DNA from: a virus
Virus record (IMG/VR): IMGVR_UViG_3300022744_000001
Span: 194,022-258,021 of that record
DNA length: 64,000 nucleotides
Direction: 5' to 3' (one strand)
Part shown: piece after piece, positions 1 through 64,000 of the stretch
Position numbering within the stretch: the first letter of the stretch is position 1
Layout of the letters: each line of letters opens with the position of its first letter
Made by a program: the position numbers and the translations under genes
The notes under the pieces: model-generated
Databases searched by the model: none
What the model saw: the letters and a program-made list of their open reading frames with translations, nothing else
Told to the model about the DNA's origin: nothing

Positions 1-1
1 T

Positions 2-304
2 TCCATCTGGGACGGGCACAACCGCTGCCTCCCCTGGGACGACACTCTCGAGTGGCTCGACCTGCTAGGGGTCACGTCCGTGCCGGTCATCTGGGACGGG
101 CTCTGGGACGCCAAGGCGCTCGAGGGGCTCTGGGACGAACAGTGGGACGAGTCGAAGGCCGAGGGCTACGTGGTGCGCCTGGCAGCCGGGTTCTCCTACG
201 CGGAGTTCCGCCGGTCAGTGGCCAAGTACGTGCGCAAGAACCACGTGCAGACCGATCAGCATTGGATGCAAGGGCCGGTCAAGAAGAACGGGCTCGCTCA
301 GTGA
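2..304 (+). CDS. RNA ligase-like nucleotidyltransferase, C-terminal fragment (truncated by window start)
   Basis: The ORF runs in from upstream of the window. Its tail carries EGYVVR followed by KYVRKNH, which match ligase motifs IV and V (EGxVxK ... KxxK), as in T4 Rnl2. Confidence 0.4.
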   Translation, partial: SIWDGHNRCLPWDDTLEWLDLLGVTSVPVIWDGLWDAKALEGLWDEQWDESKAEGYVVRLAAGFSYAEFRRSVAKYVRKNHVQTDQHWMQGPVKKNGLAQ

Positions 305-537
305 TTTGACGGGTGGCTCTCCCGTTCGATCGCGAAGTGATATTTCCGCGGGACGTCGTTCGAGCTGAGACCGTTTTGCCTCTGGCATACCGGGCACTGG
401 AACGTGAAGTACGTGGAGTTGTCCTCAGCGGCGCGCATGAGGAGGTCGGTGGTTTCGACTTCAAGCTCCGAAGTGCACTCCTCGCATTTCGTTCGAAGGA
501 CCCAATCCTTTGGGTCCACACGGTTCAAGATCTTCAT
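298..537 (-). CDS. small zinc-ribbon protein (CEEC...CPVC)
   Basis: This 79 aa ORF has two CxxC pairs and protein-like composition. The overlapping + frame ORFs look non-coding. Confidence 0.35.
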   Translation of the reverse strand: MKILNRVDPKDWVLRTKCEECTSELEVETTDLLMRAAEDNSTYFTFQCPVCQRQNGLSSNDVPRKYHFAIERESHPSNH

Positions 538-717
538 GATAGGCAGTTACACCGAACCGTTGGAACGTAAGGCAAAAATATGCCTTTTCGGATACTTACG
601 CGCTGCAAGACCTGAGAAAGCGGCCGAAACCTCATGAAGGTTGTTGCGAACCATTGGGGTTTCCTATTGAATTAGCCGTGCCCTCGGACTAGCTTGCGGG
701 GGTTTGCAGGAGGAGTG

Positions 718-1281
718 ATGGCTGCGCAAGAAGAAACCGAGACGAAAGCGGCGTTCATACGAAAAAACGCCCACCTGAAACCGCGAGAGATCATGGAAGC
801 CGCAAAGGCTGCTGGGGTAGACATCACCATCCAGCACGTCTACGCCACGCGAAGCATGGACAAGGCGCGGGCGGAGAAGAAGGCCGAGGAGAAGGCTGCC
901 AAACCCGCCAAGAAGCGGAAAGCGCCCACGGGCACCGTCAAGGAGTTCGTGCTCTCGTTGCCCAAGAAGCTCACGGTGACCGAGATCCAGGATAAGGCCA
1001 AGGCCGCGGGATTCAACGTCCCGAATCGTGCCTACGTGTACTCGATTCGCGGCTCGGCCAAAAAGGAGGCCGCCGCAGCCAAAGCCAAAACGGCCAAGGC
1101 CCCCACCAAGAAGCCCGGGACGGCTCTGGCAGTCGTTCCCAAGGCCCCGGCGAGGATTCTCAAGGCGGTTGAGGTCCAAGGCGAGGACGGTCAATCCATG
1201 GACATCATCTTGCGGGAGATGCTGAAAGTCGGCGCCCGTCATGTGATGGCCCATCTCAACAACGTCATGAGTCAGGTGTGA
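718..1281 (+). CDS. lysine/alanine-rich histone H1-like DNA-binding protein
   Basis: ATG at 718 follows an AGGAGTG RBS. The sequence has a long AKKxKA/AAKAKTAKAPTKK low-complexity basic region. Confidence 0.55.
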   Translation: MAAQEETETKAAFIRKNAHLKPREIMEAAKAAGVDITIQHVYATRSMDKARAEKKAEEKAAKPAKKRKAPTGTVKEFVLSLPKKLTVTEIQDKAKAAGFNVPNRAYVYSIRGSAKKEAAAAKAKTAKAPTKKPGTALAVVPKAPARILKAVEVQGEDGQSMDIILREMLKVGARHVMAHLNNVMSQV

Positions 1282-1289
1282 GGGGCGCT

Positions 1290-1913
1290 ATGTCATCGAA
1301 GAAGGTTCAACGACTACGATTACCAGCGACTGATCGGCTCGAGGGCTACCTGGCCCGCCTCCGGCAGTTGGCCGGGGAAGGCGAACGCAACCAGGTCTCC
1401 TTGATGGAGCTGCTCATGGAGCTGTTCGAGCACAAGGAGCTGTGGGAGCCGCGCTACACTGCTTGGGACGACCTCTTGAGGGAAGAGGGCTTCGCGACCG
1501 CTCACGCCTACGAGGGTTTCGTCAAGGCGTTCAACGAGCTGGGTCGGGAAGAGGTCTCCCGTCTTGGAGTGAAGGCATCCATCTCTCTGGTCCGCCTTCC
1601 CAAGGCCACCCGGGGCAAGGTGCACAACATGCTCAACCAGTGGCTGGAGACCCACCAGGTTCCGCCCACCTACCAGCGCGTTGCGACCTACGTCAAGCTC
1701 ACGGTCGGCAGTCTCAACAAGCCGAAGGGGCAGCGGAGCAAGGACGAACAGCTCGTCTCCCTCCGGGCCACCAAGCGTGATCTGTCGGCACAGAACCGGG
1801 CCCTGTCCGCGGCGAACGAGCGGCTCAAGCGGCACATCTGGAAGCTCAACGGCATGCTCAAGAAGGCCAAGATCGAGCCCCCGAAGATGCCTGACCTGGG
1901 CGTTGAGGCATGA
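1290..1913 (+). CDS. hypothetical protein
   Basis: ATG follows a GAGGGG RBS, and its stop overlaps the next start as ATGA. Charged coiled-coil-like C-terminus. Confidence 0.5.
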   Translation: MSSKKVQRLRLPATDRLEGYLARLRQLAGEGERNQVSLMELLMELFEHKELWEPRYTAWDDLLREEGFATAHAYEGFVKAFNELGREEVSRLGVKASISLVRLPKATRGKVHNMLNQWLETHQVPPTYQRVATYVKLTVGSLNKPKGQRSKDEQLVSLRATKRDLSAQNRALSAANERLKRHIWKLNGMLKKAKIEPPKMPDLGVEA

Positions 1914-2401
1914 GGGCCAAAGGTGAGCATCGTTCTGCGCTGCGAGGCATGAACCCCACCGAGGCGTTCCCCCGTCTCGAGGAGATCATGCGAGCCTACT
2001 TCAACTTGCGGCTCGAGGCGCTCGCCATTGGTATTCAAAGCCCCCTCGATTCCCTCCCCCAACTTCGGCGTTCCGACCGTCCCGCAGTCGCGAAATGGGC
2101 CGACGAGCTTCACTCGCAACTCGAGTGGCTCCGGGTCTGGTTCCCCCAGTGCACCTCGGCGCAGCTCGTCCACATCGCTGACCTCACGACCCGAGCCTTC
2201 AACCGAGAGTTGAACCTCGACCCCGAGGACCAGTTTGTGAAACTCATCATCCGCGACCTTGGGACGGTTCGGGCGCGCAACATCCTAACTCAGCTTGAAA
2301 CCCAAGGACTCAGCGCTCGAGTCGCCAAAGTGGCGCGACCAACCAAGCTGGCCGTGGTCAAGCAAGGTCGGGCGCTGATTCGACGATTGTCCCAGGGATA
2401 A
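1910..2401 (+). CDS. hypothetical protein
   Basis: ATGA overlap with the upstream gene. 163 aa ORF. Confidence 0.5.
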   Translation: MRAKGEHRSALRGMNPTEAFPRLEEIMRAYFNLRLEALAIGIQSPLDSLPQLRRSDRPAVAKWADELHSQLEWLRVWFPQCTSAQLVHIADLTTRAFNRELNLDPEDQFVKLIIRDLGTVRARNILTQLETQGLSARVAKVARPTKLAVVKQGRALIRRLSQG

Positions 2402-2577
2402 TCCGGCGCGTTTGAACAAAACGCAAGACCCTCAACTTTGACCCCTCGAGCACTGCTCTCCCCGGTGTAGAGCCCCTTCATAAGGGACCTGGCCCATCTT
2501 CTGCGCTGAAGGTGGACGGGCAACCCGGAACCCCCTCCGTTGCGCTAACGGGGGAATGTCGAAGGGAGATGCTCACC

Positions 2578-3486
2578 ATGAGCACGAACGGTACCAATTC
2601 CACAATTCCGTCCATCGAGTGCGAAGCCGCCGAAGAGGCCGCGAAGTTCATCGCACGAACCAACCCGCAATTGGCTCAGGACTTCATCGCCCACATGCGC
2701 AAGCGTGGGGATGAGCGACGGGCAGAGCACCGCGTACGAGCCGCCGGGGGTCGCATCCGCCAAGGCTACCTGCACTGGGCAGCCTGGATGGAGGACGCCG
2801 TGTCTGCTCCGCTTGCGGCACCCGCTCCGGTCATCGTGCTCAAGGACCCGGTGGAGCAGGCCATCTTCGGGGGTCGCCTCGCGATACAGCCCGATGATGA
2901 GGTGCACCTCGATGCCAGCACCATGGCGGAGATCGAGAAGCAGCAGGCCGAGGAGAAGGCCAAGCGTGAGGAGCGTCAGCGGTTCCTCTACACCCTCTCC
3001 AGCGAAGCGACCATGAAGCTCTCTTCGTTCGACTCCACCAAGGGTCTCAGCGAGATGGTGGGGGCCCCCGAGATCGTCGAGTTCGAGGGCAAAAAGGCCA
3101 TCTTCGTGTACTCGTACACGGCGCCTCGCTATGGTCGGAAGATTCGCCACGACTACCGGGCCAACGGCGTTCCCGTGACGACCAAGCACCCGGACATGGT
3201 CATGGGCGAGGATGGGCAGCGCCTTATCCGCTCGTTCGAGACCACCGATGGAGCCATCTTCTACGTCAAAGTGCTGGCGTACAAGGATGGCATGTACTTC
3301 CGGGGCTACTTCAACGTCGAGGGTAACAACTCCGACGAGGAAAAGCTCACGCGTTACTTCCAGATCATCAACGGCAAAATGACCACGATCACCGCGCTCG
3401 AGTATCAGCGTCTCGAGAACATGCGCAGTGCCGGTCTGGACCCGGCCGACCCCAAGTGGTCGAGCCAGCAACAGCCGTCCGCGTAA
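2578..3486 (+). CDS. hypothetical protein
   Basis: ATG follows GAAGGGAG. 302 aa, no recognisable motif. Confidence 0.5.
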   Translation: MSTNGTNSTIPSIECEAAEEAAKFIARTNPQLAQDFIAHMRKRGDERRAEHRVRAAGGRIRQGYLHWAAWMEDAVSAPLAAPAPVIVLKDPVEQAIFGGRLAIQPDDEVHLDASTMAEIEKQQAEEKAKREERQRFLYTLSSEATMKLSSFDSTKGLSEMVGAPEIVEFEGKKAIFVYSYTAPRYGRKIRHDYRANGVPVTTKHPDMVMGEDGQRLIRSFETTDGAIFYVKVLAYKDGMYFRGYFNVEGNNSDEEKLTRYFQIINGKMTTITALEYQRLENMRSAGLDPADPKWSSQQQPSA

Positions 3487-3604
3487 CCACCCGAATCGGC
3501 GAAAACCAGGCACGGCCGCGGTGTGGCGGCTGTGCTAGGGTCCGCCTTTTTCTACGTCCGCGCATGTCTCGAACGGTGTCAACGAGCAAAGGAACGAGGT
3601 TTTT

Positions 3605-5986
3605 ATGCTGAGGAACGCGATTAGCTACAAGGCTGGCAACGGGCTTTTCCTTGTGAAGGGTTTGGTTGCCCATGAGAAGGCTGAGGCCAAGCCCGCCGAG
3701 CCGCCGCCCACGAATTGGTTCTGGGTGGTCGATTGTTCCGGTTCGATGTGGGGCCAGATTGAGAAGGTCGCCGACCATCTCAAGAAGAAGCTCCCGAAGA
3801 TGGTGGGGCCCAAGGACACGGTCACGCTGGCGTGGTTCTCGGGACGTGGCCAGTGCGGCATCATCCTGGAAGCCGAGCCGGTGGCGACGCTGACCGACCT
3901 CAACAACGTCAACAAAGCGATCGACCGCTGGTTGCGCCCGCAGGGCTTGACGGGGTTCAAGGAGCCGCTCGAGCTGATTGCCAAGACGGCGGCGAAGGTC
4001 TCCAAGCCTGGCATGGCCAACGCGCTCGGGTTCATGAGCGACGGTTGTGACAACCAGTGGTCACGGGCCGAAGTGCTCAAGGCCATGGAAGCCGCCTCGG
4101 TCAACTTCCAGTCGATCGTGGTGGTCGAGTACGGCTACTACGCTGACCGCAATTTGCTGTCGTCCATGGCCGAGAAGGCCGGTGGTTCGCTCCTGTTCGC
4201 CGAGGACTTCGACCGCTGGCAGCCCCAGCTCGAGGCCGTGTTCAATCGCAAGCCCACGGGTGCCCCCAGGATCGAAGTAGGCGTGCCGGGGGACCCCATC
4301 AAGGGGTTCGTGTTCACGGTGAATGGTGACGAGCTGATCACGTACGCCGTCGAAGGCGACAAGGTGAAGATCCCGAAGGACACGAACGAGTTCTTCTACC
4401 TGTCCCCCTCGGTCATCGGGACGCTCGAATCCAACTTGACCGACGTTGCCAAGCAGAACACCCCGAGCCCAGCGCTCACGGCTGCGTACGCCGCGGTCTC
4501 CCTGTTCGCTGTACGCATGGAGTCGAACATCGTGCTCGACCTCCTGAAGTCTCTGGGCGACGTCCAGTACATCGAGCAGTTCTCGGGGTGCTTCGGCAAG
4601 CAGAAGTACAGCGAGTTCATGGAGGCGACGAAGGGAGCGGCGTTCGACCCCAAGCTCCGGCTCCTGAAGGGCTACGACCCGAACCGTGTGCCGCGCGAGG
4701 ACTCGTTCACGGTGCTCGAGCTGCTCCAGGTGCTCGCCTCCGACGACGACAACCGCGTGCTCATGGAGCACCCGAAGTTCAAGTACAGCCGCATCGGCCG
4801 GGGCCGCATCAACGCAGACTCCGTACTGACCGCCGAGGAGCAGGCGGAAGTCGAGAAGCTCACCCAGGAAATGACCGCGACTCGGGACGCCACGAAGCTC
4901 ACTGAGCTGTCGGCCAAGATCGCAGCCATCTCCGCGAACAAGAAGCCGCCGCTCAAGTTCGTGGCCAAGGAGGCTCCGGACGGCTACCCCGTGAACGCGC
5001 TCGTTTACAACGAGAAGCGCCCCAACATCTCGCTCCAAGTTACGAAGCCGGGAACCGTGGATATCTCGAGCCGCATCACGGACAAGGAGCGCGGCGTGGT
5101 CCCCGAGATCTTCCCGACCCAGCAGATCAAGAGCTACACGATCGTGAAGGACGGCCTGGTCAACGTTGAGGTCCTTCCCGTCAACATCGGCACGGACACG
5201 CTGCTGAAGCTCGACCAGGCCATCGTGGACGGCAAGGCCCCGAAGGAGCTGATCACGACCGACCCGGACGGGACCATCCTGCTCAACGTGAAGTGCCTGC
5301 CCGTCATCAACCGCCAGATGATCAAGGCGGCGAGTGCGAAGTCGTTGTTCGCGCTCGAATGGGAGTTGACCAAGGCTGGTGCCGCCCAGAAGGTCTACAA
5401 GGAGTATCGTGACCGTTTGGTGGGCAAGGAATCCTCCAAGGGGTTCAAGAGCACCTACAGCGAGGAAATCGTTGCCTGGCTGAACGAGCTTGGGTTCTCC
5501 GACAACGGGTTCAACCCGAGGGGTGTGCAGGCCGAGTCCACGGACGTCTACATGGGCAAGGAGATGAAGGTCTCCATCAAGAGCTTCTCCAGCTTGCCCA
5601 AGGTGGCGGACGTGCGGACCAAGATCGCCACGGCGGAGAAGGCCAAGACTGACCCCAAGACCAAGGCCCCCAAGTTCACGCCGTCCGAGACCCTCATGCT
5701 GCCCTACGTGGACGAGTGTGAAGCGTTCCTGGCCAGCGACGCCTACTTGAAGGCGGCGGACCAAGGGAAGGCGGCGGACGAGTTCTTCACGAAGGCCGCG
5801 CGCAAGTCCATCCAGGAGAATCGCAAGCTCATCAGCCAGAAGGCCAACCTCCTGTTCTCGGTCGTGGTGGGCCAGGTGTGGTTCACGGAGTTCGCCAGCT
5901 TGGATGAGAACACCCTCGACCTCAAGCTCGATGGGCAGGACCTCCACTGCACGGTCGAGATGAAGGAAATCGAGATCAAGATCTGA
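3605..5986 (+). CDS. von Willebrand factor A (vWA) domain protein, 793 aa
   Basis: N-terminal WFWVVDCSGSMWG matches the vWA MIDAS DxSxS motif. Strong RBS (AAAGGAACGAGG). Confidence 0.7.
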   Translation: MLRNAISYKAGNGLFLVKGLVAHEKAEAKPAEPPPTNWFWVVDCSGSMWGQIEKVADHLKKKLPKMVGPKDTVTLAWFSGRGQCGIILEAEPVATLTDLNNVNKAIDRWLRPQGLTGFKEPLELIAKTAAKVSKPGMANALGFMSDGCDNQWSRAEVLKAMEAASVNFQSIVVVEYGYYADRNLLSSMAEKAGGSLLFAEDFDRWQPQLEAVFNRKPTGAPRIEVGVPGDPIKGFVFTVNGDELITYAVEGDKVKIPKDTNEFFYLSPSVIGTLESNLTDVAKQNTPSPALTAAYAAVSLFAVRMESNIVLDLLKSLGDVQYIEQFSGCFGKQKYSEFMEATKGAAFDPKLRLLKGYDPNRVPREDSFTVLELLQVLASDDDNRVLMEHPKFKYSRIGRGRINADSVLTAEEQAEVEKLTQEMTATRDATKLTELSAKIAAISANKKPPLKFVAKEAPDGYPVNALVYNEKRPNISLQVTKPGTVDISSRITDKERGVVPEIFPTQQIKSYTIVKDGLVNVEVLPVNIGTDTLLKLDQAIVDGKAPKELITTDPDGTILLNVKCLPVINRQMIKAASAKSLFALEWELTKAGAAQKVYKEYRDRLVGKESSKGFKSTYSEEIVAWLNELGFSDNGFNPRGVQAESTDVYMGKEMKVSIKSFSSLPKVADVRTKIATAEKAKTDPKTKAPKFTPSETLMLPYVDECEAFLASDAYLKAADQGKAADEFFTKAARKSIQENRKLISQKANLLFSVVVGQVWFTEFASLDENTLDLKLDGQDLHCTVEMKEIEIKI

Positions 5987-5996
5987 AGGGCGGACC

Positions 5997-6221
5997 ATGG
6001 GGAAGAAGAGTTTTACGCAGCAGCCGGTGAAAACGAATAACGTGGCACTCTTGCAAGAAATGCAAGAAATGCAGGCATTTCTTGGGGAGAACCACCCTCG
6101 GCTGCAAGCCATGCGGAGGGCTTCCCGCACCCCATTGCAGGCCGCCGCAGCGGAGGCCAAAAAGAAACGCTCTCGAGCCAAGAACAAAGCAGCTCGAGCG
6201 GCACGGAAGAAATCTCGCTGA
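5997..6221 (+). CDS. small basic (K/R/A-rich) protein
   Basis: 74 aa, contains a QEMQEMQ tandem repeat and a basic tail. Followed by a strong terminator. Confidence 0.45.
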   Translation: MGKKSFTQQPVKTNNVALLQEMQEMQAFLGENHPRLQAMRRASRTPLQAAAAEAKKKRSRAKNKAARAARKKSR

Positions 6222-6239
6222 CTGGGGAAATGGGGGATG

Positions 6240-6278
6240 ATGCCCCGGGGCTCGAAAGGGCCTCGGGGCATTGTTTTT
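6240..6278 (+). terminator. Rho-independent terminator
   Basis: 12-bp GC stem ATGCCCCGGGGC/GCCTCGGGGCAT (one G·U), 8-nt loop, then TGTTTTT. Confidence 0.6.
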
Positions 6279-6326
6279 CCGGTAAATTCCTTATGCCTGC
6301 TATCCCGTAGGACCAAGGGGTAGAAC

Positions 6327-7316
6327 GTGGACACCATTCTCAAAATCGCAGGTCGAACCCAGAACGCGTATGAGATGCGTTACGCCCGTGTTCTTATGGC
6401 TATGTCCCTGGCTGAGGCCAAGGAACTGCTGGGTTTTGGGGCCAGCGAGAGCCCTTCCGAGAAAGATGTCATCAAGGCGTACCGCGCCAAGTCGCTGGCG
6501 AATCACCCGGACCGGGGCGGCACCCATGAGAGGATGCTTGAGGTCAACGTCGCCAGAGACATTCTTCTGGGGAAGGTGGACCCCAACAAGACCTCCCCCA
6601 TCAAAGAGGACCCCGAGGAAGCTGAGCGCCGCAAAGCCGAGATCCGAAAGCAGCTGAACATCGCCTCTGTGAAAACGCAGATGGAGAAGTCTCAGAAGAT
6701 GCTGTCCCGGGTTTTGAGCGACCTCGGCCTCTTCAACCAGTCTTGGAAACTGGATCTCAAAGAGTACCTGAACGAGGAGTACGCCGACATCATCGACCGC
6801 ATCCATGATGCGGCGGTGGAAGCGGAGAAGACCCCGAATACGACGAAGGTGGCAAAGCTGGCACAAGACCTCGCTTCAAGCGCCATGCGAGCTGCGAGCA
6901 AGTTTGGAAGCCTTCGGAAGGCGTTGAATCAACTGGTAGACGATCCCACGGTAGAGAAGGTGGCGGCGGTCTACAAAGACGCGAAGAAGTTCGCTACCAA
7001 CTTCCACTCGCTTCGTGCCGACTCTGGCAAACTCGTGACCCTCTTCAGGACCGACTCAGACGACCTCGTACCCATCGAATGGGACGACATCTACAGCAAA
7101 GCCCACCAGATGTTGATCCAGTTCGACAACGACTTCCAGAAGATCCCCGACACTGGCCTCAAAGCTCTGCAAGACCAGGTTGAGATGAGCGTGGACTCTG
7201 TGTCCGAAATGCTCCGGAACGAGTATGGGCTCAAGGGTTTCCCCGACTGGAAAACGTGGAGAATCCCCGGGGACTTCCTCGACGCCGTTGAGGCGATTGA
7301 ACGGGTCAAAGGTTAA
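6327..7316 (+). CDS. J-domain (DnaJ-like) co-chaperone protein
   Basis: KDVIKAYRAKSLANHPDRGG carries the HPD J-domain signature near the N-terminus. Confidence 0.7.
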   Translation: MDTILKIAGRTQNAYEMRYARVLMAMSLAEAKELLGFGASESPSEKDVIKAYRAKSLANHPDRGGTHERMLEVNVARDILLGKVDPNKTSPIKEDPEEAERRKAEIRKQLNIASVKTQMEKSQKMLSRVLSDLGLFNQSWKLDLKEYLNEEYADIIDRIHDAAVEAEKTPNTTKVAKLAQDLASSAMRAASKFGSLRKALNQLVDDPTVEKVAAVYKDAKKFATNFHSLRADSGKLVTLFRTDSDDLVPIEWDDIYSKAHQMLIQFDNDFQKIPDTGLKALQDQVEMSVDSVSEMLRNEYGLKGFPDWKTWRIPGDFLDAVEAIERVKG

Positions 7317-7555
7317 TCTGGGGTGAGTTCCCCTGTCAGCTCGAGCGACACAGTCAGATAAGCCTCTGCCCGGTAGCCCTTGTCACAGCTTCTGCAATAG
7401 AAGTAGACGTTGGTCTCGGAGTTGGCAGTGGGGTAGGAGAGGTGCTCACTCCCCATGTCACAGGTGAGGGGTTGCTTGCATTCGAGACAGGGCTTCTCGA
7501 ACTTCACCCCGGGCATGCGGAAACGCTTGCAATCAACTTCGAACTGAACTGGCAT
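7313..7555 (-). CDS. Cys-rich zinc-finger small protein
   Basis: 80 aa with several CxxC pairs (CLECKQ, CRSCDKG). Confidence 0.4.
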   Translation of the reverse strand: MPVQFEVDCKRFRMPGVKFEKPCLECKQPLTCDMGSEHLSYPTANSETNVYFYCRSCDKGYRAEAYLTVSLELTGELTPD

Positions 7556-7571
7556 CCACGGCTTACACCGG

Positions 7572-8063
7572 TTAGGTCAGGACGATCCACTCCCGCTCGG
7601 GGTCGCTGCCAAGGTAATCAGCGATTCGCAGGCCCTTGGCGTGCTCGAGGGTGAATACCTGGCCATGGTTTTTGGCGGCCCACAGGTCAGCAACCTCTCG
7701 GTTACTTGACCAGGGTTGGTAGCCTTTGGGTTGCTCGTGCGAGCCACGGAAAAGTGGAGGGGCTTTCTTGGCCTTATGCTTGAATTCCCAGGCCAGAGCA
7801 GCCGCTTGAGCGCGCATCATTTTGCCTGAGCCCGATGCAGGGACAGGGCGGCCGTCCCTCTCGTCCTCCATCGCAATGACCATGTCCGTGGGGGAACCCT
7901 TCCATGAGTGCATGGCCTTTATGACGAGCGCTCGATGGTCCTGCCTCCAGCGTGGGACATCTCCGGAGCGGTCCCATTCCCCTTTTGCTGGGGCGGTAGG
8001 ATCTGGCGCGTATTCCTCAGCGAGAAAGCGCCGTGCGACCCTTTGGACGATATCGGTCCCCAT
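7572..8063 (-). CDS. hypothetical protein
   Basis: 163 aa ORF with protein-like composition. Confidence 0.45.
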   Translation of the reverse strand: MGTDIVQRVARRFLAEEYAPDPTAPAKGEWDRSGDVPRWRQDHRALVIKAMHSWKGSPTDMVIAMEDERDGRPVPASGSGKMMRAQAAALAWEFKHKAKKAPPLFRGSHEQPKGYQPWSSNREVADLWAAKNHGQVFTLEHAKGLRIADYLGSDPEREWIVLT

Positions 8064-8172
8064 GCAACCTTCACCTCATAAGTAGAATGCAAACCCTTGG
8101 CACTTCGTACACGCGGGGCCCACTCCCGATAGGTCTCTTATGGGGCACCTTAGTTAGGACAACACAGGTGCC

Positions 8173-8589
8173 ATGGCAGAATTGTGGGAAACAGACGTCC
8201 GTGTATTTCTTACCCTCACGGGTTTAGCTCGGCGACACACGGAGCGCCTTGCAAGGGTAGTGGGTCAGGATTCCTTCGAAGATGCGCTTGCGCAAGCTCA
8301 GAAGCATTTCCCTGATCTCACGGAAGAGCAGCTGCTCGAGCTGGCCAAGCGGGTAGAGAAGCAGCGGAACGAGGCTATCTGCCAAATCGCGTTGCGGGTT
8401 CCGCCGCTTCGGAAGATCACCTCCCGGGAAGCCGCCCCTGCGGACCAGGTGCGTACCACGCTCGAGTGCGGGCACGAAAAGACCTTTCGAGCGAAGGACT
8501 TCCAGCGGATGACCCGGTGCAGAGAGTGCTTGAAAGTGGAGCGCACTACGGTAGCCAACAACTTCCGACCGGTGTCAAAAGGGGAGTGA
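8173..8589 (+). CDS. hypothetical protein
   Basis: 138 aa. C-terminal CGHEKTFRAKDFQRMTRCRECLK looks like a zinc ribbon. Confidence 0.45.
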   Translation: MAELWETDVRVFLTLTGLARRHTERLARVVGQDSFEDALAQAQKHFPDLTEEQLLELAKRVEKQRNEAICQIALRVPPLRKITSREAAPADQVRTTLECGHEKTFRAKDFQRMTRCRECLKVERTTVANNFRPVSKGE

Positions 8590-8867
8590 AGCTTACGCCA
8601 GAGGAAGTAGTTGAGCTGAGGGAGCTGCTCCCGCCCCATCTTCACCGGTGGATTGAGTACGTCCCCACGCCCGAGCCAGAGCCCGAACCCACCCTGGAGG
8701 AGCGCCGCGGGATGATTCGGGCCGAACGCCCTGTTCCACCGTCCCGTCCCGCCCCAGCCGTTGTGGGGCCCTCTGCGGGCCAGGAAAAGCGCAAAGCCGA
8801 GTTCCGGGGCCTCCCGCCGAAGCCCGTTTCGATTCTGGACTTGGCACTCGCTGACGAGGATGAGTGA
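8586..8867 (+). CDS. hypothetical proline-rich protein with acidic C-terminus
   Basis: GTG start in a GTGA overlap with the upstream stop. Ends ...VSILDLALADEDE. Confidence 0.35.
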   Translation: MKLTPEEVVELRELLPPHLHRWIEYVPTPEPEPEPTLEERRGMIRAERPVPPSRPAPAVVGPSAGQEKRKAEFRGLPPKPVSILDLALADEDE

Positions 8868-9112
8868 TGGAGTCATACAAAAAGCGGCTAATTGAAGCTG
8901 GCTGGATCGTGGACGACATGGGGCCCGTCTGGCGCGCGAAGAAGAACCGCGTTTCCATTGTTGCCAGCTTGGCCGGGATCCGCATTCACGGCGAGCGGGT
9001 GAAAAGTTGGACTCCACGTGAGGTTTTCGACCAAGGGCAACTCAATCTCCCCGAGAACATAGGGCCAGAGGGGTTAGAGCTTTGCCGACTTGTTGACGCG
9101 CCCAAGGTTTAG
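8864..9112 (+). CDS. hypothetical protein
   Basis: 82 aa, ATGA overlap. Confidence 0.4.
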   Translation: MMESYKKRLIEAGWIVDDMGPVWRAKKNRVSIVASLAGIRIHGERVKSWTPREVFDQGQLNLPENIGPEGLELCRLVDAPKV

Positions 9113-9131
9113 GAATACCACTTGCGGCCCC

Positions 9132-9341
9132 ATGCCCAGTTCCCCCAAGGAAGAGCACGAGAAAGCGCGCCGTGCAGCCCTTCACCTCGTAAAAATGAGA
9201 GGCAGCGCGACTATGCGGGCCCTCATGGAGAAGACGGGGCTGGCAGAGATCCTCGCCAAGAAAGCGCTCGAAGACCTCGTAAAGACCGGTGTCCTATTCA
9301 AGGTCGGTCGGACCTATCGGATGCGTGCGCCGACGAGGTGA
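9132..9341 (+). CDS. small winged-helix-like protein
   Basis: LHLVKMRGSATMRALMEKTGLAEILAKKALEDLVKTGVL resembles a wHTH recognition region. Confidence 0.35.
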   Translation: MPSSPKEEHEKARRAALHLVKMRGSATMRALMEKTGLAEILAKKALEDLVKTGVLFKVGRTYRMRAPTR

Positions 9342-9342
9342 T

Positions 9343-9780
9343 ATGCCATCAGTATTCAAGGACTGGGTGCTAGCCCTGCCTTTTCGCATGCAGAGCGTTT
9401 TGGCGTCAGGGCTACGAGGGTGTGACACGGCAAAGAAGGATGACCCCAGCAAGGATCTCGTTCGAGCGGTGCGTAGCTGCTCGATGCACGATGCCGACCC
9501 AAGTAACGGGTTCATGGACGGGGGCTACAGCGAGGGGGCATTCTACCGGTCCACGGTGATCAGGTTCGTACGAGACATGGACAGCTACCCGCTCCACTTC
9601 GTCTCGCACCTGAGTCAAGCCGCTGAGATCATCGCCTACAAACACCCGGACGAGCAGCTCCGGAAGCTTTGGGGGATGTTCTACCGGGACATTGCAAAGG
9701 CGCTGGACATGAACCCGGAGACCCCCGAACAGCTGGATGCGCGTCTCGGCTTCACCGAGGTTGAGAAGCAGCTCCAATAA
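9343..9780 (+). CDS. hypothetical protein
   Basis: ATG at 9343, in frame with the listed ORF. 145 aa. Confidence 0.45.
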   Translation: MPSVFKDWVLALPFRMQSVLASGLRGCDTAKKDDPSKDLVRAVRSCSMHDADPSNGFMDGGYSEGAFYRSTVIRFVRDMDSYPLHFVSHLSQAAEIIAYKHPDEQLRKLWGMFYRDIAKALDMNPETPEQLDARLGFTEVEKQLQ

Positions 9781-9901
9781 AATCGGGGGCAGGCCACTGG
9801 CGGCGACCTGCCCCCTCCGTGTTCGAGGAGTTGTGTCAGCAATCGGAACAAGAAACCGCAGCACACCGCCGGGCACTGTTACATGCACAGCGACGCGGGA
9901 T

Positions 9902-10738
9902 TCATTGCACGGCCGGAGTTGGCGCGCAAGTCAATTCCCACGGATACTGGGTTAGCGTGAATCCCGCTGCATTGCGGTGCCCGCCGCCGCCCATGGACTT
10001 GGCCAGAGCTGAGACGTCGAAGTCACCCTTTGAGCGAAGGCTATAGACGACTTTGCCATCTTCTCGTACGTGCCATCCCATGGCGAACAACTGCCCCTCG
10101 GCGAGTTCCCCCACGACCTCCGAGATGGCTGTGAAGGGGGCATTCACAATGGGTACCTCATGCCCAAGAAACTGAGTCTTGTAGGCGAGCCTCTTTGTGG
10201 ACTCGACGTAGTAGCGAAGCCACGCCATGCAGCCTGCACCACGAAGGGCTACTTGTTTGGGGCCCAGGTCATACGCTTCCTCGTACGCCTCGAATGTTTG
10301 CGGGAGCGATTGCAGGTAGGCGTTGACCTCTCTGCTGTTGGGTAACTGGAACTTCCAGAGGTCACGGTCTTCGGCGTACCTCACGAGCCAACACTCCTGG
10401 GTACCAAAGAAGTGCTCCCAGGTCAGAGTGGCGCCCGACTTGTCCATGTTGAACGTGATCTCGAGCTTGGGTACCTCGAGCCCTTGCAAATCGGCTTGAG
10501 CCGTCTTGTGGTGGTCAAGCAAAACGACACGGTTGGCCGCGTAGGCCATCGCCATCAACGTTTCGCGTGGGAAGGAGAAATCGACGATGTAGACGTCGCG
10601 ACCGGTGACATCGGGGGGAGCGTCACCGTATTGAACTGCTAGGTACTCCGCTTGGTCGCCAAGGGCTTTCCAAGCTGCCCAGGAAGAGGCCATTCCATCT
10701 GGGCATTTGGCATGATAGAGGACAAGAGCTTTCGTCAT
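9902..10738 (-). CDS. DHH/DHHA1 family phosphoesterase (NrnA-like nanoRNase/pAp phosphatase)
   Basis: It carries an N-terminal AKCPDG, the LLDHHK DHH motif, and a C-terminal GGGHRNAAGF DHHA1 motif. Confidence 0.7.
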   Translation of the reverse strand: MTKALVLYHAKCPDGMASSWAAWKALGDQAEYLAVQYGDAPPDVTGRDVYIVDFSFPRETLMAMAYAANRVVLLDHHKTAQADLQGLEVPKLEITFNMDKSGATLTWEHFFGTQECWLVRYAEDRDLWKFQLPNSREVNAYLQSLPQTFEAYEEAYDLGPKQVALRGAGCMAWLRYYVESTKRLAYKTQFLGHEVPIVNAPFTAISEVVGELAEGQLFAMGWHVREDGKVVYSLRSKGDFDVSALAKSMGGGGHRNAAGFTLTQYPWELTCAPTPAVQ

Positions 10739-10745
10739 GCCCTCC

Positions 10746-11219
10746 CTACACCAGGGGGTCTTCGTCCATGAGGTCGAAGCGGCTCTTCACTGGCTCAGCA
10801 GGGGGCGCCGCTGGAGTGGCAGCGGGTTGAGGATCAGGTTGCGGGGTCGGTTGGGTGGTCGTCACGCGCGCTTGAGCCCGACCATTGGGGCTTTCGGTCA
10901 CTGTGATTTCAGTGGTGTACGTGCTGAACCCGCCCGCACTGAACTCGCCACGCTCGATACGAGCGCGCTCCTGGTTGAGGCGTTGGATTTCCTCCCGGAC
11001 CGTTCGGAGAACACGGTTGGTAGAGGTCTCAAGATCCGGAGCCGCTTCAAGCGCCCTTTGAAGCTCTCTCTCAGCGGGGCTACGAACCGGCTCACTTTTC
11101 TTCAACGCTTTCGGCCGACGCTTCTCTTGCCACGGTTTGATCCACCCATGCCAAAGAGACATGGCGAACATCCCGAAAATCGAGCCGAGGGCTAGCGCTA
11201 AGCAGACTTGGGCGAGCAT
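10746..11219 (-). CDS. membrane-anchored proline-rich protein ending in SRFDLMDEDPLV
   Basis: N-terminal TM helix, Pro/Ala-rich linker, then the shared SRFDLM-acidic tail. Confidence 0.5.
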   Translation of the reverse strand: MLAQVCLALALGSIFGMFAMSLWHGWIKPWQEKRRPKALKKSEPVRSPAERELQRALEAAPDLETSTNRVLRTVREEIQRLNQERARIERGEFSAGGFSTYTTEITVTESPNGRAQARVTTTQPTPQPDPQPAATPAAPPAEPVKSRFDLMDEDPLV

Positions 11220-11222
11220 GCC

Positions 11223-11744
11223 CTATTTGACACCGTAGGTATCCTCCCAGAGCTTCCCGTCTCCCACGGATACGGTTTCTGCGTAGGCCGCTCGTTCGTG
11301 CTCGGCTCCGTAGTACATGGTCCTCTGACCGAACCCCCAACGGAAGCCCGCGGTCAGGTAGGAGATGAGCTGCCAGGACCCAGCGCTCCACCAGATGAAG
11401 AGGCCCGCAGCCCAGTGCCCGTGAAACACAAACACGTGGAGGGCTGCGATCAGGAAACCGATGAAGCAGTTGTCCTCGTACTGCCGGACATGCACGCCCT
11501 CATGCTGTTCGATCTGGCGAACGCCCCGGTGCTCCTTGTTGAAGATCACCGCGCTGCCCATGGTGGTTGAGTAGCGCCACCACGAACAGACCCAGTCCGA
11601 CCAAGTCGCGACAAGAACCCCGAAGGACTTCCATTCAGGGTTCTTGGCGAGCCGGAGCAGCACCATCAGATAGACGCCCGGGTAGCTCATGGTGAGCGCC
11701 CACGGAAGGCAGAACGGATAGAGGAGCCATCGGCTGGTTTTCAT
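11223..11744 (-). CDS. membrane protein with HExxH motif (putative membrane metallopeptidase-like)
   Basis: Two hydrophobic helices. EQHEGVHVRQYE contains HExxH, and a downstream Glu is present. Confidence 0.4.
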   Translation of the reverse strand: MKTSRWLLYPFCLPWALTMSYPGVYLMVLLRLAKNPEWKSFGVLVATWSDWVCSWWRYSTTMGSAVIFNKEHRGVRQIEQHEGVHVRQYEDNCFIGFLIAALHVFVFHGHWAAGLFIWWSAGSWQLISYLTAGFRWGFGQRTMYYGAEHERAAYAETVSVGDGKLWEDTYGVK

Positions 11745-11767
11745 ACCTCAGCCGATGCACAAGAGCC

Positions 11768-12019
11768 CTAGCTGAGGAGAGCCAGGGATTCCTGCACCGA
11801 GGCCAAGAGCTTGGCCTCCGAATCCAGGCACAGAGGCGGGACCACCCGCAACACGACGTGGCCTTCCGGCACCACCGGGTAGAGGTTCATGGTGGGCGTC
11901 AGGGACCAGTCGCGGATGGCCGATACCACGGCTTTCTCCCCGTCGAATACGACTTGGCGCCAGCCATCCATCGGGATTTCTTTGGAGTTTCGCTTGCTTT
12001 CAATAGTTGTCTGATTCAC
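11768..12019 (-). CDS. hypothetical protein
   Basis: 83 aa ORF. Confidence 0.35.
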   Translation of the reverse strand: MNQTTIESKRNSKEIPMDGWRQVVFDGEKAVVSAIRDWSLTPTMNLYPVVPEGHVVLRVVPPLCLDSEAKLLASVQESLALLS

Positions 12020-12114
12020 GTTGTTCCCCCATTCAGCTTTTTGCGCGGTTAGGTGTTACATAAGGCAATCACCCTCGCGTCAGCAGCTCTTACACCAGCA
12101 AGGGGAAAGTCAGG

Positions 12115-12939
12115 ATGAGCATTCGTAGCGGTTTAGAGCTTGGGTTTCCCTACTCCCTTTCGAGATACACAGATGTTCCAGCTGCAAAATGGGAGTGGTG
12201 GCAGGACCGGTTTGCTCGAGGGGTCATGGAGGGGATCCATCCTACAACGGGGGTGCCTGCGCGTTGGTCTCTTGACCCGGACGAAACGTTGGGGCTCATC
12301 TTCTGGACCCGCATGCCTGAAAACCTGCTTCGATCGGCCGCAAACTTGGCCTGCTATCGGGTCAAGGTGCACATGACGGTGACGGGCTGGGAGGAAGTCG
12401 AGCACGGTGCCCCGGGGCTTGAGGAAGGCGCTCAGTGGTTGCGGCGGGCCGTGGAAACCTTCGGGGCCGAGAATGTCACGTGGCGGTTCTCCCCAGTGCC
12501 GCTGGTGCCCGACGTCCAGGAACGCTTTGGGCGCATCCTCGAGACTGCGGCGGGGGTCGGGCTCAAATCGGTCTACCTCTCGTTCTTACAAGCCAACGAC
12601 AAGGTGCCCGAGACCCGCGATCATTGGGAGCAACGTGAGCTGCTTCGGGCCTTGGGCGAGCGTGCGGCCCAACAAGGGGTGCAGGTCCGACTTTGCCAGG
12701 AAGCCCGCAAGGACGATTCCGGGCAGGTGTGGCGGTCGGCTGTGTGCGCGCCCCCAGAGGACTGGCAGCGCAAGCCTAGCTCGGAGGGGTGCGGGTGCGT
12801 GCACATGGTTGACCCCTTCACGGTCAACGAAGCGTGCGTGTTTAGGTGCGCCTACTGCTATACCGCTAACTCTGCCTCGTACCCGCACAAGCGGAACACG
12901 ACCAAGCACACCCGGCTACCGGTGTTGAACGGGGGATGA
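12115..12939 (+). CDS. DUF1848-like protein with C-terminal CxxxCxxC cysteine cluster
   Basis: RBS AAGGGGAAAG. The C-terminus has CVFRCAYC, a CxxxCxxC radical-SAM-like triad, placed at the C-terminal end rather than the usual N-terminal position. Confidence 0.45.
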   Translation: MSIRSGLELGFPYSLSRYTDVPAAKWEWWQDRFARGVMEGIHPTTGVPARWSLDPDETLGLIFWTRMPENLLRSAANLACYRVKVHMTVTGWEEVEHGAPGLEEGAQWLRRAVETFGAENVTWRFSPVPLVPDVQERFGRILETAAGVGLKSVYLSFLQANDKVPETRDHWEQRELLRALGERAAQQGVQVRLCQEARKDDSGQVWRSAVCAPPEDWQRKPSSEGCGCVHMVDPFTVNEACVFRCAYCYTANSASYPHKRNTTKHTRLPVLNGG

Positions 12940-13217
12940 AATTCTCACCCTCTCCTGTTCTGACCCCAGAAGACCTGGGAGTTCGATTCGAAGAAGACTC
13001 CCCTGATCTTACCGAGGAAGAGGCCGCTGAAGCGGTAGACACCATCGGTCTGGCAGACTTCGCCACTCGGGTGAAGGCGTTCGCCGCAGAGGCTGGGTAC
13101 CCCGGTGTACTCAAGTACGAGCTGAGGCGGCGGGCGGGAATCCTTTTCTCCCGTGTCAGCTATACCGATGGGCCACAGCGGCTCTTTCGCGTGGAATGGC
13201 TAAGGAGACGGGCATGA
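12936..13217 (+). CDS. hypothetical acidic protein
   Basis: 93 aa, ATGA overlap. Confidence 0.4.
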   Translation: MKFSPSPVLTPEDLGVRFEEDSPDLTEEEAAEAVDTIGLADFATRVKAFAAEAGYPGVLKYELRRRAGILFSRVSYTDGPQRLFRVEWLRRRA

Positions 13218-13546
13218 GCGACCAGGACGACTGCAACAACCCTTGTGGAGGCCCCGGGCCGACGCTCTGTGACCTGTACACAGGGGGGCCCAACGAGTGG
13301 ATCGAGAGCGGCGTGTGCATGCTCGACAACCTGCGCAAGGACCAGGTCATCTACATCATCGAGCGCAACCCCAAAGCTCGAGACGACCTCAAGAAGGTGA
13401 CCTCGTGCCAGGAGTTGATTGACCTGGTGGACCAGGTGACGCTGCTCCCGGATGAGCGCCAGGACGACGCCCAACAATCGGCCTTCAACCGTGCGGACTG
13501 CCTGCCCCAGTACACGGTCTTTCGCGGCAACAACAACAATCACTGA
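13214..13546 (+). CDS. hypothetical protein
   Basis: ATG at 13214. 110 aa. Confidence 0.4.
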   Translation: MSDQDDCNNPCGGPGPTLCDLYTGGPNEWIESGVCMLDNLRKDQVIYIIERNPKARDDLKKVTSCQELIDLVDQVTLLPDERQDDAQQSAFNRADCLPQYTVFRGNNNNH

Positions 13547-13552
13547 GAAGCC

Positions 13553-13921
13553 ATGACCAGCAGCGCAAATCGACGCCTTCGCAAGATGCAAGGCAAAACC
13601 GTGCAAGTGAACGATTCCAGCTTCAACAAGATGCTTCCGCGCATCGGCGAGGCTTCCAAAACCGTGGGCAACCTGGCCGAGCAAATCCGGGAGGTCAACG
13701 AGAAGCTTGGCAGCCTCGGAGAACTGGTCAACCTCGTGCACACGATGCACGAGGGGCTCAAGGGGCTCGAGCGCGAACTCGCCTGCCAGCGCTACGTCTC
13801 GCTCCGGATGTTCCAGAACTCGACCAGCGCCCCCCTCGGAGACCCGTTGCTCGAGCCCTTCGAAGAACTCGAGCGCAAGTTCAGGGCTGAATTCGAAACT
13901 CTCAACCCGGTGGTGCTGTGA
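13553..13921 (+). CDS. hypothetical coiled-coil protein
   Basis: 122 aa. Confidence 0.45.
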   Translation: MTSSANRRLRKMQGKTVQVNDSSFNKMLPRIGEASKTVGNLAEQIREVNEKLGSLGELVNLVHTMHEGLKGLERELACQRYVSLRMFQNSTSAPLGDPLLEPFEELERKFRAEFETLNPVVL

Positions 13922-13924
13922 GCC

Positions 13925-14143
13925 ATGGCAACGAGAAAACACGACGAGAAGCCCTCGAAGACTCCAATCAACACTTCGGGGTGGAACCAGCTTCTATCCC
14001 AGGCAATCCGCCGGGCCGAAGTGAAAGGCGACCCCCGAGCCCAGGCGTTCAAGGAAGCCATGATCAAGGGGACCGCGGAGATCACCCTGCGTCGTCACAG
14101 CATCTTGTCCGAGACCGACATTCAGCGCGAATTCCCGGCTTGA
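13925..14143 (+). CDS. hypothetical protein
   Basis: 72 aa with protein-like composition. The overlapping longer frame is R/P/G-rich and looks spurious. Confidence 0.4.
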   Translation: MATRKHDEKPSKTPINTSGWNQLLSQAIRRAEVKGDPRAQAFKEAMIKGTAEITLRRHSILSETDIQREFPA

Positions 14144-14448
14144 GGGAAATCGACCCGTCCGAAGTGCTCCTCCAAGCCTTCTATGACGGGGACGCAAATG
14201 CTGCGTACGCCGCCGCGCATGACTTGAGCGCCGCTTACCGTGAAGCTCTACTCGAGGCGAGTCAACAGCGTTTCAGGGTGAATTTTGGGACGGATCGTTG
14301 CACCAACTGCACGGGGCTCCACGCGGGCCCCGATGTGGTAGCGACGTGCTACCAAATGCAACGCTGTGACTACTCGAATTTTAGGGCGGAGCAAACCGAC
14401 GCCAAAAAACAACGAATCGTCGGAAACCTGCTCAGAAACAAGCGGTAA
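14140..14448 (+). CDS. possible small Cys-containing protein (TTG start)
   Basis: The C-terminal half of ORF 13918..14448 looks protein-like (CTNCTG...C..C). A TTG start sits in a TTGA overlap. Confidence 0.25.
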   Translation: MREIDPSEVLLQAFYDGDANAAYAAAHDLSAAYREALLEASQQRFRVNFGTDRCTNCTGLHAGPDVVATCYQMQRCDYSNFRAEQTDAKKQRIVGNLLRNKR

Positions 14449-14582
14449 ATTCGCTTTTTCGTTGACATTGGATGGACGCGGCAACCGCCCCCAACCGATG
14501 ACGAATTTTCCCCGCGAGACACTTCCTCCGGTGTTTCACAGCAAACGGGCGCGCAAGTTGGGTTGAACACGACCGCAGCTTG

Positions 14583-14611
14583 TTGGCGCTCCGAAAAAGT
14601 AACTGTATATT
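14583..14611 (+). promoter_or_regulatory. sigma70-like promoter (TTGGCG-N17-TATATT)
   Basis: The -35/-10 pair sits about 45 bp upstream of the ATG at 14659, within a 200 bp non-coding stretch. Confidence 0.3.
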
Positions 14612-14658
14612 GCGGGGCCTTCCAACCCCGCGATTCAAGATGGCACAAGGGGACATCA

Positions 14659-15771
14659 ATGACTCTCGTCCAGCTCGGTAATGGCCCTCGCATTGACCGC
14701 TACAAGCGAAATCTCTCGGAAGTCCGGGCGCAAAAAGCTGAGCTTCAAAGCCGGTATGAACAGGCAATGGCTCTCCTCAACGAGGAAGAGCGGAGCCTCA
14801 TCGACCTGATCCAAAAGTCGCACCCCGTGGCGTTCGATGCAGACGTGTCGAATTCCAACCATGTGGTTGAGCCTGAACCGGTGGAACCCGAGCCGGAGCC
14901 CGAGGCCCCCAAGGGTCGCCTGCGCGTGGATGAAGTGACGGTCAAAGAGTCGATCGTCGTCCCCAAGGCCAAAGAGAGCGTTGCCCCGAAAGCCCTCGAG
15001 ACGAAGCCTTCGGAGCCCCCGAAGAAGGTGAAGGCTTCTGAGCCTCCGCCCGTGAAAAAGTCGGCCAAAGACAAAGCCAAAGACAAGGCCAAAGCACGTG
15101 AGGAGGAGCGCCGGAAAGGCAAAGAAGAACGTGACCTTAAGCTCCGGACGCCAAATCGCTTGCCAAACCTTGGGCAAGCGGCGGCACCGGCGCCGAAAAT
15201 CATTGAAACTGACGACGCTGAGGATGACGAGGAAGAGTCCGCCGAGGCCAAACCCACGAAGGGCAAGGTCCAGCTCAAGCGTCGCGCCAATGGTCCGTTG
15301 CCTCCAGGGGTGACGCTGGGACGTAACGGCCGACCCAAGCTGCTCGAGTCCCTCGTGTTCTTGCTCAAGCCCGGCCCCCTTCACCTGAATGACATCATGA
15401 AGGGGATGAAGGAGTGGCAGCTCGAGCCGAAGAGCAAGAACCCCCGCTCGTACGTTGGGTTTGAGCTGTCCAAGAACCCCAAGATGTTCCGGCCGGTGGG
15501 CAAGAAGCGTGGGGTTTGGCAGCTTGTCCCAGAGTTTCTTGCGTCGGTTGAGCTGACTGGCCTGACCTCGTTGCCCGAATCGGATCCCGAACCGGCTTCC
15601 ACCGTCGCGGAGACCGAGGAGGAAAACGAAGAGACCATGGCTTCGGATGTCAGTGCTTTGGATATCGAGAACATCCGAGCGATGCGCGCCGACGAAGCCT
15701 CGGTCAAGGTGAGTGACGAAGAAGCCCGTCGCGTGGTTGAAGAGATGACCGACACCTCCATTCAGGTGTAG
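14659..15771 (+). CDS. lysine/glutamate-rich low-complexity protein
   Basis: RBS AAGGGGA. Contains KDKAKDKAKA repeats and a P/E-rich region. Confidence 0.5.
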   Translation: MTLVQLGNGPRIDRYKRNLSEVRAQKAELQSRYEQAMALLNEEERSLIDLIQKSHPVAFDADVSNSNHVVEPEPVEPEPEPEAPKGRLRVDEVTVKESIVVPKAKESVAPKALETKPSEPPKKVKASEPPPVKKSAKDKAKDKAKAREEERRKGKEERDLKLRTPNRLPNLGQAAAPAPKIIETDDAEDDEEESAEAKPTKGKVQLKRRANGPLPPGVTLGRNGRPKLLESLVFLLKPGPLHLNDIMKGMKEWQLEPKSKNPRSYVGFELSKNPKMFRPVGKKRGVWQLVPEFLASVELTGLTSLPESDPEPASTVAETEEENEETMASDVSALDIENIRAMRADEASVKVSDEEARRVVEEMTDTSIQV

Positions 15772-15780
15772 CTCTAGGGC

Positions 15781-16284
15781 ATGGAACTCGGAGATCTAGT
15801 CCTCTACAAGCAGAGGCGGTGGCTGGTCGAGCGGCGGGACAAAATGACCCGCACGATGTTTCTCCGCTCCCGGAACAGGGACGTCGAAGAAATCCCGGAA
15901 AACCTCGACCTCTACGAGCCTGACACGGTCAAGGTGATCGCCAACCCAGGCAAGCAGTGGAAGGTGCTTGCGGCCCCGCTCAAGCCTGGGGCGGGCCCTT
16001 TTGTCCGGTTCGTTGTGCCTGCCATTCTGGGCAAACCCGAAGTCGAGTTGGAACCCTGGAAGGACTGGATCTCCAGCGACCCCTCTCGTGAGGGTGGGAG
16101 CATTTTCGTCCGCCCTGGGACCAAACTGAAGACCCACACAATCGTAATGCTCACGCACCAGAACGGGCACACGGTTCGGGTCAAGGTGCCGGGGAACTTC
16201 TCCACCACAGCCGCCAAGCAGAAAGCGGCCACGCCCCCGCCACCTCCCCCGAACCGTTTCGACCGCATGATGGACGACGACTAG
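15781..16284 (+). CDS. hypothetical protein ending PPPPPPNRFDRMMDDD
   Basis: 167 aa. Its C-terminal tail is a variant of the SRFDLM-acidic motif. Confidence 0.5.
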   Translation: MELGDLVLYKQRRWLVERRDKMTRTMFLRSRNRDVEEIPENLDLYEPDTVKVIANPGKQWKVLAAPLKPGAGPFVRFVVPAILGKPEVELEPWKDWISSDPSREGGSIFVRPGTKLKTHTIVMLTHQNGHTVRVKVPGNFSTTAAKQKAATPPPPPPNRFDRMMDDD

Positions 16285-16325
16285 GCCACCTATGGGGTCT
16301 CTTAGGTAGACCCTACCCAGATGAG

Positions 16326-16970
16326 ATGAACATGGCCAAACGTCGTCTACCCGTGCTTGTTGAGCACTCTGTTGGGCAGATCGAGACCCTCCGCGTCAGC
16401 AAAGCGACCCACTTCGATTCCGTGATTCGGGAAGAGGTGAAGAACGCTCGACTCGGTATCACCTGCTCTGCCGGTTGCGCCTCTTGTTGCTACCACCCAA
16501 TCGCCATTTCCATACTCGAGGCTGTACCCATCTACCGCTCTTTGGTGCGGCATGGGAAGTGGAACGCTGCGCTCAAGAAGCGCTTGAAAGATACGGGTAC
16601 CCAGCAACTCGGAATGGCCTACCAAGTCTGGTTGCTGGCGCTCATCCCCTGCCCGCTTCTTACCGAAGACAAACGGTGCTCAGCTTACGAGGAGAGGCCC
16701 TTCGTGTGCCGTACTCTCTACTCGGTAGGTGACCCGTATTTCTGCCACCCTCACCGATTAGGGTCCAACACTCAGCTGGTACCTCGTGATGGTACTTTGG
16801 CGGAGTTCCACGACGAGCAAGCCAAGATCCTTCACCATCATCATCTGAGGATCACCACCATTCCGATTGGGATGGCGCTTTTGCTCGCAGAACAACTTTG
16901 CCAAGGAACGCTCGAGCTGAACGATGTCGATGGAGAGGTGATGAAGGAATTCGAGGTGACCTATGGCTAA
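16326..16970 (+). CDS. YkgJ/UPF0153 family zinc- or iron-chelating (CxxCxxCC) protein
   Basis: CSAGCASCC matches the CxxCxxCC signature. A second Cys cluster follows (CPLL...CSAY...CRTL). Confidence 0.5.
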   Translation: MNMAKRRLPVLVEHSVGQIETLRVSKATHFDSVIREEVKNARLGITCSAGCASCCYHPIAISILEAVPIYRSLVRHGKWNAALKKRLKDTGTQQLGMAYQVWLLALIPCPLLTEDKRCSAYEERPFVCRTLYSVGDPYFCHPHRLGSNTQLVPRDGTLAEFHDEQAKILHHHHLRITTIPIGMALLLAEQLCQGTLELNDVDGEVMKEFEVTYG

Positions 16971-17268
16971 GCTCGAGTGCGCCATCTGCGGCCATGCCAA
17001 AGAAGCCGAGAAAATGCGGGTGTTCGAGACAACCGATGCGGAGCGAGCCCAGCTCAAACGCATGGGAGAAGCCGAGCCGAAGAAGCAATACGCCTACTGT
17101 CGGCAGTGCGTCACGATCATGTCCAACCCAGCTACGGCCACAAGCTACATGAAAGGGTTGGCTCAGCTCCGGGCCCAATCGCAGGGGGTAACCCCGGACG
17201 CCGCAGAAAAAGCCGCTTCGGAGTTCGCGAATAGGCTTCTGCAAAAAGGGGCCAAACCAACGGTGTAA
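16963..17268 (+). CDS. small zinc-ribbon protein
   Basis: CAICGH ... CRQC. Confidence 0.4.
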   Translation: MAKLECAICGHAKEAEKMRVFETTDAERAQLKRMGEAEPKKQYAYCRQCVTIMSNPATATSYMKGLAQLRAQSQGVTPDAAEKAASEFANRLLQKGAKPTV

Positions 17269-17277
17269 CCTGGCTGA

Positions 17278-17742
17278 ATGAACCCCACCCAAGACATGGT
17301 TGAGGCCCTCCGCGCCTCCATCCCCAACCTCAAGACACAGGCCCAGTTCACAGCGTTCATGTCCGCGTTTGACGCGCTCCGGTTCACCCTGGACGCGATT
17401 TACGCCGGGGACGAAGCTCGAGAAAAGCAAGGGCTGGAAACTCTCGACAAAGCGTTTGACGTGGCGCGCAAAGCCACGGACATCGGCAAGAAGCTCGAGG
17501 AGGTTCCCCCCGAACACCGGGGCCCAGCGTCCCAGCAGTTCACATCACCACCAGCGGAGCTTCAAGAGTACGACTTACAGAAGCGACTTCTGTTCGAACT
17601 CGAGCAGATTACTACCCTGGATGACCTCTCCACGTGGTATGAGCGCACGAAAGCCGACCGAGACAAGGTGGTTTCACAGAGTTTGCGCAACATTCTCCTG
17701 GACGAGGTGCGGAGCAAGCGCGCGAAACTGACCCAGCCCTGA
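17278..17742 (+). CDS. hypothetical protein
   Basis: 154 aa. Confidence 0.45.
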   Translation: MNPTQDMVEALRASIPNLKTQAQFTAFMSAFDALRFTLDAIYAGDEAREKQGLETLDKAFDVARKATDIGKKLEEVPPEHRGPASQQFTSPPAELQEYDLQKRLLFELEQITTLDDLSTWYERTKADRDKVVSQSLRNILLDEVRSKRAKLTQP

Positions 17743-17911
17743 GTGGCATACCCTCCCACGTTAGACTATATGCACCGCGTCATTTCTCCTACCCCGCGTC
17801 AAAAGTCGTTGCGGGGGGAGACTCGACGGTGTCTATTGCACTAATACCAGGTCTATCATAGCTCAGAATTAGTGCGGTTTTCTGGGTTGTTTCGTAGATG
17901 TGGCACGTTGG

Positions 17912-17934
17912 TCACCCTCAGAAGTTGAGGGTGA
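17912..17934 (+). promoter_or_regulatory. perfect 9-bp inverted repeat hairpin/operator (TCACCCTCA-gaagt-TGAGGGTGA)
   Basis: It lies in the intergenic region just upstream of a purine-rich RBS and the 17963 ATG. Confidence 0.3.
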
Positions 17935-17962
17935 TTACGTAGGGGATTAGGTGGGGGACAAC

Positions 17963-18166
17963 ATGACGGTCGAAGAAACGATTCGCATGCTGATGAAGAT
18001 GCCTCCCAAGGCTGACTTCGCATGCCTTCTAGGGTGTGGTCGCAAATTCGTGGCCGCAGACCTGGACCCCGAGAAGATCCAGATCGTGCATCGAGAGCGT
18101 GGGTCAAATCAGGTGGTCGCCGACGCCACCGAGACCAGCGAGCCCGTCGTCGCCATCGTCCTCTGA
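17963..18166 (+). CDS. hypothetical small protein
   Basis: ATG follows TAGGGGATTAGGTGGGGGA. 67 aa. Confidence 0.3.
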   Translation: MTVEETIRMLMKMPPKADFACLLGCGRKFVAADLDPEKIQIVHRERGSNQVVADATETSEPVVAIVL

Positions 18167-18520
18167 ATCAAAATCCCAACCCCGCTCGTCCTCCCCGAGA
18201 TACCCGGGATGCCTGCCGTCATGCACCTCCCTGTGGCATCGACAGCAGAGCAGCACGCACTTGTCGAGTTCAGCCCGAATCGCCTCGAACGAGGTCATTC
18301 GGTCCGAGATGTTAAACTCCTTGCCGAGTGACTCCGTGTGGTGAAAGTCGAGCGCCGCTGCACATTCGCTGTAGCCGCAGATTCGACAAGCCCCGCCTTT
18401 GTACGCGATAGCCTGGTCCCGAAGCTCCTTTCGTCGCTTCGCTGCCTTCTGTCTGCGGTCCCAACGCTTCTCCCAATCGGTCACCCAAAGGCAATTCGAT
18501 AAAAAGATTTTTCCTCTCAT
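18104..18520 (-). CDS. HNH endonuclease
   Basis: CRICGY...LDFHHTESL...CCRCHREVH matches the HNH zinc-finger nuclease motif. Confidence 0.75.
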   Translation of the reverse strand: MRGKIFLSNCLWVTDWEKRWDRRQKAAKRRKELRDQAIAYKGGACRICGYSECAAALDFHHTESLGKEFNISDRMTSFEAIRAELDKCVLLCCRCHREVHDGRHPGYLGEDERGWDFDSEDDGDDGLAGLGGVGDHLI

Positions 18521-18564
18521 TTTAGGTACTTGGTCGGTGTCGTAACACCCAACCGAGGTACCTT

Positions 18565-19500
18565 GTGACGGCGAAGAAACTGGACTATGAGGCGCTCAAG
18601 TCAACCATCAAGAAGGCGCCAAAAAAGGCCACAAAGAAGGCCAAAAGCGAACCCCCGGCCGAGCCAGCAGCACAGCCGTTCCTCAAGTGGGCAGGTGGAA
18701 AGCGGAAGTTGCTCAACCGCATCCTCCCCAAGGTACCGGCGAGCATTGACACGTACTACGAGCCATTCCTTGGAGGCGGTGCGGTCTTTTTCGCGCTCGT
18801 AGCTCGAGGGGTCAAGTTCAAGCGGGCCGTGCTCAACGACCTGAACACGGACCTCATGGAGACCTACCAGGTCATCCAATCAGAAGCCGTCCACGACCTC
18901 ATCGCACTGCTCCAGACGTACCAACACAGTCGGGAGTTCTACAACCATTTGCGCATGATCGTACCCAAGACGGTCAACTCCAAAATCGTTCGAGCGGCTC
19001 GATTCATCTACCTCAACAAGACCGGGTTCAACGGGCTCTACCGGGTTAACAAAAAGGGCGAGTTCAATGTGCCCTTCGGCAAGTACAAAGACCCGACCAT
19101 TTGCGACCAGGAGGGCCTCCTACGGGCGCACAAGGTGCTTCAAGGGGTCGAGCTAGTCTCGATGGATTTCGACGCTTGCCTCGCCCCCGCAGGGCCCCAG
19201 GACTTCGTTTACTTCGACCCGCCCTACCTCCCCATCAGCGAGACGAGCAGCTTCACAGCGTACACGTCTGGTGGGTTCCCCATCACCGAGCACCGACGAC
19301 TGGCTGAAACGTTCTTCTCCCTGGGCGAGAGAGGCACCAAGGTGGTCCTCTCCAACTCCATCGCCACCGCTGTCCGAAAGCTCTACACGCGGGAACCCGC
19401 GGTCGTTGAAGAGGTAGAAGCCCCCAGGTCTATCAACTCCAAGGGGGATAAACGAGGAAACGTTGGGGAACTGCTAGTTTCCATCGGGGTTAGCAGTTGA
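18565..19500 (+). CDS. dam: DNA adenine methyltransferase (Dam family, N6-adenine)
   Basis: It carries FLKWAGGKRKLL, YYEPFLGGGAVFF (motif I) and DPPY (motif IV). A lysine-rich N-terminal extension precedes them. Confidence 0.85.
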   Translation: MTAKKLDYEALKSTIKKAPKKATKKAKSEPPAEPAAQPFLKWAGGKRKLLNRILPKVPASIDTYYEPFLGGGAVFFALVARGVKFKRAVLNDLNTDLMETYQVIQSEAVHDLIALLQTYQHSREFYNHLRMIVPKTVNSKIVRAARFIYLNKTGFNGLYRVNKKGEFNVPFGKYKDPTICDQEGLLRAHKVLQGVELVSMDFDACLAPAGPQDFVYFDPPYLPISETSSFTAYTSGGFPITEHRRLAETFFSLGERGTKVVLSNSIATAVRKLYTREPAVVEEVEAPRSINSKGDKRGNVGELLVSIGVSS

Positions 19501-19533
19501 ACTACTGGGTTTCTGCATGCCATACTCCCAGGC

Positions 19534-20061
19534 ATGAAGAAGCCCGCAGGGAAACCAAAGCGCGAAGTGGTGGACCATCACCGCGACGTTGACCCCAAAT
19601 CCTTCGAGGGGAAGACGGTCAAGCGGGTGGACGCGCACGCGGTCAACATCATCAAGTTCGAGTTCACGGACGGCACGAAGACCTCGCTCGAGACCGAAGC
19701 TGTGGGTCATGGGCTCATCGGCATCGTCCAGTGCGATGAGTGCGCGGACCTATGCTCCCCCGACGGCATTCCTTGGGTCACGGACCGCCCCACGGTCCCC
19801 GGGGCATACTGGGTAACTCAGAAGCTACCCAAGGGAGAGATCGTCGATTGCGTGCGGTTTGTGCAACATGATGGCGGCCTCTTCACAATGAAGGGGTACG
19901 GCGTCGCCTGCTTCACGAAATTCGCGGGCCCCCTGGCCACCCCCGCTGGGCTCGAGGAGCCTTCCGAGCCCGAGCCCCAGGAGAAGCGGGATTTGTCCGA
20001 CCTCAAGCGCCTCTGGCCGCCGGGGCGGCCCAAGACCAAGCGCGCCACGAAGCGGAAGTGA
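19534..20061 (+). CDS. hypothetical protein
   Basis: 175 aa, basic C-terminus. Confidence 0.45.
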   Translation: MKKPAGKPKREVVDHHRDVDPKSFEGKTVKRVDAHAVNIIKFEFTDGTKTSLETEAVGHGLIGIVQCDECADLCSPDGIPWVTDRPTVPGAYWVTQKLPKGEIVDCVRFVQHDGGLFTMKGYGVACFTKFAGPLATPAGLEEPSEPEPQEKRDLSDLKRLWPPGRPKTKRATKRK

Positions 20062-20693
20062 GTTTAGATTCGGACCCCCTCGCGCGTTACCAAGCCATGA
20101 AGTACCCCAGACCGTACAAGCCTGAGCCAGTGCCCTACCCGGAGTTTGCCCCCTACTTCAAAGGGCACGCGCTCAAATTCCGCCGCGGCCTCAGCGGCAA
20201 CTGGGTCGAGAACGACGTCGTGTTCATCGGGGACGGGTCGTACGCTTTTGGGGGCCCCGAAGATGAGACCCCGCTTCATCGCAGCATGCTGGCTCACGAG
20301 ATGGCCCATTTCGTGGAGATCGACCAGCGCCGGTGCGGGAGCTACGGCTGGGGGCTCAAGGTCCACGAAGTAACCGTCCTCGGGCAAAAGTACGCAGAGC
20401 CGCGGACTCGGCAGTGTGCGGAGCGGGAAGGCCGCGTTCTGGCCTACCAATTCAACCTGCTCGAGCATCTTGGGCTGCTCCATGAGGAAACCGCCCTCAA
20501 CGCAGTGAAAGCCGTGGTGAATTTCACCCCCGACTGGATCCACATTCCTCGCCGAAGTGACCCTGGCCGCATCCAATGGCTATTGCGTCTCGTCGAGAAG
20601 AACCGCAAAACCTACACTTTCGAGCGTTTCAACGAGGAATGGTGGCGCCGGAGCGAAGTGCTGAAAGCCCGTCAGCAAAGGAAAGCGTCATGA
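20058..20693 (+). CDS. HExxH-motif protein (putative zinc metallopeptidase-like)
   Basis: SMLAHEMAHFVEID. Confidence 0.45.
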   Translation: MSLDSDPLARYQAMKYPRPYKPEPVPYPEFAPYFKGHALKFRRGLSGNWVENDVVFIGDGSYAFGGPEDETPLHRSMLAHEMAHFVEIDQRRCGSYGWGLKVHEVTVLGQKYAEPRTRQCAEREGRVLAYQFNLLEHLGLLHEETALNAVKAVVNFTPDWIHIPRRSDPGRIQWLLRLVEKNRKTYTFERFNEEWWRRSEVLKARQQRKAS

Positions 20694-21211
20694 CCCCCAA
20701 AGCCCCACGCCTCACCGCTCTGGCCAAGGCCATCAACGAAAAGGTCCCTGGAGTGGTAGCCCGCGTCCAGGAAGCCTATGTGAACACGGATCGGAAGATC
20801 CCCGGGTCCCGGCTGCGCTCGCCTGGCAAGGGGCGGCACGGGAACCGGCTCTTCGTCTGGGACTCCGACAGCGTGGTGGTGATCGACCACAACAGCGCCG
20901 AAACCTACCGAACCAACGCCGAAGCCGCCGAGCAGGTCGAGAAGCTCTGGGGCCGGATCTGGGAGCCCGGGGCCACCCTCGATCCCAAGATCCTGGAGTT
21001 CCAGAAGAAGCTACGCACAAGCCTCCACACTCGAGGGTTCGCGCGTAACAACGACTACAGTTTTAGCTGGAATTCCGACGACGGTTACCTTCAGGTGCAG
21101 CTGTATCTCTCCCACTTCCACATCCAAGGACGGGTAGGAGAGACAAGGGTAAACAAGACCTACCGCTACAACCGAATCAGCGTGAAACTACAAGGAGTTG
21201 CAGGGCTATGA
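20690..21211 (+). CDS. hypothetical protein
   Basis: ATGA overlap. 173 aa. Confidence 0.45.
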   Translation: MTPKAPRLTALAKAINEKVPGVVARVQEAYVNTDRKIPGSRLRSPGKGRHGNRLFVWDSDSVVVIDHNSAETYRTNAEAAEQVEKLWGRIWEPGATLDPKILEFQKKLRTSLHTRGFARNNDYSFSWNSDDGYLQVQLYLSHFHIQGRVGETRVNKTYRYNRISVKLQGVAGL

Positions 21212-21420
21212 AACACAGTGATTTCACGCTTGGTTTGGTGTTCATGATGTCCGGTCGCCGTTGGCGGTGCACGGACGTCGGGACGCGCATCATCGCGGCG
21301 ATCTGCCTTGAGGGCTACGAGGACACCTCGTGGTTCAACGGGCCTCCCTACGCCGTCGATGAGGTTGTGATTGACGAGGACGACTTCCCCGCGTGCGAGC
21401 CTGTGGAACAGATCGGATGA
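21208..21420 (+). CDS. hypothetical protein
   Basis: 70 aa. Confidence 0.35.
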   Translation: MKHSDFTLGLVFMMSGRRWRCTDVGTRIIAAICLEGYEDTSWFNGPPYAVDEVVIDEDDFPACEPVEQIG

Positions 21421-21522
21421 GGCTGCCCCCCCCAAGGAGCAGCACTCGGCCGACTTCACTGCCTACATTTTTCAACTACCTTGCAAACGCAAGGACGTTA
21501 GCATAGCAGATTCGAGGCCCTG

Positions 21523-22107
21523 ATGGAACCCCCTGTCACATACCACCCGAAGTTCGTCGCGGATCCCGACCTCGCTCTCAAGACGCTCCAGAACGAACTG
21601 GAGTGGGAGCGAAGGTCGGATGCGCCTCGGTCGGAATACTACTGCAACGACTTCCAGAAGCCCTATGTCTACGGCCGCGGTAATGGTCGAAGGACGTACA
21701 TGCCTCGCCCCTACCACCCGGTGGTGATGCAGATCCGGAGCCAGCTGGAGACGCTCTTGACCCATTGGTTCGAGGTCTGCTTCCTGAACCGCTACCTCGA
21801 CCAGAGCGACCACCTGGGCTGGCACGCGGACGACTCCCCGGAGATGGACGACCTGCGGCCCATTGCCGTCGTGTCCTTGGGCGTCGAGCGCGAGATCTGG
21901 TTCCGCCCGAAGGTGGCCCCTCTGCCTGACGGGGTCGTGTCGCTCGCGGACGTCCAGAAGCTCAAGCTCGAGCACGGAAGCCTCTGCGTCATGGCGCCGG
22001 GCATGCAGGACGCCTGGGAGCACCGAATCCCCAAAGCCTCGTTCAAGTGCGGCGAGCGCATCAGCTTGACCTTCCGCGGCTACGTTGAGCCCCCGGTGCT
22101 GCCATGA
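21523..22107 (+). CDS. alkB: AlkB-like 2OG-Fe(II) dioxygenase (alkylation repair)
   Basis: LGWHADDSPEMDDLRPIAVVSLG...ISLTFRGY aligns with the E. coli AlkB HxD...H core and the RxNLTFR motif. Confidence 0.75.
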   Translation: MEPPVTYHPKFVADPDLALKTLQNELEWERRSDAPRSEYYCNDFQKPYVYGRGNGRRTYMPRPYHPVVMQIRSQLETLLTHWFEVCFLNRYLDQSDHLGWHADDSPEMDDLRPIAVVSLGVEREIWFRPKVAPLPDGVVSLADVQKLKLEHGSLCVMAPGMQDAWEHRIPKASFKCGERISLTFRGYVEPPVLP

Positions 22108-22541
22108 ACAAGACCGACAAGAAAAGCCTTTGGGACCAAGCCCACGCCCTCCTGGACGCCACTGAGGATGATGACCGGGACAAGCTCGACCGGCTCATCC
22201 ACGAGCGCAACCGAGAGAAAAACCAGGAGTTGCCCCACCCCACGTGCTGCACACGCGGCGGTAGGTACATCTTCTGCGTCCTGCAAAACTCGGATGAACC
22301 CCCGAGATGGGAGCACAAGTTCCGCTCCACGTTCGACCCGAAGCAGTCGGGGGACGAGTTCCTCGAAATTGAGTTCTGCCCGTTCTGCGGCACAAAGCTG
22401 CCCGAGCTGCGCAAGAAGGCGGAGCCCCCGCCACACGTCTTCGACCTGGAAGATGAATACCAGTGCTCAGGGTGCGGAGGACGGCACCTGTGCATCTGCT
22501 CGTACCCCGAATCGGCCTGGGAAATCGTACCCAAGGAGTGA
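22104..22541 (+). CDS. Cys-rich zinc-binding protein
   Basis: CPFCG ... CSGCGGRHLCIC. Confidence 0.45.
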   Translation: MNKTDKKSLWDQAHALLDATEDDDRDKLDRLIHERNREKNQELPHPTCCTRGGRYIFCVLQNSDEPPRWEHKFRSTFDPKQSGDEFLEIEFCPFCGTKLPELRKKAEPPPHVFDLEDEYQCSGCGGRHLCICSYPESAWEIVPKE

Positions 22542-22544
22542 GCC

Positions 22545-22967
22545 ATGCTATTGAGGAACGAAGACGGCACGTACACTGCGGACGCGAGAGATGTCATCGT
22601 CATTCTCTTCCGACCCGACACGAAACGCTACCACGTGGCCTTCTACGAGTGGCACCCCCTCCCCGGAGAGCTGAGCCGAGAGAAGCCTCTCGAGATCCTG
22701 CGCTTGAAGTCCAAGATGCACCACACGCTGGGAGCCGAAACCCGCGAAGAAGCGCTCAAGCAGCTCACAGACATGCGCTTGAAGCTCAAAATCGAAGACC
22801 GAAACGTGAACCAGGCTCACGTCTACCCCTGGGACGGCGAGCAGGGGCACGTCTGGTTTGTGCGCCCTTGGGACGATTGCGCATTCCAGGACATCAACCC
22901 CGGAGAGCTGCACGTCGAGGCCCGGTGTAGCTCGGAGCATGCACCAGAAAGTCCTCGACTACATTAA
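22545..22967 (+). CDS. hypothetical protein
   Basis: 140 aa. Confidence 0.45.
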   Translation: MLLRNEDGTYTADARDVIVILFRPDTKRYHVAFYEWHPLPGELSREKPLEILRLKSKMHHTLGAETREEALKQLTDMRLKLKIEDRNVNQAHVYPWDGEQGHVWFVRPWDDCAFQDINPGELHVEARCSSEHAPESPRLH

Positions 22968-23886
22968 AGAGCTGACCAAGCGGGACTCCAAAACCCTGAG
23001 CCAGAAAGGCTTGAAGGGTGCTGAGGAGCTTGGAGAGCTGGCAAAGCTCATCCTCCCGTTCGAGAACGCCGCGGCGACCACGCACCGGTTCGTGACCCGC
23101 ATGAGGCTTCTGGAAGAGGCCGTGGACACCATCACGGTCATGCTGTCCATCGCTTACGAGCTGGGATTCTCCGATGACGAGATCGGCCAGATGATGGACC
23201 GGAAGACCACGAAGTGGGCAAACCGGCTCGCTCGAGAGGGCCGAATCAAATACCCGATCCCCTACGAAATCCATGTGACCGTCGCGGCCAGCCAGTCCGT
23301 AGAGACAGAGGAGGAGGTAAAACTGTTCAAGGGCTTCTGCGACGTTCTCGGGGTCAAGCCCATCCTCCTCGACCTGCACACGCGCGGCGGCCCCATCAAA
23401 GACCTCATGACATCCAGCGTCTTTCGTGGGGACAACAAGGGGGCCCTCGCGGAGGTCAAGCGCATCTCCGAACAGCTCACGAACTGCGGGTACAAGGTTC
23501 TGCGGGAGAAGATCGAGACCATCCCGTGGCACCCGGCCGCGCCCTCCAAGGAGGACGAAACCCCCACGATGCCCCCCGGCTGCTACTTCGAATGCCACCT
23601 CAACGTGGTGTGCACGGAGGACCGCCGCAAAGCACTGGAGATGCACGCCAACACGCACGGGGCCAAGATGAGCCGCAACGTGTTCAAGAAGATCTCCGGC
23701 GAGACCTTCACCATCATGGTGACATACCGCTCCTACGATGCTATTTACGAGGATTTCAGCGAGAAAGTTGAGAAGTTGAAAGCCAGTCTCGCAAAGTATG
23801 GCTTCGAATTCGAAAAGGAAATCGTGGAGTTCTCGCTTTACGACACGCGGGTGAGCCACGACGCCAAGTGGATGTTGGAGGGATGA
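22939..23886 (+). CDS. MazG-like nucleotide pyrophosphohydrolase domain protein with C-terminal extension
   Basis: The N-terminal all-alpha EELGELAKLIL...EEAVDTITVMLSIAYELG pattern matches the MazG family. The C-terminal 200 aa is unassigned. Confidence 0.5.
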   Translation: MHQKVLDYIKELTKRDSKTLSQKGLKGAEELGELAKLILPFENAAATTHRFVTRMRLLEEAVDTITVMLSIAYELGFSDDEIGQMMDRKTTKWANRLAREGRIKYPIPYEIHVTVAASQSVETEEEVKLFKGFCDVLGVKPILLDLHTRGGPIKDLMTSSVFRGDNKGALAEVKRISEQLTNCGYKVLREKIETIPWHPAAPSKEDETPTMPPGCYFECHLNVVCTEDRRKALEMHANTHGAKMSRNVFKKISGETFTIMVTYRSYDAIYEDFSEKVEKLKASLAKYGFEFEKEIVEFSLYDTRVSHDAKWMLEG

Positions 23887-24080
23887 TGTCAAAGCACTAC
23901 TTGCAACCGCCTCGTCGTTTCCCCCACCCTCCGAGCTGGATTGCTGTGTTTCTGTTCGCGGCGGCGTGGAACGCGCTCGTAGAGCAGAGCTGGTGGGGTG
24001 CGCTCTTCTGCCTGGCCCTGGCCTTGATCCCCATGTCCAAGATTCTGGGCGCCATTGACCGGCGCATTTTTCCAAGGTGA
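23883..24080 (+). CDS. small membrane protein
   Basis: ATGA overlap. One hydrophobic helix. Confidence 0.3.
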   Translation: MMSKHYLQPPRRFPHPPSWIAVFLFAAAWNALVEQSWWGALFCLALALIPMSKILGAIDRRIFPR

Positions 24081-24649
24081 AGTCAATGGAAGTTGTCAGT
24101 TTGTGTGAGGCGTTGGCCAAGCGGTGGATGAAGGGGCAGCGGCCGACCGTAAGCGGCCACCGGGAGGCATGGCGGCACCCGGAGGACGCGGTCCGGATTC
24201 TCGACTCCTGGCCGGTCCCCGTCAACACATGGAACCCCAACTACCTCCCGTACCTCAAGAGCGTCCTGTGGCTTCACGACGTCATCGAGGATGGTGAGCA
24301 CGAGGAGGGTCGGCCGATCACGGACCAAGACCTGCTCTCCGCGGGCATCCCGCACAACATCACCCGGGACGTCGTTCACATGAGCAAGCGCCCGTCTGAG
24401 AACAAGGACGCTTTCCTGACCCGTCTTTTCAAGGAAGGGTCCTGGGTCGCCAAGCTCTGCAAGTGCATAGACCGCAACTGCAACCTTCACGACGGCATCG
24501 CAGTGTTCAAAGACGACCGCTGGGCCCGGTACGTGGTCGAGACTGAACGGCACATCCTTCCCTTCGCCGACGCCAACTGCCCGTGGTTTGCAGCAGAGAT
24601 GCGCATTGTCATCGCTGCTAGACCCTTACAAGCGGAGAAAACGACATGA
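24077..24649 (+). CDS. HD-domain phosphohydrolase, SpoT/Mesh1-type small alarmone hydrolase-like
   Basis: LWLHDVIEDG matches HDxxED, and AKLCKCIDRNCNLHD resembles the RelA/SpoT KLADRLHNMR motif. Confidence 0.55.
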   Translation: MKSMEVVSLCEALAKRWMKGQRPTVSGHREAWRHPEDAVRILDSWPVPVNTWNPNYLPYLKSVLWLHDVIEDGEHEEGRPITDQDLLSAGIPHNITRDVVHMSKRPSENKDAFLTRLFKEGSWVAKLCKCIDRNCNLHDGIAVFKDDRWARYVVETERHILPFADANCPWFAAEMRIVIAARPLQAEKTT

Positions 24650-24793
24650 TTACCCTAGCTGCTCTATTGGCCATACTCGAGGGCAAGGTACACGACGTCC
24701 TGGATTGGATCAGCGATCTCATCCTTTCGTTCTGGCCCGAAGCTGGAGTGGCTGTCGAGATCAACCAGGAGCTGTAGCTGGTGTAGGGAGGGC

Positions 24794-26020
24794 ATGGCAT
24801 ATGACCTGATCTGGAAAGCAGACGAAGCCCTCCCAAAACCCCAACCCGTTGCTGTCTGTGCGCGCGAACCTCTCCCCGATCGCACACGAAAAAGCATCTT
24901 CCTCGCAGGCCCGACGCCGCGAGACCAGAACACGCCGAGCTGGCGGCCCGAAGCTCTCCGCATCTTGGACAAGCTTGGGTATGACGGCTACGTCTTCATT
25001 CCCGAGGACCGTTCAGGTACCTTCTCCGGCGACTACACGGCACAGGTGGAGTGGGAGACGGCCGCGCTGAACGTGGCCGACATCATCGTCTTCTGGGTAC
25101 CTCGCGACATGAAGACCATGCCTGCCTTGACCACGAATGTCGAGTTCGGCATCTGGATGGATTCCGGCAAAGTCGTTTTGGGGGCGCCGGATTCAGCCGT
25201 GAAAAACACCTACCTCAAGTGGTGGGCGAGCAACCTGAAGGTACCTTTCTCCAACAGTCTCGAGACCACGCTGCAAGCGGCCATCGACGCCATTGGAGAC
25301 GGGGCTTCCCGCTGGGGTGGCGAAGCGCAAGTGCCGCTCCACATCTGGAAGCACCCGACCTTCCAAGGCTGGCTGCGAGCCCAGAAGGGGGCGGGCAACC
25401 GCCTCGATGGGGCCAAGGTCCTCTGGAGCTTCCGCGTAGGTCCAGAGCGCAAGAAGACGTTCGCTTGGGCCCTCCACGTGAACGTCTACGTGGCCTCCGA
25501 GGATCGAAACAAGACCAACGAGTTCGTGTTCGGTCGAGTCGATATCGCCTCTGTGGTCCTCTACCACCGAGACGACACGCACATGGACAAGGAGACCGAC
25601 GTGGACGTCATCCTGGTGCGTGAGTTCCGCTCCCCCGCACGTACGTCAGACGGGTTCATCGTCGAGCTGCCTGCGGGCAGCATCGAGAAGCTCGACCCCA
25701 AATCGGCCGCGCTGAAGGAGCTGGAGGAGGAGACCGGGGTCAAACTCGACCCGAACCGCCTTCGCCTGGTAGGTACCAAACAGGTGGCGGGTACCCTCTC
25801 TGCTCACACTTCGGTCGTTTACGCCGCCGCGATCGAATATGAGGAGTACGAAGAAATTCTCCGAACCATGGGAAAAGTCCGAGGGGTCGCTGAGGATACC
25901 GAGCGCACCACAATCACGGTAGACCGCCTCGACCATCTGCTCAGCGGAGCGAATGGTACCGAGGTAGATTGGGCGACCTTGGGGATGATCAGTGCCGCAG
26001 TTCTGACCCACAGTGATTGA
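24794..26020 (+). CDS. nucleoside 2-deoxyribosyltransferase-like domain fused to Nudix hydrolase
   Basis: The N-terminal half reads IFLAGP...TNVEFGIW, matching the NDT/SLOG fold. The C-terminal half carries the Nudix box ELPAGSIEKLDPKSAALKELEEETGV. Confidence 0.65.
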   Translation: MAYDLIWKADEALPKPQPVAVCAREPLPDRTRKSIFLAGPTPRDQNTPSWRPEALRILDKLGYDGYVFIPEDRSGTFSGDYTAQVEWETAALNVADIIVFWVPRDMKTMPALTTNVEFGIWMDSGKVVLGAPDSAVKNTYLKWWASNLKVPFSNSLETTLQAAIDAIGDGASRWGGEAQVPLHIWKHPTFQGWLRAQKGAGNRLDGAKVLWSFRVGPERKKTFAWALHVNVYVASEDRNKTNEFVFGRVDIASVVLYHRDDTHMDKETDVDVILVREFRSPARTSDGFIVELPAGSIEKLDPKSAALKELEEETGVKLDPNRLRLVGTKQVAGTLSAHTSVVYAAAIEYEEYEEILRTMGKVRGVAEDTERTTITVDRLDHLLSGANGTEVDWATLGMISAAVLTHSD

Positions 26021-26041
26021 GGACTGGTGTAGTACCCAGGC

Positions 26042-26905
26042 ATGAACGTCTATGGAATCTCAGGGCTGAAGGGTCACGGGAAAGACTCTCTTGCAAAAGC
26101 CATTCAAGGCGAGAGCGGGGACTTTCGTATCACTCACTTCGCGTTCGAGTTGAAGCGCCTCGGTGGGGTCATTTTCGGCCTCACCGATGCTCAGATGCAC
26201 GATCAGCTGTTGAAGGAGTTACCTCTCCCTGAGCCCGTCCACATGGACGAGTTTCTCCCGGCGATGCGCGAGCAGACGGGGCTGGACATTCAACCCGCGG
26301 AGAAGGTTGCCAACACCCCTCGAGAGGTTTTGCAGTACCTGGGTACCGAGTACGTTCGTCGAGCCAGACAGTCTTACTGGGTCGATTGCGTGCTCAAGGA
26401 AATCATGGACGTGGGGGACTTCTTCCTCGTCCCTGACACTCGGTACCCGAACGAGGCCGACGCGCTCCGGTCCATCGGAGGCAAGGTCATCAAGGTCAAG
26501 CGCATCGACATCCCTGAGCACACGGACGGGCACTCGAGCGAGACCGAGATGGCGAAGATCGACCCGGACCTGCTCCTGGGCACGGTTACCGGCGGGTTCG
26601 GGCTCCAATCCAAAGTGGCCGCGTTGATTGCTCGGGGCCAGTTCGAGGAGGCCAAGAAGTACGACTACCGCCGAATCGAACGAGCTTTGGCGGAGTTCAG
26701 GGCCGGTGGCACAACCCGGGACGTGGCCCATACGCTCGAGCTGCACCTGGTGGACGCAGAATTCGTTCTCGATTACTACAAAATCAACTGCAAACGGTGT
26801 CTTGGGTATCGACGGTTCATTGACGGCGAGCTAGACCGAGGCCAAGTTGGCTTCGAAATCATGTCCTGTCAGGACTGCAAGGTGATTGACCCACGGCTTT
26901 CATGA
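26042..26905 (+). CDS. deoxynucleoside monophosphate kinase (T4 gp1-like) with C-terminal zinc ribbon
   Basis: ISGLKGHGKDSLAKAI matches the T4 dNMP kinase LSGVKRSGKDTTADFI. C-terminal CKRC...CQDC. Confidence 0.6.
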   Translation: MNVYGISGLKGHGKDSLAKAIQGESGDFRITHFAFELKRLGGVIFGLTDAQMHDQLLKELPLPEPVHMDEFLPAMREQTGLDIQPAEKVANTPREVLQYLGTEYVRRARQSYWVDCVLKEIMDVGDFFLVPDTRYPNEADALRSIGGKVIKVKRIDIPEHTDGHSSETEMAKIDPDLLLGTVTGGFGLQSKVAALIARGQFEEAKKYDYRRIERALAEFRAGGTTRDVAHTLELHLVDAEFVLDYYKINCKRCLGYRRFIDGELDRGQVGFEIMSCQDCKVIDPRLS

Positions 26906-27159
26906 GGCTGTCCATGAGCGATCTCTACCGAGAAATCTGCAAGTGCGGGGCCCCAACGGTGCCCACCGACTACAACGTAGCGGGCACTGAGGTACAGATC
27001 GCTCTACTCTGCCAAACCTGCCAAGAAGAGGCCGAGTGGGAACACCTAGCCCTTCGGGCGGAGTTCAACCAGCTCCTCGAGCAGGGCGTTCACCGGGCTA
27101 TGGCCAACCGCATCATGATTGTCCGTATGGAGCATCGTCGAGCAAGTCAAACCGGCTGA
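26902..27159 (+). CDS. small Cys-rich protein
   Basis: CKCG...CQTCQ. Confidence 0.4.
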   Translation: MRLSMSDLYREICKCGAPTVPTDYNVAGTEVQIALLCQTCQEEAEWEHLALRAEFNQLLEQGVHRAMANRIMIVRMEHRRASQTG

Positions 27160-27349
27160 GAAGCCGGGGTTTGTGCTCGCACTCGAGATAGCGACATACG
27201 CAGTTGTCCCGGCAATGGCAAGTCTCGGGGTCCGAGCCGTCATGTACACATGACGCAAGCCCCAACTTCCGTAGACCGTGCTCGAAATACGCCTTGGCCG
27301 CAGCCATGCGAGCAGCGCGTTGCAACTCTCTCAGACGTACAACGAGCAT
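27113..27349 (-). CDS. small Cys-rich protein ending LLSRFDLLDDAPYGQS
   Basis: CHCRDNCVCRYLECEH, followed by the shared SRFDL tail. Confidence 0.45.
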   Translation of the reverse strand: MLVVRLRELQRAARMAAAKAYFEHGLRKLGLASCVHDGSDPETCHCRDNCVCRYLECEHKPRLLSRFDLLDDAPYGQS

Positions 27350-27360
27350 GCTGCATGCTC

Positions 27361-28128
27361 CTATCCGATGAGGTCGAACCTACTCAAGACTTTCGTATCA
27401 GAAGTTTCTTCCTTCGTGCCAAAGGCATGCTGGAGGAGCGGTTTGAAAGTGCGCTCCACGTAGTCATTCGAATCAGCACGAATCTTGGCGAAATGGCACA
27501 CGGGGCAACCTGCAAACATGGAATTGGCAGAGATGTGGTCGTGCTCCGTGTTGAAACTGATCTGCGGGCCATCCGAAGTGCGGGTAATGGCGATGAAATT
27601 GCGATTGTACATCCAGTAGTAATGCCTAGTGGCCGAACTTAGGGTCACTCCGAATCGTTGCACCAGCTCAAGGATCTTCGCGACGGAAGCGTTTGGGTTG
27701 GCCTCGAGCACGAGAATGAAAGCCATGATGACCAAAGAGCTGAGGTTGAGATTGCTCCCAAGGTTCAATGGGTTGCTATCCCCGCGGTCCTTGCACTCTT
27801 CGACGTGGCAGTAGCAAGCGGGGGAGCACCGGCACATGATGGGGTACTCGCCCTCGTGGACACAGTTCTTCTCGGCTCGGTTGTGTGCCCGTTGTCGTTC
27901 GAGGTAGCGGGTTAGATGTGTGACGGCGAGGCCCTCGAACCAGTTAGGCTTCAAGACTTCCTTCTCCAAGGCCGTCCTCGCCGCTCGGAGGTGGGACACA
28001 ACGGAGGGTGTCCCCTCGTGTTGGGTTTCCAACTCCCGAAGCGTAGCCAGGGTTCTCTGCAACAAGTCGTCGGATCTCGGCAAGTTCTCGGGCATGTTCG
28101 TCAAGCCTCTCCAGAATTTGCTGTACAC
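27361..28128 (-). CDS. Cys-rich protein ending VLSRFDLIG
   Basis: CRCSPACYCHVEECKD. Its C-terminus carries the SRFDL motif. The start overlaps DUF1003 and is uncertain. Confidence 0.45.
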   Translation of the reverse strand: MYSKFWRGLTNMPENLPRSDDLLQRTLATLRELETQHEGTPSVVSHLRAARTALEKEVLKPNWFEGLAVTHLTRYLERQRAHNRAEKNCVHEGEYPIMCRCSPACYCHVEECKDRGDSNPLNLGSNLNLSSLVIMAFILVLEANPNASVAKILELVQRFGVTLSSATRHYYWMYNRNFIAITRTSDGPQISFNTEHDHISANSMFAGCPVCHFAKIRADSNDYVERTFKPLLQHAFGTKEETSDTKVLSRFDLIG

Positions 28129-28549
28129 CGCGACTGGTGAGGCGGTTGATCTCGTAATCCAAGTTGGCGTCGATACGGTCGATGGCGTTCTGCCTGTTCT
28201 GGCTCATCATGATGATCGGCGCGGTGTACGCGGCCTGCAAGCTCATGACGAGGTTCATGAGGATGAACGGGTAGGGGTCCCACGGGTGGGTGAGGTGGAT
28301 GTTCGCCGCGACCCAGCTCACGACGATGACCGTCTGAACGAGAATGAACGACCATGAGCCGACCGTTCTCGCGACTCGGTCGGCTGCGATGTCCTTGAGG
28401 GTTACTGGGCGCCGGATTTCGTCGATTACGGACGGTTTTTGATTCACGGTCGCCCTCCCCCAACTACATGATTCTCGCAATCTCGAAATGCATCCCGTCG
28501 AGACGCCCTCGATAGTGCCCACCCCAAAAGAAGCCCAGCTGGTTTGCAA
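27944..28549 (-). CDS. DUF1003 family membrane protein
   Basis: PFILMNLVMSLQAAYTAPIIMMSQNRQ is typical of DUF1003. The true start is probably an internal GTG near 28447, which removes the overlap with the endolysin. Confidence 0.55.
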   Translation of the reverse strand: MQTSWASFGVGTIEGVSTGCISRLRESCSWGRATVNQKPSVIDEIRRPVTLKDIAADRVARTVGSWSFILVQTVIVVSWVAANIHLTHPWDPYPFILMNLVMSLQAAYTAPIIMMSQNRQNAIDRIDANLDYEINRLTSRGVQQILERLDEHARELAEIRRLVAENPGYASGVGNPTRGDTLRCVPPPSGEDGLGEGSLEA

Positions 28550-29246
28550 TCGGGACCAGCTTGCGCACTGACCCCGTAGCCCCTACCAACGGGGGCTCAG
28601 CTCCGATGGGGTTCCATTTGGCGTTCAGGTCGAAAGCACTACCGTGGCTGTGGGCGGAGAGGGTCGTTGTGCTGCCCCGGACGAACCGAGCCGCGTAGGT
28701 GCCGTCAAAAGACAGGATGAGGTCGAGGAGCTTGGCCCTCTCCCATTCCCGGAAGAGCAGCTGGAGACGTGGCGCGGCCCGCTTGTGGAACCTGACCTTG
28801 CAGTTGACAGGAGCCCCTTTGATGCCACGAAGCTGGGGGATCTCGATTTCGACCAGGTTCTGGTGCACCCAGTCATCGAGGATCTCGATGCGCTCCATGT
28901 TGCCATCAATGGGCGCGGGTTTGAACTTGAACCGGCCGAACAGCTGCTCCCGCATCGCTTGCGTCGGGGAGATCAGGTCCGAACGAGGCGGCCAGCCTGG
29001 TCCAAACTCAGCATCATCTCGAACGTCGAGGTATCCTCGCTCGATGGCTTTGGCGTAGGTCAAGCGACCCACTTCCCCATCGGGCGGATGAAGCCCTACA
29101 GCGTTTTGAAACGCCTCCGTGGCCGCTTTGGTCTTTGGGCCAAAGCTACCCTCAACGAGAGACCCGGAGTAGAAACCCTGGCCGAGCAAGAAGTTCTGCC
29201 AGCGTTGAACGTCCGGGCCGATGGAACCGAACCGCAGGACTTGCAT
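28464..29246 (-). CDS. endolysin: peptidoglycan-binding domain + peptidase M15 (L-Ala-D-Glu/VanY-like)
   Basis: N-terminal GPDVQRWQNFLLGQGFY...GPKTKAATEAFQ is PG_binding_1. C-terminal SAHSHGSAFDLN...GMHFE carries the M15 zinc ligands. Confidence 0.8.
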   Translation of the reverse strand: MQVLRFGSIGPDVQRWQNFLLGQGFYSGSLVEGSFGPKTKAATEAFQNAVGLHPPDGEVGRLTYAKAIERGYLDVRDDAEFGPGWPPRSDLISPTQAMREQLFGRFKFKPAPIDGNMERIEILDDWVHQNLVEIEIPQLRGIKGAPVNCKVRFHKRAAPRLQLLFREWERAKLLDLILSFDGTYAARFVRGSTTTLSAHSHGSAFDLNAKWNPIGAEPPLVGATGSVRKLVPIANQLGFFWGGHYRGRLDGMHFEIARIM

Positions 29247-29269
29247 ACAAGAGCCTGCGCGAAAGTAGA

Positions 29270-30070
29270 CTACTCGTTAGGTTCACTACCCTTCGGAGTT
29301 TCCGCTTCAGAGGCGGGAACCTCGGGAATGATCGGGAGCGGAACATCACTTGGGGGCGGGATTTCGATGCTGGGGTCCCCAGGCATGACCGGCTGCCTCT
29401 CCGCTGCTTCTTGCCTTTGAGCTTTTTCCTGCTCACGTAGGTAGTCCATCAGTTCCACAATGGAGTTGAACGACATCCCGTTGTCGGGCGGGAAGGATGA
29501 CCGCGTTGCGGGCTCGGGAGCCTCCTTGGTGGGTTCTGGCCGACGCTCCTTGTGTGCCATCCGATGAGGTCGCACAGCCTTCTCCAAAGGCTCGTCATAC
29601 TCCAGCAAAGCACGGGGTTTACCGCCCACCATCTCGTAATGCTCGGAATATAGCGGCTTGAAGTCGCCATAAAAGATCGCTGTCACAAGCTTTTCGCTGT
29701 CACCAGTATACGGCGGCGGATTGCGGTCAATGCGCTTGGGTTTCCACCCGTAAGGGATTTCGATAGGGTCCAGGTTCCCCTTGGGCTTGAGCCATCCGAT
29801 CTTCACCGCATGGTCGAGATACGGATTGGTTTTTGGTATGACCGTGATTTCTTGTCCCACCTTGATGAAGTGGTGACTGATGGCGTTCGGAGTCGGGCAG
29901 TAAAAGCTCTTCTTTGCAACGTAGAGGTTATCCGGCTCCGGTGTTTGTGCTGGAGGCAGACTGCGACGAGCGAAGCCGCGATTATTCCAAGCCTTGCGTG
30001 CTCGCATGAAGCCGTAGACAGCCAAAGCGGATAGCGTCACGCCGATGATGGTCTCGATCATAGAGCACAT
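29270..30070 (-). CDS. membrane-anchored protein adjacent to endolysin (possible lysis accessory)
   Basis: N-terminal TM helix. The C-terminus is Pro/Glu-rich. Confidence 0.45.
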   Translation of the reverse strand: MCSMIETIIGVTLSALAVYGFMRARKAWNNRGFARRSLPPAQTPEPDNLYVAKKSFYCPTPNAISHHFIKVGQEITVIPKTNPYLDHAVKIGWLKPKGNLDPIEIPYGWKPKRIDRNPPPYTGDSEKLVTAIFYGDFKPLYSEHYEMVGGKPRALLEYDEPLEKAVRPHRMAHKERRPEPTKEAPEPATRSSFPPDNGMSFNSIVELMDYLREQEKAQRQEAAERQPVMPGDPSIEIPPPSDVPLPIIPEVPASEAETPKGSEPNE

Positions 30071-30132
30071 CTACACCGATCCTCACCGCTACCAAAAAAC
30101 TGGTTAAGGCACTCATACCCCGGTGTACTGAG

Positions 30133-30173
30133 GACCATGGTCATCGTGACCATGGTTATCGGAACCATGGTCC
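30133..30173 (+). promoter_or_regulatory. three tandem 15-bp units each containing the palindrome (G)ACCATGGT(C); candidate operator array
   Basis: ACCATGGT occurs at 30134, 30149 and 30164 with exact 15-bp spacing, directly upstream of the NAD-operon regulator. Confidence 0.4.
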
Positions 30174-30943
30174 TCAACACCAGGGTAGTCATGTATCGTT
30201 ACAAATATCCGCGACCGTCGGTTGCTGTGGATCTCGTCACCTTTGGGTACGACGCGACCCAGGCAGAGATCAGTGTCCTACTCATCAAGCGCAAGCACGA
30301 TCCCTTCGAAGGGAAATGGGCCTTGCCTGGGGGGTTTGTCGAGGTTGGAACCGAGGACGATTTCTCGGGGTCAAAGCCTTCGAACTACGGGGAGTCGCTC
30401 GAGGACGCTGCGCGTCGTGAGCTGAAGGAGGAGACTGGGGCGGAGCCCGAGTACATCGAACAGCTCGGGACGTTCGGGGACCCCAATCGTGATCCTCGCG
30501 GGCGAGTCATCTCGGTCGCCTACCTCAGCCTCGTGCGCTCCAAGGACCTCACTGTCAAAGCCAGCTCGGATGCAGCCGAGGCGGTGTGGTGGCCTTTGAA
30601 GTCTGCCCTTCGCCAGAAGTTCGCCTTCGACCACAACACCATCCTGAATCAGGCCGTAACTCGACTTCACTCAAAGGTTCGGTACGCGCCAATCGGGTTC
30701 AACCTTCTCCCGCAGAAGTTCACCTTGCACGAGCTGCAAGAACTCTACGAGGCGCTTCTCTTGCGCCAGCTCGATAAGAGCAACTTCCGAAGGAAAGTGC
30801 TCTCCGTGGGGATTCTGGCCGAGGCCGGTCAACGCGTCCACGGGAAGCAAACCGTCCAACTCTACCGATTCGACAAGCGCGCCTACGACAAGGTCAGCGC
30901 TGCTGGCTTCAATTTCGAACCCAAGTTCGTGAAGGGGAAATGA
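30137..30943 (+). CDS. Nudix hydrolase domain + C-terminal winged-helix (NrtR-like ADP-ribose-responsive regulator)
   Basis: Nudix box GGFVEVGTEDDFSGSKPSNYGESLEDAARRELKEETG. C-terminal FTLHELQELYEALL...DKSNFRRKVL resembles the NrtR wHTH. The real start is probably the ATG at 30191. Confidence 0.6.
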   Translation: MVIVTMVIGTMVLNTRVVMYRYKYPRPSVAVDLVTFGYDATQAEISVLLIKRKHDPFEGKWALPGGFVEVGTEDDFSGSKPSNYGESLEDAARRELKEETGAEPEYIEQLGTFGDPNRDPRGRVISVAYLSLVRSKDLTVKASSDAAEAVWWPLKSALRQKFAFDHNTILNQAVTRLHSKVRYAPIGFNLLPQKFTLHELQELYEALLLRQLDKSNFRRKVLSVGILAEAGQRVHGKQTVQLYRFDKRAYDKVSAAGFNFEPKFVKGK

Positions 30944-32355
30944 TCATGCTTCGACCCAACCTCGCACTCAACACCGACTCCTACAAGCTCTCGCACCCGT
31001 GGCAATACCCTGACGGGCTCGAGTACATGCAGTCCTATTTCGAAAGCCGTGGTGGCCTCTTCGGAAAGACCATGAGCCTTGGCTACCAGGGGTTGGCCAA
31101 GACCAACCTGCTCGACCCGGTCACCAAGGACGACGTGGAGGAAGCCAAGGAGGTCGCGGAGGCCCATGGCGAACCTTTCGAGTACGGCGGCTGGATGCGC
31201 ATTGTGGACAAGTTCGAGGGCAAGCCCCCCATCCGCATCTTGGCCGTGCCCGAAGGTACTATGGTCCCGACGCACAACTTGCTGATGCGGGTGGAGTCCA
31301 TGGACAAGGAAACGGCGTGGCTCCCCGGGCACGTCGAGTCCATGTTGGTCCGCCTTTGGTACCCGCAGACGGTCGCGACTCTCTCGCACTACATCAAGCG
31401 GGACATTCTCGAGGCCCTGATCAAGTCGTCCAACGACCCCTGGGGGGAGATCCTCTTCAAGCTGCATGACTTCGGGGCTCGAGGGTGCAGCTCGCTCGAG
31501 ACGGCGGGTATCGGCGGTATGGCGCACCTGGTCAATTTCCAGGGCACCGACACCATCGAGGCTCTTCGCTACGTCCGGAAATACTACGGCGAGTCGATGG
31601 CGGGGTTCTCCATCCCCGCGGCGGAGCACTCGACCATCACGAGCTGGGGCCGGGAGAACGAACTCCTCGCCTACCGGAACATGGTCAAGCAGTTCGCGAA
31701 GCCCGGCAAGTTCGTGGCGTGTGTCTCGGACAGCTACGACATCTACAACGCGGTTCGTCTCTGGGGCAGTGAACTCCGCGAAGAGGTCAAGGCCAGCGGC
31801 GGCACCCTGGTCATTCGTCCTGACTCCGGCATCCCCGTCGAGGTGGTCATGAAGTGCCTCCGCATCCTGGAAGACCAGGTGGGCATGACCAAGAACATGA
31901 AGGGGTACAAGGTCCTCCCGTCCTACTTCCGCCTGATCCAGGGTGACGGGGTCAACCGCGACTCCATCCGCGAAATCCTCGCCGAGATGCTCGCGAACGG
32001 CTACTCGGCGAGCAACATCGCCTTCGGCATGGGTGGCGGCCTCCTGCAACAGGTCAACCGCGACACCCAGAAGTACGCCTACAAGTGCTCGCAGGTCATC
32101 ATCAACGGGCAGCCCCGTCGCGTCTTCAAAGACCCGGTCACGGACCAGGGCAAGAAGTCGAAGGCAGGCAACTTGGACATCGTGTTCGAGAACGGGCAGT
32201 TCAAGACCATCGAACTCGAGCCCGGCACCTCTCTCAGCCGCAACACGGCACTCAAGCCCATCTACGAAATGGGCAAACTCTTGGTAGATGAAAAGTTCTC
32301 CGACGTGCGGAAGCGTGCTGACAGCGACCTCGTCGAAGGCTACGGAAGGGCATGA
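30940..32355 (+). CDS. nadV: nicotinamide phosphoribosyltransferase (NadV/Nampt)
   Basis: LALNTDSYKLSHPWQYPDG...YFESRGG matches the NAMPT N-terminus. 471 aa, ATGA-coupled to its neighbours. Confidence 0.85.
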   Translation: MIMLRPNLALNTDSYKLSHPWQYPDGLEYMQSYFESRGGLFGKTMSLGYQGLAKTNLLDPVTKDDVEEAKEVAEAHGEPFEYGGWMRIVDKFEGKPPIRILAVPEGTMVPTHNLLMRVESMDKETAWLPGHVESMLVRLWYPQTVATLSHYIKRDILEALIKSSNDPWGEILFKLHDFGARGCSSLETAGIGGMAHLVNFQGTDTIEALRYVRKYYGESMAGFSIPAAEHSTITSWGRENELLAYRNMVKQFAKPGKFVACVSDSYDIYNAVRLWGSELREEVKASGGTLVIRPDSGIPVEVVMKCLRILEDQVGMTKNMKGYKVLPSYFRLIQGDGVNRDSIREILAEMLANGYSASNIAFGMGGGLLQQVNRDTQKYAYKCSQVIINGQPRRVFKDPVTDQGKKSKAGNLDIVFENGQFKTIELEPGTSLSRNTALKPIYEMGKLLVDEKFSDVRKRADSDLVEGYGRA

Positions 32356-33449
32356 CCATGATCACGAATCAACCAGCTGCTGTTTTGCTCAACCACGCGC
32401 CGTTGCGGGTTGCCATCGCGGCTTCGGGGGCCGGAGCAGGACTCCAGAAAACCCTCTGGGACGTTCCCGGCATCTCCGCGGTCTTGGTCGAGGCTTCCTT
32501 CCCCTATGCGATGGAGGCGACTGACCAGTTCCTGCGGTTCAAGCCTGACCGGTATTGCTCGGCTTGCACTGCCGTCGAGATGGCCATGGAGTGCTACTAC
32601 CGGGCATTCCAGTACAACGGCCCCCGGGCCATCGGGGTTGGGCTCAGTGCCTCGGTGGCATCCCTAAAAGCCCACCGGGGCGAGCACCGGGTCTTTGCGG
32701 CGTCCTTCTCGGACAAGGGGTGCCGGGTCTACGAACGAGTGCTGGAGAAGACCAACGAACCGGCAACCCTCGCTCGTGTGCTTGACGGGGCGGTGGCCGA
32801 CGCCATGGGCCTTCTGGCGCTCCTGGAGGCCGTAGGAGCGGCGATGGACAACGCCCCCGAGGCAACCGACTATGACGGGGCGGCCCTCGCTCACGAGGCG
32901 TTCTGGGCCCGTCCTGTGTTCACCAAGACCGGGCAGCGGGTGACCGAGGCTGAGGCCGAGGTGGAAGCGATCTTCCCCGGGGCCTTCAACCCGCCCCATC
33001 ACGGGCACTTTGGGATGGCCCACAACTTCCAAGGGTATACTCGGATCAGCCCCACCTTTCATGTCACGGCGGAGACGCCCCACAAGCCCCCGCTTTCCGT
33101 GGCAGAGATGCTGCAACGAGCCAAGATGCTTGAGGGGCACCACCGGATGTTCACCCGGAACGACCCCCTGTACGTGGACAAGGCGGCCAAGTTCCCCGGG
33201 CGTCCGATCCTCGTCGGGTCGGATGCGCTCGAGCGCCTGCTCGACCCCAAGTGGGGGCCAACCCCAGAAGAGCTGGGCTCCACATTCGAGGAGCATGGGA
33301 CGGTTTTCTACGTCCCTGAAACCCGGGTCGTGAACGGCCGCGAAGTGAAGCTCGAGGACCTGACCCTACCCAAAGGCTTGAGGGTGATTCGACTCCCTGG
33401 CCGTTGGGATGTCAGCTCCTCCGAGCTTCGCGCTACTTCCGCCGCTTAG
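32352..33449 (+). CDS. CinA-C/PncC-like domain fused to nicotinamide/nicotinate mononucleotide adenylyltransferase (NMNAT)
   Basis: The C-terminal GAFNPPHHGH...VSSSELRA matches NadD motifs. The N-terminal LWDVPGISAVLVEASFPYAME...ACTAVEMAMEC...GVGLSASVAS aligns with the CinA C-terminal (NMN deamidase) fold, but the ESCTGG motif is replaced by ASGAGAG. Confidence 0.65.
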   Translation: MTMITNQPAAVLLNHAPLRVAIAASGAGAGLQKTLWDVPGISAVLVEASFPYAMEATDQFLRFKPDRYCSACTAVEMAMECYYRAFQYNGPRAIGVGLSASVASLKAHRGEHRVFAASFSDKGCRVYERVLEKTNEPATLARVLDGAVADAMGLLALLEAVGAAMDNAPEATDYDGAALAHEAFWARPVFTKTGQRVTEAEAEVEAIFPGAFNPPHHGHFGMAHNFQGYTRISPTFHVTAETPHKPPLSVAEMLQRAKMLEGHHRMFTRNDPLYVDKAAKFPGRPILVGSDALERLLDPKWGPTPEELGSTFEEHGTVFYVPETRVVNGREVKLEDLTLPKGLRVIRLPGRWDVSSSELRATSAA

Positions 33450-33768
33450 ACTTGCCAGAGGGCGGCGGAACCGTTTCCTTGGCCGGGGGCTCCTCCTCGA
33501 GCTTGGCAACAGGCTCAGGCGTTTCTACCGCCAAAGGAACGCTCTCAACGACCGGAGCTTCGTCGTTGAGAGCGGGTTTTGGGGCCTCTTGGGCGATCAG
33601 CTTCTTGACCACAAGCTCAGGCTTCGGCGTCATTTTGCGAAGCTCGAGCACCTCTGTGATCAGATCCACCAGGTGCGTCTCAGCGTGAGCCAGGTGCATT
33701 CCGGCAATTTGGCAACGAAATGCCCTGGCTTTCAGATCGATCAGTTCCTGGTCTGTCAGTCGAGCCAT
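33433..33768 (-). CDS. hypothetical protein
   Basis: 111 aa with a P/E/K-rich tail. Confidence 0.4.
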   Translation of the reverse strand: MARLTDQELIDLKARAFRCQIAGMHLAHAETHLVDLITEVLELRKMTPKPELVVKKLIAQEAPKPALNDEAPVVESVPLAVETPEPVAKLEEEPPAKETVPPPSGKSKRRK

Positions 33769-33807
33769 GTCTTCCCTCTTTTTACTGGGGTGGCTCGATA
33801 AGTAGAA

Positions 33808-34353
33808 TCAGGAACGAGTCGCGGGCTCCTCATAGAAGATGTTTCGCGTTAGCCCACAGTTGACCGGCTGTAGCTTTACCTTGGGTCGGTCCATGGCGCC
33901 GCCCCAGTGCTTTGCGCGCGGACAAGGATCAGGAATATCCCCTGCGGCCCATCGTTCAACCAGTTCACGTACCGCAGCCCAGTGCTTTGCGAAGGGCTTG
34001 TAGGCGTCGCTGGTGGGGTCCCCCCAAGGCAGCGTTTGAATGAACTGGGTACGCTCGGTTTTCGTCTTCAATGGGCTCGCGTATTTCGCGACCAACTCAG
34101 AAAATGTCGTCTTGCCAGGCTTCCTCGTCTCTATCGAGTTGAATCGCTTGGCCAACACCCAAGCGATCGCTCTGTGGTCAGGTTCATGCCAATCAGCTTC
34201 GCCCACCATGGCTCGGGCAAGCGTCAGCTTGGCTTCGTCATCGAGCTGTTCAGCTGGTAGCGGTACGTGCCTCTTTCGTTCCGCATGCGCCGGAGCAACG
34301 CGGAAACAAGGAACGAAGAAAAGCACGGCTAGAATTACAAAAAACTGTCGCAT
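33808..34353 (-). CDS. SleB-like cell wall hydrolase with signal peptide
   Basis: N-terminal signal peptide MRQFFVILAVLFFVPCFRVAPAHA. LTLARAMVGEADWHEPDHRAIAWVLAKR matches the Hydrolase_2/SleB motif. Confidence 0.6.
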   Translation of the reverse strand: MRQFFVILAVLFFVPCFRVAPAHAERKRHVPLPAEQLDDEAKLTLARAMVGEADWHEPDHRAIAWVLAKRFNSIETRKPGKTTFSELVAKYASPLKTKTERTQFIQTLPWGDPTSDAYKPFAKHWAAVRELVERWAAGDIPDPCPRAKHWGGAMDRPKVKLQPVNCGLTRNIFYEEPATRS

Positions 34354-34647
34354 TTACTATGAGCCTCCCTTTCATGTGAGGTCAACGGGTTGCGTTCTTT
34401 TGGAACTGCTTCGTTGAATTTGTCCTGTGTTCACCTCTACTTGGAGTTTTCCGTCAGCGGTGTAAGCGAATCTAGGTTTGTAAGGACATTACCGACGAGT
34501 GGAACACCGTCAACCCGAATAGCTCACGTGGCTATAGGGTCTGAGCTTCAATAGGTTATGAAATGTAGGTGTCCCTCCCGGGCCTCTACTTACCCCGGAA
34601 CGGGGGAGTTCCGAGGTCAAATAGTTCGAGGGGAGGGATGACGAGCG

Positions 34648-35133
34648 ATGCCGGTGTATGCCGTCCCGATGAACCGGTCCGACGTGCATCGCATTTTTCT
34701 TGGCCACCAAACGGAGGTAAGCCGTTACCAGGCCGAGGTTTACAAGACCCCCAGAATCCGAGCGATCAGCGCGAGCGGGGAGAACCCTGAGAAGGCTCAA
34801 ACGGCCCTCATCCTCGCCCTAGCGCAAGCCTTCGACTTGCCCACCAGGTCATTCCACCTGGTCTACGTGTTCACTCCAGAACAGCATCTCGAGTGGTTCT
34901 ATGCCCAGGCGGTAGAGCTAGGAAAGAAGCTCACGGAGAAGCTACGCGCCCAGACAAATTCTGCTAACAAGGATCTGACCAAGGCCGTTCTCAGGCTACT
35001 GCAAAAATGGCTAGGGAATGTCCGCCCGGTGACCCCTCCAGCATGGACCCCCATGGCCTCAAATCGCTGGGCGGCCTACGGCTACACGGCGAGCGACCCA
35101 GTCCCAGGCTGGGTGAAAAATGCCCTGGGTTGA
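34648..35133 (+). CDS. hypothetical protein
   Basis: RBS GAGGGGAGGGA. 161 aa. Confidence 0.45.
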   Translation: MPVYAVPMNRSDVHRIFLGHQTEVSRYQAEVYKTPRIRAISASGENPEKAQTALILALAQAFDLPTRSFHLVYVFTPEQHLEWFYAQAVELGKKLTEKLRAQTNSANKDLTKAVLRLLQKWLGNVRPVTPPAWTPMASNRWAAYGYTASDPVPGWVKNALG

Positions 35134-35205
35134 GTCGCAAGCCGTCGTCCCGGTGTAGGGTACATTACCTAAGCCAAAAGCTGTGGACTTTCGCAATATT
35201 AGGGG

Positions 35206-35772
35206 ATGGGGTTGGAACCGGAGATCGACATCGACGCTTACTGGAGTGACTTGCGGTCACCGCAAGATCCCACCCTTGAGAGGGTTCTGACTTGGGTACC
35301 CACGGAGCAACCTTTGCTGGACGTGAATTCCCTTTCAGGGGTGCTCCCAGCTTTGCGCCAGAGGGGTGACTCCCTCGTTTGGACTCTCGGGCAACACCAA
35401 GCTCTGCTACAGGATGTGGTCGGGGCTCTTTTGCGAAAACTACCCCCGCGAGCCTGGTCGTTCACCAACATGCCCTCTGACGTAGGGTCTTACCCCAAGC
35501 TCTACCAGTATGTCATGGAGGTCAAGTTCTGCCTGGTAGAGGGTTTGCCTTCTGCACTCGAACAAGCTCGGGGGGTCCTGGAGACCCACCTGCAAGAGAA
35601 CCTGCGGGAGGCCCTCGTTTTCTATCAATGGTGTCACGCCAATGAGCACGTCCCTCGGGCGATTCTCGTATTCGACGCCTGGAACCATGCGTCGGCAAAT
35701 GAGCATGCAGATGTGACAAGCATCCTCACCTATGCTGGCCCCGCCATAGGGGTACTCCGAGGGAACTCATGA
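35206..35772 (+). CDS. hypothetical protein
   Basis: 188 aa. Confidence 0.45.
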   Translation: MGLEPEIDIDAYWSDLRSPQDPTLERVLTWVPTEQPLLDVNSLSGVLPALRQRGDSLVWTLGQHQALLQDVVGALLRKLPPRAWSFTNMPSDVGSYPKLYQYVMEVKFCLVEGLPSALEQARGVLETHLQENLREALVFYQWCHANEHVPRAILVFDAWNHASANEHADVTSILTYAGPAIGVLRGNS

Positions 35773-36110
35773 GCCGCCACGCATTTGCAGACGTCCTGAA
35801 GGAGGCGCGGATTGCCAGAGGTCTCAGTCTGCGGGCTTTCGCTTCCGAGATCGGGTACTCCGCCCCTTACATCCACGACGTGGAGAGCGGCCGTCGCAAC
35901 CCTCTTTCCGACGATGTTCTGCCGAAAGTGGCCGAGGTCTTGCGAATCAGCCTGACCGACTTACGCAGAGCCGCCGCCACAAGTCGTCATGGGGGATTCC
36001 TGCTTCCGCTGGCATCCGAACGTCATGACAACGTGGCGGCTATCCTGGCCCGCAGGTGGAAGAAGCTCGAGCCGGAGCAGCTGGAAGCCGTCCTCGAAGC
36101 TATCAGTTGA
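35769..36110 (+). CDS. XRE-family HTH transcriptional regulator
   Basis: ARGLSLRAFASEIGYSAPYIHDVESGRRNP is a classic HTH_XRE. Confidence 0.7.
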   Translation: MSRHAFADVLKEARIARGLSLRAFASEIGYSAPYIHDVESGRRNPLSDDVLPKVAEVLRISLTDLRRAAATSRHGGFLLPLASERHDNVAAILARRWKKLEPEQLEAVLEAIS

Positions 36111-36744
36111 GGCCGGTGGGAGGGGCACTCGAACCCGGGCCTTGGTCCTGGCCGGGAATGCGCCGAATGCCCATGATCATCATCCTCCCCGCTGCCTCGT
36201 GCTGGGAGTGGCTGTCCACCTGCAAAACGACATTGACCACGGTGCGACCCAGCCGCATCCAGGCTTGCTCGAGCGCCTTAACCCCCTCGTTGACGTCGTG
36301 GACCAATGAGTGCATCTCCTCGGAGATTTCGCAGTTCGAATCGTGCAGCAGCTCCACAAACAAGGACGCGATATCGATCAACAGGTCGTGTCGCTCCTCG
36401 GGGGAAGCCCCGCTGAACTTGCGCACGCTTTCGAGCAGGTCCGGGGACGTGAACAGGTCGTCCTTGTGGATGCGCCCACAAGCCCCGCATACCTCACTGG
36501 GAGGGGCCCCTTTACTCCGCCAGATGCTGGCCGCAGATGTCACCACCTCCGAAACGGTCTCCTCCCCACGACGGGAGACAACCACTGTGACGACGGGGGC
36601 CCAACCAGTTTTGGACTGCGCGAGCTTGATGTCCTTGATCGTGCCCTCAATCCGCAATCCGCCCGCATCTGTTTCTACTTCTGCCCCAATCGCGAGATCT
36701 TGTTCTGCCATGTTTTCTCCGTGACAATCGTACACCGGAATCAA
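36103..36744 (-). CDS. hypothetical protein
   Basis: 213 aa. Confidence 0.4.
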   Translation of the reverse strand: MIPVYDCHGENMAEQDLAIGAEVETDAGGLRIEGTIKDIKLAQSKTGWAPVVTVVVSRRGEETVSEVVTSAASIWRSKGAPPSEVCGACGRIHKDDLFTSPDLLESVRKFSGASPEERHDLLIDIASLFVELLHDSNCEISEEMHSLVHDVNEGVKALEQAWMRLGRTVVNVVLQVDSHSQHEAAGRMMIMGIRRIPGQDQGPGSSAPPTGLN

Positions 36745-37445
36745 CGGCGTCTCGTTTTCTTGCGCTTCGACGTTTCCGCTTCCCTTGCGGCCGTGACCAG
36801 ACGAGCTTGGTCTTGACGAGCTTGGTCTTGCTCTTCCGCCTCTTTGGCCGCGACGATGGCGGCCCGGTTCATGTGAGCGCGGTCCATCGCCTCGTCGCCC
36901 GTGATTCGCTCATAGGGGACCTTGTTGTCCCGAAGAGCCCGGACACGTTCGATCTCGTCCTCCGAATGAACCGTTCCGCCCGCGTTCAAGTCGATGTACC
37001 AGGAGTACACGTCGTTGATCGTCTTGAGTTCGTTCACGTGCCACCGGAAGCGGCACTGCATGATGTCGAACCCGTCCGTGTACTCCCGATGGTAGTGGCC
37101 GAACGCTTTGATCTCGTTGCTCAGGTAGCCAATGACTGCATCAATACGCTGCTTGCCGTCCACGAGCACGTACCAGCACTTTGGGTCGTTTTTGTCCACG
37201 AACCCCTGCCACGTGGGGCAGTTCGTGTAGATGTCCTTGCCCGACTTGCCGCCGCTCAGGATGTACTCGACGAACCGAGTTTTCTGCGCCTCTGTCCAGA
37301 CGTTCCCTCGCTGGAAGTTGGGGTTGACGTCCAGGCCGTAGTCCATCACCTGGCTGTAGTAGTATTTCGCAAGGTAGTTCCACCCCACGTCAACGGCGTA
37401 CAGCCCGGCACTGGGGGTCATCTGGGGGATATCACGATAGCGCAT
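36741..37445 (-). CDS. DUF262 (ParB-like nuclease domain, DGQQR motif) protein
   Basis: NFQRGNVWTEAQKTRFVEYIL...LVDGKQRIDAV. A 15-bp tandem repeat (QDQAR x2) sits in the C-terminal coding region. Confidence 0.6.
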   Translation of the reverse strand: MRYRDIPQMTPSAGLYAVDVGWNYLAKYYYSQVMDYGLDVNPNFQRGNVWTEAQKTRFVEYILSGGKSGKDIYTNCPTWQGFVDKNDPKCWYVLVDGKQRIDAVIGYLSNEIKAFGHYHREYTDGFDIMQCRFRWHVNELKTINDVYSWYIDLNAGGTVHSEDEIERVRALRDNKVPYERITGDEAMDRAHMNRAAIVAAKEAEEQDQARQDQARLVTAAREAETSKRKKTRRR

Positions 37446-37484
37446 GGGTTCTCCTGAGAGAGTAACGCGCCTGCTCTCGAGAAC

Positions 37485-37985
37485 CTATACCGCTTTGAAG
37501 CTCTGCGCCTTCTTTTGAAGGGCTTCGGCCACAATCGGGTGGACATAATAGCTCACGTCCGCGCCCCAGCTCGCCAGCTCTTTGACGTTCGTGGAACTCA
37601 CGAACGACTGTTCCGGTTGGGTCATCAGGAAGATCGTGTCGATGCTCGGGCAAAGCTGGCGGTTCACATGCGCGATCCCCATCTCAGCCTCAAAGTCGGC
37701 GATGGCGCGCAGCCCACGAATGATGGTTTTGGCCCCTACCTGCTTGCAGAAGTCCACAAGAAGGCCGCGGAAAGGCATCACCGTGACCTTGGGGATTTTC
37801 TCGGCCACAAAAACCTGGGTGATGAGTCGAACGCGCTCCTCTTCGTCGAAGAACGGCTTTTTCTTGGAATTCATCAGAACCCCGATCACCAACTCGTCCG
37901 CGATCTCAAGACCTCGCGTAGCGATGTTGAAGTGTCCGTTGGTGAACGGGTCGAAACTGCCTGCGTAAGCCGCGATCTTCGTCAT
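37485..37985 (-). CDS. coaD: phosphopantetheine adenylyltransferase (CoaD/PPAT)
   Basis: AYAGSFDPFTNGHFNI, IRGLRAIADFEAEMGIAHVNR and IFLMTQPEQSFVSSTNVKE align closely with E. coli CoaD along its whole length. Confidence 0.85.
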   Translation of the reverse strand: MTKIAAYAGSFDPFTNGHFNIATRGLEIADELVIGVLMNSKKKPFFDEEERVRLITQVFVAEKIPKVTVMPFRGLLVDFCKQVGAKTIIRGLRAIADFEAEMGIAHVNRQLCPSIDTIFLMTQPEQSFVSSTNVKELASWGADVSYYVHPIVAEALQKKAQSFKAV

Positions 37986-37996
37986 GGGCGAGCCCC

Positions 37997-38236
37997 TTAG
38001 TTTGGGAGTCTCCCCTTCATACCCCGGCCCTTGGGAGTGGCAAGCTCTCGCCGGAGGTCTTCCTTGATCATTTCCAGCTGCTGAGGTGTGGGCTCAGCGC
38101 CGCCGACCCTGATTTTCACTGTGCCTTCGTGCCCGGTGGGCTCCACATCCACCAGATAGGGGGCCACACGCCAAAGGCGAGCGATGCGCTTGCGAAATGC
38201 CTCGAGCTTTGGGTTCACAGCAAATGCTCCGTACAC
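37997..38236 (-). CDS. hypothetical protein
   Basis: 79 aa. Confidence 0.35.
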   Translation of the reverse strand: MYGAFAVNPKLEAFRKRIARLWRVAPYLVDVEPTGHEGTVKIRVGGAEPTPQQLEMIKEDLRRELATPKGRGMKGRLPN

Positions 38237-38305
38237 GAATCCTCCAGTGAGGCATTAAGCCTCTCACAAGGAGAACGCGCGAGCCCACCGAAATCTATAC
38301 CGGGT

Positions 38306-38743
38306 TCAGCGTTTCCACCGCAGAGACTTGGGTTTATCGCTGGGCGCCGGTTTGGGGGGTTCGGGCACCTTGGGTGGCGGCACGATCTCGACCCGCTTTG
38401 GCAGCTTCTTGGGCTTTGGTCGCTTCTTGGGGCGAGGGAGGCGGGGAGGGGCGGGGAGGTAGTCGTCCCCCGGCTCTGGCGTGCGCCTGGGCTTGCCGTT
38501 GGTCCGGCGCTCCGGCTCCTGGGGCAGCTCAACGTACTTGTCCCGGTTCTTCCGGAACTCCTCCGGGTCTTTGTAGACGATCTCACCGGTCTCCTTGTTC
38601 TTGACCTTCACGGTCTTGCGCTTGCCACGGGCGAATCTCTCCATGACTCGGAGAGCCAACTCGAGGTCCCCTGCGGGCAACCGAACAAGATGTGCGAGAA
38701 CATCCACCACTAGGGTTGAGCCGACAAAACGATCAGCGCCCAC
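38306..38743 (-). CDS. hypothetical protein with basic P/K-rich tail
   Basis: 145 aa. Confidence 0.4.
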   Translation of the reverse strand: MGADRFVGSTLVVDVLAHLVRLPAGDLELALRVMERFARGKRKTVKVKNKETGEIVYKDPEEFRKNRDKYVELPQEPERRTNGKPRRTPEPGDDYLPAPPRLPRPKKRPKPKKLPKRVEIVPPPKVPEPPKPAPSDKPKSLRWKR

Positions 38744-39038
38744 CCGGGTACATGCGTTTCCAGGCGTCCCACTCGACGTTCACCTGAAATCGGCCGAGCT
38801 TCTCGTTCCAGAAGAATGCAGGGTGAGTGACGCGGGCCCCGAGCTTGTTCACGCTCTCCTCCGCCAAAACCCGATTGGCCTGCTCGAGGTCCAACGCGGT
38901 CAGGTCGATACGACCCGTCGAGGCATCCACCTCAACCACCTGGAACCACGCGCTCTCGGTCGTCTCCCAACCCGCCTTCGTAGGGTCCGGGGTCGTTTTC
39001 GAGTACGAGAATTTCTGACCAATCTTCGGCAGTTGCAT
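38733..39038 (-). CDS. hypothetical protein
   Basis: 101 aa. Confidence 0.4.
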   Translation of the reverse strand: MQLPKIGQKFSYSKTTPDPTKAGWETTESAWFQVVEVDASTGRIDLTALDLEQANRVLAEESVNKLGARVTHPAFFWNEKLGRFQVNVEWDAWKRMYPGGR

Positions 39039-39046
39039 GACCGTAC

Positions 39047-39427
39047 CTACACCGCTTTACGCAGGACCAGCACCTTCTGGCCGCCCCGGTCTTCGATCAT
39101 GGCTTCGACTTTGAACGCCTGTTTACAGAACTCCCCGATGAGGTTGAGCTTCTGCCCAAAGGTGGTCTCAAAGATGCAGCCGAATTTCTCGCCGATGTAC
39201 GCCGCATTGAACTCCTGAGCGAGCGGCTCCCCCACATGCGTGTTGGCCTCGGTGAAGTCCTGCCCATTGGCCATGGCTCTCTCGCACAACTGAATGTATT
39301 CGTTCATGAATCCAGCGAACTCGATGAACGCGTGGTTCCCGATGCGAGTGGCTCCCGTGTAGAAGCCGCTCGAGAGCTGCCTCATACCCGCAATCATCCT
39401 TTGAAGTTCCGCCTTTTCGTAGATCAT
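39047..39427 (-). CDS. hypothetical protein
   Basis: 126 aa. Confidence 0.4.
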   Translation of the reverse strand: MIYEKAELQRMIAGMRQLSSGFYTGATRIGNHAFIEFAGFMNEYIQLCERAMANGQDFTEANTHVGEPLAQEFNAAYIGEKFGCIFETTFGQKLNLIGEFCKQAFKVEAMIEDRGGQKVLVLRKAV

Positions 39428-39504
39428 TCCCCGTTTTTACGTGGGTTCCTGACCAGGCGCAAGGCCCACGGTGTCAGAGGGGTTGTACGGAAAGGGACTG
39501 CAAC

Positions 39505-40062
39505 ATGAGCTTCATTGGCATCAAAGTGCCTCACGAGGTCGGTCGTTTGCTTCACACCATAGAGGTACCGGGCGAAAAGGTACCTCTCCACGAGTTCCAC
39601 GTGACCCTCCTCTACCTGGGCAAAGAAGTGCCCATTGAAACCTTGGGCAAGGCCATCGTGGCCGCGGCCGAAGTCGCGGAGTCGTACCGCCCCTTCCGTT
39701 GCACGCTCACGCAAACCAGCTCTTTCCCCAAAGGCGATGACGGGGTACCCATCATCTGTCCTGTGGACAGCCCCGAACTCCACGAACTCAATACGCAGCT
39801 CAAAGCAGCTTTTGACGCGGCGGGAGTGGACTACTCGAAAAAGTTCCCCGACTACAAACCGCACGTGACGTTGGCCTACTCCGACGAGGTCACAGCGGAC
39901 ACGCTGTTCGGACCACTCGAGTGGTCCGCCTACGAGATGGTGCTCTGGGGCGGGGACGCGGGGGATGAGCGTCTTGCCACCAACTTCCCATTTGCCTTGC
40001 CCACGACGGTAGCCACGAACCAGCAGCTCGTACGCCTCGCCATGGCGATGAAGAAGAGCTAG
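39505..40062 (+). CDS. 2H phosphoesterase superfamily protein (LigT-like)
   Basis: Two H-x-T-x motifs are present: FHVTLLYLG and PHVTLAYS. 185 aa. Confidence 0.65.
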   Translation: MSFIGIKVPHEVGRLLHTIEVPGEKVPLHEFHVTLLYLGKEVPIETLGKAIVAAAEVAESYRPFRCTLTQTSSFPKGDDGVPIICPVDSPELHELNTQLKAAFDAAGVDYSKKFPDYKPHVTLAYSDEVTADTLFGPLEWSAYEMVLWGGDAGDERLATNFPFALPTTVATNQQLVRLAMAMKKS

Positions 40063-40526
40063 CTGGCTTCCGCTTCAGGCTCAGCCGTGGGCGGGACAAA
40101 CGGGCCCACAATCGCCTCGCACTCCGCTGCGAACTTGGCCGCCTTTTCGGCATCTGCGATCCTGTATGTCGCCGGGTATTCGACCACCATGTCGAGGATG
40201 CCCTCGGAGGCCAGGTACTCTTTGCTGAAGATGCGGATGGACGACGCTGCGTACTGGGTAGCTTCCGCCAGCTCCTTCACGGTCATCGGAGCCGAAGACT
40301 GCTCAAGCACCCGAATCACCCCAAGTGACACTGTGTAAAAAGCCTTGTGGTCTTTCGGGTTGTAGGACTTCTCCACCGTCGCTTCTTGCCCTTTATCCTG
40401 GGTGTGCGAGCTTGTGTCGAAGGAGGGCTGAAACTCGGCCGGGCTTTCAGAACCCCGAAAAATACGGGCGGAAAGGCCGGTCAAGGTTTTGCCAATGGCG
40501 TTTCTGACGAGGTTTCTGAACGACAT
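40059..40526 (-). CDS. hypothetical protein (possible winged helix)
   Basis: 155 aa. Confidence 0.4.
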   Translation of the reverse strand: MSFRNLVRNAIGKTLTGLSARIFRGSESPAEFQPSFDTSSHTQDKGQEATVEKSYNPKDHKAFYTVSLGVIRVLEQSSAPMTVKELAEATQYAASSIRIFSKEYLASEGILDMVVEYPATYRIADAEKAAKFAAECEAIVGPFVPPTAEPEAEAS

Positions 40527-40891
40527 AGTATTGACTTATACACCAGATTTAACGATTCCCTTTCAGTCGAGGAGGATGGTCTTGAGTATCCTCAGACGGC
40601 TTTGCCAGGCAGCTCGAACAATCTCCCCTAACGCTTATGTGAAATTCACGGCAAAAACAGGAACCAACGGCGAAGAACTTTGGAGTGGAACCATTGGGGT
40701 TGGCGACGCAATCATCACCGAACACACAGGGAGCCTTGAGGAAGTCATCGACCAGCTTTCTTACAAGCTCACGAGGCTATCGACCGCGGTCATTGACCGA
40801 CTGTCTCGGGTAACCCCCGTACCCGGAGCCTTAAAAAACAACGGCCAGGATCAGCAAGATCCTGGCCGTGAAGGGGAGCCTTGACTCGAGG

Positions 40892-42322
40892 TCAATCCTC
40901 GTCGTCTTCGTCCTCATCTTCGTCGTCGTCTTCATCCTCGTCTTCGTCGTCGTCCTCTTCGTCGTCCGAGTTATCCTCGTCGTCGTAGTCGTTGCCTTCG
41001 TCCTCGTCGCCCTCTTCGTCGGCGTCCTCGTCGCCTTCGGCTTCCTCTTCCTTGTCCTCCTCGATTTCGTTGTACTTGAAGAAATCGTAGACCTGGGAAA
41101 GGGTCATGGGCTGATTGAACTCGGCTTCGTCGCCCTCGGAGAGGCGGGCGTAAACTTCCTGCGCCCTCTCCACGCTCAGCGGTCCGATGTAAACCTGCTT
41201 CGACAAACGACCCGTGCGAAGCAGCGCGTCGTCGATCTCCTGCATCTTGGCGTTTGTGGTGCAGATGATACGAAGGTTCAAGGCGCTACCCAAGATACCA
41301 TCGCTTGCATTGAGTAGGGCGGAGATGGCTGCCAGGTTGGCCTCATCGTTGTCCACCACTGGGCCCACCGTTTTGAGAAGTGCGTTTTGCGCATCGATGA
41401 GGATGGTCGCCACTTCAGGGGTCAACATTTGCTTGGCAAGAAGGCCGCCGATGAGGTCGAACAGCTTCTGGAACTCCTTGACCAACGAGGATTCCTTTTT
41501 GCGAGGAACCAGCGCTCGGTCGGCATCCTCGATGAGAAGCACGATGGGCTTTTCGACCCCAATCATGCTGCGAGCACGGATGAGGGTAGGTACGAGGTTC
41601 GGACCGGCCAAGTGCTCGACCATGCCCGCCGGGATCAGAACGAACACGGCGTCGTAGACCTCGTGCAAGAGGCCCCGGATGAAGAACGTTTTGCCGGTGC
41701 CCGGTTCGCCCTGAATGATGACCAAACGGCCGATGGGGGTGGCGCGTTGCAGGTCGTCCACGATGAAGTCGAAAGCATCGACCACATCGGCTTCGTAGTT
41801 GTCACGCTCGATGGGAACGCCCGCAAGGCCCACTTCACCGATCTCGATGCCGTTGGCCCCCTGGGCAAGGGAGTAGATGGGCTGGCGAACGAACTCGGGC
41901 AACAGATGGTCCCCGAGACGCTTGTTGACGTCCTCGAACGTCTTCCGGTTCGTGGAGACCACGCGGATGTCGTATTTGTTATCCAGACCGGTGTGGATTT
42001 TGACGGCGCCCTCTGGCCAGAAAAGCCAGGTTTCACTCGTGCCACGCCCGAAGATGGGCACATCTGCGAACGGAGAGCGGGCTCCCGTGATAGATGCGAT
42101 GGCCTCGAAGAGCTTCTCCTGCCCCTGCTCGTCGGACTCCTCGATCAGCACTCCACGGCACCCACCCGAGAACACGGTGAGGTTGTTTGCGACAGCATGG
42201 TCAACGAGCATCGTCGCCGCAGGCCCATACTCCTCCAGCACCAGTTTCCCTGGAGCCCACCAATCCAACTTGGGAGGCTCTTTCGGCGGCTCGCGTCGGC
42301 TCTTGTCGTTCTTGGTTGCCAT
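40892..42322 (-). CDS. classic AAA-family ATPase with poly-acidic C-terminal tail
   Basis: Walker A IIQGEPGTGKTF, Walker B VLLIEDAD, sensor-1 CTTN and SRH ALLRTGRL are all present. About 70 C-terminal residues are almost entirely D/E. Start taken at MATKNDK (42322). Confidence 0.7.
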   Translation of the reverse strand: MATKNDKSRREPPKEPPKLDWWAPGKLVLEEYGPAATMLVDHAVANNLTVFSGGCRGVLIEESDEQGQEKLFEAIASITGARSPFADVPIFGRGTSETWLFWPEGAVKIHTGLDNKYDIRVVSTNRKTFEDVNKRLGDHLLPEFVRQPIYSLAQGANGIEIGEVGLAGVPIERDNYEADVVDAFDFIVDDLQRATPIGRLVIIQGEPGTGKTFFIRGLLHEVYDAVFVLIPAGMVEHLAGPNLVPTLIRARSMIGVEKPIVLLIEDADRALVPRKKESSLVKEFQKLFDLIGGLLAKQMLTPEVATILIDAQNALLKTVGPVVDNDEANLAAISALLNASDGILGSALNLRIICTTNAKMQEIDDALLRTGRLSKQVYIGPLSVERAQEVYARLSEGDEAEFNQPMTLSQVYDFFKYNEIEEDKEEEAEGDEDADEEGDEDEGNDYDDEDNSDDEEDDDEDEDEDDDEDEDEDDED

Positions 42323-42504
42323 GATTTTCTCTTCTTTTCGTCTCCGGAGGCGTCGAGCCTCCCGCCTTCCCGTACACCAATCACATGCTGAACTTGGGCT
42401 TTTGCCCGCATTCGCCTCAAAAAAGCCACGAAACGGCAGCGGAGCCGGTAGGTTTGCGCTGGGAAATCCCCGAGCTGAGCTAAACCGCCCTTGGCTAAGT
42501 TGAG

Positions 42505-42735
42505 CTATTTGCTGGGTTTCGGTTCTGAATTTGGGAAAATGGAAGCAATGAGGCAGCCCAAGTGATAGGGCACTTCCCGGTCTTCCTCTTTGGTGGCCGC
42601 CGCGAAGGGCAGAACTACGCCCCGGTCTCCATGGCGTATCGGTTCTTGGCACGCAAAACAGGGTTTTGACGGGGTGGACACTTGCTGCCCGGTTTCACAC
42701 ACCCCTGCCTTCCACGGCGGCCCGAACCACTTCAT
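42505..42735 (-). CDS. possible small Cys/His protein in long divergent intergenic region
   Basis: 76 aa ORF (CFACQ...HLGC). Weak support. Confidence 0.2.
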   Translation of the reverse strand: MKWFGPPWKAGVCETGQQVSTPSKPCFACQEPIRHGDRGVVLPFAAATKEEDREVPYHLGCLIASIFPNSEPKPSK

Positions 42736-42788
42736 TCAGTCCCCTTCGTCTAGTTTTCGCTACTTACACCGCTGTTGCTGGTGTAGTC

Positions 42789-43211
42789 ATGCCGCGAGGG
42801 AAATACATGACAGATGTGAACAAAGCAGCGAGTGATACCCTGAAAGCAGCAAAGACTTTGGCCATGAAGCATTTCGAGGGGGCCACTTTCGAAGGGAATG
42901 AGGCTCGCCCGGTGATCGTAGGGATTGCCATACTCCTGGCCCTGCTCTCCAGGGGCGAGAAGCGCCGCAAGAAGAAAACCACGGACCTGCAAAGCCCCAA
43001 ACCCCCCGCCCCGGCGCCCAAGCGTCTGGACCCGGTCGAGGAGGCTCGGAAGAACCCTCGAACCCCAAGGCTGCCCCTCTCGGCCATCGGCACGGGGAGG
43101 CCCGCCCCGGCGGCTTCTCAGCCTGCCAAACCGAAGCCCAAGAAGTCGCCCCCCAAGGCGGCGGTTCAACCCAGGTCGGCTCGCCCCCGCAAGCGCGCTA
43201 CTTCCCGTTGA
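42789..43211 (+). CDS. membrane protein with basic P/K-rich tail
   Basis: ATG at 42789. The TM helix IVGIAILLALL is followed by KRRKKK. Confidence 0.4.
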   Translation: MPRGKYMTDVNKAASDTLKAAKTLAMKHFEGATFEGNEARPVIVGIAILLALLSRGEKRRKKKTTDLQSPKPPAPAPKRLDPVEEARKNPRTPRLPLSAIGTGRPAPAASQPAKPKPKKSPPKAAVQPRSARPRKRATSR

Positions 43212-43488
43212 TCGCAACGAACCACGCACCCTGAATCTTCTCGGTGAGGTCTTCCCATCTGGGCATGGGGAGACCCGCGTAGTTCTTCCAGCCGACGTAG
43301 TTCCCGTAGCGCTTGTACGCGGCGATCGTCTGCTCGGTTTTCATCTGCTGGATCACGTCGGGGTCCACCGTGATGCCTTGTTTGGACATCACCTGAAGGA
43401 CCCCCTCCGCTTGGACCACCATCTCCAGGTGTCGCCGAGTTTCGGCAGGCAGCTGCTTGATGCCCTCGAGTATCTCTTCATCAGTCAC
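43198..43488 (-). CDS. hypothetical protein
   Basis: 96 aa. Confidence 0.4.
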   Translation of the reverse strand: MTDEEILEGIKQLPAETRRHLEMVVQAEGVLQVMSKQGITVDPDVIQQMKTEQTIAAYKRYGNYVGWKNYAGLPMPRWEDLTEKIQGAWFVAINGK

Positions 43489-43774
43489 GTTCTATCTCCT
43501 CTGGCTCTGAAACCACCACTTCGCAGTCGAGGAAGAACGTTGACCCCTTCTGGGCAGGGTTCCAACCCATGCGTTGCCCTTCCTGGATCAAGTCAATCAC
43601 CGACCGCCTGGACACGAAAAAACCCCGGGGGAGTCGAGCCTGAAGGCTTCGTCCCACCGGGGGTAGGTTTGATTGCACCGTGACCAGTTGCTCAAGCTCC
43701 CCGTCGTCGTCCTTGGCTTTCACCGTTTTGACCGAGTAGCGAAACTGGTTCTTCCCCACCGCAACCAATGACAT
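43481..43774 (-). CDS. hypothetical protein
   Basis: 97 aa. Confidence 0.4.
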   Translation of the reverse strand: MSLVAVGKNQFRYSVKTVKAKDDDGELEQLVTVQSNLPPVGRSLQARLPRGFFVSRRSVIDLIQEGQRMGWNPAQKGSTFFLDCEVVVSEPEEIERD

Positions 43775-43804
43775 CTTAGTCCCCCTTGCTCAGAGGGATT
43801 ACAC

Positions 43805-46042
43805 CTACTCAGCGGCTTCGGCGAAGTTCCCCGGACCAACAAGACCAACCAAGTGCTGACGCGCGACCCGGTACGTGTTCTTCGCGGTCTGGATCTCGGC
43901 CCGAATGGCCGCGCTCTCGAGGTTGCGATCAATGGTGTTGATGAGGTCGTCGGGGGTGATTTCAATGCCGTTCTCCCGCAACATGCGCTCGAGCTTGGCC
44001 TGACGCTCGAGCGAGAACTTGGAGCGGTCAAACTTCGTCCCCTCCTCCTGCAAGAACTTCACGACCTCTTGAGCCTTCTCTGGCCTGCGGTTCACGAAGT
44101 TGCGCATGTTCTTGCGCCAGAGGTCGTCGGCCATCTTGCGCACGGTGTCGCCCACGGCCCCCTCGAGTTTGGTTGAAGCATCGGTCCATGCCACGTCCGA
44201 GAAATTCGGGGACAGGGGCAAGTACGACAAGGAGCGGCGGAGCAGCTTCACACGGTCCACATGAGCCAGCTCGCCCACCAGAAGGACCTTGGCGAAGCGG
44301 CGGATGATGGGCATGGACATGCGCTCGGGATGGTTCGTCGCGCCCCACACGGAGATACCCGAGTAGGAGAGCACGCCGTCCATGAGAATCTGGAACTCGG
44401 TTGTGAGGTTCGTACCCCCGAACGCTTCGTGTCCCTGATTGCCGTTGAGCACCGTGTCGATCTCGTCGATGGAGATGAACGCTTGGCGCTCGGTCTCCTT
44501 GTGGAGCTGCAAGGCAGCCTCGAACAGGCGCTTGGGGTTCTTCTCGGCCTCACCCTTCCAGCAGGTGAGGAAGTCGGAGCCCTGGGCGAAGATGGTGAGC
44601 GCATTCCTCTCGCTGCTGATGGCTCGGAGAGCCTCGGTCTTGCCACACCCCATGGGGCCGACCAAGAGCACGTTGCTCTTGTCGGTCTTGCCGCTCGGGC
44701 TCGTGGCCCGGAAAAGGTCGGCGTACATGGACGAGTCCTTCGCCTGCTCGACCATCTCCCGAACTTCGTCGAAGCCCGACCCCACCAGGTCCCCGAGCGA
44801 GACCTTGGGCTTGAGGCCCGGGATGACCTCGAGCGCTCCAGGGGCCTCCCCCAGGAAGGAGTTGCCCGCCCCCACCTTGCACACGTAGAACGAGTTCTCG
44901 TCCCGGTGGATCTTGTACCACTGGGCCTTGCGTGCGAGCACGAACTTCACGATTTCCTGCCCGCTCTTCTCAGTGAGGAGTAGGCCCGAGATGGTCGAAA
45001 TCGTCTCGTTGCGGAAGTCGATCTCCATCTGCTCTTCGGGACTCTTGAGGCCAACCTTGTCCCTCTCCCGAACGTTGCGGGGGTCAAGCTCGCTGACCGA
45101 ACGGAGAGCCTCTTTGAACTCCGACTCATTCATGAGGCGGCGCGGGGGCTTGCCTCCAGTCACGCGGCGGATCTTCTCGGCCGCCGTGTGAATCTTGGCC
45201 TCGATTTTCTCCGCCCCTTCCCACATGGAGGTGAGGTTTTCGGAAAGGAAGTCGATGATTTCCCCGGGCTCCTTCACGAACCCGCCGAAGAGGCCACCAC
45301 AGAGGGCGTCGGCCAGGATCGTGGCCTTGCGCTGGGTGTAAACGCTGATCTCGTCCGGCTTCTTGCCGTCCTGGATTTCACCATGCGCGTCCGCGTTCTC
45401 GTAGATGGAGATGGCCAGGTCCGTACGAACGGGGTCACCGTGAATTTTGATGCCTTCCACGCTGTGCCGGTGTCGAAGCATCTTGTGGTACATCTCGAGG
45501 TGGAAAACCACGCCTCGAGCAATAGACACCACCAGGTTTTGCAGGACAGCGGCGTTCTCAACCCCTTCCACGAAGCGCTGCAAAGGCTCCTGGTTCATCT
45601 GCACCAGAAGCACGAACGCTTGCAGCTCCTCTCGGGTCGTCGGGGGTTTGACGTCGCCGAAGAGCATGAGGTTCATGGGTTGAATCGCATGCACCGTGTC
45701 GCGGAGCGCGTGAAATCCGTTCTGAATTGCCCGGGAGATGCTGAGGATGAGCGCCACGAAGTTGCCTGCGCCCATCGTGTGCTTGAACTGCTGAAACCAG
45801 TCCTCTTGCTGGTTCATGTCGAAGGGGTTCTTCGTTCTGAGCGAGTTCTTGGCCTCTGCGACCATCGCGCTGTAGGTGTCCCCGATCTCCTCGACGCGCT
45901 CATCGAATTCTTCGCACAACTTGTCGAGGAAAGCCCCGGTTTCACGAAGGCCGTCGTAGTCGAAGTCCAACACCAGGCCCACGAGATCCGTGAACTGGGC
46001 CGGAGTGATAGATACTTTGGAAACCATTTTGTCGATGTACAT
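43805..46042 (-). CDS. large classic AAA-family ATPase with about 480 aa unique N-terminal region
   Basis: Walker A VLLVGPMGCGKTE, Walker B FISIDEIDTV and sensor-1 GATNHPERM are present. Start uncertain: the track's extreme end (46075) would be TTG; the first in-frame ATG is at 46042, with another at 46027. Confidence 0.65.
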   Translation of the reverse strand: MYIDKMVSKVSITPAQFTDLVGLVLDFDYDGLRETGAFLDKLCEEFDERVEEIGDTYSAMVAEAKNSLRTKNPFDMNQQEDWFQQFKHTMGAGNFVALILSISRAIQNGFHALRDTVHAIQPMNLMLFGDVKPPTTREELQAFVLLVQMNQEPLQRFVEGVENAAVLQNLVVSIARGVVFHLEMYHKMLRHRHSVEGIKIHGDPVRTDLAISIYENADAHGEIQDGKKPDEISVYTQRKATILADALCGGLFGGFVKEPGEIIDFLSENLTSMWEGAEKIEAKIHTAAEKIRRVTGGKPPRRLMNESEFKEALRSVSELDPRNVRERDKVGLKSPEEQMEIDFRNETISTISGLLLTEKSGQEIVKFVLARKAQWYKIHRDENSFYVCKVGAGNSFLGEAPGALEVIPGLKPKVSLGDLVGSGFDEVREMVEQAKDSSMYADLFRATSPSGKTDKSNVLLVGPMGCGKTEALRAISSERNALTIFAQGSDFLTCWKGEAEKNPKRLFEAALQLHKETERQAFISIDEIDTVLNGNQGHEAFGGTNLTTEFQILMDGVLSYSGISVWGATNHPERMSMPIIRRFAKVLLVGELAHVDRVKLLRRSLSYLPLSPNFSDVAWTDASTKLEGAVGDTVRKMADDLWRKNMRNFVNRRPEKAQEVVKFLQEEGTKFDRSKFSLERQAKLERMLRENGIEITPDDLINTIDRNLESAAIRAEIQTAKNTYRVARQHLVGLVGPGNFAEAAE

Positions 46043-46074
46043 GGCCAACCAGTACACCGGCAGGTGTAAAGGCA

Positions 46075-47295
46075 ATGCACATGGACCAGTTTGTTCGGCG
46101 AAAATTAACCGAGCTGAAACCCCACCCTAAGAACGACGCATTCTTCCATGACCTGCGCCTATCCCCTAAATACCCGCTTGTACGGGAACAGGTTTGCAGT
46201 GGCGAGATCCAAAACCCGCTCACTGTCCTGTCGGACGGCACGGTTGTATCGGGCCACCTTCACTATCTAGCCGCTCTTGAGCTTGAGGTAGAGGAAGCTC
46301 CCATTCAGCTTTACGAGGGGAACTGGAACGAGGTGCACGAGCTGGAGTTCTTGCTCCAAGCGAACGCCCAACTCGGGTACCTGGGGTTCGAACAGATAGC
46401 GATCGCGTACTCTCTCCTTTTGGGAGGGGCGATTGAGAAGCCCAAGGACGCCAGCAAAGGCGGGCGGCCGAAGAAGGGGGCTGCCCCATCTCCGGAACGG
46501 CGACAAAGCACCAAAGAGCGGGTAGCGCGGCTCCTGGGGGTTTCTGCGAAAACCGCAGAGCACTTGCACCTGATCTACCTGACGCCCGGGGTCCCTGCGG
46601 ACATTCACGACGCTGTTGAAAACCGAATGGTCCCCATCGCCCTCGCGGCGGATGCGGTGCAGTTCAGCATCCATGAGGCCCTTCGACGCAACCCTCACAC
46701 GAAATTCGTCGTGGTGGACCCGATTGACGTGCGTACGTACATCGAGACGCCCCCAAACAAACGACGCACGAAAATGGTGGACCTGCTCAAGGGCAAGCGT
46801 CCCCGCCCCCTCCCTCCCGTCATGCTCGAGGGGAAAGAAGTTGCTGACTACCACAAGCGGGTCTTTTCTTCGGTCCCGCCCCCCTTCCATCCAAAGCAGA
46901 GCGTGCAGAGCATGATTCGAGACGGGGTCCACTGGGATGATCTCGAGGTGCCAGACAACGACATCCCGCTTCACGAGGCCATTGGGCGCATTCGGGCTCG
47001 ACTCAGCAAGGCTTTCGAGGCCCCCGTCCTGGTACACGAGGACAAGGTCGAGGAGGCCCTAAACTCGCTCCTTTTGGAAGTTGCGCGGCTCATGAAGTCG
47101 CACCACGGCAAGGAAGTCTCGGTCCGCATCGGGAGCGCTCCAGTAGCCCCCAAACCGCGCCCCAAAGCCACCGTGAAACCCAAGGCAGAGTCAAAGCCCC
47201 CTTCGAAGCCCCCGGCCCCCACCGTCTTCGCTACCGAGGTCGAGTTCATCGTCTCCTTGCTCGGGCTGGAGACCGTCCAGGCACTAGGGCGCTAG
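46075..47295 (+). CDS. ParB N-terminal-domain-like protein
   Basis: LKPHPKNDAFFHDL...LTVLSDGTVVSGHLHYLAA resembles the ParB/Srx fold with its GxxR-type motif. Confidence 0.5.
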   Translation: MHMDQFVRRKLTELKPHPKNDAFFHDLRLSPKYPLVREQVCSGEIQNPLTVLSDGTVVSGHLHYLAALELEVEEAPIQLYEGNWNEVHELEFLLQANAQLGYLGFEQIAIAYSLLLGGAIEKPKDASKGGRPKKGAAPSPERRQSTKERVARLLGVSAKTAEHLHLIYLTPGVPADIHDAVENRMVPIALAADAVQFSIHEALRRNPHTKFVVVDPIDVRTYIETPPNKRRTKMVDLLKGKRPRPLPPVMLEGKEVADYHKRVFSSVPPPFHPKQSVQSMIRDGVHWDDLEVPDNDIPLHEAIGRIRARLSKAFEAPVLVHEDKVEEALNSLLLEVARLMKSHHGKEVSVRIGSAPVAPKPRPKATVKPKAESKPPSKPPAPTVFATEVEFIVSLLGLETVQALGR

Positions 47296-47718
47296 AAGCT
47301 TGTTCACGCGGCCCACGATACCGTAGCGGAGCCCCTCCACGACGGTATGAGACTGCCCCCGCAAAACCTCCTGGCAGCTGGGGCAGGTCCAGGGATACGT
47401 CGGGAACCCCTTGCCCCACTCCAAGAAGTCCACCACCTTGGCCCGGCACCGGTGATAGATCGTCAGCCGAAGCTCGAGGACTTCGTCCCCATGCAAGGCC
47501 ACGAGAAACGCCAACCCCGCCCCTCGTGAGATCCGACAGTGAGCCACCAGCTCATCCAAGGAGATTTGCGACCCGACGCGTTTGCCTTGGAAAAAGCGGG
47601 AAATCAACCCCCACTGGTCAGTTGAAATGTTGGTTAGTCTGGAGCGGTCGAAGTGATACGTGCTCACAGATGAATGATTCGTTTCGGAAGTGTGAACTTT
47701 TTTGCTATCGGGCACCAT
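47284..47718 (-). CDS. hypothetical protein
   Basis: 144 aa. Confidence 0.4.
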   Translation of the reverse strand: MVPDSKKVHTSETNHSSVSTYHFDRSRLTNISTDQWGLISRFFQGKRVGSQISLDELVAHCRISRGAGLAFLVALHGDEVLELRLTIYHRCRAKVVDFLEWGKGFPTYPWTCPSCQEVLRGQSHTVVEGLRYGIVGRVNKLLAP

Positions 47719-47776
47719 AAACGCTCCGCTTCATGGTGTATCCCCTTAGAACGTTAGCTGTTTTTGTGGGGAATCG

Positions 47777-48391
47777 GTGCATACGAGATTGCCAGTTGAA
47801 ATGGGGATGCGCTTCAAGGAAGCGGGGGTTGAGTACATCGTGTGCTGTGTGCTCAACGACCGATCCCTACTCAGCATCCCAAAAGAGATGGTGGATAAGG
47901 TCCAGGTTGAAGCTGGGGTCGAGGATATCCTGTGGCCGCTCGGGGCCTATGTCATCTTTCAGCCAAACGGCGTGACTCTCGCCCTTTTCGGAACCATCCA
48001 AGGGGAACGGGTCCACCGGGGAGGGATCTTCGATCCAACGGACATGGGCCAAGCGGTCTCGAGCATGTGGCAGGCGCTTCGTGACACGCCAAACGAGACC
48101 CTTCAAGAGAATCTCAAGCAGCTCGTACACGAGACGTTCGTGGTGAGGGAGGTTTTCAAAGAAATCACGCCCGAAGCTCTGGACTATTTCCAGGGCCAGT
48201 ATGTCCAGCTTGCGTCGGACGTCCTCAACGTTTCCCCGAAGCGGGTGCGAGCGCGGCTCTACTTCATCGAGACCGGCCATATCACCCCCGAGCTATACTT
48301 GGACAATGTCCTTTTGAACTCGGATGATGACAGGTTCAAGGTCGTGACGAACCACTTCGAAAACTACCTGTCCACTGCCAAACCCAACTAG
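47777..48391 (+). CDS. hypothetical protein
   Basis: 204 aa. Confidence 0.45.
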   Translation: MHTRLPVEMGMRFKEAGVEYIVCCVLNDRSLLSIPKEMVDKVQVEAGVEDILWPLGAYVIFQPNGVTLALFGTIQGERVHRGGIFDPTDMGQAVSSMWQALRDTPNETLQENLKQLVHETFVVREVFKEITPEALDYFQGQYVQLASDVLNVSPKRVRARLYFIETGHITPELYLDNVLLNSDDDRFKVVTNHFENYLSTAKPN

Positions 48392-48402
48392 GAGCGCCCC
48401 CA

Positions 48403-48663
48403 ATGCCATCAGGCCACTACACGAGTCTTTCCGCCCGCGGGCCGATGGGGGATTTGCTGTGGTACACGGCCGATGGCACTTGGAGCGCCGACCCGGCAGA
48501 CAAGTACATCTTCAACCAGACACAGTTTGCGAACCATACGGCGATTCAAAACCTGCCCGCTGGGTATCACACGACGGTCAACTTTGAGAACGTCCCGCTG
48601 CCTCCTCCGCCGCAGGACTCGGACCCTGGGTGCTGGACCCCAGTGGTGCCGGACGACTGTTAG
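48403..48663 (+). CDS. hypothetical protein
   Basis: 86 aa. Confidence 0.3.
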   Translation: MPSGHYTSLSARGPMGDLLWYTADGTWSADPADKYIFNQTQFANHTAIQNLPAGYHTTVNFENVPLPPPPQDSDPGCWTPVVPDDC

Positions 48664-49297
48664 CGCGGATCAACTCTGCCACCGTGGATGGTTGCGGCTC
48701 CTCTCGGTAAATAGACTGCATGAACGTCAACTCGTAAAAAGGGTTGAACCGATGGTATGCAGCATAGCTCGAGACCTCCAAGCTGAGGTAAACGGGCCAG
48801 CGGTCTTCCTTCGTGAGGGCATGCCAAACCTTCGCCCTCCGAGCCCATTCTAGGTCTGAAATGCGCTCCGGTTTGTCGGTCTGATTCTGGTAGTGGTACT
48901 CGGAAAGGCGGGGGTCTTCGTCGAGGAAGTCCAGCACATTGCGCATCATCGAGCTACAGTACGGAATCAGGTAGAGATGTTTTCCGTACTCGCGGAACGT
49001 CAAAGACACATCGAAGTCAAAAAAGCTTCTCTCCATCGAGACCGAAGCCTTCTTGTACCCCTCGCGGAAAAGCTTTTCCACAACGAATGCTCGAGCCCGC
49101 TTATCGTGGCCTTTATAGAGGGTCAGGGCTTCCTGGTACTCCTCCGAGTCTAAGCGTAGGCCCTGCATGAACTCGACGAAGAGCTTGTGCACTCGCTCTT
49201 TGACCTGTTCGGCGCCGAGCCGGTAGGTGTCCGCGGTGAACTTCCAGAGGTCGCGTTTGCGATTGAGGCGGTAGGCACGCCAAACCTTAAGCGACAT
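48578..49297 (-). CDS. hypothetical protein
   Basis: 239 aa. Confidence 0.45.
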   Translation of the reverse strand: MSLKVWRAYRLNRKRDLWKFTADTYRLGAEQVKERVHKLFVEFMQGLRLDSEEYQEALTLYKGHDKRARAFVVEKLFREGYKKASVSMERSFFDFDVSLTFREYGKHLYLIPYCSSMMRNVLDFLDEDPRLSEYHYQNQTDKPERISDLEWARRAKVWHALTKEDRWPVYLSLEVSSYAAYHRFNPFYELTFMQSIYREEPQPSTVAELIRANSRPAPLGSSTQGPSPAAEEAAGRSQS

Positions 49298-49562
49298 TGT
49301 CTTCCTTCATCTCTTCAACACTGTAAATCCCAGCGACCCAAAGAGCACCCTGGATGAACCCGAGCCAACGCATGGTTTTATCCCAGCGTTCGGGGCCGAA
49401 CGTGAGCATCTCATCGATCATCCACACTAGGTGATCGAAGGTATCTGTGCTTGGAGTGTCACGAGCGAAGAGATTGGGGCAGCGCTTGGGGGTGGCACCC
49501 TCTCCCTCAGTCAATCGGGCTCGGTACTTGAGCAGTACATTGCGAACTTGATCCTGGGTCAT
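49287..49562 (-). CDS. hypothetical protein
   Basis: 91 aa. Confidence 0.4.
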   Translation of the reverse strand: MTQDQVRNVLLKYRARLTEGEGATPKRCPNLFARDTPSTDTFDHLVWMIDEMLTFGPERWDKTMRWLGFIQGALWVAGIYSVEEMKEDNVA

Positions 49563-49918
49563 AGACGGCTCCTCACGACGTTGACGATGGCGCTGGCGAC
49601 TCGTTTGGCGTTGTCATCTTCCCCGGTGAGGTCGCCAAGGAGCATGGCCACCGCGGTCTCAGTGCTCACGGGCAGAGCGCGCAGAACTCCAGCGTCGATG
49701 CTCTCCCGCATCATCCCGAGCGCGATGGAACTCGCGTCATGCCCAAAGATGCCTTCGCAAAGGGCATTCATGTGAGCCCAGCTCGAGACGTCTGGCCGAG
49801 GCGGCGGGATGGTTGTCGGACGGGCCGGGGGAGGGGTACTGCGACGCACGGAAGGCCGCTTTTTCGGTTGCTCGCTCATTGCATCGTCTACACCGCTGGT
49901 GTCATACACACATGGCAA
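49559..49918 (-). CDS. hypothetical protein
   Basis: 119 aa. Confidence 0.4.
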   Translation of the reverse strand: MPCVYDTSGVDDAMSEQPKKRPSVRRSTPPPARPTTIPPPRPDVSSWAHMNALCEGIFGHDASSIALGMMRESIDAGVLRALPVSTETAVAMLLGDLTGEDDNAKRVASAIVNVVRSRL

Positions 49919-50892
49919 TCGAAAAGGCTTTCGTTCGTTTCAACGGCGACGGGCAACCCGTTTCAGAAGCGAGCTACTCCCTTTGCGTGGGGCTCAAGGC
50001 CCAAGGGATTGTCCCGTTCACGAAATTCGAACAACTCCTCGGCCATCTAACCCCCGAAACTCTTGTCCATGGGTGGGTCGGGGACGTGCGCCGTGCTGTT
50101 GATAAGCTCGGGTTCCCCAAACCATCGCTCGACTCCATGCCCGTTGATGCTGAGCTGCTCGGCCGGAAGATGTGGCGCACCACGTTGAAGGAGGTACGGA
50201 ACAACGCCAACTCCTGGCCCGTCTTCATCAAGCCCGAGGCCCACAAGATCTTCACGGGGTACGTCATCCGGGATTTCGCGGGCCTCATTGAGACCTCTGA
50301 CCTCCCAGACGACCTGCCCATCGTGGCGCAAACACCGGTGGAGTTTGTCTCGGAGTACCGATGCTTCATGCATTGGGACAAGCCTATGGGCATCCGCCAG
50401 TACAAAGGGGACTGCACCGTTTTCCCTGACGTGAAGGTGCTTGCCCAAATCACGGCTCGGCTCCTACGCACGCAAACCCTGCCTTGCGCCTACACGATTG
50501 ACCTCGGAGTCCTGGCGAGCGGGGAAACCGTCGTGGTTGAACTCAACGATGGGTTCTCCATGGGCGGCTACGGTCTTGCCTGGCCCCTGTACCTGAACAT
50601 GGTCACGGACCGATGGGTGGAGCTTACGACGCCTCGAGCCGTTTGGGGGAACCACCTCGTAGACCTCTACCTACGCGACCGGATCACCTACAACCAGTTC
50701 CAGATCCGTTTCCTGGACGCGGCCCATGCGGTTCACGAGCAGGAAACCCGAACGCTCGACGAAAAGCGATTGAGCCATGCGCATCTGATCTGGTGCGAGT
50801 ACACCTCATTCGACCCGGCTGATGAGTCCTGGTTCCGAGGGCAACTCACCAGACGTCTCGAGCTGAACCCCACATCCCTTTGGATGCCATGA
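49912..50892 (+). CDS. ATP-grasp fold-like protein
   Basis: VFIKPEAHKIF, EYRCF and VVVELNDGFSMGGYG are consistent with the ATP-grasp nucleotide-binding core. Confidence 0.45.
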   Translation: MAIEKAFVRFNGDGQPVSEASYSLCVGLKAQGIVPFTKFEQLLGHLTPETLVHGWVGDVRRAVDKLGFPKPSLDSMPVDAELLGRKMWRTTLKEVRNNANSWPVFIKPEAHKIFTGYVIRDFAGLIETSDLPDDLPIVAQTPVEFVSEYRCFMHWDKPMGIRQYKGDCTVFPDVKVLAQITARLLRTQTLPCAYTIDLGVLASGETVVVELNDGFSMGGYGLAWPLYLNMVTDRWVELTTPRAVWGNHLVDLYLRDRITYNQFQIRFLDAAHAVHEQETRTLDEKRLSHAHLIWCEYTSFDPADESWFRGQLTRRLELNPTSLWMP

Positions 50893-51263
50893 AACTGCAC
50901 CACGGCGTTCGATTCCTCGACCTCAGCGTCGGAGCCCTCTGGGAACTCCGCACGAGAAACGCAAACCGCCTCTGGGTGTGTCGAGCGATCCGACCCGCTT
51001 GTATCGTGGCAGAGTGCCCTCAACAGCTCTTCAAGGAATTCGCCGAGGAAGAGATCCTCGAGCACATCCTCTTGGACCCCTTCAAACCGGAATCCACGAA
51101 CGTTCAGGACTTGAAGATCGAGCTGGCCCACCTGATTGACGAGGCTGTCAAGCGGCTACCCTTGAGCCAACAACGGGAGGTCTACGCGTCTCTCGCCCAA
51201 GTAACCAAGGCTCGACACGAAGTGGTCTGCTTGCGGCTTGGGGTCAACCCCGAGCAATCTTGA
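50880..51263 (+). CDS. hypothetical protein
   Basis: 127 aa. Confidence 0.4.
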   Translation: MDAMKLHHGVRFLDLSVGALWELRTRNANRLWVCRAIRPACIVAECPQQLFKEFAEEEILEHILLDPFKPESTNVQDLKIELAHLIDEAVKRLPLSQQREVYASLAQVTKARHEVVCLRLGVNPEQS

Positions 51264-51507
51264 GGTAGACAACGCGCTCGCCTTCGTGCGGCCAGCGTGC
51301 ATTGCTCTCAGCGCCGCTCAGTGACAGAATGATGCCGTCAGAAAGCAGTGGGATGGTGGATTCCACCTGGAACATCGCCTCAGTCCCCTGAATGACGAAG
51401 ATGTCCCCTTCCTGGAGGGGATCGTCCAGCTCGTCATACTCCACCCATAGGAGTGGAATTTCGACGCGAATCACATACATCGGTTCAAGTATAGCATGGG
51501 GAGACAC
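51244..51507 (-). CDS. hypothetical protein
   Basis: 87 aa. Confidence 0.35.
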   Translation of the reverse strand: MSPHAILEPMYVIRVEIPLLWVEYDELDDPLQEGDIFVIQGTEAMFQVESTIPLLSDGIILSLSGAESNARWPHEGERVVYLKIARG

Positions 51508-51801
51508 CCATGCCCCTCAATGGTACCTGAACCCAAAAGGATTGTTGAGGCCGCAGGCTTTCCCAAAGTCAAGATATTTGACGCGCTCTGATTTCAGATT
51601 TCGGAGCAGTCAATTCTGGCATGGGTCTTGGTAGGGAGCTGACTTGTTGGGCGCGCGAACCCCCATGAGGGCTCTGTTGCAAAAGCTCCTCGATACGGTC
51701 CGTGGTGGCCTTCCCCAAACGACGCTTCTTCTTGGCTCGACGACGGGTGGTTTGACTCTGCATACGGAAACTCCGGGTAAACCTGAACGGTTGATAACCC
51801 C

Positions 51802-52014
51802 TTGCTACCCCACCATAATTGTGGAGGGATGCCTGTGGAAGAAGACGTTCAAAACATCACAGGGACTGTCGTGGATGTCAGGGGCCCCTGCCATGACGGC
51901 TCATACGAGCTTGACCTCGAAACTGCTTCGGGGGAGATCGTGACCGTCGCGATTTCAGCCGAGCAGTACGTTGAACTGACCGGGGACAGCGTACCCGCCA
52001 GCGCTCTCAGCTGA
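51802..52014 (+). CDS. hypothetical small protein
   Basis: 70 aa. Confidence 0.3.
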   Translation: MLPHHNCGGMPVEEDVQNITGTVVDVRGPCHDGSYELDLETASGEIVTVAISAEQYVELTGDSVPASALS

Positions 52015-52139
52015 CCTAGTACACCGCCGCTGAGTTTCAACCCGGGTTTAGTCGAGCCCGCTGCACTTCGCGCGCAAATTTCATAGACAACTACCAACCC
52101 CCTTGCTACGGTTCCTAGCAATTAGCTGGGAGTCGGTAC

Positions 52140-52685
52140 ATGCGTGGCGCGCAGTTGATCAGCGGAGCAGAAGCAGCGGCGGTTCTGGGCATCACCTTCG
52201 TTCGTTTCAAGGTGGCCATTTACCGAGGTCTCGGAAGGGACCACAGCCGAAAGCCAACCGGCCGAGAGCCTCGACCGGTCTCCGGGGGCTGGTCGTCTCG
52301 CGCCGCCATGTACAAGGCGTCGGACATTCGCCGCATGCACACCGAGTACAATTTCCGGACCTCCCGCAATTTCGAGCCCGATTACAACTGGCTCAAGGTC
52401 TACCCGATGGCGGAATACCGCCCCGCATCCTTGAAGGCCAAGGAACCCCTTCTGAAGCCGGTGGCCCCGACCCCCATCTCCGCGGCTCGGAGCGGCAAGC
52501 CCCAGAAGCCAGTGCTCGTGGAGGCTGCCCCGGCGCCCAAGGCCGCCCGTGCGAAGGCAGCCAAGCCCAAGGCCGCCACCCGCAAGGCCCCGCCCCCAAA
52601 GCCCGCCAAGAAGGCTCCCGCGGCCAAGGCGTTCAAGATGGTCGAGATCCGGCCGGAACCGTTCAGCATTCTCAGCCTGATTTGA
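52140..52685 (+). CDS. HTH + histone H1-like K/A/P-rich tail DNA-binding protein
   Basis: N-terminal ISGAEAAAVLGITFVRFK looks like a helix-turn-helix. The C-terminus is AKPKAATRKAPPPKPAKKAPAAKA. Confidence 0.55.
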   Translation: MRGAQLISGAEAAAVLGITFVRFKVAIYRGLGRDHSRKPTGREPRPVSGGWSSRAAMYKASDIRRMHTEYNFRTSRNFEPDYNWLKVYPMAEYRPASLKAKEPLLKPVAPTPISAARSGKPQKPVLVEAAPAPKAARAKAAKPKAATRKAPPPKPAKKAPAAKAFKMVEIRPEPFSILSLI

Positions 52686-52729
52686 GTTCCCGTGCCCGTC
52701 ACCCCGGAGAACCCCGGTGTTGTTAGGGC

Positions 52730-53143
52730 ATGCAGAAGCGCTACTACCTTCAAGCCCTCCATGTGCAATCTGTGTGCATTGAGGTTCTCGCCCACTCGAG
52801 CGCTGAGGCCCTTCAAAAAGGCGCGAAGTTGACCCCTCTTGACTGGCACCTGGTCAAGAACGATGTGGGAGTGATCTCGGGGATCAAAATCATCCCCTCC
52901 ATAGACCCGGAGCTGAGAACCCTCGAAACCTTGCCCCAAGATGGCAAAGTCTATGCCGTTTTTCCAAAAAACCTGGATCGAACACACGTCGTAATACACG
53001 ATGCACAACGAGGTTTGGTCTCAGCTTGCAGCATGAGTATTCAGGTTTCCATTGACGCCCTGGTGCCTGCGAGTCAGATCCCGGTTGCACAGCGATGTAA
53101 GCGGCCCGCCTGCCTGAAACGGTGGCCCGCCGCCCCGGTGTAA
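52730..53143 (+). CDS. hypothetical protein
   Basis: 137 aa. Confidence 0.4.
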   Translation: MQKRYYLQALHVQSVCIEVLAHSSAEALQKGAKLTPLDWHLVKNDVGVISGIKIIPSIDPELRTLETLPQDGKVYAVFPKNLDRTHVVIHDAQRGLVSACSMSIQVSIDALVPASQIPVAQRCKRPACLKRWPAAPV

Positions 53144-53151
53144 GCGGGTGG

Positions 53152-53721
53152 ATGGACTACAAAGCACTGGTTGAAGAGTCGTACGCAATCGCCAAAAGCA
53201 AGGGCTGGTGGGAGAAGCCACGTACCATCGCCGCACTCACCCTGCTCATGCAATCGGAGATCATCGAGGCGCTCGAGGACTACCGAGCTGGCCGAGGGGT
53301 CACCGAGATCTGGTACATGCGCTCTTTCCACGATGAGGGCGGGGTTAAATACGAGGTTGTCCAGCCTGTCCCCGAACCGACCGACAAGCCCTGTGGCGTT
53401 CCCATCGAGCTGGCGGACGCGGTGATCCGAATCGCGGACTTCGTGGGTCATTACGGGGTCGGTCTGCACAAGGTCGCCCACGAAGGACCCTCGGACTTTG
53501 AGCAAGGGCTGGCGGAGGCCAACCTGCACTTCGCCCGGGCTTACGAGTACCATCGCGACAATGGCACGGTGGACCAGAACGTGGGCTCCCTGATGGACCA
53601 GGCCATGGCCGCCATCGTGGCCGTCTGCGAGACGAACGGCATCAACCTCGAGAAGGCCATCGAGATCAAGCGGAACTTCAACACCACGAGATCCCATCGC
53701 CATGGCGGAAAAGTCATCTGA
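53152..53721 (+). CDS. MazG-like nucleotide pyrophosphohydrolase
   Basis: ATG at 53152. LMQSEIIEALEDYRAG...ELADAVIRIADFVGHYGV follows the all-alpha MazG pattern. Confidence 0.55.
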   Translation: MDYKALVEESYAIAKSKGWWEKPRTIAALTLLMQSEIIEALEDYRAGRGVTEIWYMRSFHDEGGVKYEVVQPVPEPTDKPCGVPIELADAVIRIADFVGHYGVGLHKVAHEGPSDFEQGLAEANLHFARAYEYHRDNGTVDQNVGSLMDQAMAAIVAVCETNGINLEKAIEIKRNFNTTRSHRHGGKVI

Positions 53722-54118
53722 GGCTGAGGTACCTATGAGTTTAATACTGCAACCAGGCAAATGTGCAAACATTCACTTTGTCATGAGAGCAGACGAGGGG
53801 CCATACTTCGTCTCTTTTGAGGGTGATTTCTCCGGGGTAAAACAGGAGGCGTTCTGGCCTTGTACTCGCGTCATGCACTCTTACGATTTTCCTTGGGAAA
53901 TCACTAAACCGCTCCACTTGGAGCCTGGGGCGGACATTCTTCTTCGCGTTCGCAACAAGTCCACGGTTCCTCAGCCAGTACCAAAGGTTGAGTTGAGGGT
54001 GAGCGGGGTGGTCATGGAGGTGTTTGTGCCCACTTCTTTGGGGGGTAGTGCCGCACCCTCCCCAGTTGTTAGGAGCACAGAACAACTGCTCCCAAGTTGC
54101 CGAGTCGAACTGCTCTAA
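53702..54118 (+). CDS. hypothetical protein
   Basis: 138 aa. Confidence 0.35.
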   Translation: MAEKSSEAEVPMSLILQPGKCANIHFVMRADEGPYFVSFEGDFSGVKQEAFWPCTRVMHSYDFPWEITKPLHLEPGADILLRVRNKSTVPQPVPKVELRVSGVVMEVFVPTSLGGSAAPSPVVRSTEQLLPSCRVELL

Positions 54119-54142
54119 TGTGTTGATGAGAGCGGCTACGGT

Positions 54143-54922
54143 ATGGCCACTCTCTGCGCATGCGGTTGCGGCACCGAAGTCTCTCCTGGGAAGACCTACC
54201 GAAAAGCCCACCAGTTTCGGAAGCCAAAACTCCCTGTTGAACCCGTCCCATGTCTATGCGGGTGCGGAGAGTTCACCACAATCTACCGAGGAAAGCCAAA
54301 GCGGTTTGTAGCTGGCCACCAAGCAAAAGGGGCCAACAACAGCCGGTTTGGCGCCAAGGCGTCTGAGGAAACTCGAGCCAAGATTTCCTCAGCCAACCAG
54401 AAAGCCTACCAAGAAGGGCGGCTTGCGAAGACAACCCCAGGGTGGAAGCACTCCTCGGAATCCCGACAGAGAATGTCCGAGAGCCACGCAAAGAATCTTC
54501 GGGTAGGCCCCAAAAATCCGTTCTTCGGCAGAAGGCACAGTGAAGAAACCAAAGCCCAAATCGCTGCAACGAAGGCCAGGATGTTTGTGCTGCCCACAGC
54601 GCCAGAGCGCATGGTTCACGAGGAGCTGCACCGTCTGGGAGTGCCCTTTCTAACCGAGCATCCGATCGGTGTCTACAAAGTGGATGTTTTCCTGCCTTCC
54701 TACAACCTCGTGTTGTTTGTAGATGGGTGCTACTGGCATGCCTGCCCTACTCATCATCCGACTCGCAAACGCCCTGGGTCGGACAACTCACGTGGCCCTT
54801 ACTTCCGCGCTGGTGGCTACAACATCGAGTTCTTGTGGGAGCACGAGATTCTGGAGGACGTGTGTCAAGCCGTGAGAAATACCTTGAAGAACTATCCAGC
54901 GGTCGATACACGCATGTTGTAG
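54143..54922 (+). CDS. Vsr/DUF559-type endonuclease with N-terminal Cys clusters and NUMOD-like repeats (homing endonuclease-like)
   Basis: The C-terminal VYKVDVFLPSYNLVLFVDGCYWHACP matches the Vsr-fold catalytic core. The N-terminus has CACGCG/CLCGCG clusters and repeated S-E-S/E-T-K-A-Q-I motifs. Confidence 0.55.
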   Translation: MATLCACGCGTEVSPGKTYRKAHQFRKPKLPVEPVPCLCGCGEFTTIYRGKPKRFVAGHQAKGANNSRFGAKASEETRAKISSANQKAYQEGRLAKTTPGWKHSSESRQRMSESHAKNLRVGPKNPFFGRRHSEETKAQIAATKARMFVLPTAPERMVHEELHRLGVPFLTEHPIGVYKVDVFLPSYNLVLFVDGCYWHACPTHHPTRKRPGSDNSRGPYFRAGGYNIEFLWEHEILEDVCQAVRNTLKNYPAVDTRML

Positions 54923-55518
54923 GCGCTGATGAATGTGGATTTGGGAGCTGGGCGGGCCCCCTCGTGGTCTGCGCCGCGGCCGTGCCCGTTACCTGGGTGC
55001 CCCCTCGCGGGCTCAACGACTCCAAGAAGCTCCGACCGGCCAAGCGGAACGAGATCTTCGACCTGCACCGCGACAGGGTGCCGTACAAGGCCACCCTGGC
55101 CCAGTCCTCGGAAATCGACCGGGATGGGGTCATCCAGGCGCTCAAGCGCTGCTACCGAGAGTCGCTCCAGGCCCTGCTCGAGAAGTTCCCCCAGTCCCTT
55201 GTGGTGCTCGACGGCGAGGTCAAGCTCCCCGAACTCGAGCACCTCAACTTCCCCAAGGCCGATGGTATCGTCCCCGCGGTCATGGTGGCGTCCGTGTTCG
55301 GCAAGGTCATCCACGACCGCTACATGGTCGAGCTGGCCAAGAAGTATCCCGGCTACGGCTTCGGCCAACACATGGGGTACGGCACGCCGGAGCACCAGGA
55401 GGCCATCGCCAAACTGGGGCTCTGCCCCATCCACCGGCGGAGCTACATCGGTGGGGAGCGACTCAAGACCGCCGAGCAGATTCGAGCCGCCGAGGACCCC
55501 GGCCTGGCCGTGGACTAG
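54862..55518 (+). CDS. rnhB: ribonuclease HII
   Basis: VVGADECGFGSWAGPLVV matches GxDExGRGxxxGP, and GLNDSKKL and HRRSY are also present. The only start candidate is a GTG at 54862, inside the 3' end of the upstream endonuclease gene. Confidence 0.7.
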   Translation: MSSREKYLEELSSGRYTHVVGADECGFGSWAGPLVVCAAAVPVTWVPPRGLNDSKKLRPAKRNEIFDLHRDRVPYKATLAQSSEIDRDGVIQALKRCYRESLQALLEKFPQSLVVLDGEVKLPELEHLNFPKADGIVPAVMVASVFGKVIHDRYMVELAKKYPGYGFGQHMGYGTPEHQEAIAKLGLCPIHRRSYIGGERLKTAEQIRAAEDPGLAVD

Positions 55519-55717
55519 GGTGTCGTTGCGCTTCCGAGCCCGTAAGGGTCGTCTCGCAACGACACCATCAGGTGATTTTGCTTGCGAGACGCCCTATCCA
55601 TGGCCTCGAGCCGAGGCCAGTCATACTCTGGGGGCGGGACGTTCTCCCGAACCCACTGGATGAGTGCGGCCCGACTCTCCCGGAGCTTCGTGCAGGGCTC
55701 GCATGGGCAAACCCAGG

Positions 55718-56335
55718 TCATACGTGCGTCGGGGTATCGGACATGCGGTAGAGGGCTTTCTGGGCCACCTGAAGGCAGCGCTCAAACCCCTCGAGTGCAT
55801 TGAACCGGTTTCGACCCTCGGCCGAATGCACCTGCACCTCGAACCCTGACGCGCGAACCGCCCCATCGAGCATCAGGTTGTCATGCATGTCGAAGTCTTC
55901 GACGAACAGGCCGTCGTCGTCTACGATGTCCCCGCCTTGGTTCTTGCTCGGGAAAGGGCCCAGGAGCCGACGCATGCGCTCGTTGTAGAGCAAGGCCGTT
56001 GCCGTGTACCCAAGCACCGGCTTGTGGAGCGCTCGAGCAAACCCCATCTCGTACGCCGTGCCCACATCCATGCTGGGTCCGCGGAACGGGGTCATGTTCG
56101 CGATCAACAGGCTGCACGAACGAATCAGCTGCTCGTTGGCCGCGCTGATGTTGCAGGCGATTTGGAGCTTGCTGCCCGTCATGTCCGCACCGGAATCAAG
56201 AGGGTAGGCCCCCTCGAACCAATACTTCTCGCACAGGGCCTTTTTGGCAATTCCAAGCTCAACAGCGTTCTCGAGGAACACTTCGGGCCCGGCCAGGTAC
56301 ACACGCAATTTGGCATAACTAACAGTGACAGCCAT
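55718..56335 (-). CDS. nucleoside 2-deoxyribosyltransferase family protein
   Basis: VYLAGPEVF...DVGTAYEMGFARAL matches the NDT family signature. Confidence 0.75.
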   Translation of the reverse strand: MAVTVSYAKLRVYLAGPEVFLENAVELGIAKKALCEKYWFEGAYPLDSGADMTGSKLQIACNISAANEQLIRSCSLLIANMTPFRGPSMDVGTAYEMGFARALHKPVLGYTATALLYNERMRRLLGPFPSKNQGGDIVDDDGLFVEDFDMHDNLMLDGAVRASGFEVQVHSAEGRNRFNALEGFERCLQVAQKALYRMSDTPTHV

Positions 56336-56343
56336 GCGTGCGT

Positions 56344-56601
56344 TTACACCGGATTTCTGAGATACTCGTCCATCCGAAGTGTCTCATGAACCAAACTGTA
56401 GGGCGGGTTCACGTGCCCACACTGGCATCGAGGGGCGATGAGCCCCCGGAGCTTCGTCCCCCGCACCACGAAGGGGACCGTGGTGAACAGCTCAGTTCCG
56501 CATCGGTAGCAAGGTGCACTTGCTATTTCAATGCCATAGCGTTTGGACCACTTCAGGTGGTCCACGCCATACGCAAGTATGAAACGGTCTCGGTCGAACA
56601 T
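56344..56601 (-). CDS. small Cys-containing protein
   Basis: CYRCG...CQCGH. Confidence 0.35.
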   Translation of the reverse strand: MFDRDRFILAYGVDHLKWSKRYGIEIASAPCYRCGTELFTTVPFVVRGTKLRGLIAPRCQCGHVNPPYSLVHETLRMDEYLRNPV

Positions 56602-57441
56602 TCAGTCCATCGCGCAGAAGTCGTGGTACTCGATGTCGTTCGCGTCCATGGCCTTGAGGATTTCCTGGAACTTCATGCCCTCAAGCTTGGTCTGGTTGTC
56701 CTGCACCCAGCGGTAGAAGGTCGGGATCGATTTCTTGCCGCCCTTGATGGCAGGGATGCAGACAGGCAGGTTGTTCTTGTCCACCTTGTCGCGGATGGAG
56801 AAGGTCTGCATGGTGGCTTCGATTTCGACGTATTTGCCGCTGATCTTGACGGGCTTCACACCCGCGGGCATGACGTCGATACCACGCTTTTCGCCATCGC
56901 GAAGATCGATGCCGCGGACCCAGTTACCGGCGTTCTCGAAATCGTCCACGATGTCCTTGAGCCCGGCTTCCATCTGGCTCAGAGACACGTTCTTCTTGGC
57001 CAGGTCAACCACATCGAATGCGATCGAATCAAGGAGAGCGTCCCCTTTGATGTTCCCGTAGGAGAGGTTGAAGTATTTGCACTTCTTGCCGCGCTTGCCC
57101 GCGTTCTCCAGGTGCACGATGGAGATGCTGTCGAAAAAGCGATGGATGCGCCACTTGTCGGTTTCGGTCCCCGTCCCCATCTGAAGGGCGTGCATGTGCC
57201 GGGAAGCGACCCGGTTTGCCATTTCGCTAGGAACAGAGCTTTGTGCCGCAACCCGAAGTGCAATGTCATCCATGGCGTTCTTCCCCTTGAAGTATTCCGA
57301 GGTCTCTTTTTTACAGTGCTCAGAGCCCGGGTTCTTGTGTTTGCAGTAGATCGACCAAGCGGTTGCCCAAGCCTGAGAATCCGAGTAGCTGGGGTTGTCC
57401 TTTTTGACCTTCTTGAAGTAGTCGTCTACTGGGCTGGGCAT
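56602..57441 (-). CDS. hypothetical protein
   Basis: 279 aa, lysine-rich. Confidence 0.45.
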   Translation of the reverse strand: MPSPVDDYFKKVKKDNPSYSDSQAWATAWSIYCKHKNPGSEHCKKETSEYFKGKNAMDDIALRVAAQSSVPSEMANRVASRHMHALQMGTGTETDKWRIHRFFDSISIVHLENAGKRGKKCKYFNLSYGNIKGDALLDSIAFDVVDLAKKNVSLSQMEAGLKDIVDDFENAGNWVRGIDLRDGEKRGIDVMPAGVKPVKISGKYVEIEATMQTFSIRDKVDKNNLPVCIPAIKGGKKSIPTFYRWVQDNQTKLEGMKFQEILKAMDANDIEYHDFCAMD

Positions 57442-58406
57442 CAGTCGTCCCCGCGAGCCGGGCGGTCCTTGACGCTGAGGATCTTGAAGCGACGGTCGTT
57501 TTTCATGGCTTCGGCCGCCTTGTTCTGGGCGGAAATCTCGTAGATGGTCTCGCCATCTTTCTCAAGACCCCCAACGCCACCGTACTCCTCAGCAGCACGC
57601 CAAAGGTCTTGACCCGCGAATTCGTCCGAGGCCACTGCCTGGATGATGACCGGCTTGTAGTCCTTGGGGTCTTCCTTGCGACCCTTGCCGCCACGAAGGA
57701 GGGACTCGAGCGAGTGCTTAAGCCCGGAATCCATGTGGTTGCCGTAATACTTGAGATGCGTTCGGGTACCCTTATCGAGAAGGTCAGCGGCGATCCACCG
57801 CTCCATCGTCTTCTCGCCACCCGTGAAAGGGTACGCCTTGTACTTGACCCGCTCGTCCCCAACCGAGGTCAGAATGACCATCTGAGGGCTGGTGCTGGCC
57901 CCAAGCCAGTACGCAGCACCCTCTTGCAGGGTCAGCTTGGACCCCCCAGGAGCCATAAGGCCACCGGGGCCGAGCACGCCGCGGGAGATGGCGACGTGAT
58001 TCGAGGCAACACGATGGATCAGCTCGAGGTCACTCGCGGTCTTGGCGGCCCCACTCCACTCCACAAACTTGTTCACGATCTGGCGTTCCACACCAGAGAC
58101 CAAGGGGAAGAAGAGGTCCACCCCGTTTTTACGGGGGCGGCTGAACTGAACCGACAGCGTGTCCAACCCTGCATTGACTCCGAAGCTCGTGAACAACCCA
58201 CGATGTTTCACGTTGCCCAGCGCCTGCTGCACCCTGGGGTGAGACGAGAAACTCGCCATGAGCTTCGAAATCCTCTGCGCCATTTGGCTAGTGGAACCCA
58301 CGATGATTTTGGGCTCCACCCCATCGACCTCTTTGACCTTCTTGGCGATGGCTTTGACTACGTCTTCAACGATGGCGGCGGCGGATGCAGGAGTAAGGTC
58401 GGGCAT
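57441..58406 (-). CDS. hypothetical protein adjacent to ClpX
   Basis: Start taken at MPDLTP (58406). 322 aa. Confidence 0.45.
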   Translation of the reverse strand: MPDLTPASAAAIVEDVVKAIAKKVKEVDGVEPKIIVGSTSQMAQRISKLMASFSSHPRVQQALGNVKHRGLFTSFGVNAGLDTLSVQFSRPRKNGVDLFFPLVSGVERQIVNKFVEWSGAAKTASDLELIHRVASNHVAISRGVLGPGGLMAPGGSKLTLQEGAAYWLGASTSPQMVILTSVGDERVKYKAYPFTGGEKTMERWIAADLLDKGTRTHLKYYGNHMDSGLKHSLESLLRGGKGRKEDPKDYKPVIIQAVASDEFAGQDLWRAAEEYGGVGGLEKDGETIYEISAQNKAAEAMKNDRRFKILSVKDRPARGDD

Positions 58407-58452
58407 GCGGGTGGGCTCCTTATTCAATGCTAGCCCGCCAACAAACAGACTA

Positions 58453-59733
58453 TCACCCAAAGCTGGCTTGTTTCGTCTTCCGCGGGGTGAGGACCGCAGC
58501 ACCTTTCCCCATCACTACGTCCTCGGTGATGAGCACAGAGCCCACCGTTTCATCCCCAGGGATATCGAAGGACACGTCTCGAATCGTATCCTCGAGAATA
58601 GAGCGCAAGGCTCGAGCACCCGTGGGCCGCTGTTTGGCCAACCGAGCGATTGCCCTCAGTGCATCATCAGTGAACTGCAAATCCACCGTGTCGATCGAGA
58701 AGAGGGCCTTCGCCTGCTTCAAAATGCTGTGCTTGGGCTCGACCAAGACCCGAACGATATCCTCTTCGCTAAGCTCGGTCGTCGTGGTGAGAACGGGCAA
58801 ACGACCCGCAAGTTCAGGAATCAACCCGAACTCAATGATGTCGTCCTCACACGCGGATAGGTACGAGTGGGACAGGTCAAACCGCTCCTTGGTCGAAGCC
58901 CCAAACCCAATCCCCGCCCCCTTGTTGAGGCGTCGTTCAATGAGGGGCTCAATACCGGCAAAGCTCCCAGCACAGATGAACAGGATGTTGGCCGTATCGA
59001 CCATGTCCGTGACCGACGCCTGGGAGGCACTGCGACCCTGTCTCGGCACCGGCACCTTGGTGCCCTCGAACAACTTGAGCAGCGCTTGCTGTACCCCTTC
59101 ACCGGAGACGTCCCGGAACCCAGCCGATGTCTTCCCGCTCTTCCTGGCAATCTTGTCGATCTCGTCGATGTAGATGATGCCCCACTCGGCCTTCTGAACG
59201 TCGCCGTTGGCCTCCTGGACAAGCCCTTGAAGGAGGGTTTCGACGTCGTCCCCGACGTAACCAGCTTGCGTGAGACGGGTCGCGTCCCCGATGAACAACG
59301 GCACCTTGAGCATGCGAGCAATGCTGCGCGCCAGATGGGTTTTGCCAGTGCCCGTCGGCCCGAGAAGCAGGATATTCGACTTCTCGATCTCAACGTCCTC
59401 ATAGCGGCCGTTCATCTTCGTCATCCACTTGCCGTTGGCTCGACGGCGTTTGTAGTGGTTGTGGATGGCGATGGCGAGATCACGCTTGGCTTTGTCTTGG
59501 CCCACCACGTAATCGTCCAGGTAGGCTTTGATCTGTCGGGGCGTCCGAAGGGTCTCCTCCTCGGTTTTACCCTCGATGGTGCGCTTGTTCGACGCGAACA
59601 CCTCCATGGAGGTTTCGACGCAGCGCTTGCAGATGGCCACTGGATCGTTGGAATCTTCCTCGATTTTCGAGGTGATCAGGGACGTGACTTCGTTTCGAGG
59701 GCGGCCACAAAACCAGCACTTAGTGGGGTCCAT
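58453..59733 (-). CDS. clpX: ClpX ATP-dependent protease ATPase subunit
   Basis: N-terminal C4 zinc-binding domain CWFCG...CKRC. Walker [19 protein letters not shown]. ClpX-like over its whole length. Confidence 0.85.
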
Positions 59734-59756
59734 ATCGAGCTTACACCGCCCCTGGC

Positions 59757-60065
59757 TTAGAAATCCCAGTCGGGATCGCGTGGTTTTTCGAACATGGATG
59801 GCAAAGCGGCCAAGTGTTTGTTATGCCGCGTCCAGGTCCCACGTACGACTTGACGTCGTTGCTTGGGCTCGGTGTGCCAACTCTTGACCTTGGCCATGAC
59901 ATGGGTCGAAGCCATGGCAGACCAAACATCACTGACCCTGATTTGCGCAGAGACAGCGAGGAGGGCAGCAGCCAGCATGAGGAGTGCGGCTTTGCGGAGT
60001 GAAGAAGACGGCCCCAGAGGGGAGAGAAGCTGAACCGGCTGGCTCGCATTCCCCAGTGCCGTCAT
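59757..60065 (-). CDS. small secreted/membrane protein
   Basis: Signal-peptide-like [15 protein letters not shown]. Confidence 0.3.
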
Positions 60066-60114
60066 GGCACAAACCCAAACCCTAGAACGAGCATGAACAA
60101 CTCACCTCCCGGGG

Positions 60115-60894
60115 TTACAACTCCCCGTAAACGATGCAGTCAGCGTTCCAGACCAGGCCGTCGCATTGAACCGACCCGTCTTTTCGAATAACGCAGGCGC
60201 CACCCTCACCGAAGTTGTTGCAGGTCTCTTGGCCGTATCGATTCGACACGATGAGCGCTGCTTTGTTGTCCTCAACGAAATCCATCCATGAAACGGCGGG
60301 GAACCCACCGTCACCCCAGTTCGCGCTGAGGCACACGACGTCGGCGTCCCCGGGACCGTAGAAGTCGGTCCACTTGTCGTTGGCCTTGTCTCGGACGTCC
60401 CGGCAGATGAGCAAACCGAGACGAATCCCCAGATCAGGGCATTCGATGATGGGAGGGTTGCTCCGGCCTGCCTTGGACCACAGGAAATCGTTGCCCCACC
60501 GGTTGATCTTGCGGTAGGTGGCGAACTCCCCGATGGGGGACATATAGACCTGGCTGTTGTAGAGCGCGTCCTGACCCACCGCCTGCTCGACCATACCCCA
60601 TACCAGGTGCACGTTCAGGCTCGAGGCCAACGCTTTCATGACCTGCATGGTCGGCGCCGGATGCTTCGGCGGGATCATCGTCGTGTTGAAAAGGAAGGCA
60701 TCCGGAGTGATGAACTCCGCCTCTCCTTGAGCCTCTGGCTGCGACATGAACGAGTACCCGGTCGTCGCAAGCTCAGGCATGACAATGAGCCGCGCGCCAT
60801 TCTCCGCCGCCTCGGTAGTCATTTTGACGAGGCGACGAAGGTTTTCACGCTTGTCGCGATACACAGGGCAGGTTTGGAGAGCAGCAACCTTCAC
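60115..60894 (-). CDS. carbon-nitrogen hydrolase (nitrilase superfamily)
   Basis: MKVAALQTCPVYRDKRENL...IVMPELATTGY is the CN-hydrolase N-terminal E-K-C pattern. 259 aa. Confidence 0.7.
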   Translation of the reverse strand: MKVAALQTCPVYRDKRENLRRLVKMTTEAAENGARLIVMPELATTGYSFMSQPEAQGEAEFITPDAFLFNTTMIPPKHPAPTMQVMKALASSLNVHLVWGMVEQAVGQDALYNSQVYMSPIGEFATYRKINRWGNDFLWSKAGRSNPPIIECPDLGIRLGLLICRDVRDKANDKWTDFYGPGDADVVCLSANWGDGGFPAVSWMDFVEDNKAALIVSNRYGQETCNNFGEGGACVIRKDGSVQCDGLVWNADCIVYGEL

Positions 60895-60933
60895 AACTAG
60901 AACCTCACATAGAAAGGTTATGCTCTCCGCAAA

Positions 60934-61122
60934 TCACCGCTTTTTGTCACGTAGCCGAGAGACCGACCCTCGGCCGCCTTCGGTGGTGTGCACGAAATCC
61001 CGTCGGTCGCTGGTCCCGCAAACCCCACAGGAATCCGACCCGTGTTTGCACAGGGTACCGTGCACTCCTACTTTGTTGCTGGGCGCGGGGGTATTCATAT
61101 CGTACCAATCAATTTCGCTCAT
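60934..61122 (-). CDS. small Cys-rich protein
   Basis: Internal ATG start avoids overlap with its neighbour. CKHGSDSCGVCG. Confidence 0.25.
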   Translation of the reverse strand: MSEIDWYDMNTPAPSNKVGVHGTLCKHGSDSCGVCGTSDRRDFVHTTEGGRGSVSRLRDKKR

Positions 61123-61130
61123 GGTGCACC

Positions 61131-61493
61131 TCAATCCGGAGCCTGAAACTGACGTTCCCAGTATTGGGCCCCTGGCCCCCTGTAGGTCAGCGAGGTTGCG
61201 GGGACCGCCAGCATGATGGTCGCGGAGCACACGCCTTTGCGCTCACGCATGCGGGCTACAAAACCCCCGCTCTCGGTCCCAACGACCGCTCGGCCATCCT
61301 CAAAGAGGCGGTCAAGAAGCTGGGTGACACCATCCTCCTTGACTCGAAAGCGAAGGAACTTCGTCGCCCCAAGGGTGAAACGGTTCAGGACGTCGATCTT
61401 CGGGAACTTGAGCCCCAGTGTCTGCGCCGTGCGAAGGATCTTCTCGGTCAGCACATGGTCGGGCTCTCGAACCTCAACAGCGAAGTAGTTCAT
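61131..61493 (-). CDS. hypothetical protein
   Basis: 120 aa. ATGA-coupled to the DHFR gene. Confidence 0.4.
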   Translation of the reverse strand: MNYFAVEVREPDHVLTEKILRTAQTLGLKFPKIDVLNRFTLGATKFLRFRVKEDGVTQLLDRLFEDGRAVVGTESGGFVARMRERKGVCSATIMLAVPATSLTYRGPGAQYWERQFQAPD

Positions 61494-62023
61494 GGCCGCA
61501 CGTACCTCCGGTGAAGGAGGGTAGGGTCCTCCGCGTTGACCTCTTCGGAAACGAGCTTGAACCCGGGCATGCCGTCGAGGAACGGCTTGAAAACGGTTCT
61601 GGACTCCGCAAGCTCACTCAACGTGGTGGGCCCGAAATCTTCGTAGCTCTTGATGGCCGCCTCGTTGGCGTCAAGAATCACTGTGAGGTCAAACTCTTGG
61701 ATGTGAGGGAGTGCAAGCTCATAGACGTCAGAGCCCCCCGCGATCCACACCGGGGCACCAAACGTCTCAGCCATCTTCAACGCTGCCTCGATGGAGTCAC
61801 ACGTGTTGACCCCTTCTTGTGGGGTTCGACTGATCACGATGGTCTCCCGGCCAGGAAGCTTGCGCCGCCCAATGGACCACCATGTTTTGCGACCCATGAT
61901 CAGGGTGCCGCCCATGGTCTGAGCCTTGAACCTTTTGAGGTCCTGGCTTTTCTTCCAGGGGATACCGCCCTTCGCACCAATGATCCCATCGGGCGAAACC
62001 GCCACTATCGCTCGCACTTCCAT
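61490..62023 (-). CDS. folA: dihydrofolate reductase
   Basis: IVAVSPDGIIGAKGGIPWKKSQDLKRFK...LIMGRKTWWSIGRRKLPGRETIVISR aligns with the E. coli FolA N-terminal half. Confidence 0.85.
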   Translation of the reverse strand: MEVRAIVAVSPDGIIGAKGGIPWKKSQDLKRFKAQTMGGTLIMGRKTWWSIGRRKLPGRETIVISRTPQEGVNTCDSIEAALKMAETFGAPVWIAGGSDVYELALPHIQEFDLTVILDANEAAIKSYEDFGPTTLSELAESRTVFKPFLDGMPGFKLVSEEVNAEDPTLLHRRYVRP

Positions 62024-62084
62024 GTCAACTCCATCTGCCCCGTAAAGGCGGCAACGCCTGTAGTTGACACCGGAGCCCAGGCAG

Positions 62085-63041
62085 TTACACAGCGACTTTG
62101 AAGTCGATCTTCGGGTGCGGTTCGTACCCCTCGAGCACGAAGAGGCTCATGATCTCTTCCGTGGTGACCGACGGGTCCAGGAGCGCTTCCACGTCGGTCA
62201 AGCTCTTGATCCGGTCAGAGATGGTCAGCTTGGGCAGCGACTTGGGCTCTCGAGAAATCTGCTCCCGAAGTCCCGGGATGTGGTCGTACTCGGCCTTGTC
62301 CCCATCGGGCTTGGCCGTGTAGATGTGGGCGTCGATGAGGGTGTGGCCGAAGATGCCAGGCTCGATGCCCGAGAAGCGGCTGAACAGGTGGAGCAGGAGC
62401 GCGTAGCTGGCCAGGTTGTAGGGCACCCCCAAGGCCACGTCGCACGAGCGCTGGGTCAGGTGCAGGCAGAGCCGTTGGCCATAGACGTCGGGAACCACCG
62501 TCGAGTGATACCGCTCCTTGACCTCGTTCTGCACGTTCAGGACAAACATGGCGTGGCAAGGGGGCAACTTGGCGACCTGAGCGTCACCGGGGGCCCAGGC
62601 AGAAACGACCATGCGACGCGAAAGCGGATTGCGCTGGAGTTCCCCTACGACCCAGCCAATCTGGTCGTTGTAGGGGCCGTCCAGGTTCACCTGGATGCCA
62701 CCCGACCGGTAGTTGATGACGCCCTCACGGTGCACCGGGAACTTGCGCCATGCCGGGCCGTAGCAGTTGGCCACGCGACCATCCTCGAGATACCAGGGCT
62801 TCCAAAACCCGCAGTTGTGGCGCTCAAGGAAGTCCGCCTTGTCCGAGCCGGAGAGAAACCAGAGAAGCTCGATGACGATGTTCTTCCAGCTCACCGTCTT
62901 CGTAGTGAGCAGCGGGAAACCCTCACGCAAATCGTGCTCGTAGTAGTAACCGAACGTCGAGATGGTATCGACCCCCGTTCGATTCTCTTTGCGGGTACCG
63001 TTCTGAAGTACGTGTTTCACCAAATCTGTGTACTGTTGCAT
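62085..63041 (-). CDS. thyA: thymidylate synthase (ThyA)
   Basis: RTGVDTISTFG, GFPLLTTK, ELLWFLSG and PCHAMFVLNV (catalytic Cys) are all present. Confidence 0.85.
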   Translation of the reverse strand: MQQYTDLVKHVLQNGTRKENRTGVDTISTFGYYYEHDLREGFPLLTTKTVSWKNIVIELLWFLSGSDKADFLERHNCGFWKPWYLEDGRVANCYGPAWRKFPVHREGVINYRSGGIQVNLDGPYNDQIGWVVGELQRNPLSRRMVVSAWAPGDAQVAKLPPCHAMFVLNVQNEVKERYHSTVVPDVYGQRLCLHLTQRSCDVALGVPYNLASYALLLHLFSRFSGIEPGIFGHTLIDAHIYTAKPDGDKAEYDHIPGLREQISREPKSLPKLTISDRIKSLTDVEALLDPSVTTEEIMSLFVLEGYEPHPKIDFKVAV

Positions 63042-63042
63042 C

Positions 63043-63651
63043 TCAGAATCCTTCTTCCATGAGGTCGAAACGGCTTTTGATAGGACCCACGGGTTCGGCC
63101 GAGGGCCATGAGAGTTGAACCAAAGTGCCTGGGAGAACGCTGGAGGACGTCTTGTTTTTCACAACAAGGACAGTCTCTTCATCAAGGGCCTTGAGCGTGA
63201 AGTAACTCGAGTACGCCACGATTTTTGGTAACGCGTTTCGTCGTTGGAACCCGAGAACCACGGTTTTTCGCTCGGCACGGCACCGGTCAATGAGGGCCTG
63301 GGAATTTCGAGCAAAGCTCAAAAGACCATAGTCGTTGCGTGTGAAGGACACGGGGTCAATGACAATGACAGGGGCTCGCATTTTGAGAGCCATGAGAAAG
63401 CCCTCAAGCGCATCCTCTACTTCGATCGTCGGCACATTCGTGGGCCGGACCCCTTTGTCACAATCCACGAACACAGCGGCGTTCGAGTCAGCGATGGAAA
63501 CCAAGAGTTTCCGCCGCGCCTCGAGCGGCTCCTCACTGTAGACGCAAGAAACCACCCCAGTGGGAAGCCCCTCGAGTTGGGCGTCAACACACGGCATCCC
63601 CGTCGAGATTTGCATGCTACTTTGACACCGGTCAGAATAAATCGTCGTCAA
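63043..63651 (-). CDS. RecA/KaiC-like fold protein lacking a canonical P-loop, ending SRFDLMEEGF
   Basis: GMPCVDAQLEGLPTGVVSCVYSEEPLE resembles the RecA/RadA/KaiC N-terminal region, but the Walker A GxxGxGKT motif is absent. The C-terminus carries the shared tail. Confidence 0.4.
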   Translation of the reverse strand: MTTIYSDRCQSSMQISTGMPCVDAQLEGLPTGVVSCVYSEEPLEARRKLLVSIADSNAAVFVDCDKGVRPTNVPTIEVEDALEGFLMALKMRAPVIVIDPVSFTRNDYGLLSFARNSQALIDRCRAERKTVVLGFQRRNALPKIVAYSSYFTLKALDEETVLVVKNKTSSSVLPGTLVQLSWPSAEPVGPIKSRFDLMEEGF

Positions 63652-63988
63652 ACATCAGGTCGAATCGACTTCGTGGCGCTTTTTTCTCACGAGAAAACGG
63701 CCGAGCGGAATACCCACTTTCGTTCATGACCATCTCATAGTCCTGGCCATCAACCCGAAAGACCCGAGCGAAGTCGTAGTCTTCATCCTCGTCCTCGGAA
63801 GGTTCGTTGAACTTGAACTGGTACTCCGTGATGGGCGGGCCTCGCTCCGGGGCTTTGAACGGCCCCTCCCCACCGACCACAATCGCTGCGTTCTGCACTA
63901 GCAGGATACCAAGGTCGTCGAGTTTGAAAGTAGGCTCTGGGGCGTCGATGATCACTATGGGAGAAGCTCTCCCATGCAACATGCGCAA
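63632..63988 (-). CDS. hypothetical protein ending SRFDLMFDDDLF
   Basis: 118 aa. Carries the shared C-terminal tail. Confidence 0.4.
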   Translation of the reverse strand: MRMLHGRASPIVIIDAPEPTFKLDDLGILLVQNAAIVVGGEGPFKAPERGPPITEYQFKFNEPSEDEDEDYDFARVFRVDGQDYEMVMNESGYSARPFSREKKAPRSRFDLMFDDDLF

Positions 63989-64000
63989 AAGCCGGTCTAG

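Follow-up and report, generated by a model that had tools for sequence, protein, structure and literature searches.

Six open reading frames and their shared tail

The window, by which we mean the whole stretch of 64,000 nucleotides analysed here, is part of a 448-kb contig from an uncultured huge-phage clade. The sequence read amounts to ~83 kb of this genome, and the list of carriers covers that part. Translation of the window shows that six open reading frames (ORFs) end with [S/N]RFD[L/R][L/M/I] followed by acidic residues, and all six translate as an earlier sequence-only reading of this DNA had stated. We call this element the tail and the six proteins carriers A to F; each tail is written below up to its stop codon.

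Carrier A, 10746..11219, minus strand: 157 aa, tail KSRFDLMDEDPLV, motif codons 10767-10784
Carrier B, 15781..16284, plus strand: 167 aa, tail NRFDRMMDDD, motif codons 16252-16269
Carrier C, 27113..27349, minus strand: 78 aa, Cys-rich module, tail LLSRFDLLDDAPYGQS, motif codons 27140-27157
Carrier D, 27361..28128, minus strand: 202-255 aa by start codon, Cys-rich module and unknown domain, tail VLSRFDLIG, motif codons 27367-27384
Carrier E, 63043..63651, minus strand: 190-202 aa, unknown fold, tail PIKSRFDLMEEGF, motif codons 63058-63075
Carrier F, 63632..64000, minus strand: runs off the window end (full gene 160-190 aa, L002 8838/8928-9410), tail PRSRFDLMFDDDLF, motif codons 63653-63670

Carrier A begins with an N-terminal transmembrane (TM) helix (residues 5-23, Kyte-Doolittle hydrophobicity 2.0), continues with a basic stretch and a charged helical region, and ends with the tail on a Pro/Gln-rich linker. 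Because the helix is followed by KRRPKALKK, the positive-inside rule places the C-terminus in the cytoplasm. The ORF (10746-11219) is absent from the public gene calls and is validated by called orthologues with identical architecture. Orthologues or analogues combining TM helix, linker and tail are found at L016 15341-15787, L017 16776.., L134 5559-5954 and L027 21341..; in four other contigs, A orthologues retain both TM helix and tail (KVKSRFDLMDEDE, VLTRFDLIGEDL, KKTRFDMIDDD and TRSRFDRV), and their bodies and linkers diverge. Carrier B contains two Tudor/SH3-like beta-barrels, a basic helix and a poly-Pro stretch before its tail.

The six proteins had been described as mutually unrelated, usually with a Pro/Lys-rich linker before the motif. 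The Cys-rich modules of C and D are paralogous (blastp E 5e-7), so that ~5 independent carrier families are present; the motif follows a Pro-rich linker in A, B, E and F and does not in C and D. C is the weakest of the six ORFs: it is missing from the public gene calls, the part encoding its tail shares 47 nt with the 3' end of gene 26902-27159, which is convergent, and its sole support is its paralogy to D. The public call for D is 27361-27969 (202 aa), and no homologue other than D itself was found among 5.8 billion proteins. Carrier E, called as a protein of 190 aa, adjoins the thymidylate synthase and DHFR genes; no homologue other than E itself and no Pfam or PHROG match was found. Carrier F has an acidic region besides its tail and no Pfam match. 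Four of the six ORFs are called genes and a fifth, A, is validated through its orthologues.

The tail is conserved as a peptide

RFD occurs 17 times in a six-frame scan of the window, and the full motif is present in six of these matches, which are exactly those near the ends of long ORFs; in 6/6 ORFs RFD lies 6-13 residues before the stop. In a gene model of the window comprising 100 genes and 19,655 residues, six copies of the motif fall within the 16 C-terminal residues of their proteins and none is internal. The analytical chance expectation for C-terminal motifs is 0.00036, and 2000 within-protein shuffles gave a mean of 0.0005 and never more than one, with a shuffle P-value that is inflated because the pattern was set after the data had been seen. 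Orthologues in other contigs replicate the tail independently, which removes this worry.

The codons for the motif vary between copies (agccgcttcgacctcatg, aaccgtttcgaccgcatg, agccggtttgacttgctc, agtaggttcgacctcatc and agtcgattcgacctgatg), and no direct-repeat family covers the tail copies. Both results agree with the earlier statement that conservation lies at the peptide level, and on this evidence the tail is selected as a peptide and not as DNA. The motif does not occupy the extreme C-terminus; it is followed by 2 to 10 variable residues, and some tails end in Phe (...DDDLF, ...EEGF and ...DDDDF).

Spread of the tail across the clade

Syntenic relatives keep the tail on orthologous proteins with diverged linkers, and in the related loci the final 25 residues of ORFs hold the pattern at ~7 times the density of the interior. 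The tail is spread modularly over different folds: elsewhere in the clade it is carried, among others, by membrane anchors, by an RlaP nucleotidyltransferase, by small proteins that are Cys-rich or have CxxC, and, twice in tandem, by a disordered protein. A kinase-like protein has an internal copy of the motif, in a kinase loop. At least five carriers are N-terminally membrane-anchored with a cytoplasmic tail. Degenerate-DNA scans of IMG/VR returned true C-terminal matches in contigs of this clade only.

The most widespread carrier is B, with ~150 representatives and the tail consensus T-x-[Y/F]-D-[R/H]-L-L-x-D-D. In an alignment of 145 B sequences (25% mean identity) the tail holds 1.96 bits per column versus 1.84 for the folded body, and the linker between them is variable in length and poorly conserved. 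AlphaFold models B with a whole-chain pTM of 0.85 and confidently predicts a helical tail, with pLDDT 78-94 in two family members that have different linker lengths; given this confidence, the tail may be part of the B fold in these models and not a free motif. Structurally, B comes closest to Tudor domains that bind RNA polymerase (CarD and the UvrD/PcrA C-terminal domain), and W60 and W96 are invariant aromatics of the surface type.

Tail sub-types follow the genome. In the window and in L016, L017 and L038, B and non-B proteins alike have RF-type tails; L123 has Y-type tails on B and on a 65-aa protein, and L142/L146 have one on a 407-aa protein. Two positions separate the non-B tails of the window (RFD-L-[LMI]) from most B tails (Y-D-R-L-L), and with a matrix trained on B tails only B and F beat the best score at an internal position; A, E and D score low and C is negative. 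In view of these scores and the two-position difference, it is possible that non-B and B tails are two related, distinct ligands.

A portable docking motif

What could a tail shared by such different proteins do? We propose, with a probability of about 0.6, that it is a portable short linear docking motif by which accessory proteins of unrelated kinds are brought to one putative receptor. The core, [S/T]-x-aromatic-[D/S/E]-x-[L/I/M]-[L/M] with Asp/Glu after it, would form a helix N-cap or capping box; an amphipathic helix of 1.5-2 turns would follow, with one hydrophobic face made up of the aromatic residue and both aliphatic ones. Displayed on a variable linker at the C-terminus of otherwise unrelated proteins, among them a membrane anchor facing the cytoplasm, a Tudor-like protein, small Cys-rich proteins, enzymes and a disordered two-copy protein, the tail would insert into a hydrophobic groove with a basic rim on the common receptor protein, and many proteins would thereby be gathered at the same place. 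The binding function, the single receptor and the character of that receptor are what we infer. The putative receptor is probably encoded by the phage, since the motif is confined to the clade and drifts within it, and it is probably multivalent, since tandem-tail proteins exist.

A docking motif had been suggested from the first reading, and its architecture, variable linkers, different folds and conservation in orthologues speak for that suggestion. The hubs named alongside it fared less well, and neither ClpX nor the AAA ATPases nor the vWA protein gained support as receptor. An 'ERFDL' inside ClpX is not kept in the ClpX of relatives; homologues of the vWA protein with 30-37% identity occur in ~35 loci with no tail within 10 kb; the J-domain protein is missing from close relatives that carry tails; and no supporting evidence was gained for the two AAA ATPases or a packaging receptor.

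Alternative explanations

Could the receptor be the DNA sliding clamp, whether a phage clamp encoded elsewhere in the genome or the host beta clamp? The tails would then tether accessory proteins to DNA, with clients that include a Tudor-like protein binding RNA polymerase, comparable to T4 gp33 or Mu MuC. We regard this specific form of docking as unlikely. The F-D-L-M or F-D-L-L of the tails matches the hydrophobic-Asp-hydrophobic-hydrophobic pattern of T4 L-D-F-L and of bacterial QL[SD]LF and Qx[DE][LM]F, and both clamp motifs and tail are preceded by Ser/Thr and flanked by acidic residues. The architecture is T4-like in that the linker diverges, the carriers are unrelated and an internal position is tolerated; a multimeric ring would suit the two-tail protein, as with MuC and its two motifs; the structural neighbours of B fit such a client; and E and F lie in a replication and nucleotide-metabolism block beside the PolA gene. 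However, tblastn of the window and fetched loci (~3 Mb) found no homologues of gp45, gp44, gp62 or gp55, no clamp Pfam family occurs among the called genes of the window +/-10 kb, and the polymerase belongs to family A, which normally needs no clamp, and lacks the motif at its C-terminus. Furthermore, the tail position equivalent to the bacterial Gln is A, V, R, I or S and never Gln, Arg/His stands in the commonest B tail at the position for which the clamp motif requires Leu, and a membrane anchor would be an odd client for a clamp.

Somewhat less probable again is a second specific form of docking, in which B is both hub and carrier, its tandem Tudor/SH3-like body reading the motif from its own tail in cis or from that of the next B, with the other tails competing. 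B is the widest-spread carrier and has the invariant W60 and W96; Tudor-like domains can read short motifs of several partners, as the PcrA/UvrD C-terminal domain does with the helicase interaction motif; and AlphaFold confidently places the C-terminal helix and tail of B (pLDDT 84-94), also in a homologue with a longer linker, unlike a freely disordered tail. Yet the contact between tail and barrel is deduced from AlphaFold confidence values only, and high values may merely reflect that the tail belongs to the B fold. A cis-docked acidic tail would equally fit autoinhibition as in SSB, gp32 and gp2.5, where the protein is a carrier and not a hub, and covariation between tail type and body columns in B is confounded by phylogeny.

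We consider it improbable that the tail is a degradation or remodelling tag, read by the phage ClpX through its zinc-finger N-domain or by a classic-clade AAA ATPase, that times the removal of early accessory proteins. The window does encode a complete ClpX with zinc finger and IGF loop; ClpX is conserved across the clade and found close to B in L122 and L123, and there are three PF00004 AAA ATPases (43805-46075 and 40892-42652 in the window, and one of 525 aa past its end, L002 3738-5315). A tag on a flexible linker also resembles the tail of SspB, which binds the ClpX N-domain. Known ClpX tags nevertheless have no sequence link to the tail, whose motif, unlike ssrA-type degrons, has a further 2 to 10 variable residues behind it; relatives do not keep the 'ERFDL' inside ClpX; and strong conservation across ~150 B-family representatives, a protein made of two tandem tails and an internal copy in a kinase loop suit binding better than disposal.

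More doubtful still is a role in sorting, in which the tail would direct proteins into the capsid or some other compartment built by the phage, or mark them for export. Huge phages package many internal proteins, and the tail shares its logic with encapsulin cargo, in which unrelated proteins bear a short conserved C-terminal peptide on a flexible Pro-rich linker. Against this, the encapsulin consensus is unlike the tail and no shell gene lies nearby, at least five N-terminally membrane-anchored carriers with cytoplasmic tails misfit capsid loading, and the genes around the carriers are early or auxiliary ones (NAD salvage, nucleotide metabolism, methylase) and not structural ones. Finally, A and C (2/6 ORFs) are uncalled by the public gene caller and C overlaps another gene, but the idea that the tails are non-functional, as products of chance, a spreading DNA cassette or spurious ORFs, is effectively refuted by six observed copies versus 0.0004 expected, by differing codons with no DNA repeat, by the four ORFs of six that are called genes and by tails kept in A and B orthologues from independent contigs.

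Comparison with known systems

Several known systems resemble the proposed docking motif in part. The C-terminal Tudor domain of PcrA/UvrD, the class to which the B barrels are structurally closest, reads one helicase interaction motif on RpoB, UvrB and other partners, and B would be a candidate reader of this kind; the helicase interaction motif is a beta-hairpin tip ([VIL]DxxTGE[VIL]) in folded domains, whereas the tail would be a terminal helix. Encapsulin cargo peptides and HK97-type protease or scaffold tails, which bind the capsid interior, are likewise shared by unrelated proteins at the C-terminus after a Pro/Ala-rich flexible linker. Their consensus differs, and in the present phage the neighbourhood has no shell gene, several carriers have a membrane anchor and every one lies among non-structural genes. 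The SSB tip (DDDIPF) and the tails of T7 gp2.5 and gp4 and T4 gp32 are, like the tail, acidic, hydrophobic-tipped elements on a flexible linker that recruit partners, and they can fold back in cis, as the B model may also be read. In those systems one carrier has many readers, whereas here there are many carriers, and the conserved element is the RFDL/YDRLL helix at a varying distance from the C-terminus rather than the last residues.

The bacterial beta-clamp motif is a looser analogue. QL[S/D]LF and the Mor/MuC form Qx[D/E][L/M]F are penta- or hexapeptides, often terminal, with a middle Asp and then Leu and a hydrophobic residue. Phage transcription factors reach the clamp through it, and MuC has two copies, comparable to the tandem-tail proteins here. 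In contrast, the defining Gln never appears at the equivalent tail position, the final tail residue is Met, Leu or Ile and not Phe, most B-family tails have Arg or His for Leu, and database scans did not find the tail motif outside the phage clade.

The closest known analogue is T4's sliding-clamp-binding motif, or SCBM. The sequence of the tail itself is, as first claimed, undescribed in the literature searched, although these T4 tails, [S/T]-L-D-F-L-[F/Y/L], are similar enough to qualify the statement that no described motif corresponds. The SCBM stands at the C-termini of gp43, gp55 and gp33 and internally in DNA ligase, where it works, and the kinase-like protein here has an internal copy. 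Both elements are short and hydrophobic-plus-acidic, with a hydrophobic-Asp-hydrophobic-hydrophobic core after Ser/Thr, and both lie at or near the C-terminus, come after a linker whose sequence and length diverge, and occur within one phage on proteins of unrelated function. The register differs (S-R-F-D-L-M and x-Y-D-R-L-L here versus S-L-D-F-L-F); a gp45-type clamp, a clamp loader and gp55 were not found in the DNA read; and here the polymerase is of family A without a tail and some carriers are membrane anchors. If the docking motif is what we propose, its carriers would share one common partner, much as T4 proteins share a tail that binds the DNA clamp.

The shared tail in the window

Do six proteins of this phage share a C-terminal peptide? 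The translations of the six ORFs are exactly as the sequence-only reading wrote them, and each carries, near its C-terminus, the pattern [SN]RFD[LR][LMI] together with acidic residues.

Tail carriers in the window, with the C-terminal sequence up to the stop codon and, in brackets, the last residues, which are acidic or mixed
A, 10746-11219, minus strand: KSRFDLMDEDPLV (DEDPLV)
B, 15781-16284, plus strand: NRFDRMMDDD (DDD)
C, 27113-27349, minus strand: LLSRFDLLDDAPYGQS (GQS)
D, 27361-28128, minus strand: VLSRFDLIG (IG)
E, 63043-63651, minus strand: KSRFDLMEEGF (EEGF)
F, 63632 to past the window end, minus strand: RSRFDLMFDDDLF (DDLF)

A six-frame scan yields 17 RFD matches in the window; the full pattern is present in six, and these are the ones that lie 6-13 residues before the stop codon of a long ORF. 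In a simple, GC3-based gene model (100 genes, 19,655 residues; all six carrier ORFs selected), the pattern occurs six times in the last 16 residues of a protein and nowhere else, against an expectation of 0.00036 calculated analytically and a mean of 0.0005 in 2000 within-protein shuffles, none of which gave more than one copy. In this model the enrichment over a shuffled proteome, which the sequence-only reading had asked to see tested, is present, and internal positions, also searched, have no copy. The pattern was picked post hoc, with the data already seen, and the real proof is therefore replication in relatives. Because codons vary among the copies and no direct-repeat family covers the motif DNA, conservation is at the peptide level, as had been claimed; a search of the window for a repeated regulatory DNA motif found none.

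The description of the carriers as six unrelated proteins stands for about five independent families. It does not stand for C and D, which are related through a shared Cys-rich module (28 residues, 39% identity, E 5e-7); the similarity between E and F is weak and not significant. F extends past the window end, and the complete gene encodes 160-190 aa. A and C are absent from public gene calls; A sits in a gap between two same-strand genes, and orthologues of it have been called as genes. The least secure of the six is C, a short ORF: its last 15 codons, SRFDLL included (27113-27159, 47 nt), are antisense to the 15 codons that close the convergent gene 26902-27159, which encodes a small CxxC protein. 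Pfam and PHROGs searches with the six carriers gave no match, and homologue searches with D and E returned the query itself only, so the tag is present on conserved genes and on orphans alike.

Genome setting

By exact-protein look-ups, the genome of the window is represented by ENA ERZ27252002 k141_47206 (448,224 bp; 447,761 bp in the JGI copy) and also by contigs of Logan SRR7614061; about 83 kb of its 448 kb were read. The window holds no tRNA genes and has no match among GenBank phages. Its genes are of the auxiliary or early kind, encoding NAMPT, NUDIX, RNA ligase, Acb1, GmrSD_N, Dam-type methylase and thymidylate synthase/DHFR, as well as RNase HII, an R2K ATP-grasp protein, ClpX and endolysin. 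Two classic-clade AAA ATPases lie in the window and a third just past its end (locus L002), where the family A DNA polymerase gene is also found.

Further genes of the window
3605-5986, plus strand: vWA protein, 793 aa, complete MIDAS motif (DxSxS, T and D invariant)
18104-18520, minus strand: HNH-type endonuclease, 138 aa
30137-33449, plus strand, 39505-40062, plus strand, and 36741-37445, minus strand: NAD-salvage block (NUDIX/NrtR-like, NAMPT, CinA/cytidylyltransferase-like)
40892-42652, minus strand: AAA ATPase (PF00004), C-terminal ~60 residues nearly all Asp/Glu (ending DDEDNSDDEEDDDEDEDEDDDEDEDEDDED)

The vWA protein is a hallmark of the clade. Its homologues at 45-65% identity number more than 750, many of them on 200-570-kb contigs, and it is about 35% identical to Ackermannviridae proteins variously annotated as vWA or tail protein. 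These homologues, together with the distance from Ackermannviridae, place the window in a large clade of uncultured huge phages. As for the other genes listed, the HNH-type endonuclease has tblastn matches in 25 related loci, a number that only the vWA gene exceeds, and is probably a mobile homing endonuclease spreading in the clade. The NAD-salvage block, with an Acb1-type 2',5'-phosphodiesterase and a GmrSD_N-like gene nearby, looks like a counter-defence and NAD-reconstitution cluster. The Asp/Glu run of the AAA ATPase appears in the DNA as the window's largest tandem-like repeat family (40877-41086).

Replication in relatives

Two loci, L016 and L017, are syntenic with the window, their vWA proteins being 64% and 60% identical to that of the window. 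In both, the tail is kept on the orthologues of A and B, which answers the call for a search of related phages. The gene at the position of A ends in KVKSRFDLMDEDE in L016 and VLTRFDLIGEDL in L017, and the B orthologue in QDRFSRMMEDD and ETRFSKMLDDDDF, respectively; L016 has an additional 67-aa CxxC protein with the tail PPNRFELMETWSP. A still closer relative has an A orthologue ending in KKTRFDMIDDD. With the analogue in L027 included, the A-type proteins share one architecture, in which an N-terminal hydrophobic helix (Kyte-Doolittle 2.0-3.1) is followed by basic residues, a divergent charged or Pro-rich region and the tail. By the positive-inside rule, the A-type tail is predicted to lie on the cytoplasmic side.

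A survey of 80 IMG/VR and 80 JGI/ENA loci around vWA homologues added further carriers, with the tails SRFSLLDD, SRFERLAA, KSRFDLVFN, SRWDLLTADTDII and TRFERINEAED. The tail is likewise found on an RlaP nucleotidyltransferase (DRFSHILGDDK) and on a 407-aa protein (S[VI]YDRL[IV]DDSDD and following residues). Some low-complexity proteins of 81-94 aa are little beyond two tandem tails (TRFDRILDTDE, then TRFDRILRDDED), and could be bivalent adaptors or competitors for a presumed receptor.

Two-tail proteins
L038, about 21450-21698, plus strand
L042, about 11520-11804, plus strand

An internal copy, TRFDRILDDEDE, lies in a loop of a protein-kinase-like ORF (L102 3398-4396, plus strand, with the same sequence in L098; Pfam Pkinase E 2.6e-7), inserted between the glycine-rich loop region and the VLVKVAR strand. 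Among six-frame ORFs of at least 60 aa in the surveyed loci, the last 25 residues hold the motif at about 7 times the density of the interior. Degenerate-DNA scans of all IMG/VR confined plausible C-terminal matches to contigs of this clade, the rest being chance-like: the scan for S-R-F-D-L-M-[DE][DE] gave 8 chance-like matches, that for T-x-Y-D-R-L-L-x-D-[DE], a pattern too narrow, gave 5 chance matches, and a hand-made B pattern picked up 5 contigs, all belonging to the clade.

The B family and the wider motif

What defines the tail beyond the RF-type sequence of the window? B has 153 representative homologues at E<=1e-3, none of them in cultured phages. Their alignment (145 sequences, mean identity 25%) has the C-terminal consensus P-x-T-x-Y-D-R-L-L-x-D-D, with the aromatic residue, 8-15 residues from the C-terminus, being Tyr in 61, Phe in 31 and Trp in 1 of 93 tails; the next four positions are, in order, D/S/T/E, R/H, L/I and L/M. 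Information content is 1.96 bits in tail columns vs 1.84 in the folded body, and the linker ahead of the tail differs in length between sequences and shows little conservation. On these statistics we take the RF-type tail of the window to be a dialect of a broader motif, [S/T]-x-aromatic-[D/S/E]-x-aliphatic-aliphatic together with acidic residues. In helix capping, S/T-x-x-D is a capping box, and the spacing of the aromatic (i) and aliphatic (i+3, i+4) residues creates a single hydrophobic face.

The dialects follow genomes: in the window, L016, L017 and L038, RF-type tails are carried by B and by other proteins alike, and in L123 B and a 65-aa protein both have Y-type tails. With a matrix trained on the B tails of other genomes, only B and F beat the best internal score of the window; A, E and D score low and C is negative, since at the position of the Arg or His of B tails the non-B tails of the window carry Leu. 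The matrix scores show that the sub-types of the tail differ. Covariation between tail type and B body columns is confounded by phylogeny.

The AlphaFold model of B, built from the family alignment (pLDDT 96.4, pTM 0.85), shows a pair of small beta-barrels and two helices, one basic (143-150) and one in the tail (159-164), with pLDDT 84-94 over the last 27 residues. Similarly, a homologue with a longer linker is modelled with helices at 144-158 and 167-176 (pLDDT 78-93). Judged solely from these confidence values, the tail may pack on the barrels of B, and the barrels remain a candidate reader of the tail. The CarD/TRCF/UvrD-type RNA-polymerase-interacting domain, which is marked by a Tudor-like five-stranded barrel, sequence membership and binding of the RNA polymerase beta subunit, was compared with B only. 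B is co-conserved with three downstream genes, which encode a CxxCxxCC protein, a 101-aa zinc-ribbon protein and a 154-aa protein. The gene just upstream (14563-15771, plus strand) encodes a 402-aa, mostly Lys/Glu/Pro-rich low-complexity protein of which only the C-terminal ~100 residues look folded; in L016 and L017 its orthologues end alike, in EEMTD.

Mechanism and candidate receptors

The data fit a modular docking peptide, as peptide-level selection, variable linkers, varied folds, an internal copy, tandem copies and a cytoplasm-facing membrane anchor all argue. We propose that all the tails would bind the same receptor, in a hydrophobic groove that has a basic rim. This receptor is probably phage-encoded, since the motif is clade-restricted and drifting, and, given the two-tail protein, probably multivalent.

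Other hubs considered
6327-7316, plus strand: J-domain protein, 329 aa, intact HPD tripeptide, weak Pfam DnaJ match (E 1.4e-4), then a long helical region
58453-59733, minus strand: phage ClpX, complete, zinc-finger N-domain, intact IGF loop, conserved in the clade (L122, L123)

ClpX had been suggested as the hub; we find no link to the tail, and its internal ERFDL is not conserved in relatives. Mimicry of ClpP through KERFDLS after the IGF loop was rejected for the same lack of conservation. The intact IGF loop predicts a ClpP as docking partner of ClpX; the window +/-10 kb showed no gene for one, and a related-locus search with the ClpX protein gave no match. The case for the vWA protein as receptor through its MIDAS site is weakened by homologues in about 35 more distant loci without tails, and the J-domain protein is missing from L016 and L017, which have tails.

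A more elaborate picture, on which we would place rather long odds, is that the clade has its own hub-and-spoke targeting code. The Tudor-like B family or another clade-specific receptor would read a helical C-terminal tag, the membrane anchor would fix the assembly at the inner membrane, the disordered two-tag protein would cross-link it, and fast-evolving orphan accessories would join by acquiring the tag. The whole would amount to an organising centre built by the phage, of a kind so far described neither from bacteria nor from phages.

The T4 clamp, SSB and encapsulins each bring numerous partners together through shared terminal peptides. A tail code in uncultured 200-570-kb phages gives an experimental handle on mostly unannotatable genomes: one peptide could fish out the hub, and the tag can be used to spot orphan genes that are linked in function. 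Carriers with a membrane anchor or with tandem tails suggest that infection is spatially organised. If the hub is a DNA clamp, clamp-coupled recruitment would extend beyond the T4 and Mu systems; if it is Tudor-like B or another new receptor, the result would be a new reader-motif pair.

Comparison with known systems

Among known motif classes, the best match would make the receptor a sliding clamp. The T4 clamp-binding motif is short, hydrophobic and acidic, at or near the C-terminus, behind a divergent linker and on several unrelated proteins (PMC2988020), and the tail has the same architecture in position, divergent linker and unrelated carriers in one phage. The T4 and bacterial motifs also share a hydrophobic-Asp-hydrophobic-hydrophobic core with it. 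With the T4 tails (gp43 ASLDFLFG, gp55 PSLDFLYEAND and gp33 NTLDFLL, each before the stop codon, and ligase EGLDFLFD), that core is all that is in common: their consensus is [S/T]-L-D-F-L-[F/Y/L], whereas the window has SRFDL[LMI] and NRFDRMM. A T4-type system would also have a phage-encoded gp45-type clamp with its gp44/62 loader, and the tail on the polymerase and on the late sigma factor. In the window and all fetched loci, among which this genome is covered for ~83 of its 448 kb, tblastn with gp45, gp44, gp62, gp55 and gp43 found generic AAA similarity only and detected no T4-type clamp, loader or gp55; the family A polymerase has a C-terminus without the motif. Bacterial beta-clamp motifs lodge in a hydrophobic cleft on DnaN. 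The bacterial beta-clamp consensus is QL[SD]LF, with Mu variants Qx[DE][LM]F (PMC12867686), that is, Gln at position 1 and Phe/Leu at position 5; the residue before the aromatic is A/V/R/I/S in the 93 B-family tails and R in the window tails, and Gln is never at the equivalent position.

Just past the window end, adjoining the family A DNA polymerase, are genes for a 525-aa AAA protein and then a 379-aa protein (L002 3738-6462, plus strand). The 379-aa gene was weighed as a hidden clamp and dropped, since searches of PHROG, Pfam and PDB gave no signal for it; the AAA protein, weighed as a clamp loader, belongs firmly to phrog_8638 (function unknown), its loader similarity being weak. Homologues of the AAA protein occur in mycobacteriophages, Vibrio phages and Pseudomonas phages.

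A degron fits less well. An ssrA-like degron has a non-polar, LAA-like extreme C-terminus and an SspB-type ClpX tether a basic, LRVVK-type tail, whereas the window tails end acidic or mixed; the residues after the core vary, and there are tandem and internal copies. A signal for capsid loading or export is hard to square with carriers that are anchored in the membrane and with genes around them that are non-structural. Encapsulin cargo-loading peptides are rich in Gly/Ser/Leu, as in SLGIGSLK, and have a shell gene next to them; neither such a sequence in the tails nor encapsulin or capsid Pfam families among the genes of the window +/-10 kb were found. The SSB-type tip is Pro-Phe with a free carboxylate after an acidic run, whereas the core of the tail lies 8-15 residues from the end and the residues that follow it vary.

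Because each consensus test fails, the tail is not a member of the T4, SSB or encapsulin classes. A search of the literature for the motif and for docking peptides common to several phage proteins returned nothing relevant, and the motif sequence, the B family and the distribution of the tag are undescribed as far as the literature searched shows. The statement that no described motif has this sequence therefore stands for the sequence itself; it does not extend to the core pattern, which is common with the T4 clamp tails. By analogy, the tail appears closest in how it works to the T4 clamp-binding tail, with a looser likeness to the SSB tip and to encapsulin cargo peptides.

What the first reader, a model, noticed from the sequence alone, without database searches (positions are those of the whole stretch)
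24794..26020. NDT/SLOG-fold domain fused to a Nudix hydrolase
The NDT fold belongs to the SLOG superfamily (which includes TIR) and carries out N-glycosidic cleavage or nucleotide sensing, while Nudix cleaves pyrophosphate bonds. Together the two domains could fully dismantle an NAD-derived or nucleotide second messenger such as gcADPR, His-ADPR or a cyclic-nucleotide adduct, or an unwanted (d)NMP. Its position next to an alarmone-hydrolase-like HD protein and a dNMP kinase suggests a small-molecule counter-defence or modified-nucleotide island.
Basis: inference. Interest (0 to 1): 0.65.

Follow-up and report, generated by a model that had tools for sequence, protein, structure and literature searches.

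The report
NAD-recycling N-glycosidase–ADP-ribose pyrophosphatase fusion
A huge-phage gene encodes a real fusion of a nucleotide N-glycosidase and an ADP-ribose pyrophosphatase; the family is widespread and untested, sits in NAD-salvage operons in bacteria, and most likely recycles NAD breakdown products rather than destroying immune signals.

Summary

Putative catalytic residues of both halves are 95-100% conserved in 258 relatives. The fusion is a large, uncharacterised family: at least 576 bacterial species genomes (mostly Patescibacteria) and at least 146 viral contigs, including Bacillus phage G gp334.

An unbiased neighbour analysis shows the bacterial genes lie in NrtR / PncA / PncB / NadD / NadE / NAD kinase / ADP-ribosylglycohydrolase operons. 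In this phage clade the gene lies 2-4 kb upstream of an NrtR-like / NAMPT / NMNAT-like module.

Best reading: a bifunctional recycler of NAD-consumption by-products. It would convert ADPR to AMP + ribose-5-P, and a ribonucleotide, most likely NMN, to base + ribose-5-P. This is functionally analogous to CinA and NadM-Nudix.

The HD and dNMP-kinase neighbours are clade-specific synteny. Substrates remain untested.

The parts
24794..26020 (+). Whole ORF, 408 aa: NDT-like N-glycosidase domain fused to an ADP-ribose-pyrophosphatase-type Nudix enzyme
   Evidence: ORF list; Pfam PF15891 + PF00293; AF2 pLDDT 92.9; about 2000 full-length homologues; 491 clusters at 50% identity with E<=1e-30
24851..25303 (+). 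N-terminal NDT/DNPH1/MilB-type (DrHyd) Rossmannoid domain, aa ~20-170
25142..25144 (+). Codon of E117, predicted catalytic nucleophile in the motif TTNxE[WF]G
   Evidence: 99% conserved in 258 relatives; hhalign places it on Rcl E93 and NDT E98; codon checked
25055..25057 (+). Codon of E88 in the motif QVEWE, predicted general acid / ribose-binding carboxylate (position of Rcl D69 and NDT D72)
   Evidence: 99% conserved. Spacing E88 to D96 equals D69 to D77 in Rcl and D72 to D80 in NDT. The equivalence comes from ungapped extension of the hhalign match and is an inference
24899..24922 (+). Strand-1 loop F36-L-A-G-P-T-P-R43: Phe at the position of the deoxy-specifying Tyr, and a candidate phosphate-binding Arg
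   Evidence: F36 92% (Tyr ~0%), G39 99%, P40 98%, R43 96%. MilB F17Y switches CMP to dCMP specificity and MilB R23 contacts the phosphate (PMC4081090). The residue mapping is an inference
25316..25579 (+). Helical linker plus the beta-sheet N-subdomain of the ADPRase half (aa ~175-262), with a conserved E236/R238/K240/N242/E243/R248 cluster
   Evidence: Foldseek alignments of ~205-224 columns cover nearly whole NudF, YffH and NUDT5 chains; conservation
25580..26005 (+). Nudix catalytic fold (aa ~263-404), including the E277-F-R279 motif and E370
   Evidence: PDB sequence hits to ADPR pyrophosphatases and NUDT5, E 5e-5; E277, R279 and E370 99% conserved
25676..25744 (+). Divergent Nudix box GSIEKLDPKSAALKELEEETGVK (aa 295-317)
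   Evidence: G295 99%, E309 99%, E312 95%, E313 99% conserved; the Arg of REUXEE and the Glu of Gx5E are not conserved
30137..33449 (+). Syntenic NAD module downstream: NrtR-like Nudix+WHD (30137-30943), NAMPT (30940-32355), PncC-like/NadD-like ORF (32352-33449)
   Evidence: Pfam and NCBIfam. The same arrangement lies 1.5-4 kb downstream of the homologue in L009, L010 and L011
24077..24649 (+). Upstream HD phosphohydrolase (context only; not a conserved partner)
   Evidence: phrog_990; 7p1y E 1e-7; found near only 1 of 80 viral homologues
26042..26905 (+). Downstream dNMP kinase (context only; clade-specific synteny)
   Evidence: PF21448, phrog_139; found near 8 of 80 viral and 0 of 80 genome loci

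Best explanation
The gene encodes a bifunctional enzyme of the pyridine-nucleotide (NAD) recycling network. The C-terminal two-thirds is a complete NudF/NUDT5-class Nudix enzyme that hydrolyses ADP-ribose (the product of NADases, ADP-ribosyltransferases, sirtuins and ADP-ribosylglycohydrolases) to AMP + ribose-5-phosphate. The N-terminal domain is a DNPH1/MilB-like N-glycosidase. It would use E117 as nucleophile and E88 as acid to cleave the base from a ribonucleoside 5'-phosphate. My preferred substrate is NMN, the other by-product of non-redox NAD use, giving nicotinamide + ribose-5-phosphate. In Patescibacteria the nicotinamide would feed the PncA-PncB-NadD-NadE genes encoded next door. In the phage the enzyme would accompany the NrtR-like / NAMPT / NMNAT-like NAD-rebuilding module by clearing ADPR and supplying ribose-5-phosphate for PRPP. 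Shown here: the folds, the conserved active-site residues, the family size and the operon context. Inferred: both substrates and the physiological role. I put about 0.55 on 'NAD by-product recycling, with ADPR as the Nudix substrate' and about 0.3 on NMN specifically.
Against: No biochemistry exists for any family member. The Nudix box is divergent (the Arg of REUXEE is not conserved), so ADPR specificity is inferred from fold class and context only. An NMN glycohydrolase would oppose NAMPT in this very phage (a futile cycle). The invariant carboxylate at the general-acid position (E88) is more typical of enzymes that expel purines or pyrimidines than of those expelling nicotinamide. 57 of 80 bacterial loci, including all Myxococcota, Planctomycetota and Actinomycetota examined, show no NAD neighbour within 10 kb. 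NAMPT is within 10 kb in only 5 of 80 viral loci. The hhalign matches to Rcl and NDT have low probability taken alone.
Confidence: 0.5

Rival explanations
1. Consecutive ADPR catabolism: the Nudix half makes AMP + ribose-5-P from ADPR, and the N-domain is an AMP (or general NMP) nucleosidase that converts the AMP to adenine + a second ribose-5-P. The enzyme would channel nucleotide ribose into PRPP or central metabolism.
For: Fused domains often catalyse successive steps. The carboxylate at the general-acid position (E88, 99%) fits a purine leaving group. The ribo-type Phe36 and the Arg-rich pocket fit an NMP. It does not conflict with NAMPT in the phage.
Against: It does not explain the tight adjacency to PncA/PncB, which need nicotinamide or nicotinate. 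The two known ADPRase fusions in NAD metabolism (CinA, NadM-Nudix) pair ADPRase with an NMN-processing domain, not with an AMP-degrading one (NadM-Nudix from established knowledge). Destroying AMP is costly.
Confidence: 0.2
2. NAD+ glycohydrolase or ADP-ribosyl-cyclase plus ADPRase: the N-domain cleaves NAD+ (or NADP+) to nicotinamide + ADPR/cADPR and the Nudix half then destroys the ADPR. This follows the published computational label of phage G gp334 as a DrHyd domain 'predicted to function as ARC'.
Confidence: 0.12
3. One reading: a phage counter-defence enzyme that dismantles NAD-derived immune signals (cADPR isomers, His-ADPR, N-glycosidically cyclised ADPR) by N-glycosidic cleavage followed by pyrophosphate cleavage.
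For: Both chemistries are present and appear active. Phages are proposed to use SLOG, Macro, NADAR and Nudix domains this way (PMC9503650). The gene is common in huge phages.
Against: Most family members are chromosomal genes of Patescibacteria in NAD-salvage operons. There is no PADLOC hit. No association with anti-defence genes was seen. gcADPR linkages are O-glycosidic, which NDT-type enzymes are not known to cleave (established knowledge).
Confidence: 0.08
4. Nucleotide-pool sanitation for DNA metabolism: a DNPH1-like dNMP N-hydrolase plus a MutT-like (d)NTP pyrophosphatase removes a canonical or damaged deoxynucleotide, working with the adjacent dNMP kinase, MazG-like and HD proteins.
Against: The Tyr that specifies deoxyribose is Phe in 92% of members (PMC4081090). 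The Nudix half is of the two-subdomain NDP-sugar/ADPR class, not the MutT class. dNMP kinase, HD and MazG-like neighbours are confined to the closest relatives. Bacterial contexts are NAD genes, not DNA-precursor genes.
Confidence: 0.07

Closest known systems
CinA (COG1058 ADP-ribose pyrophosphatase fused to PncC NMN deamidase), e.g. Thermus thermophilus CinA
   Same: A bifunctional bacterial enzyme pairing an ADPR pyrophosphatase with a domain that processes a pyridine mononucleotide. It recycles products of non-redox NAD use (PMC4246079). The proposed logic and the NAD-operon context are the same.
   Different: No homology in either half. Here the ADPRase is a Nudix enzyme, not COG1058/MocF. 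The second domain is an NDT-type N-glycosidase, not an amidase. The proposed product is nicotinamide, not NaMN. The activity here is only predicted.
NadM-Nudix / phage KVP40 NatV (NMN adenylyltransferase fused to a Nudix ADPR pyrophosphatase)
   Same: A Nudix ADPRase fused to an NMN-using domain, found with NadV/NAMPT in phages (NARP2; the Nudix clades of phages are described in PMC9503650).
   Different: The partner domain is an adenylyltransferase that builds NAD. Here it is an N-glycosidase fold that would break a nucleotide. In this window the NMNAT-like function is in a separate ORF (32352-33449).
NudF / NUDT5 / YffH ADP-sugar pyrophosphatases
   Same: The same two-subdomain fold (Foldseek E 1e-11 to 1e-9), the [EQ][FY]R motif, the Nudix glutamates, and a conserved Glu at the position of the loop catalytic base.
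   Different: 13-21% identity. The Nudix box lacks the conserved Arg and the first Glu. There is an extra 170-aa N-terminal enzyme domain and a distinctive conserved E236/R238/K240/E243/R248 cluster.
MilB/BlsM CMP N-glycosidases and DNPH1 (Rcl) dNMP N-glycosidase; PF15891 structure 4mcj
   Different: Under 22% identity. There is a Trp-rich pocket (W50, W87, W101, W/F118). The domain is fused to a Nudix enzyme and sits in NAD rather than antibiotic or dNMP contexts. The substrate is unknown.
Bacillus phage G gp334 (AEO93593.1), annotated 'NUDIX hydrolase' and cited as a predicted ADP-ribosyl cyclase
   Same: A true homologue with the same architecture (45% identity over 93% of the query).
   Different: The published note mentions only the DrHyd domain and predicts cyclase activity. 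The fold ranking here favours NDT/MilB-type N-glycosidases, and the NAD-salvage operon context was not mentioned in the passages read.

Membership tests
NDT-like / DrHyd superfamily (Pfam PF15891 Nuc_deoxyri_tr2) | Rossmannoid three-layer alpha/beta fold of nucleoside deoxyribosyltransferases | tested here: met
NDT-like / DrHyd superfamily (Pfam PF15891 Nuc_deoxyri_tr2) | Catalytic Glu nucleophile in the loop/helix after the fourth strand (NDT E98, Rcl E93, MilB E103) | tested here: met
   E117 aligns to Rcl E93 and NDT E98 (reference sequences verified); 99% conserved
NDT-like / DrHyd superfamily (Pfam PF15891 Nuc_deoxyri_tr2) | Second carboxylate (NDT D72, Rcl D69, MilB D78) eight residues before the conserved Asp that starts the next strand | tested here: inconclusive
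   E88 (99%) and D96 (100%) have the same 8-residue spacing as D69/D77 and D72/D80. The equivalence rests on ungapped extension of a weak alignment, not on a superposition
DNPH1 / NDT deoxyribose-specific enzymes | Tyr in strand 1 (NDT Y7, Rcl Y13) that excludes a 2'-OH | tested here: not met
   The position is F36 in 92% of members and Tyr in ~0%. MilB has Phe here, and F17Y converts it to dCMP specificity (PMC4081090)
DNPH1 / NDT deoxyribose-specific enzymes | N-glycosidase or transferase activity on (deoxy)nucleotides | not testable with these tools
   Needs an enzyme assay
ADP-ribosyl cyclase (ARC/CD38) clade | Specific structural or sequence similarity to CD38 or Aplysia cyclase | tested here: not met
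Nudix ADP-sugar pyrophosphatases (NudF/NUDT5/YffH class) | Nudix fold plus an N-terminal beta-sheet subdomain | tested here: met
   Foldseek E 1e-11, target TM 0.66-0.74 over ~205-224 columns
Nudix ADP-sugar pyrophosphatases (NudF/NUDT5/YffH class) | Canonical Nudix box GX5EX7REUXEEXGU | tested here: inconclusive
   G295, E309, E312 and E313 are 95-99% conserved, but the Arg and the first Glu are variable and the loop length differs
Nudix ADP-sugar pyrophosphatases (NudF/NUDT5/YffH class) | [EQ][FY]R phosphate-binding motif and a loop Glu acting as catalytic base | tested here: met
   E277-F278-R279 aligns to QYR of ADPRases and is 99/89/99% conserved. E370 is 99% conserved; its role as catalytic base is inferred from position
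Nudix ADP-sugar pyrophosphatases (NudF/NUDT5/YffH class) | ADPR hydrolysis to AMP + ribose-5-P | not testable with these tools
   Needs an enzyme assay
NrtR-regulated NAD salvage / pyridine nucleotide cycle gene set | Conserved chromosomal clustering with NrtR, PncA, PncB, NadD, NadE | tested here: met
   23/80 bacterial loci have at least one, 13 have at least three, 14 are directly adjacent and co-directional. This holds for the Patescibacteria; it was not seen in the other phyla
NARP2 phage NAD reconstitution pathway | NAMPT plus NMNAT encoded together | tested here: inconclusive
   The NAMPT is clear (E 7.6e-57). The adjacent 365-aa ORF has only sub-threshold NadD and PncC matches. The target gene is not a defined NARP2 component
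Known anti-phage defence / anti-defence proteins (PADLOC) | Match to a defence-system model | tested here: not met
   0 families at E<=0.01

The most novel reading that the evidence does not exclude
In phages, the fusion is a two-step destroyer of TIR-derived signalling nucleotides. The NDT-like domain would open an N-glycosidically cyclised ADPR (cADPR or N7-cADPR-type) or cleave the adenine off a gcADPR or His-ADPR signal, and the Nudix half would then split the pyrophosphate. That would be a new enzymatic class of anti-Thoeris / anti-TIR protein recruited from a bacterial NAD-recycling enzyme. A second, more probable novel reading (about 0.3) is that the N-domain is the gene for the long-orphan NMN glycohydrolase step of the pyridine nucleotide cycle.
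Probability: 0.08. Interest if true: 0.8.

Novelty: new variant of a known kind. Interest (0 to 1): 0.5.

Why it matters
If the prediction holds, this is a third, non-homologous way of pairing ADP-ribose disposal with pyridine-mononucleotide processing, after CinA and NadM-Nudix. It would assign a function to a family present in hundreds of Patescibacteria genomes and many huge phages. To my knowledge the NMN glycohydrolase step of the classical pyridine nucleotide cycle has no assigned bacterial gene; this family could supply one. It would also add an accessory enzyme to the phage NAD-rebuilding toolkit that counters NAD-depleting immunity. If instead the N-domain is an NADase or a signal hydrolase, it bears directly on TIR/Thoeris conflicts. 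Either way, the substrates can be tested with a few simple in vitro assays.

Tried and rejected
1. Literature searches for 'Nuc_deoxyri_tr2', 'PF15891', 'NrtR + deoxyribosyltransferase' and 'deoxyribosyltransferase + Nudix + phage' found no study of the fusion. The only mention found is phage G gp334 as a 'predicted ARC'.
2. NARP3 (PnuC + NadR) is unrelated.
3. PADLOC and NCBIfam have no model for the protein.
4. I tested whether the window's neighbours travel with the gene by tblastn against 171 loci. MazG-like was found in none, HD in 3, dNMP kinase in 10 and NAMPT in 8. The 'modified-nucleotide island' is therefore rejected as a conserved context.
5. I looked for a PurZ-type adenylosuccinate synthetase in the window, because relatives L009, L010 and L097 have one nearby. 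None was found among the ORFs scanned, so the Z-genome idea was dropped.
6. Neighbourhoods of the stand-alone N-domain versions in 20 viral loci were too diverse to be informative.
7. Contexts in non-CPR bacteria were singletons, and my crude ORF caller failed on several high-GC loci.
8. hhalign of the N-domain profile against single Rcl and NDT sequences gave low probabilities. It was used only to locate the motif, not as evidence of homology.
9. I could not inspect model coordinates, so the inter-domain geometry and pocket shape were not analysed.

Full report
**Observation**

Window 24794-26020 (+) is an intact 408-aa ORF. It has a Shine-Dalgarno-like GGGAGGG five bases before the ATG, and a GC3 of 0.75, like its neighbours. 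Pfam places PF15891 (Nuc_deoxyri_tr2) at residues 33-133 (E 3.9e-14) and PF00293 (NUDIX) at residues 269-351 (E 2.4e-7), both above the curated cutoffs. PHROGs sees only a generic Nudix family. PADLOC has no match, and NCBIfam has only sub-threshold matches to generic Nudix models.

**Structure**

An AlphaFold2 model built on 67 homologues has mean pLDDT 92.9 and pTM 0.88.
- Foldseek against the PDB aligns ~205-224 columns of the C-terminal part to essentially whole chains of ADP-ribose pyrophosphatase (Klebsiella and E. coli NudF), GDP-mannose hydrolase YffH and human NUDT5. E-values are 1e-11 to 1e-9 and target TM is about 0.7.
- The 'Nudix domain' is therefore a full two-subdomain ADP-sugar pyrophosphatase occupying residues ~180-404. 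There is no uncharacterised middle region.

**Active sites**

I verified the rat Rcl and L. leichmannii NDT sequences against the PDB. I then compared them with the N-domain profile. Both alignments place E117 (motif TTNxE[WF]G) on the catalytic nucleophile, Rcl E93 and NDT E98. These alignments are weak on their own but agree with the fold match.

In an alignment of 258 family members the following N-domain residues are conserved:

| Residue(s) | Conservation |
|---|---|
| W87, D96 | 100% |
| E88, E117, G39 | 99% |
| W50 / R51 | 99% / 98% |
| P40, R104 | 98% |
| T113, T114, N115 | 96-98% |
| R43 | 96% |

- E88 lies eight residues before D96. Rcl D69 lies eight before D77, and NDT D72 eight before D80. 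E88 is therefore the likely second catalytic carboxylate (inference).
- The strand-1 residue that is Tyr in the deoxy-specific enzymes is Phe here (92%, Tyr about 0%).
- In MilB the corresponding F17Y change reverses specificity from CMP to dCMP, and the nearby Arg23 contacts the phosphate (PMC4081090).
- The N-domain therefore looks like an active N-glycosidase for a ribonucleoside 5'-phosphate.

In the Nudix half the following are conserved:
- E277-F-R279, which aligns to the QYR motif of ADPRases: 99/89/99%.
- G295, E309 and E313 at 99%, E312 at 95%, Q330 at 98%.
- E370, at the position of the loop catalytic base of NUDT5-type enzymes (inference): 99%.
- The Arg of REUXEE and the Glu of Gx5E are not conserved, so the Nudix box is divergent.

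**Family**

The fusion is not peculiar to this window.
- About 2000 full-length homologues at 49% identity or more were returned. The exact protein sits on a 448-kb contig.
- An exhaustive search of 50%-identity cluster representatives found 491 clusters at E<=1e-30, nearly all 370-410 aa and matched end to end.
- A scan of GTDB species genomes confirmed at least 576 genomes. Most are Patescibacteria/CPR (Saccharibacteria, Parcubacteria groups, Falkowbacteria, Moranbacteria and others). There are also Myxococcota, Planctomycetota and Actinomycetota (Streptomyces, Glycomyces) and a few others.
- IMG/VR holds at least 146 contigs, many 300-650 kb. Bacillus phage G gp334 is 45% identical over 93% of the query.
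- The window itself looks like a huge phage. It carries phrog_2426, thymidylate synthase, an endolysin, Dam, AlkB and ClpX.

**Context**

- A tblastn of the window's proteins against 171 loci found the MazG-like protein in no other locus, the HD protein in 3 loci, the dNMP kinase in 10 and NAMPT in 8. All of these are in phages. These are clade-specific syntenies.
- I then clustered every ORF within 10 kb of 160 homologues without prior assumptions and annotated the largest neighbour clusters.
- Those clusters are NrtR (Nudix + winged helix, the ADPR-responsive repressor of NAD genes), PncB, PncA-like nicotinamidase, NadE (sometimes fused to an NMNAT), ADP-ribosylglycohydrolase, NAD kinase and NadD.
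- Of 80 bacterial loci, 23 have at least one of these, 20 at least two and 13 at least three. In 14 loci one is directly adjacent and co-directional. 5.8% of all ORFs in these loci belong to NAD families.
- Typical gene orders are NadE-NrtR-x-PncA-PncB-TARGET-x-NadD (L064), ARH-TARGET-PncA-PncB (L057), NrtR-TARGET-NadE-PncB (L060), and in a 372-kb phage NrtR-ARH-TARGET (L137).
- In this window and its relatives L009, L010 and L011, the gene lies 1.5-4 kb upstream of NrtR-like Nudix + NAMPT. In the window and L011 these are followed by a 365-aa ORF with weak PncC-like and NadD-like matches.
- In Myxococcota, Planctomycetota and the other non-CPR lineages examined, the neighbours are not conserved.

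**Mechanism**

What is shown:
- two enzyme folds, each with a conserved active site;
- an ADP-sugar-pyrophosphatase class Nudix;
- a ribo-type NMP N-glycosidase signature;
- membership of NAD-salvage / NrtR operons.

What I infer:
- The Nudix half hydrolyses ADPR to AMP + ribose-5-P. This fits the adjacent ADP-ribosylglycohydrolases, which release ADPR, and NrtR, which senses it.
- The N-domain releases the base from a ribonucleotide linked to NAD turnover.
- I favour NMN giving nicotinamide + ribose-5-P, for three reasons. That is the one step of the classical NMN-Nam-NA-NaMN-NaAD-NAD cycle missing from these operons. Its product is the PncA substrate encoded next door. [quoted passage not shown]
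- CD38, which Iyer et al. place in the ARC clade of the same DrHyd superfamily, has NMN glycohydrolase and NMN base-exchange activities (PMC11903787).
- In the phage, the enzyme would support the NAMPT-based NAD rebuilding that is known to defeat NAD-depleting defences (NARP2). It would do so by clearing ADPR and returning ribose-5-P for PRPP.

Weak points:
- An NMN glycohydrolase opposes NAMPT.
- The conserved acid E88 would suit a purine leaving group.
- The Nudix box is atypical.
- Nothing has been assayed.

**Comparison and novelty**

Each half belongs to a known superfamily. The architecture is visible in databases and was mentioned once in passing in the literature. I found no biochemical or genetic study, no curated family model and no mention of the NAD-salvage operon link.

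I rate it a new variant of a known kind: a bifunctional NAD by-product recycling enzyme built from different parts than CinA or NadM-Nudix. The window's protein is an ordinary member of that family.

The architecture and the NAD connection are right. The counter-defence-by-signal-degradation reading and the modified-nucleotide-island reading lack support.

Interest is 0.5. The family is real, large and testable, and it touches a topical phage-host battleground. The function is still inferred, and the likeliest answer is metabolic housekeeping.

Noticed in passing
window 30117-30186: An array of five ACCNNGGT palindromes at 15-17 bp spacing (three are exact ACCATGGT, the only copies in 64 kb). 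It sits immediately before, and overlaps the mechanical start of, the NrtR-like gene. The pattern of two boxes 15 bp apart is expected 0.00 times by chance. A similar array (ACCCAGGT, ACCTAGGT, ACCTTGGT, ACCCGGGT at 15 bp) precedes the NrtR-like gene of the related phage L011. This is a candidate operator for autoregulation of the NrtR-like / NAMPT operon. The true start of the NrtR-like ORF is probably the Met of MYRYKYPRP (~30191).
   Followed up: partly
window 32352-33449 (+): A 365-aa ORF overlapping the NAMPT stop codon has only sub-threshold matches: an N-terminal piece to the PncC (NMN deamidase) part of CinA and residues ~201-261 to NadD-type Na(M)N adenylyltransferases. It has no PHROG match. 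It may be an unusual NMNAT partner completing a NARP2-like module. A same-length ORF with the same weak cytidylyltransferase-like hit follows NAMPT in L011.
   Followed up: partly
window 22858-23886 (+): A 342-aa ORF matching phrog_1247 'MazG-like pyrophosphatase' over its whole length (E 1e-34). Its residues 135-339 match PADLOC 'AbiEi' models strongly (E 1e-33). It has no Pfam hit, and tblastn found it in no other fetched locus.
   Followed up: no
L134 13572-18564; L152 13964-19401; L037 21-4411: A recurrent block NrtR - isochorismatase-like - unknown 250-aa protein - PP2C-like phosphatase - unknown ~580-aa protein lies near the target gene in Patescibacteria genomes and in contigs labelled viral (9-19 loci per family). 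The two unknowns have no Pfam or NCBIfam family. It may be another NrtR-linked module.
   Followed up: partly
L164 9443-10447; L163 (330-aa ORF); 20 viral loci L148-L171: The NDT-like domain also occurs alone (~150-200 aa, 45-55% identical to the target's N-domain) in 20 IMG/VR loci. In L164 it is fused behind a Metallophos_2 phosphoesterase domain (Pfam); the 330-aa ORF in L163 falls in the same cluster and may be similar. That would be a second, non-homologous phosphoesterase + N-glycosidase pairing.
   Followed up: partly
L009 15026-16363; L010 14908-16239; L097 16765-18144: Related huge phages carry an adenylosuccinate-synthetase (PurA/PurZ-like) gene a few kb downstream of the NAMPT module (7 loci in that cluster). 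None was seen among the window ORFs I scanned.
   Followed up: no
window 36741-37445 (-), 49813-50892 (+), 9902-10738 (-), 12115-12939 (+): Other notable ORFs: a GmrSD_N-like protein, an R2K-clade ATP-grasp protein, a DHH phosphoesterase (phrog_4771) and a DUF1848 protein. The window also has two large AAA+ proteins on the minus strand (40892-42652, 43805-46075) and a ClpX-like ATPase (58453-59733).
   Followed up: no

What the first reader, a model, noticed from the sequence alone, without database searches (positions are those of the whole stretch)
30133..33449. Phage NAD+ salvage operon: NrtR-like Nudix regulator, NadV, and PncC-like/NMNAT fusion
Three translationally coupled genes (ATGA overlaps) encode a Nudix+wHTH protein, nicotinamide phosphoribosyltransferase, and an NMN adenylyltransferase. 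Nampt plus NMNAT rebuilds NAD+ from nicotinamide. Phages use this to survive NAD+-depleting immunity such as Thoeris, DSR, SIR2 and SEFIR effectors; it is the NadV/NatV-type salvage that has been described as NAD reconstitution pathway 2. The regulator and the domain fusion make this a distinct variant.
Basis: partly seen in the sequence, partly recalled or inferred. Interest (0 to 1): 0.75.

Follow-up and report, generated by a model that had tools for sequence, protein, structure and literature searches.

The report
Regulated NAD-rebuilding operon in a jumbo phage
A giant phage carries a three-gene unit predicted to rebuild the cofactor NAD+ from nicotinamide, with two features not described for phage NAD rebuilding: its own ADP-ribose-type repressor with binding sites in front of the genes, and an uncharacterised fusion enzyme for the last step.

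Summary
Three tightly coupled + strand genes at 30191-33449 encode three proteins.

- **NrtR-family repressor:** Nudix plus winged helix, full-length homologue of solved NrtR/AraR.
- **NadV/Nampt:** 585 bits against a cutoff of 405, and 2e-155 to Xanthomonas NAMPT.

Corrections and additions:

- nrtR most likely starts at 30191, not 30133/30137. The earlier ATGs lie inside an operator array.
- That array (30124-30181) holds four GGT-N7-ACC units at a 15-bp period. It fits the NrtR GT-N7-AC consensus and is conserved in three syntenic phage contigs.
- The PncC-like domain lacks the catalytic lysine in all 61 homologues aligned, so canonical NMN deamidation is unlikely.
- The adenylyltransferase is not the NadM/NatV type used by published NARP2.
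- The same operon occurs on bacterial chromosomes.

The window is from a jumbo phage (a 448-kb contig).

Best reading: an autoregulated, probably ADP-ribose-inducible, NARP2-like pathway. The counter-defence role and all enzyme activities are inferred, not shown. I rate it a new variant of a known kind.

The parts
30094..30129 (+). Conserved leader box AAAAAACTGGTTAAGG, and a weak sigma-70-like candidate promoter (TGGTTA, 17 nt spacer, TGTACT) that overlaps the first operator half-site
   Evidence: The A-run, GTnGTT and CGGTGTACT are invariant across the four syntenic phage leaders. The tool's consensus scan found no promoter here, so the promoter assignment is my inference.
30120..30186 (.). 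NrtR operator array. Four (G/T)GT-N7-ACC cores lie at 30124-30136, 30139-30151, 30154-30166 and 30169-30181, with a 15-bp period. They are built from ACCATGGT palindromic half-sites at 30134, 30149 and 30164, plus degenerate end half-sites. The array abuts the ribosome-binding region of nrtR.
   Evidence: ACCATGGT occurs only 3 times in 64 kb, all here. Two perfect 21-bp palindromes and one with a single mismatch are present. The double-operator pattern gave 4 hits where 0.18 were expected, 3 of them here. The same pattern sits in the same place in L033 and L034. GGT/ACC are conserved while the other positions vary. The array fits the NrtR 21-bp palindrome with a GT-N7-AC core (PMC2330246).
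30191..30943 (+). nrtR: NrtR-family Nudix plus winged-helix transcription factor (250 aa) with an intact Nudix box (RELKEETG) and a 13-aa acidic loop insertion
   Evidence: Pfam NUDIX plus NrtR_WHD. NCBIfam NtrR 1.2e-50, but 172 bits is below the 400-bit cutoff. Full-length matches to PDB 5bs6 AraR (9.5e-37) and 3gz5 S. oneidensis NrtR (8e-33). Nudix box alignment.
30940..32355 (+). nadV: nicotinamide phosphoribosyltransferase (Nampt), 471 aa
   Evidence: NCBIfam PRK09198 585 bits (cutoff 405). phrog_448 4.5e-147. PDB 7yqo Xanthomonas NAMPT 2.2e-155 and human NAMPT 1.8e-112, with the AAEHST and HDFG motifs aligned.
32352..32936 (+). P3 N-terminal domain (aa 1-195 approx.): CinA/PncC fold with a remodelled active site
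32949..33449 (+). P3 C-terminal domain (aa 200-365 approx.): NadD/NMNAT-class adenylyltransferase

Best explanation
This is an autoregulated three-gene NAD+ salvage operon carried by a jumbo phage.

**Enzymes.** NadV condenses nicotinamide with PRPP to give NMN. The C-terminal NadD/NMNAT-class domain of P3 adenylates NMN with ATP to give NAD+. The N-terminal PncC-like domain of P3 keeps the residues that hold a mononucleotide 5'-phosphate but has lost the catalytic lysine. It most likely binds NMN or a related nucleotide, for capture, hand-over or allosteric control, rather than deamidating it.

**Regulation.** NrtR is the first gene. It binds as dimers to four tandem GGT-N7-ACC operators between the promoter region and its own start codon, and so shuts the operon down. 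ADP-ribose is the product of NAD+ cleavage by TIR, SIR2 and SEFIR immune effectors, and it is the known inducer of characterised NrtRs. It would release NrtR from DNA, so the PRPP-consuming pathway would run mainly when NAD+ is being destroyed.

**Possible second role of NrtR.** Its Nudix box is intact, so it may also hydrolyse ADP-ribose to AMP plus ribose-5-phosphate, which feeds PRPP synthesis.

**Shown here:** gene order, homology, folds, motif states, operator array and its conservation, phage context.

**Inferred:** all enzyme activities, the effector, the promoter, and the counter-defence role.
For: - **Homology and fold of the three proteins:**
- **Operator array:** unique in the window, periodic, and matches the NrtR GT-N7-AC consensus. 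It is conserved by footprint in syntenic phages L033-L035. Analogous GTGT-N7-ACAC sites overlap TTGAC(A/G) -35-like and -10-like hexamers upstream of nrtR in L009, L023 and L024.
- **Link between P3 and NadV:** NadV lies at most 6 kb upstream on the same strand in 14 of the 21 distinct loci examined, the window included. nrtR-nadV-P3 recurs in phage and bacterial contigs.
- **P3 occupies the NadM slot:** it sits beside NadV and NADAR, where Iyer et al. describe NadM.
- **PncC residues:** catalytic Lys absent in 61 of 61, phosphate binders S42 and Y52 kept.
- **No NadE in the window:** no SGGxDS motif in the 64 kb.
- **Published background:** ADPR releases NrtR from DNA (PMC2330246). Nampt plus Nmnat counters NADase defences but is costly because it is always on and consumes PRPP (bioRxiv 10.1101/2024.02.11.579819).
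- **Phage context:** 448-kb contig, phage-only protein families, endolysin.
Against: - No activity has been tested.
- NMN versus NaMN preference cannot be read from sequence, and the closest sequence relatives of the C-terminal domain are NaMN-preferring NadD enzymes.
- The N-terminal domain is very strongly conserved (T/S25, H108, H112, R113, K133), which would also fit a catalytic role with a substitute base.
- The best PDB match of NrtR is the arabinose-responsive AraR, and the NCBIfam NtrR score is far below its equivalog cutoff. The effector is therefore not established.
- nrtR is the first gene of its own operon, so the operon must fire once on genome entry before any repressor exists. 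Induction by ADPR may then matter less than simple negative feedback.
- The same operon serves bacteria on their chromosomes, so a housekeeping or metabolic-boost role in the phage is possible.
- Only 64 kb of about 448 kb was examined.
Confidence: 0.62

Rival explanations
1. Deamidating route. P3 is a true bifunctional NMN deamidase / NaMN adenylyltransferase. NadV makes NMN, the PncC-like domain converts it to NaMN using T/S25 with His108/His112 or Lys133 as a substitute base, and the NadD-like domain makes NaAD. A host or phage NadE finishes NAD+.
For: - The C-terminal domain is closest in sequence to NaMN-preferring bacterial NadD.
- The nucleophile position keeps a hydroxyl, and the phosphate binders are kept.
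- New invariant His, Lys and Arg residues cluster in the loop after beta-3, which lines the PncC active site.
- Fusing consecutive enzymes is a common pattern.
Against: - The general-base Lys (K63 of A. tumefaciens PncC, where K63A is inactive; PMC5384747) is T/Q/L/S/A in all 61 homologues.
- E30 and C32 of the ESCTGG block are also replaced.
- No NadE motif is in the window, and none is in any of the operon loci.
- Deamidating NMN would add an ATP- and ammonia-consuming step to a pathway whose benefit is speed.
Confidence: 0.12
2. Metabolic booster, not counter-defence. The operon is an auxiliary metabolic module captured from a bacterial host. It keeps NAD+ homeostatic during a long jumbo-phage infection, and NrtR provides ordinary feedback as it does in bacteria.
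For: - The identical operon architecture sits on bacterial chromosomes with the same kind of operators.
- The GC content of the operon equals that of the phage.
- The surrounding genes include many nucleotide-metabolism functions: dNMP kinase, thymidylate synthase, MazG, CoaD.
Against: - Published experiments show that Nampt plus Nmnat from a phage overcomes Thoeris and other NADase systems.
- An Acb1-like 2H phosphoesterase lies 6 kb away.
- The two roles do not exclude each other.
Confidence: 0.2
3. The Nudix-wHTH protein acts mainly as an ADP-ribose pyrophosphatase, like the Nudix half of KVP40 NatV, and not as a repressor. On this view the repeats in the leader are incidental.
For: The Nudix box is intact in all NadV-linked homologues. 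In the NrtR family an intact signature correlates with ADPR pyrophosphatase activity (PMC2330246).
Against: - The C-terminal NrtR winged helix is complete.
- The operator array is unique in the window, periodic, matches the family consensus, and is conserved where the flanking bases drift.
- A dual enzyme and regulator role is more likely than enzyme only.
Confidence: 0.05

Closest known systems
NARP2 (NAD+ reconstitution pathway 2; Vibrio phage KVP40 NadV + NatV; Osterman et al., bioRxiv 10.1101/2024.02.11.579819)
   Same: Phage-encoded Nampt followed by an NMN adenylyltransferase. The predicted chemistry is nicotinamide plus PRPP to NMN to NAD+. A Nudix module is associated with the pathway.
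   Different: The adenylyltransferase is of the NadD/eukaryotic-NMNAT class fused to a PncC-like domain, not NadM-type. The Nudix domain is fused to a DNA-binding domain rather than to the transferase. An operator array predicts regulated rather than constitutive expression. No experimental test exists.
Bacterial NrtR regulons (for example S. oneidensis nrtR-prs-nadV and Synechocystis nadM-nadV; Rodionov et al. 2008, PMC2330246)
   Same: A Nudix plus winged-helix repressor. Tandem 21-bp palindromes with a GT-N7-AC core lie upstream of a nadV operon. ADPR is the characterised inducer.
   Different: This copy is carried by a phage. The half-site is ACCATGGT, so adjacent operators share palindromic half-sites at a 15-bp period. 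The Nudix box is intact, unlike S. oneidensis NrtR. The partner of NadV is P3 rather than Prs or NadM.
PncC/CinA NMN deamidases (A. tumefaciens 2A9S, T. thermophilus 4CT8, E. coli YgaD)
   Different: The catalytic Lys is absent and the ESCTGG block is replaced by A(T/S)GAGAG. New invariant HRGxHR, K133 and D145 residues appear. The domain is fused to an adenylyltransferase. It falls below the Pfam gathering score.
NadD / NMNAT adenylyltransferases (B. subtilis NadD 1KAM, Chaetomium NMNAT 9IW1)
   Same: The HxGH, PPHK and SxTxxR motifs and the Rossmann-like fold.
   Different: Shorter (about 165 aa), highly divergent (13-18% identity to solved structures), and always carries the N-terminal PncC-like domain. 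Substrate preference is unknown.
Bacillus phage G gp273-gp281 cluster
   Same: A jumbo phage with a full-length NrtR-like protein at the head of NAD salvage genes.
   Different: That cluster is the deamidated (Preiss-Handler-type) route: pncA-like, pncB and nadD. It has no NadV and no P3.

Membership tests
NARP2 | Phage-encoded Nampt (PRPP-using clade, not linked to an Adps/Prs-like gene) | tested here: met
   NCBIfam 585 bits against a cutoff of 405. 2.2e-155 to biochemically characterised Xanthomonas NAMPT and 1.8e-112 to human NAMPT. No Prs-like gene in the 21-kb neighbourhood. Placement in the Nampt versus Namat clade by phylogeny was not done.
NARP2 | Nmnat homologous to KVP40 NatV (NadM-type adenylyltransferase, usually fused to Nudix) | tested here: not met
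NARP2 | Restores NAD+ and rescues phage from NADase defence systems | not testable with these tools
   Needs infection assays and NAD+ measurements.
NrtR family | N-terminal Nudix domain plus C-terminal NrtR winged-helix domain | tested here: met
   Pfam NUDIX 75 bits and NrtR_WHD 69 bits, both above their cutoffs. End-to-end alignment to 3gz5 and 5bs6.
NrtR family | 21-bp palindromic operators with a GT-N7-AC core upstream of target genes | tested here: met
   Consensus taken from PMC2330246.
NrtR family | NCBIfam equivalog score for the ADPR-responsive repressor | tested here: not met
   172 bits against a cutoff of 400. A divergent member.
NrtR family | DNA binding relieved by ADP-ribose | not testable with these tools
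   Needs EMSA or ITC.
PncC/CinA NMN deamidase | CinA fold | tested here: met
PncC/CinA NMN deamidase | Ser/Lys catalytic dyad (S31/K63 of A. tumefaciens PncC) | tested here: not met
   The Ser position is Ser in the window protein and Thr in 55 of 61 homologues. The Lys position is T/Q/L/S/A, never K, in 61 sequences. K63A is inactive (PMC5384747).
PncC/CinA NMN deamidase | Phosphate-binding S48, Y58 and R145 | tested here: met
   S42 in 60 of 61, Y52 in 61 of 61, R142 in 61 of 61. The R145 to R142 mapping rests on secondary-structure position, not on an aligned block.
PncC/CinA NMN deamidase | Pfam PF02464 gathering score | tested here: not met
   20.9 bits against 23.5.
NadD/NMNAT nucleotidyltransferase | (H/T)xGH and ISSTxxR motifs and the Rossmann-like fold | tested here: met
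NadD/NMNAT nucleotidyltransferase | NMN (versus NaMN) adenylyltransferase activity | not testable with these tools
   Needs enzyme assays.

The most novel reading that the evidence does not exclude
A phage counter-defence that is switched on by the product of the host's immune effector. The phage NrtR would sense ADP-ribose (or an ADPR-derived Thoeris-type signal) released when a TIR, SIR2 or SEFIR NADase fires, leave its four-operator array, and trigger NAD+ rebuilding on demand. That would avoid the PRPP cost that limits constitutive NARP2. In addition, the remodelled PncC-like domain of P3 would be a new catalytic or allosteric module that defines a large uncharacterised enzyme family (about 1,300 clusters at 50% identity).
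Probability: 0.3. Interest if true: 0.8.

Novelty: new variant of a known kind. Interest (0 to 1): 0.6.

Why it matters
Published phage NAD+ reconstitution pathways (NARP1, NARP2, NARP3) are described as unregulated gene pairs. NARP2 is reported to be costly because it consumes PRPP whether or not the host attacks NAD+.

An operon that carries its own ADP-ribose-type repressor, with a clear and conserved operator array, makes two questions directly testable. Do phages sense immune damage? Do they pay the metabolic cost only then?

The last-step enzyme belongs to a family of about 1,300 sequence clusters that has no Pfam or PHROG model and no description in the literature I could search. Surveys that look for NatV/NadM homologues would miss such phages. 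The family also marks an undescribed nrtR-nadV-P3 salvage operon in bacteria.

Tried and rejected
- **AlphaFold DB fold search:** afdb50 was not available.
- **Bacterial genome scan:** Bacterial distribution therefore rests on three contigs found by exact-protein look-up.
- **Second cytidylyltransferase, 37485-37985 (- strand):** considered as the real NMNAT and rejected. It is CoaD/PPAT (TIGR01510, 179 bits against a cutoff of 103).
- **NARP3 (PnuC + NadR, PMC13464706) and cyanobacterial NMNAT-C (PMC13036487):** read and found unrelated.
- **nrtX/nrtY of Rodionov et al.:** could not be linked to P3.
- **Antisense ORF 30883-32049 (388 aa, - strand):** dismissed as a high-GC artefact opposite the strongly supported nadV.
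- **Promoters and terminators:** the consensus scan found no promoter at the leader and no credible terminator after P3.
- **E. coli PncC control:** It was used only to confirm the register already given by PDB 2a9s.
- **Model coordinates:** these are not exposed, so I could not check where H108, H112 and K133 lie relative to T/S25.
- **Literature:** searches for a described PncC-NadD fusion or a phage NrtR found none. The library lacks most subscription journals.
Full report
**1. What is in the sequence**

Three + strand ORFs fill 30137-33449: 30137-30943, 30940-32355 and 32352-33449. ATGA start/stop overlaps are present at 30940 and 32352. In both cases another in-frame ATG lies 6 nt downstream. 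For the third gene that ATG matches the N-termini of the closest homologues. Coupling is tight under either start.

The unit is flanked by - strand genes on both sides (29270-30070 and 33433-33768). It has the same GC content as the rest of the window. The consensus scan found no promoter inside the unit and no credible terminator.

**2. The window is phage**

- The exact third protein is on record on a 448,224-bp contig.
- The neighbourhood holds an endolysin (PG_binding_1 plus Peptidase_M15_4), a dNMP kinase, a DNA methyltransferase, thymidylate synthase, MazG-like and DHH proteins, and many short ORFs with no known family.
- A 793-aa protein (phrog_2426, 595 bits) is shared with 467 phage records, mostly Vi1-like phages.
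- No tRNA genes were found.
- Three other metagenomic contigs (L033, L034, L035) are syntenic across the operon and its neighbours.

**3. Gene 1 is an NrtR-family regulator with its operators in front of it**

Homology:
- Pfam finds NUDIX (7.6e-21) and the NrtR winged-helix domain (3.4e-19).
- The protein aligns end to end with the solved regulators B. thetaiotaomicron AraR (5bs6, 9.5e-37) and S. oneidensis NrtR (3gz5, 8e-33).
- The NCBIfam NtrR model scores 172 bits, far below its 400-bit equivalog cutoff. This is a divergent member.

Start codon:
- Homologues begin at the residue encoded by ATG 30191.
- The three upstream in-frame ATGs lie inside copies of the palindrome ACCATGGT.
- That octamer occurs exactly three times in 64 kb, at 30134, 30149 and 30164.

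Operator array:
- With degenerate end half-sites (CGGTGT and ACCAGGGT) the copies form four (G/T)GT-N7-ACC cores at a 15-bp period.
- Two of the 21-bp palindromes are perfect and one has a single mismatch.
- A double-operator pattern gives 4 hits with at most one mismatch where 0.18 are expected. Three of the four are here.
- Rodionov et al. (PMC2330246) describe NrtR sites as 21-bp palindromes with a GT-N7-AC core, often in tandem.
- In the three syntenic phages the same positions keep GGT and ACC (AGT and ACT at some L035 sites) while the two central bases of each half-site and the spacers drift. That is the pattern expected of protein contacts.
- Bacterial and other viral relatives carry GTGT-N7-ACAC sites upstream of nrtR. 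These overlap TTGAC(A/G) -35-like and -10-like hexamers.

My reading is that the operon is autorepressed by NrtR. The promoter I propose (TGGTTA, 17 nt, TGTACT, preceded by a conserved A-rich box) is inference.

The Nudix box (E-x7-RELKEETG) is intact here and in all NadV-linked relatives examined, unlike the degenerate box of S. oneidensis NrtR. In this family an intact box correlates with ADPR pyrophosphatase activity. A dual sensor and enzyme role is therefore plausible.

**4. Gene 2 is Nampt/NadV**

- NCBIfam PRK09198 scores 585 bits against a cutoff of 405, and phrog_448 scores 4.5e-147.
- PDB matches are 2.2e-155 to Xanthomonas NAMPT and 1.8e-112 to human NAMPT.
- The AAEHST motif, which I recall as holding the autophosphorylated His, and the HDFG motif are both aligned.

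**5. Gene 3 (P3) is a fusion that the standard libraries do not model**

- On its own the sequence gives only sub-threshold CinA and cytidylyltransferase hits and has no PHROG family.
- Homologues are numerous and share the same length and architecture.
- A profile search of 1.84 billion representatives finds 1,293 clusters at E of 1e-30 or better.
- A model built on 61 homologues has mean pLDDT 95 and pTM 0.93.

The adenylyltransferase motifs GAFNPPHxGH, PPHK and SS[ST]xxR are invariant or nearly so. The family profile hits B. subtilis NadD at 1.7e-8.

I mapped the N-terminal domain onto A. tumefaciens PncC using an ungapped block anchored by G46, S48 and Y58. A recalled E. coli PncC sequence confirmed the register.

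| A. tumefaciens PncC residue | Role | State in the P3 family (61 sequences) |
|---|---|---|
| S31 | nucleophile | Ser in the window protein, Thr in 55 of 61 |
| K63 | general base | T, Q, L, S or A, never Lys |
| S48 | phosphate binding | S42, kept in 60 of 61 |
| Y58 | phosphate binding | Y52, kept in 61 of 61 |
| R145 | phosphate binding | R142, kept in 61 of 61 (mapped by position only) |

K63A abolishes activity in A. tumefaciens PncC (PMC5384747). New invariant residues (H108, H112, R113, K133, D145) appear in and around the loop that lines the PncC active site.

I conclude that canonical NMN deamidation is unlikely. The domain probably still binds a mononucleotide. A remodelled catalytic site cannot be excluded.

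**6. Comparative context**

- **Link to NadV:** of the 21 distinct loci examined that encode P3, the window included, 14 have NadV at most 6 kb upstream on the same strand. Nine of these also have nrtR in front.
- **Bacterial copies:** nrtR-nadV-P3 is on a 2.7-Mb bacterial contig. It is also in a Polyangiaceae genome, followed there by NADAR and facing a second nrtR with an ADP-ribosylglycohydrolase and a SIR2 gene. The operon is therefore a bacterial salvage unit that phages also carry.
- **Longer variant:** NadV, an unknown 325-aa protein, a PurA-like protein, a kinase-like protein, then P3. It occurs in four large viral or viral-like contigs.
- **Catalogued phages:** P3 is almost absent. 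There is one hit in 50,697 records and one protein of the same fold in BFVD.
- **Precedent:** a full-length NrtR-like protein heads a pncA-pncB-nadD cluster in Bacillus phage G.

**7. Comparison with the literature**

- Osterman et al. define NARP2 as phage Nampt plus Nmnat (KVP40 NadV and NatV). They show it overcomes NADase defences, and they note that it overproduces NAD+ without any defence present and probably costs PRPP.
- Iyer et al. list NadV with NadM or NadR as the phage NAD+ synthesis enzymes.
- The NARP3 paper (August 2026) still counts three pathways and mentions NrtR only as a bacterial regulator.
- I found no description of a phage NrtR-controlled pathway or of the PncC-like/NadD-like fusion. 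The searchable library is incomplete.

**8. Mechanism and rivals**

The best-supported model (confidence about 0.6):
- NrtR represses the operon through four tandem operators.
- ADPR, or a related NAD+ breakdown product, relieves repression.
- NadV makes NMN, and the C-terminal domain of P3 makes NAD+.
- The N-terminal domain of P3 binds the mononucleotide without deamidating it.

Rivals:
- A deamidating route through NaAD (about 0.12).
- A purely metabolic role without counter-defence significance (about 0.2, and not exclusive of the main model).
- An enzyme-only Nudix protein (about 0.05).

No NadE motif is in the window, but most of the phage genome was not available.

**9. Verdict**

This is a new variant of a known kind. 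The chemistry is that of NARP2. The regulation and the second enzyme are new for phages, and the enzyme family is uncharacterised.

Noticed in passing
window 39505-40062 (+): A 185-aa 2H phosphoesterase that passes the Pfam Acb1 (anti-CBASS) threshold (35.4 bits against 27) as well as 2_5_RNA_ligase2. It may degrade cyclic-nucleotide signals. It lies 6 kb from the NAD operon and is also seen in relative L034.
   Followed up: partly
window 37485-37985 (-) and 36741-37445 (-): A phage-encoded phosphopantetheine adenylyltransferase (CoaD, TIGR01510, 179 bits against a cutoff of 103) sits next to a GmrSD_N/DUF262 protein. The pair is conserved in the syntenic contigs L033-L035.
   Followed up: partly
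window 24794-26020 (+): A 408-aa fusion of a nucleoside 2-deoxyribosyltransferase-like domain (PF15891) with a Nudix domain. Function unknown. It could act on ADPR-derived or modified nucleotides.
   Followed up: no
L007 936-7083; L010 38-7200; L030 1-6143; L031 1-6095: A longer operon variant: NadV, an unknown protein of about 325 aa, an adenylosuccinate-synthetase-like protein, a protein-kinase-like protein, then P3. It recurs in four large viral contigs, one of which (L031) shares downstream neighbours with the window. The role of the three inserted genes is unexplained.
   Followed up: partly
L026 (Bacillus phage G, NC_023719, 200123-206236): gp273, annotated MutT/NUDIX hydrolase, is a full-length NrtR-like protein. 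It heads a cluster with an isochorismatase (PncA-like), a nicotinate phosphoribosyltransferase and a NaMN adenylyltransferase. This looks like a possibly regulated deamidated salvage route in a cultured jumbo phage.
   Followed up: no
L024/L025 3264-9660 (Polyangiaceae MAG): A second nrtR, an ADP-ribosylglycohydrolase and a SIR2 gene are transcribed divergently from nrtR-nadV-P3-NADAR. This looks like an NAD-consuming and NAD-rebuilding regulon in one locus.
   Followed up: no
window 40892-42652 (-) and 43805-46075 (-): Two large AAA+ ATPase proteins (586 and 756 aa) with long N-terminal regions of no known family.
   Followed up: no
window 27944-28549 (-): A DUF1003 protein sits directly downstream of the endolysin gene (28464-29246). 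The pairing is conserved in L033. It may be part of the lysis cassette.
   Followed up: no
L034 3117-3974; L035 3845-4516: In the closest relatives, one or two small ORFs (68 aa and 215-223 aa, no family) are inserted between nadV and P3. This junction appears to be a variable slot.
   Followed up: no
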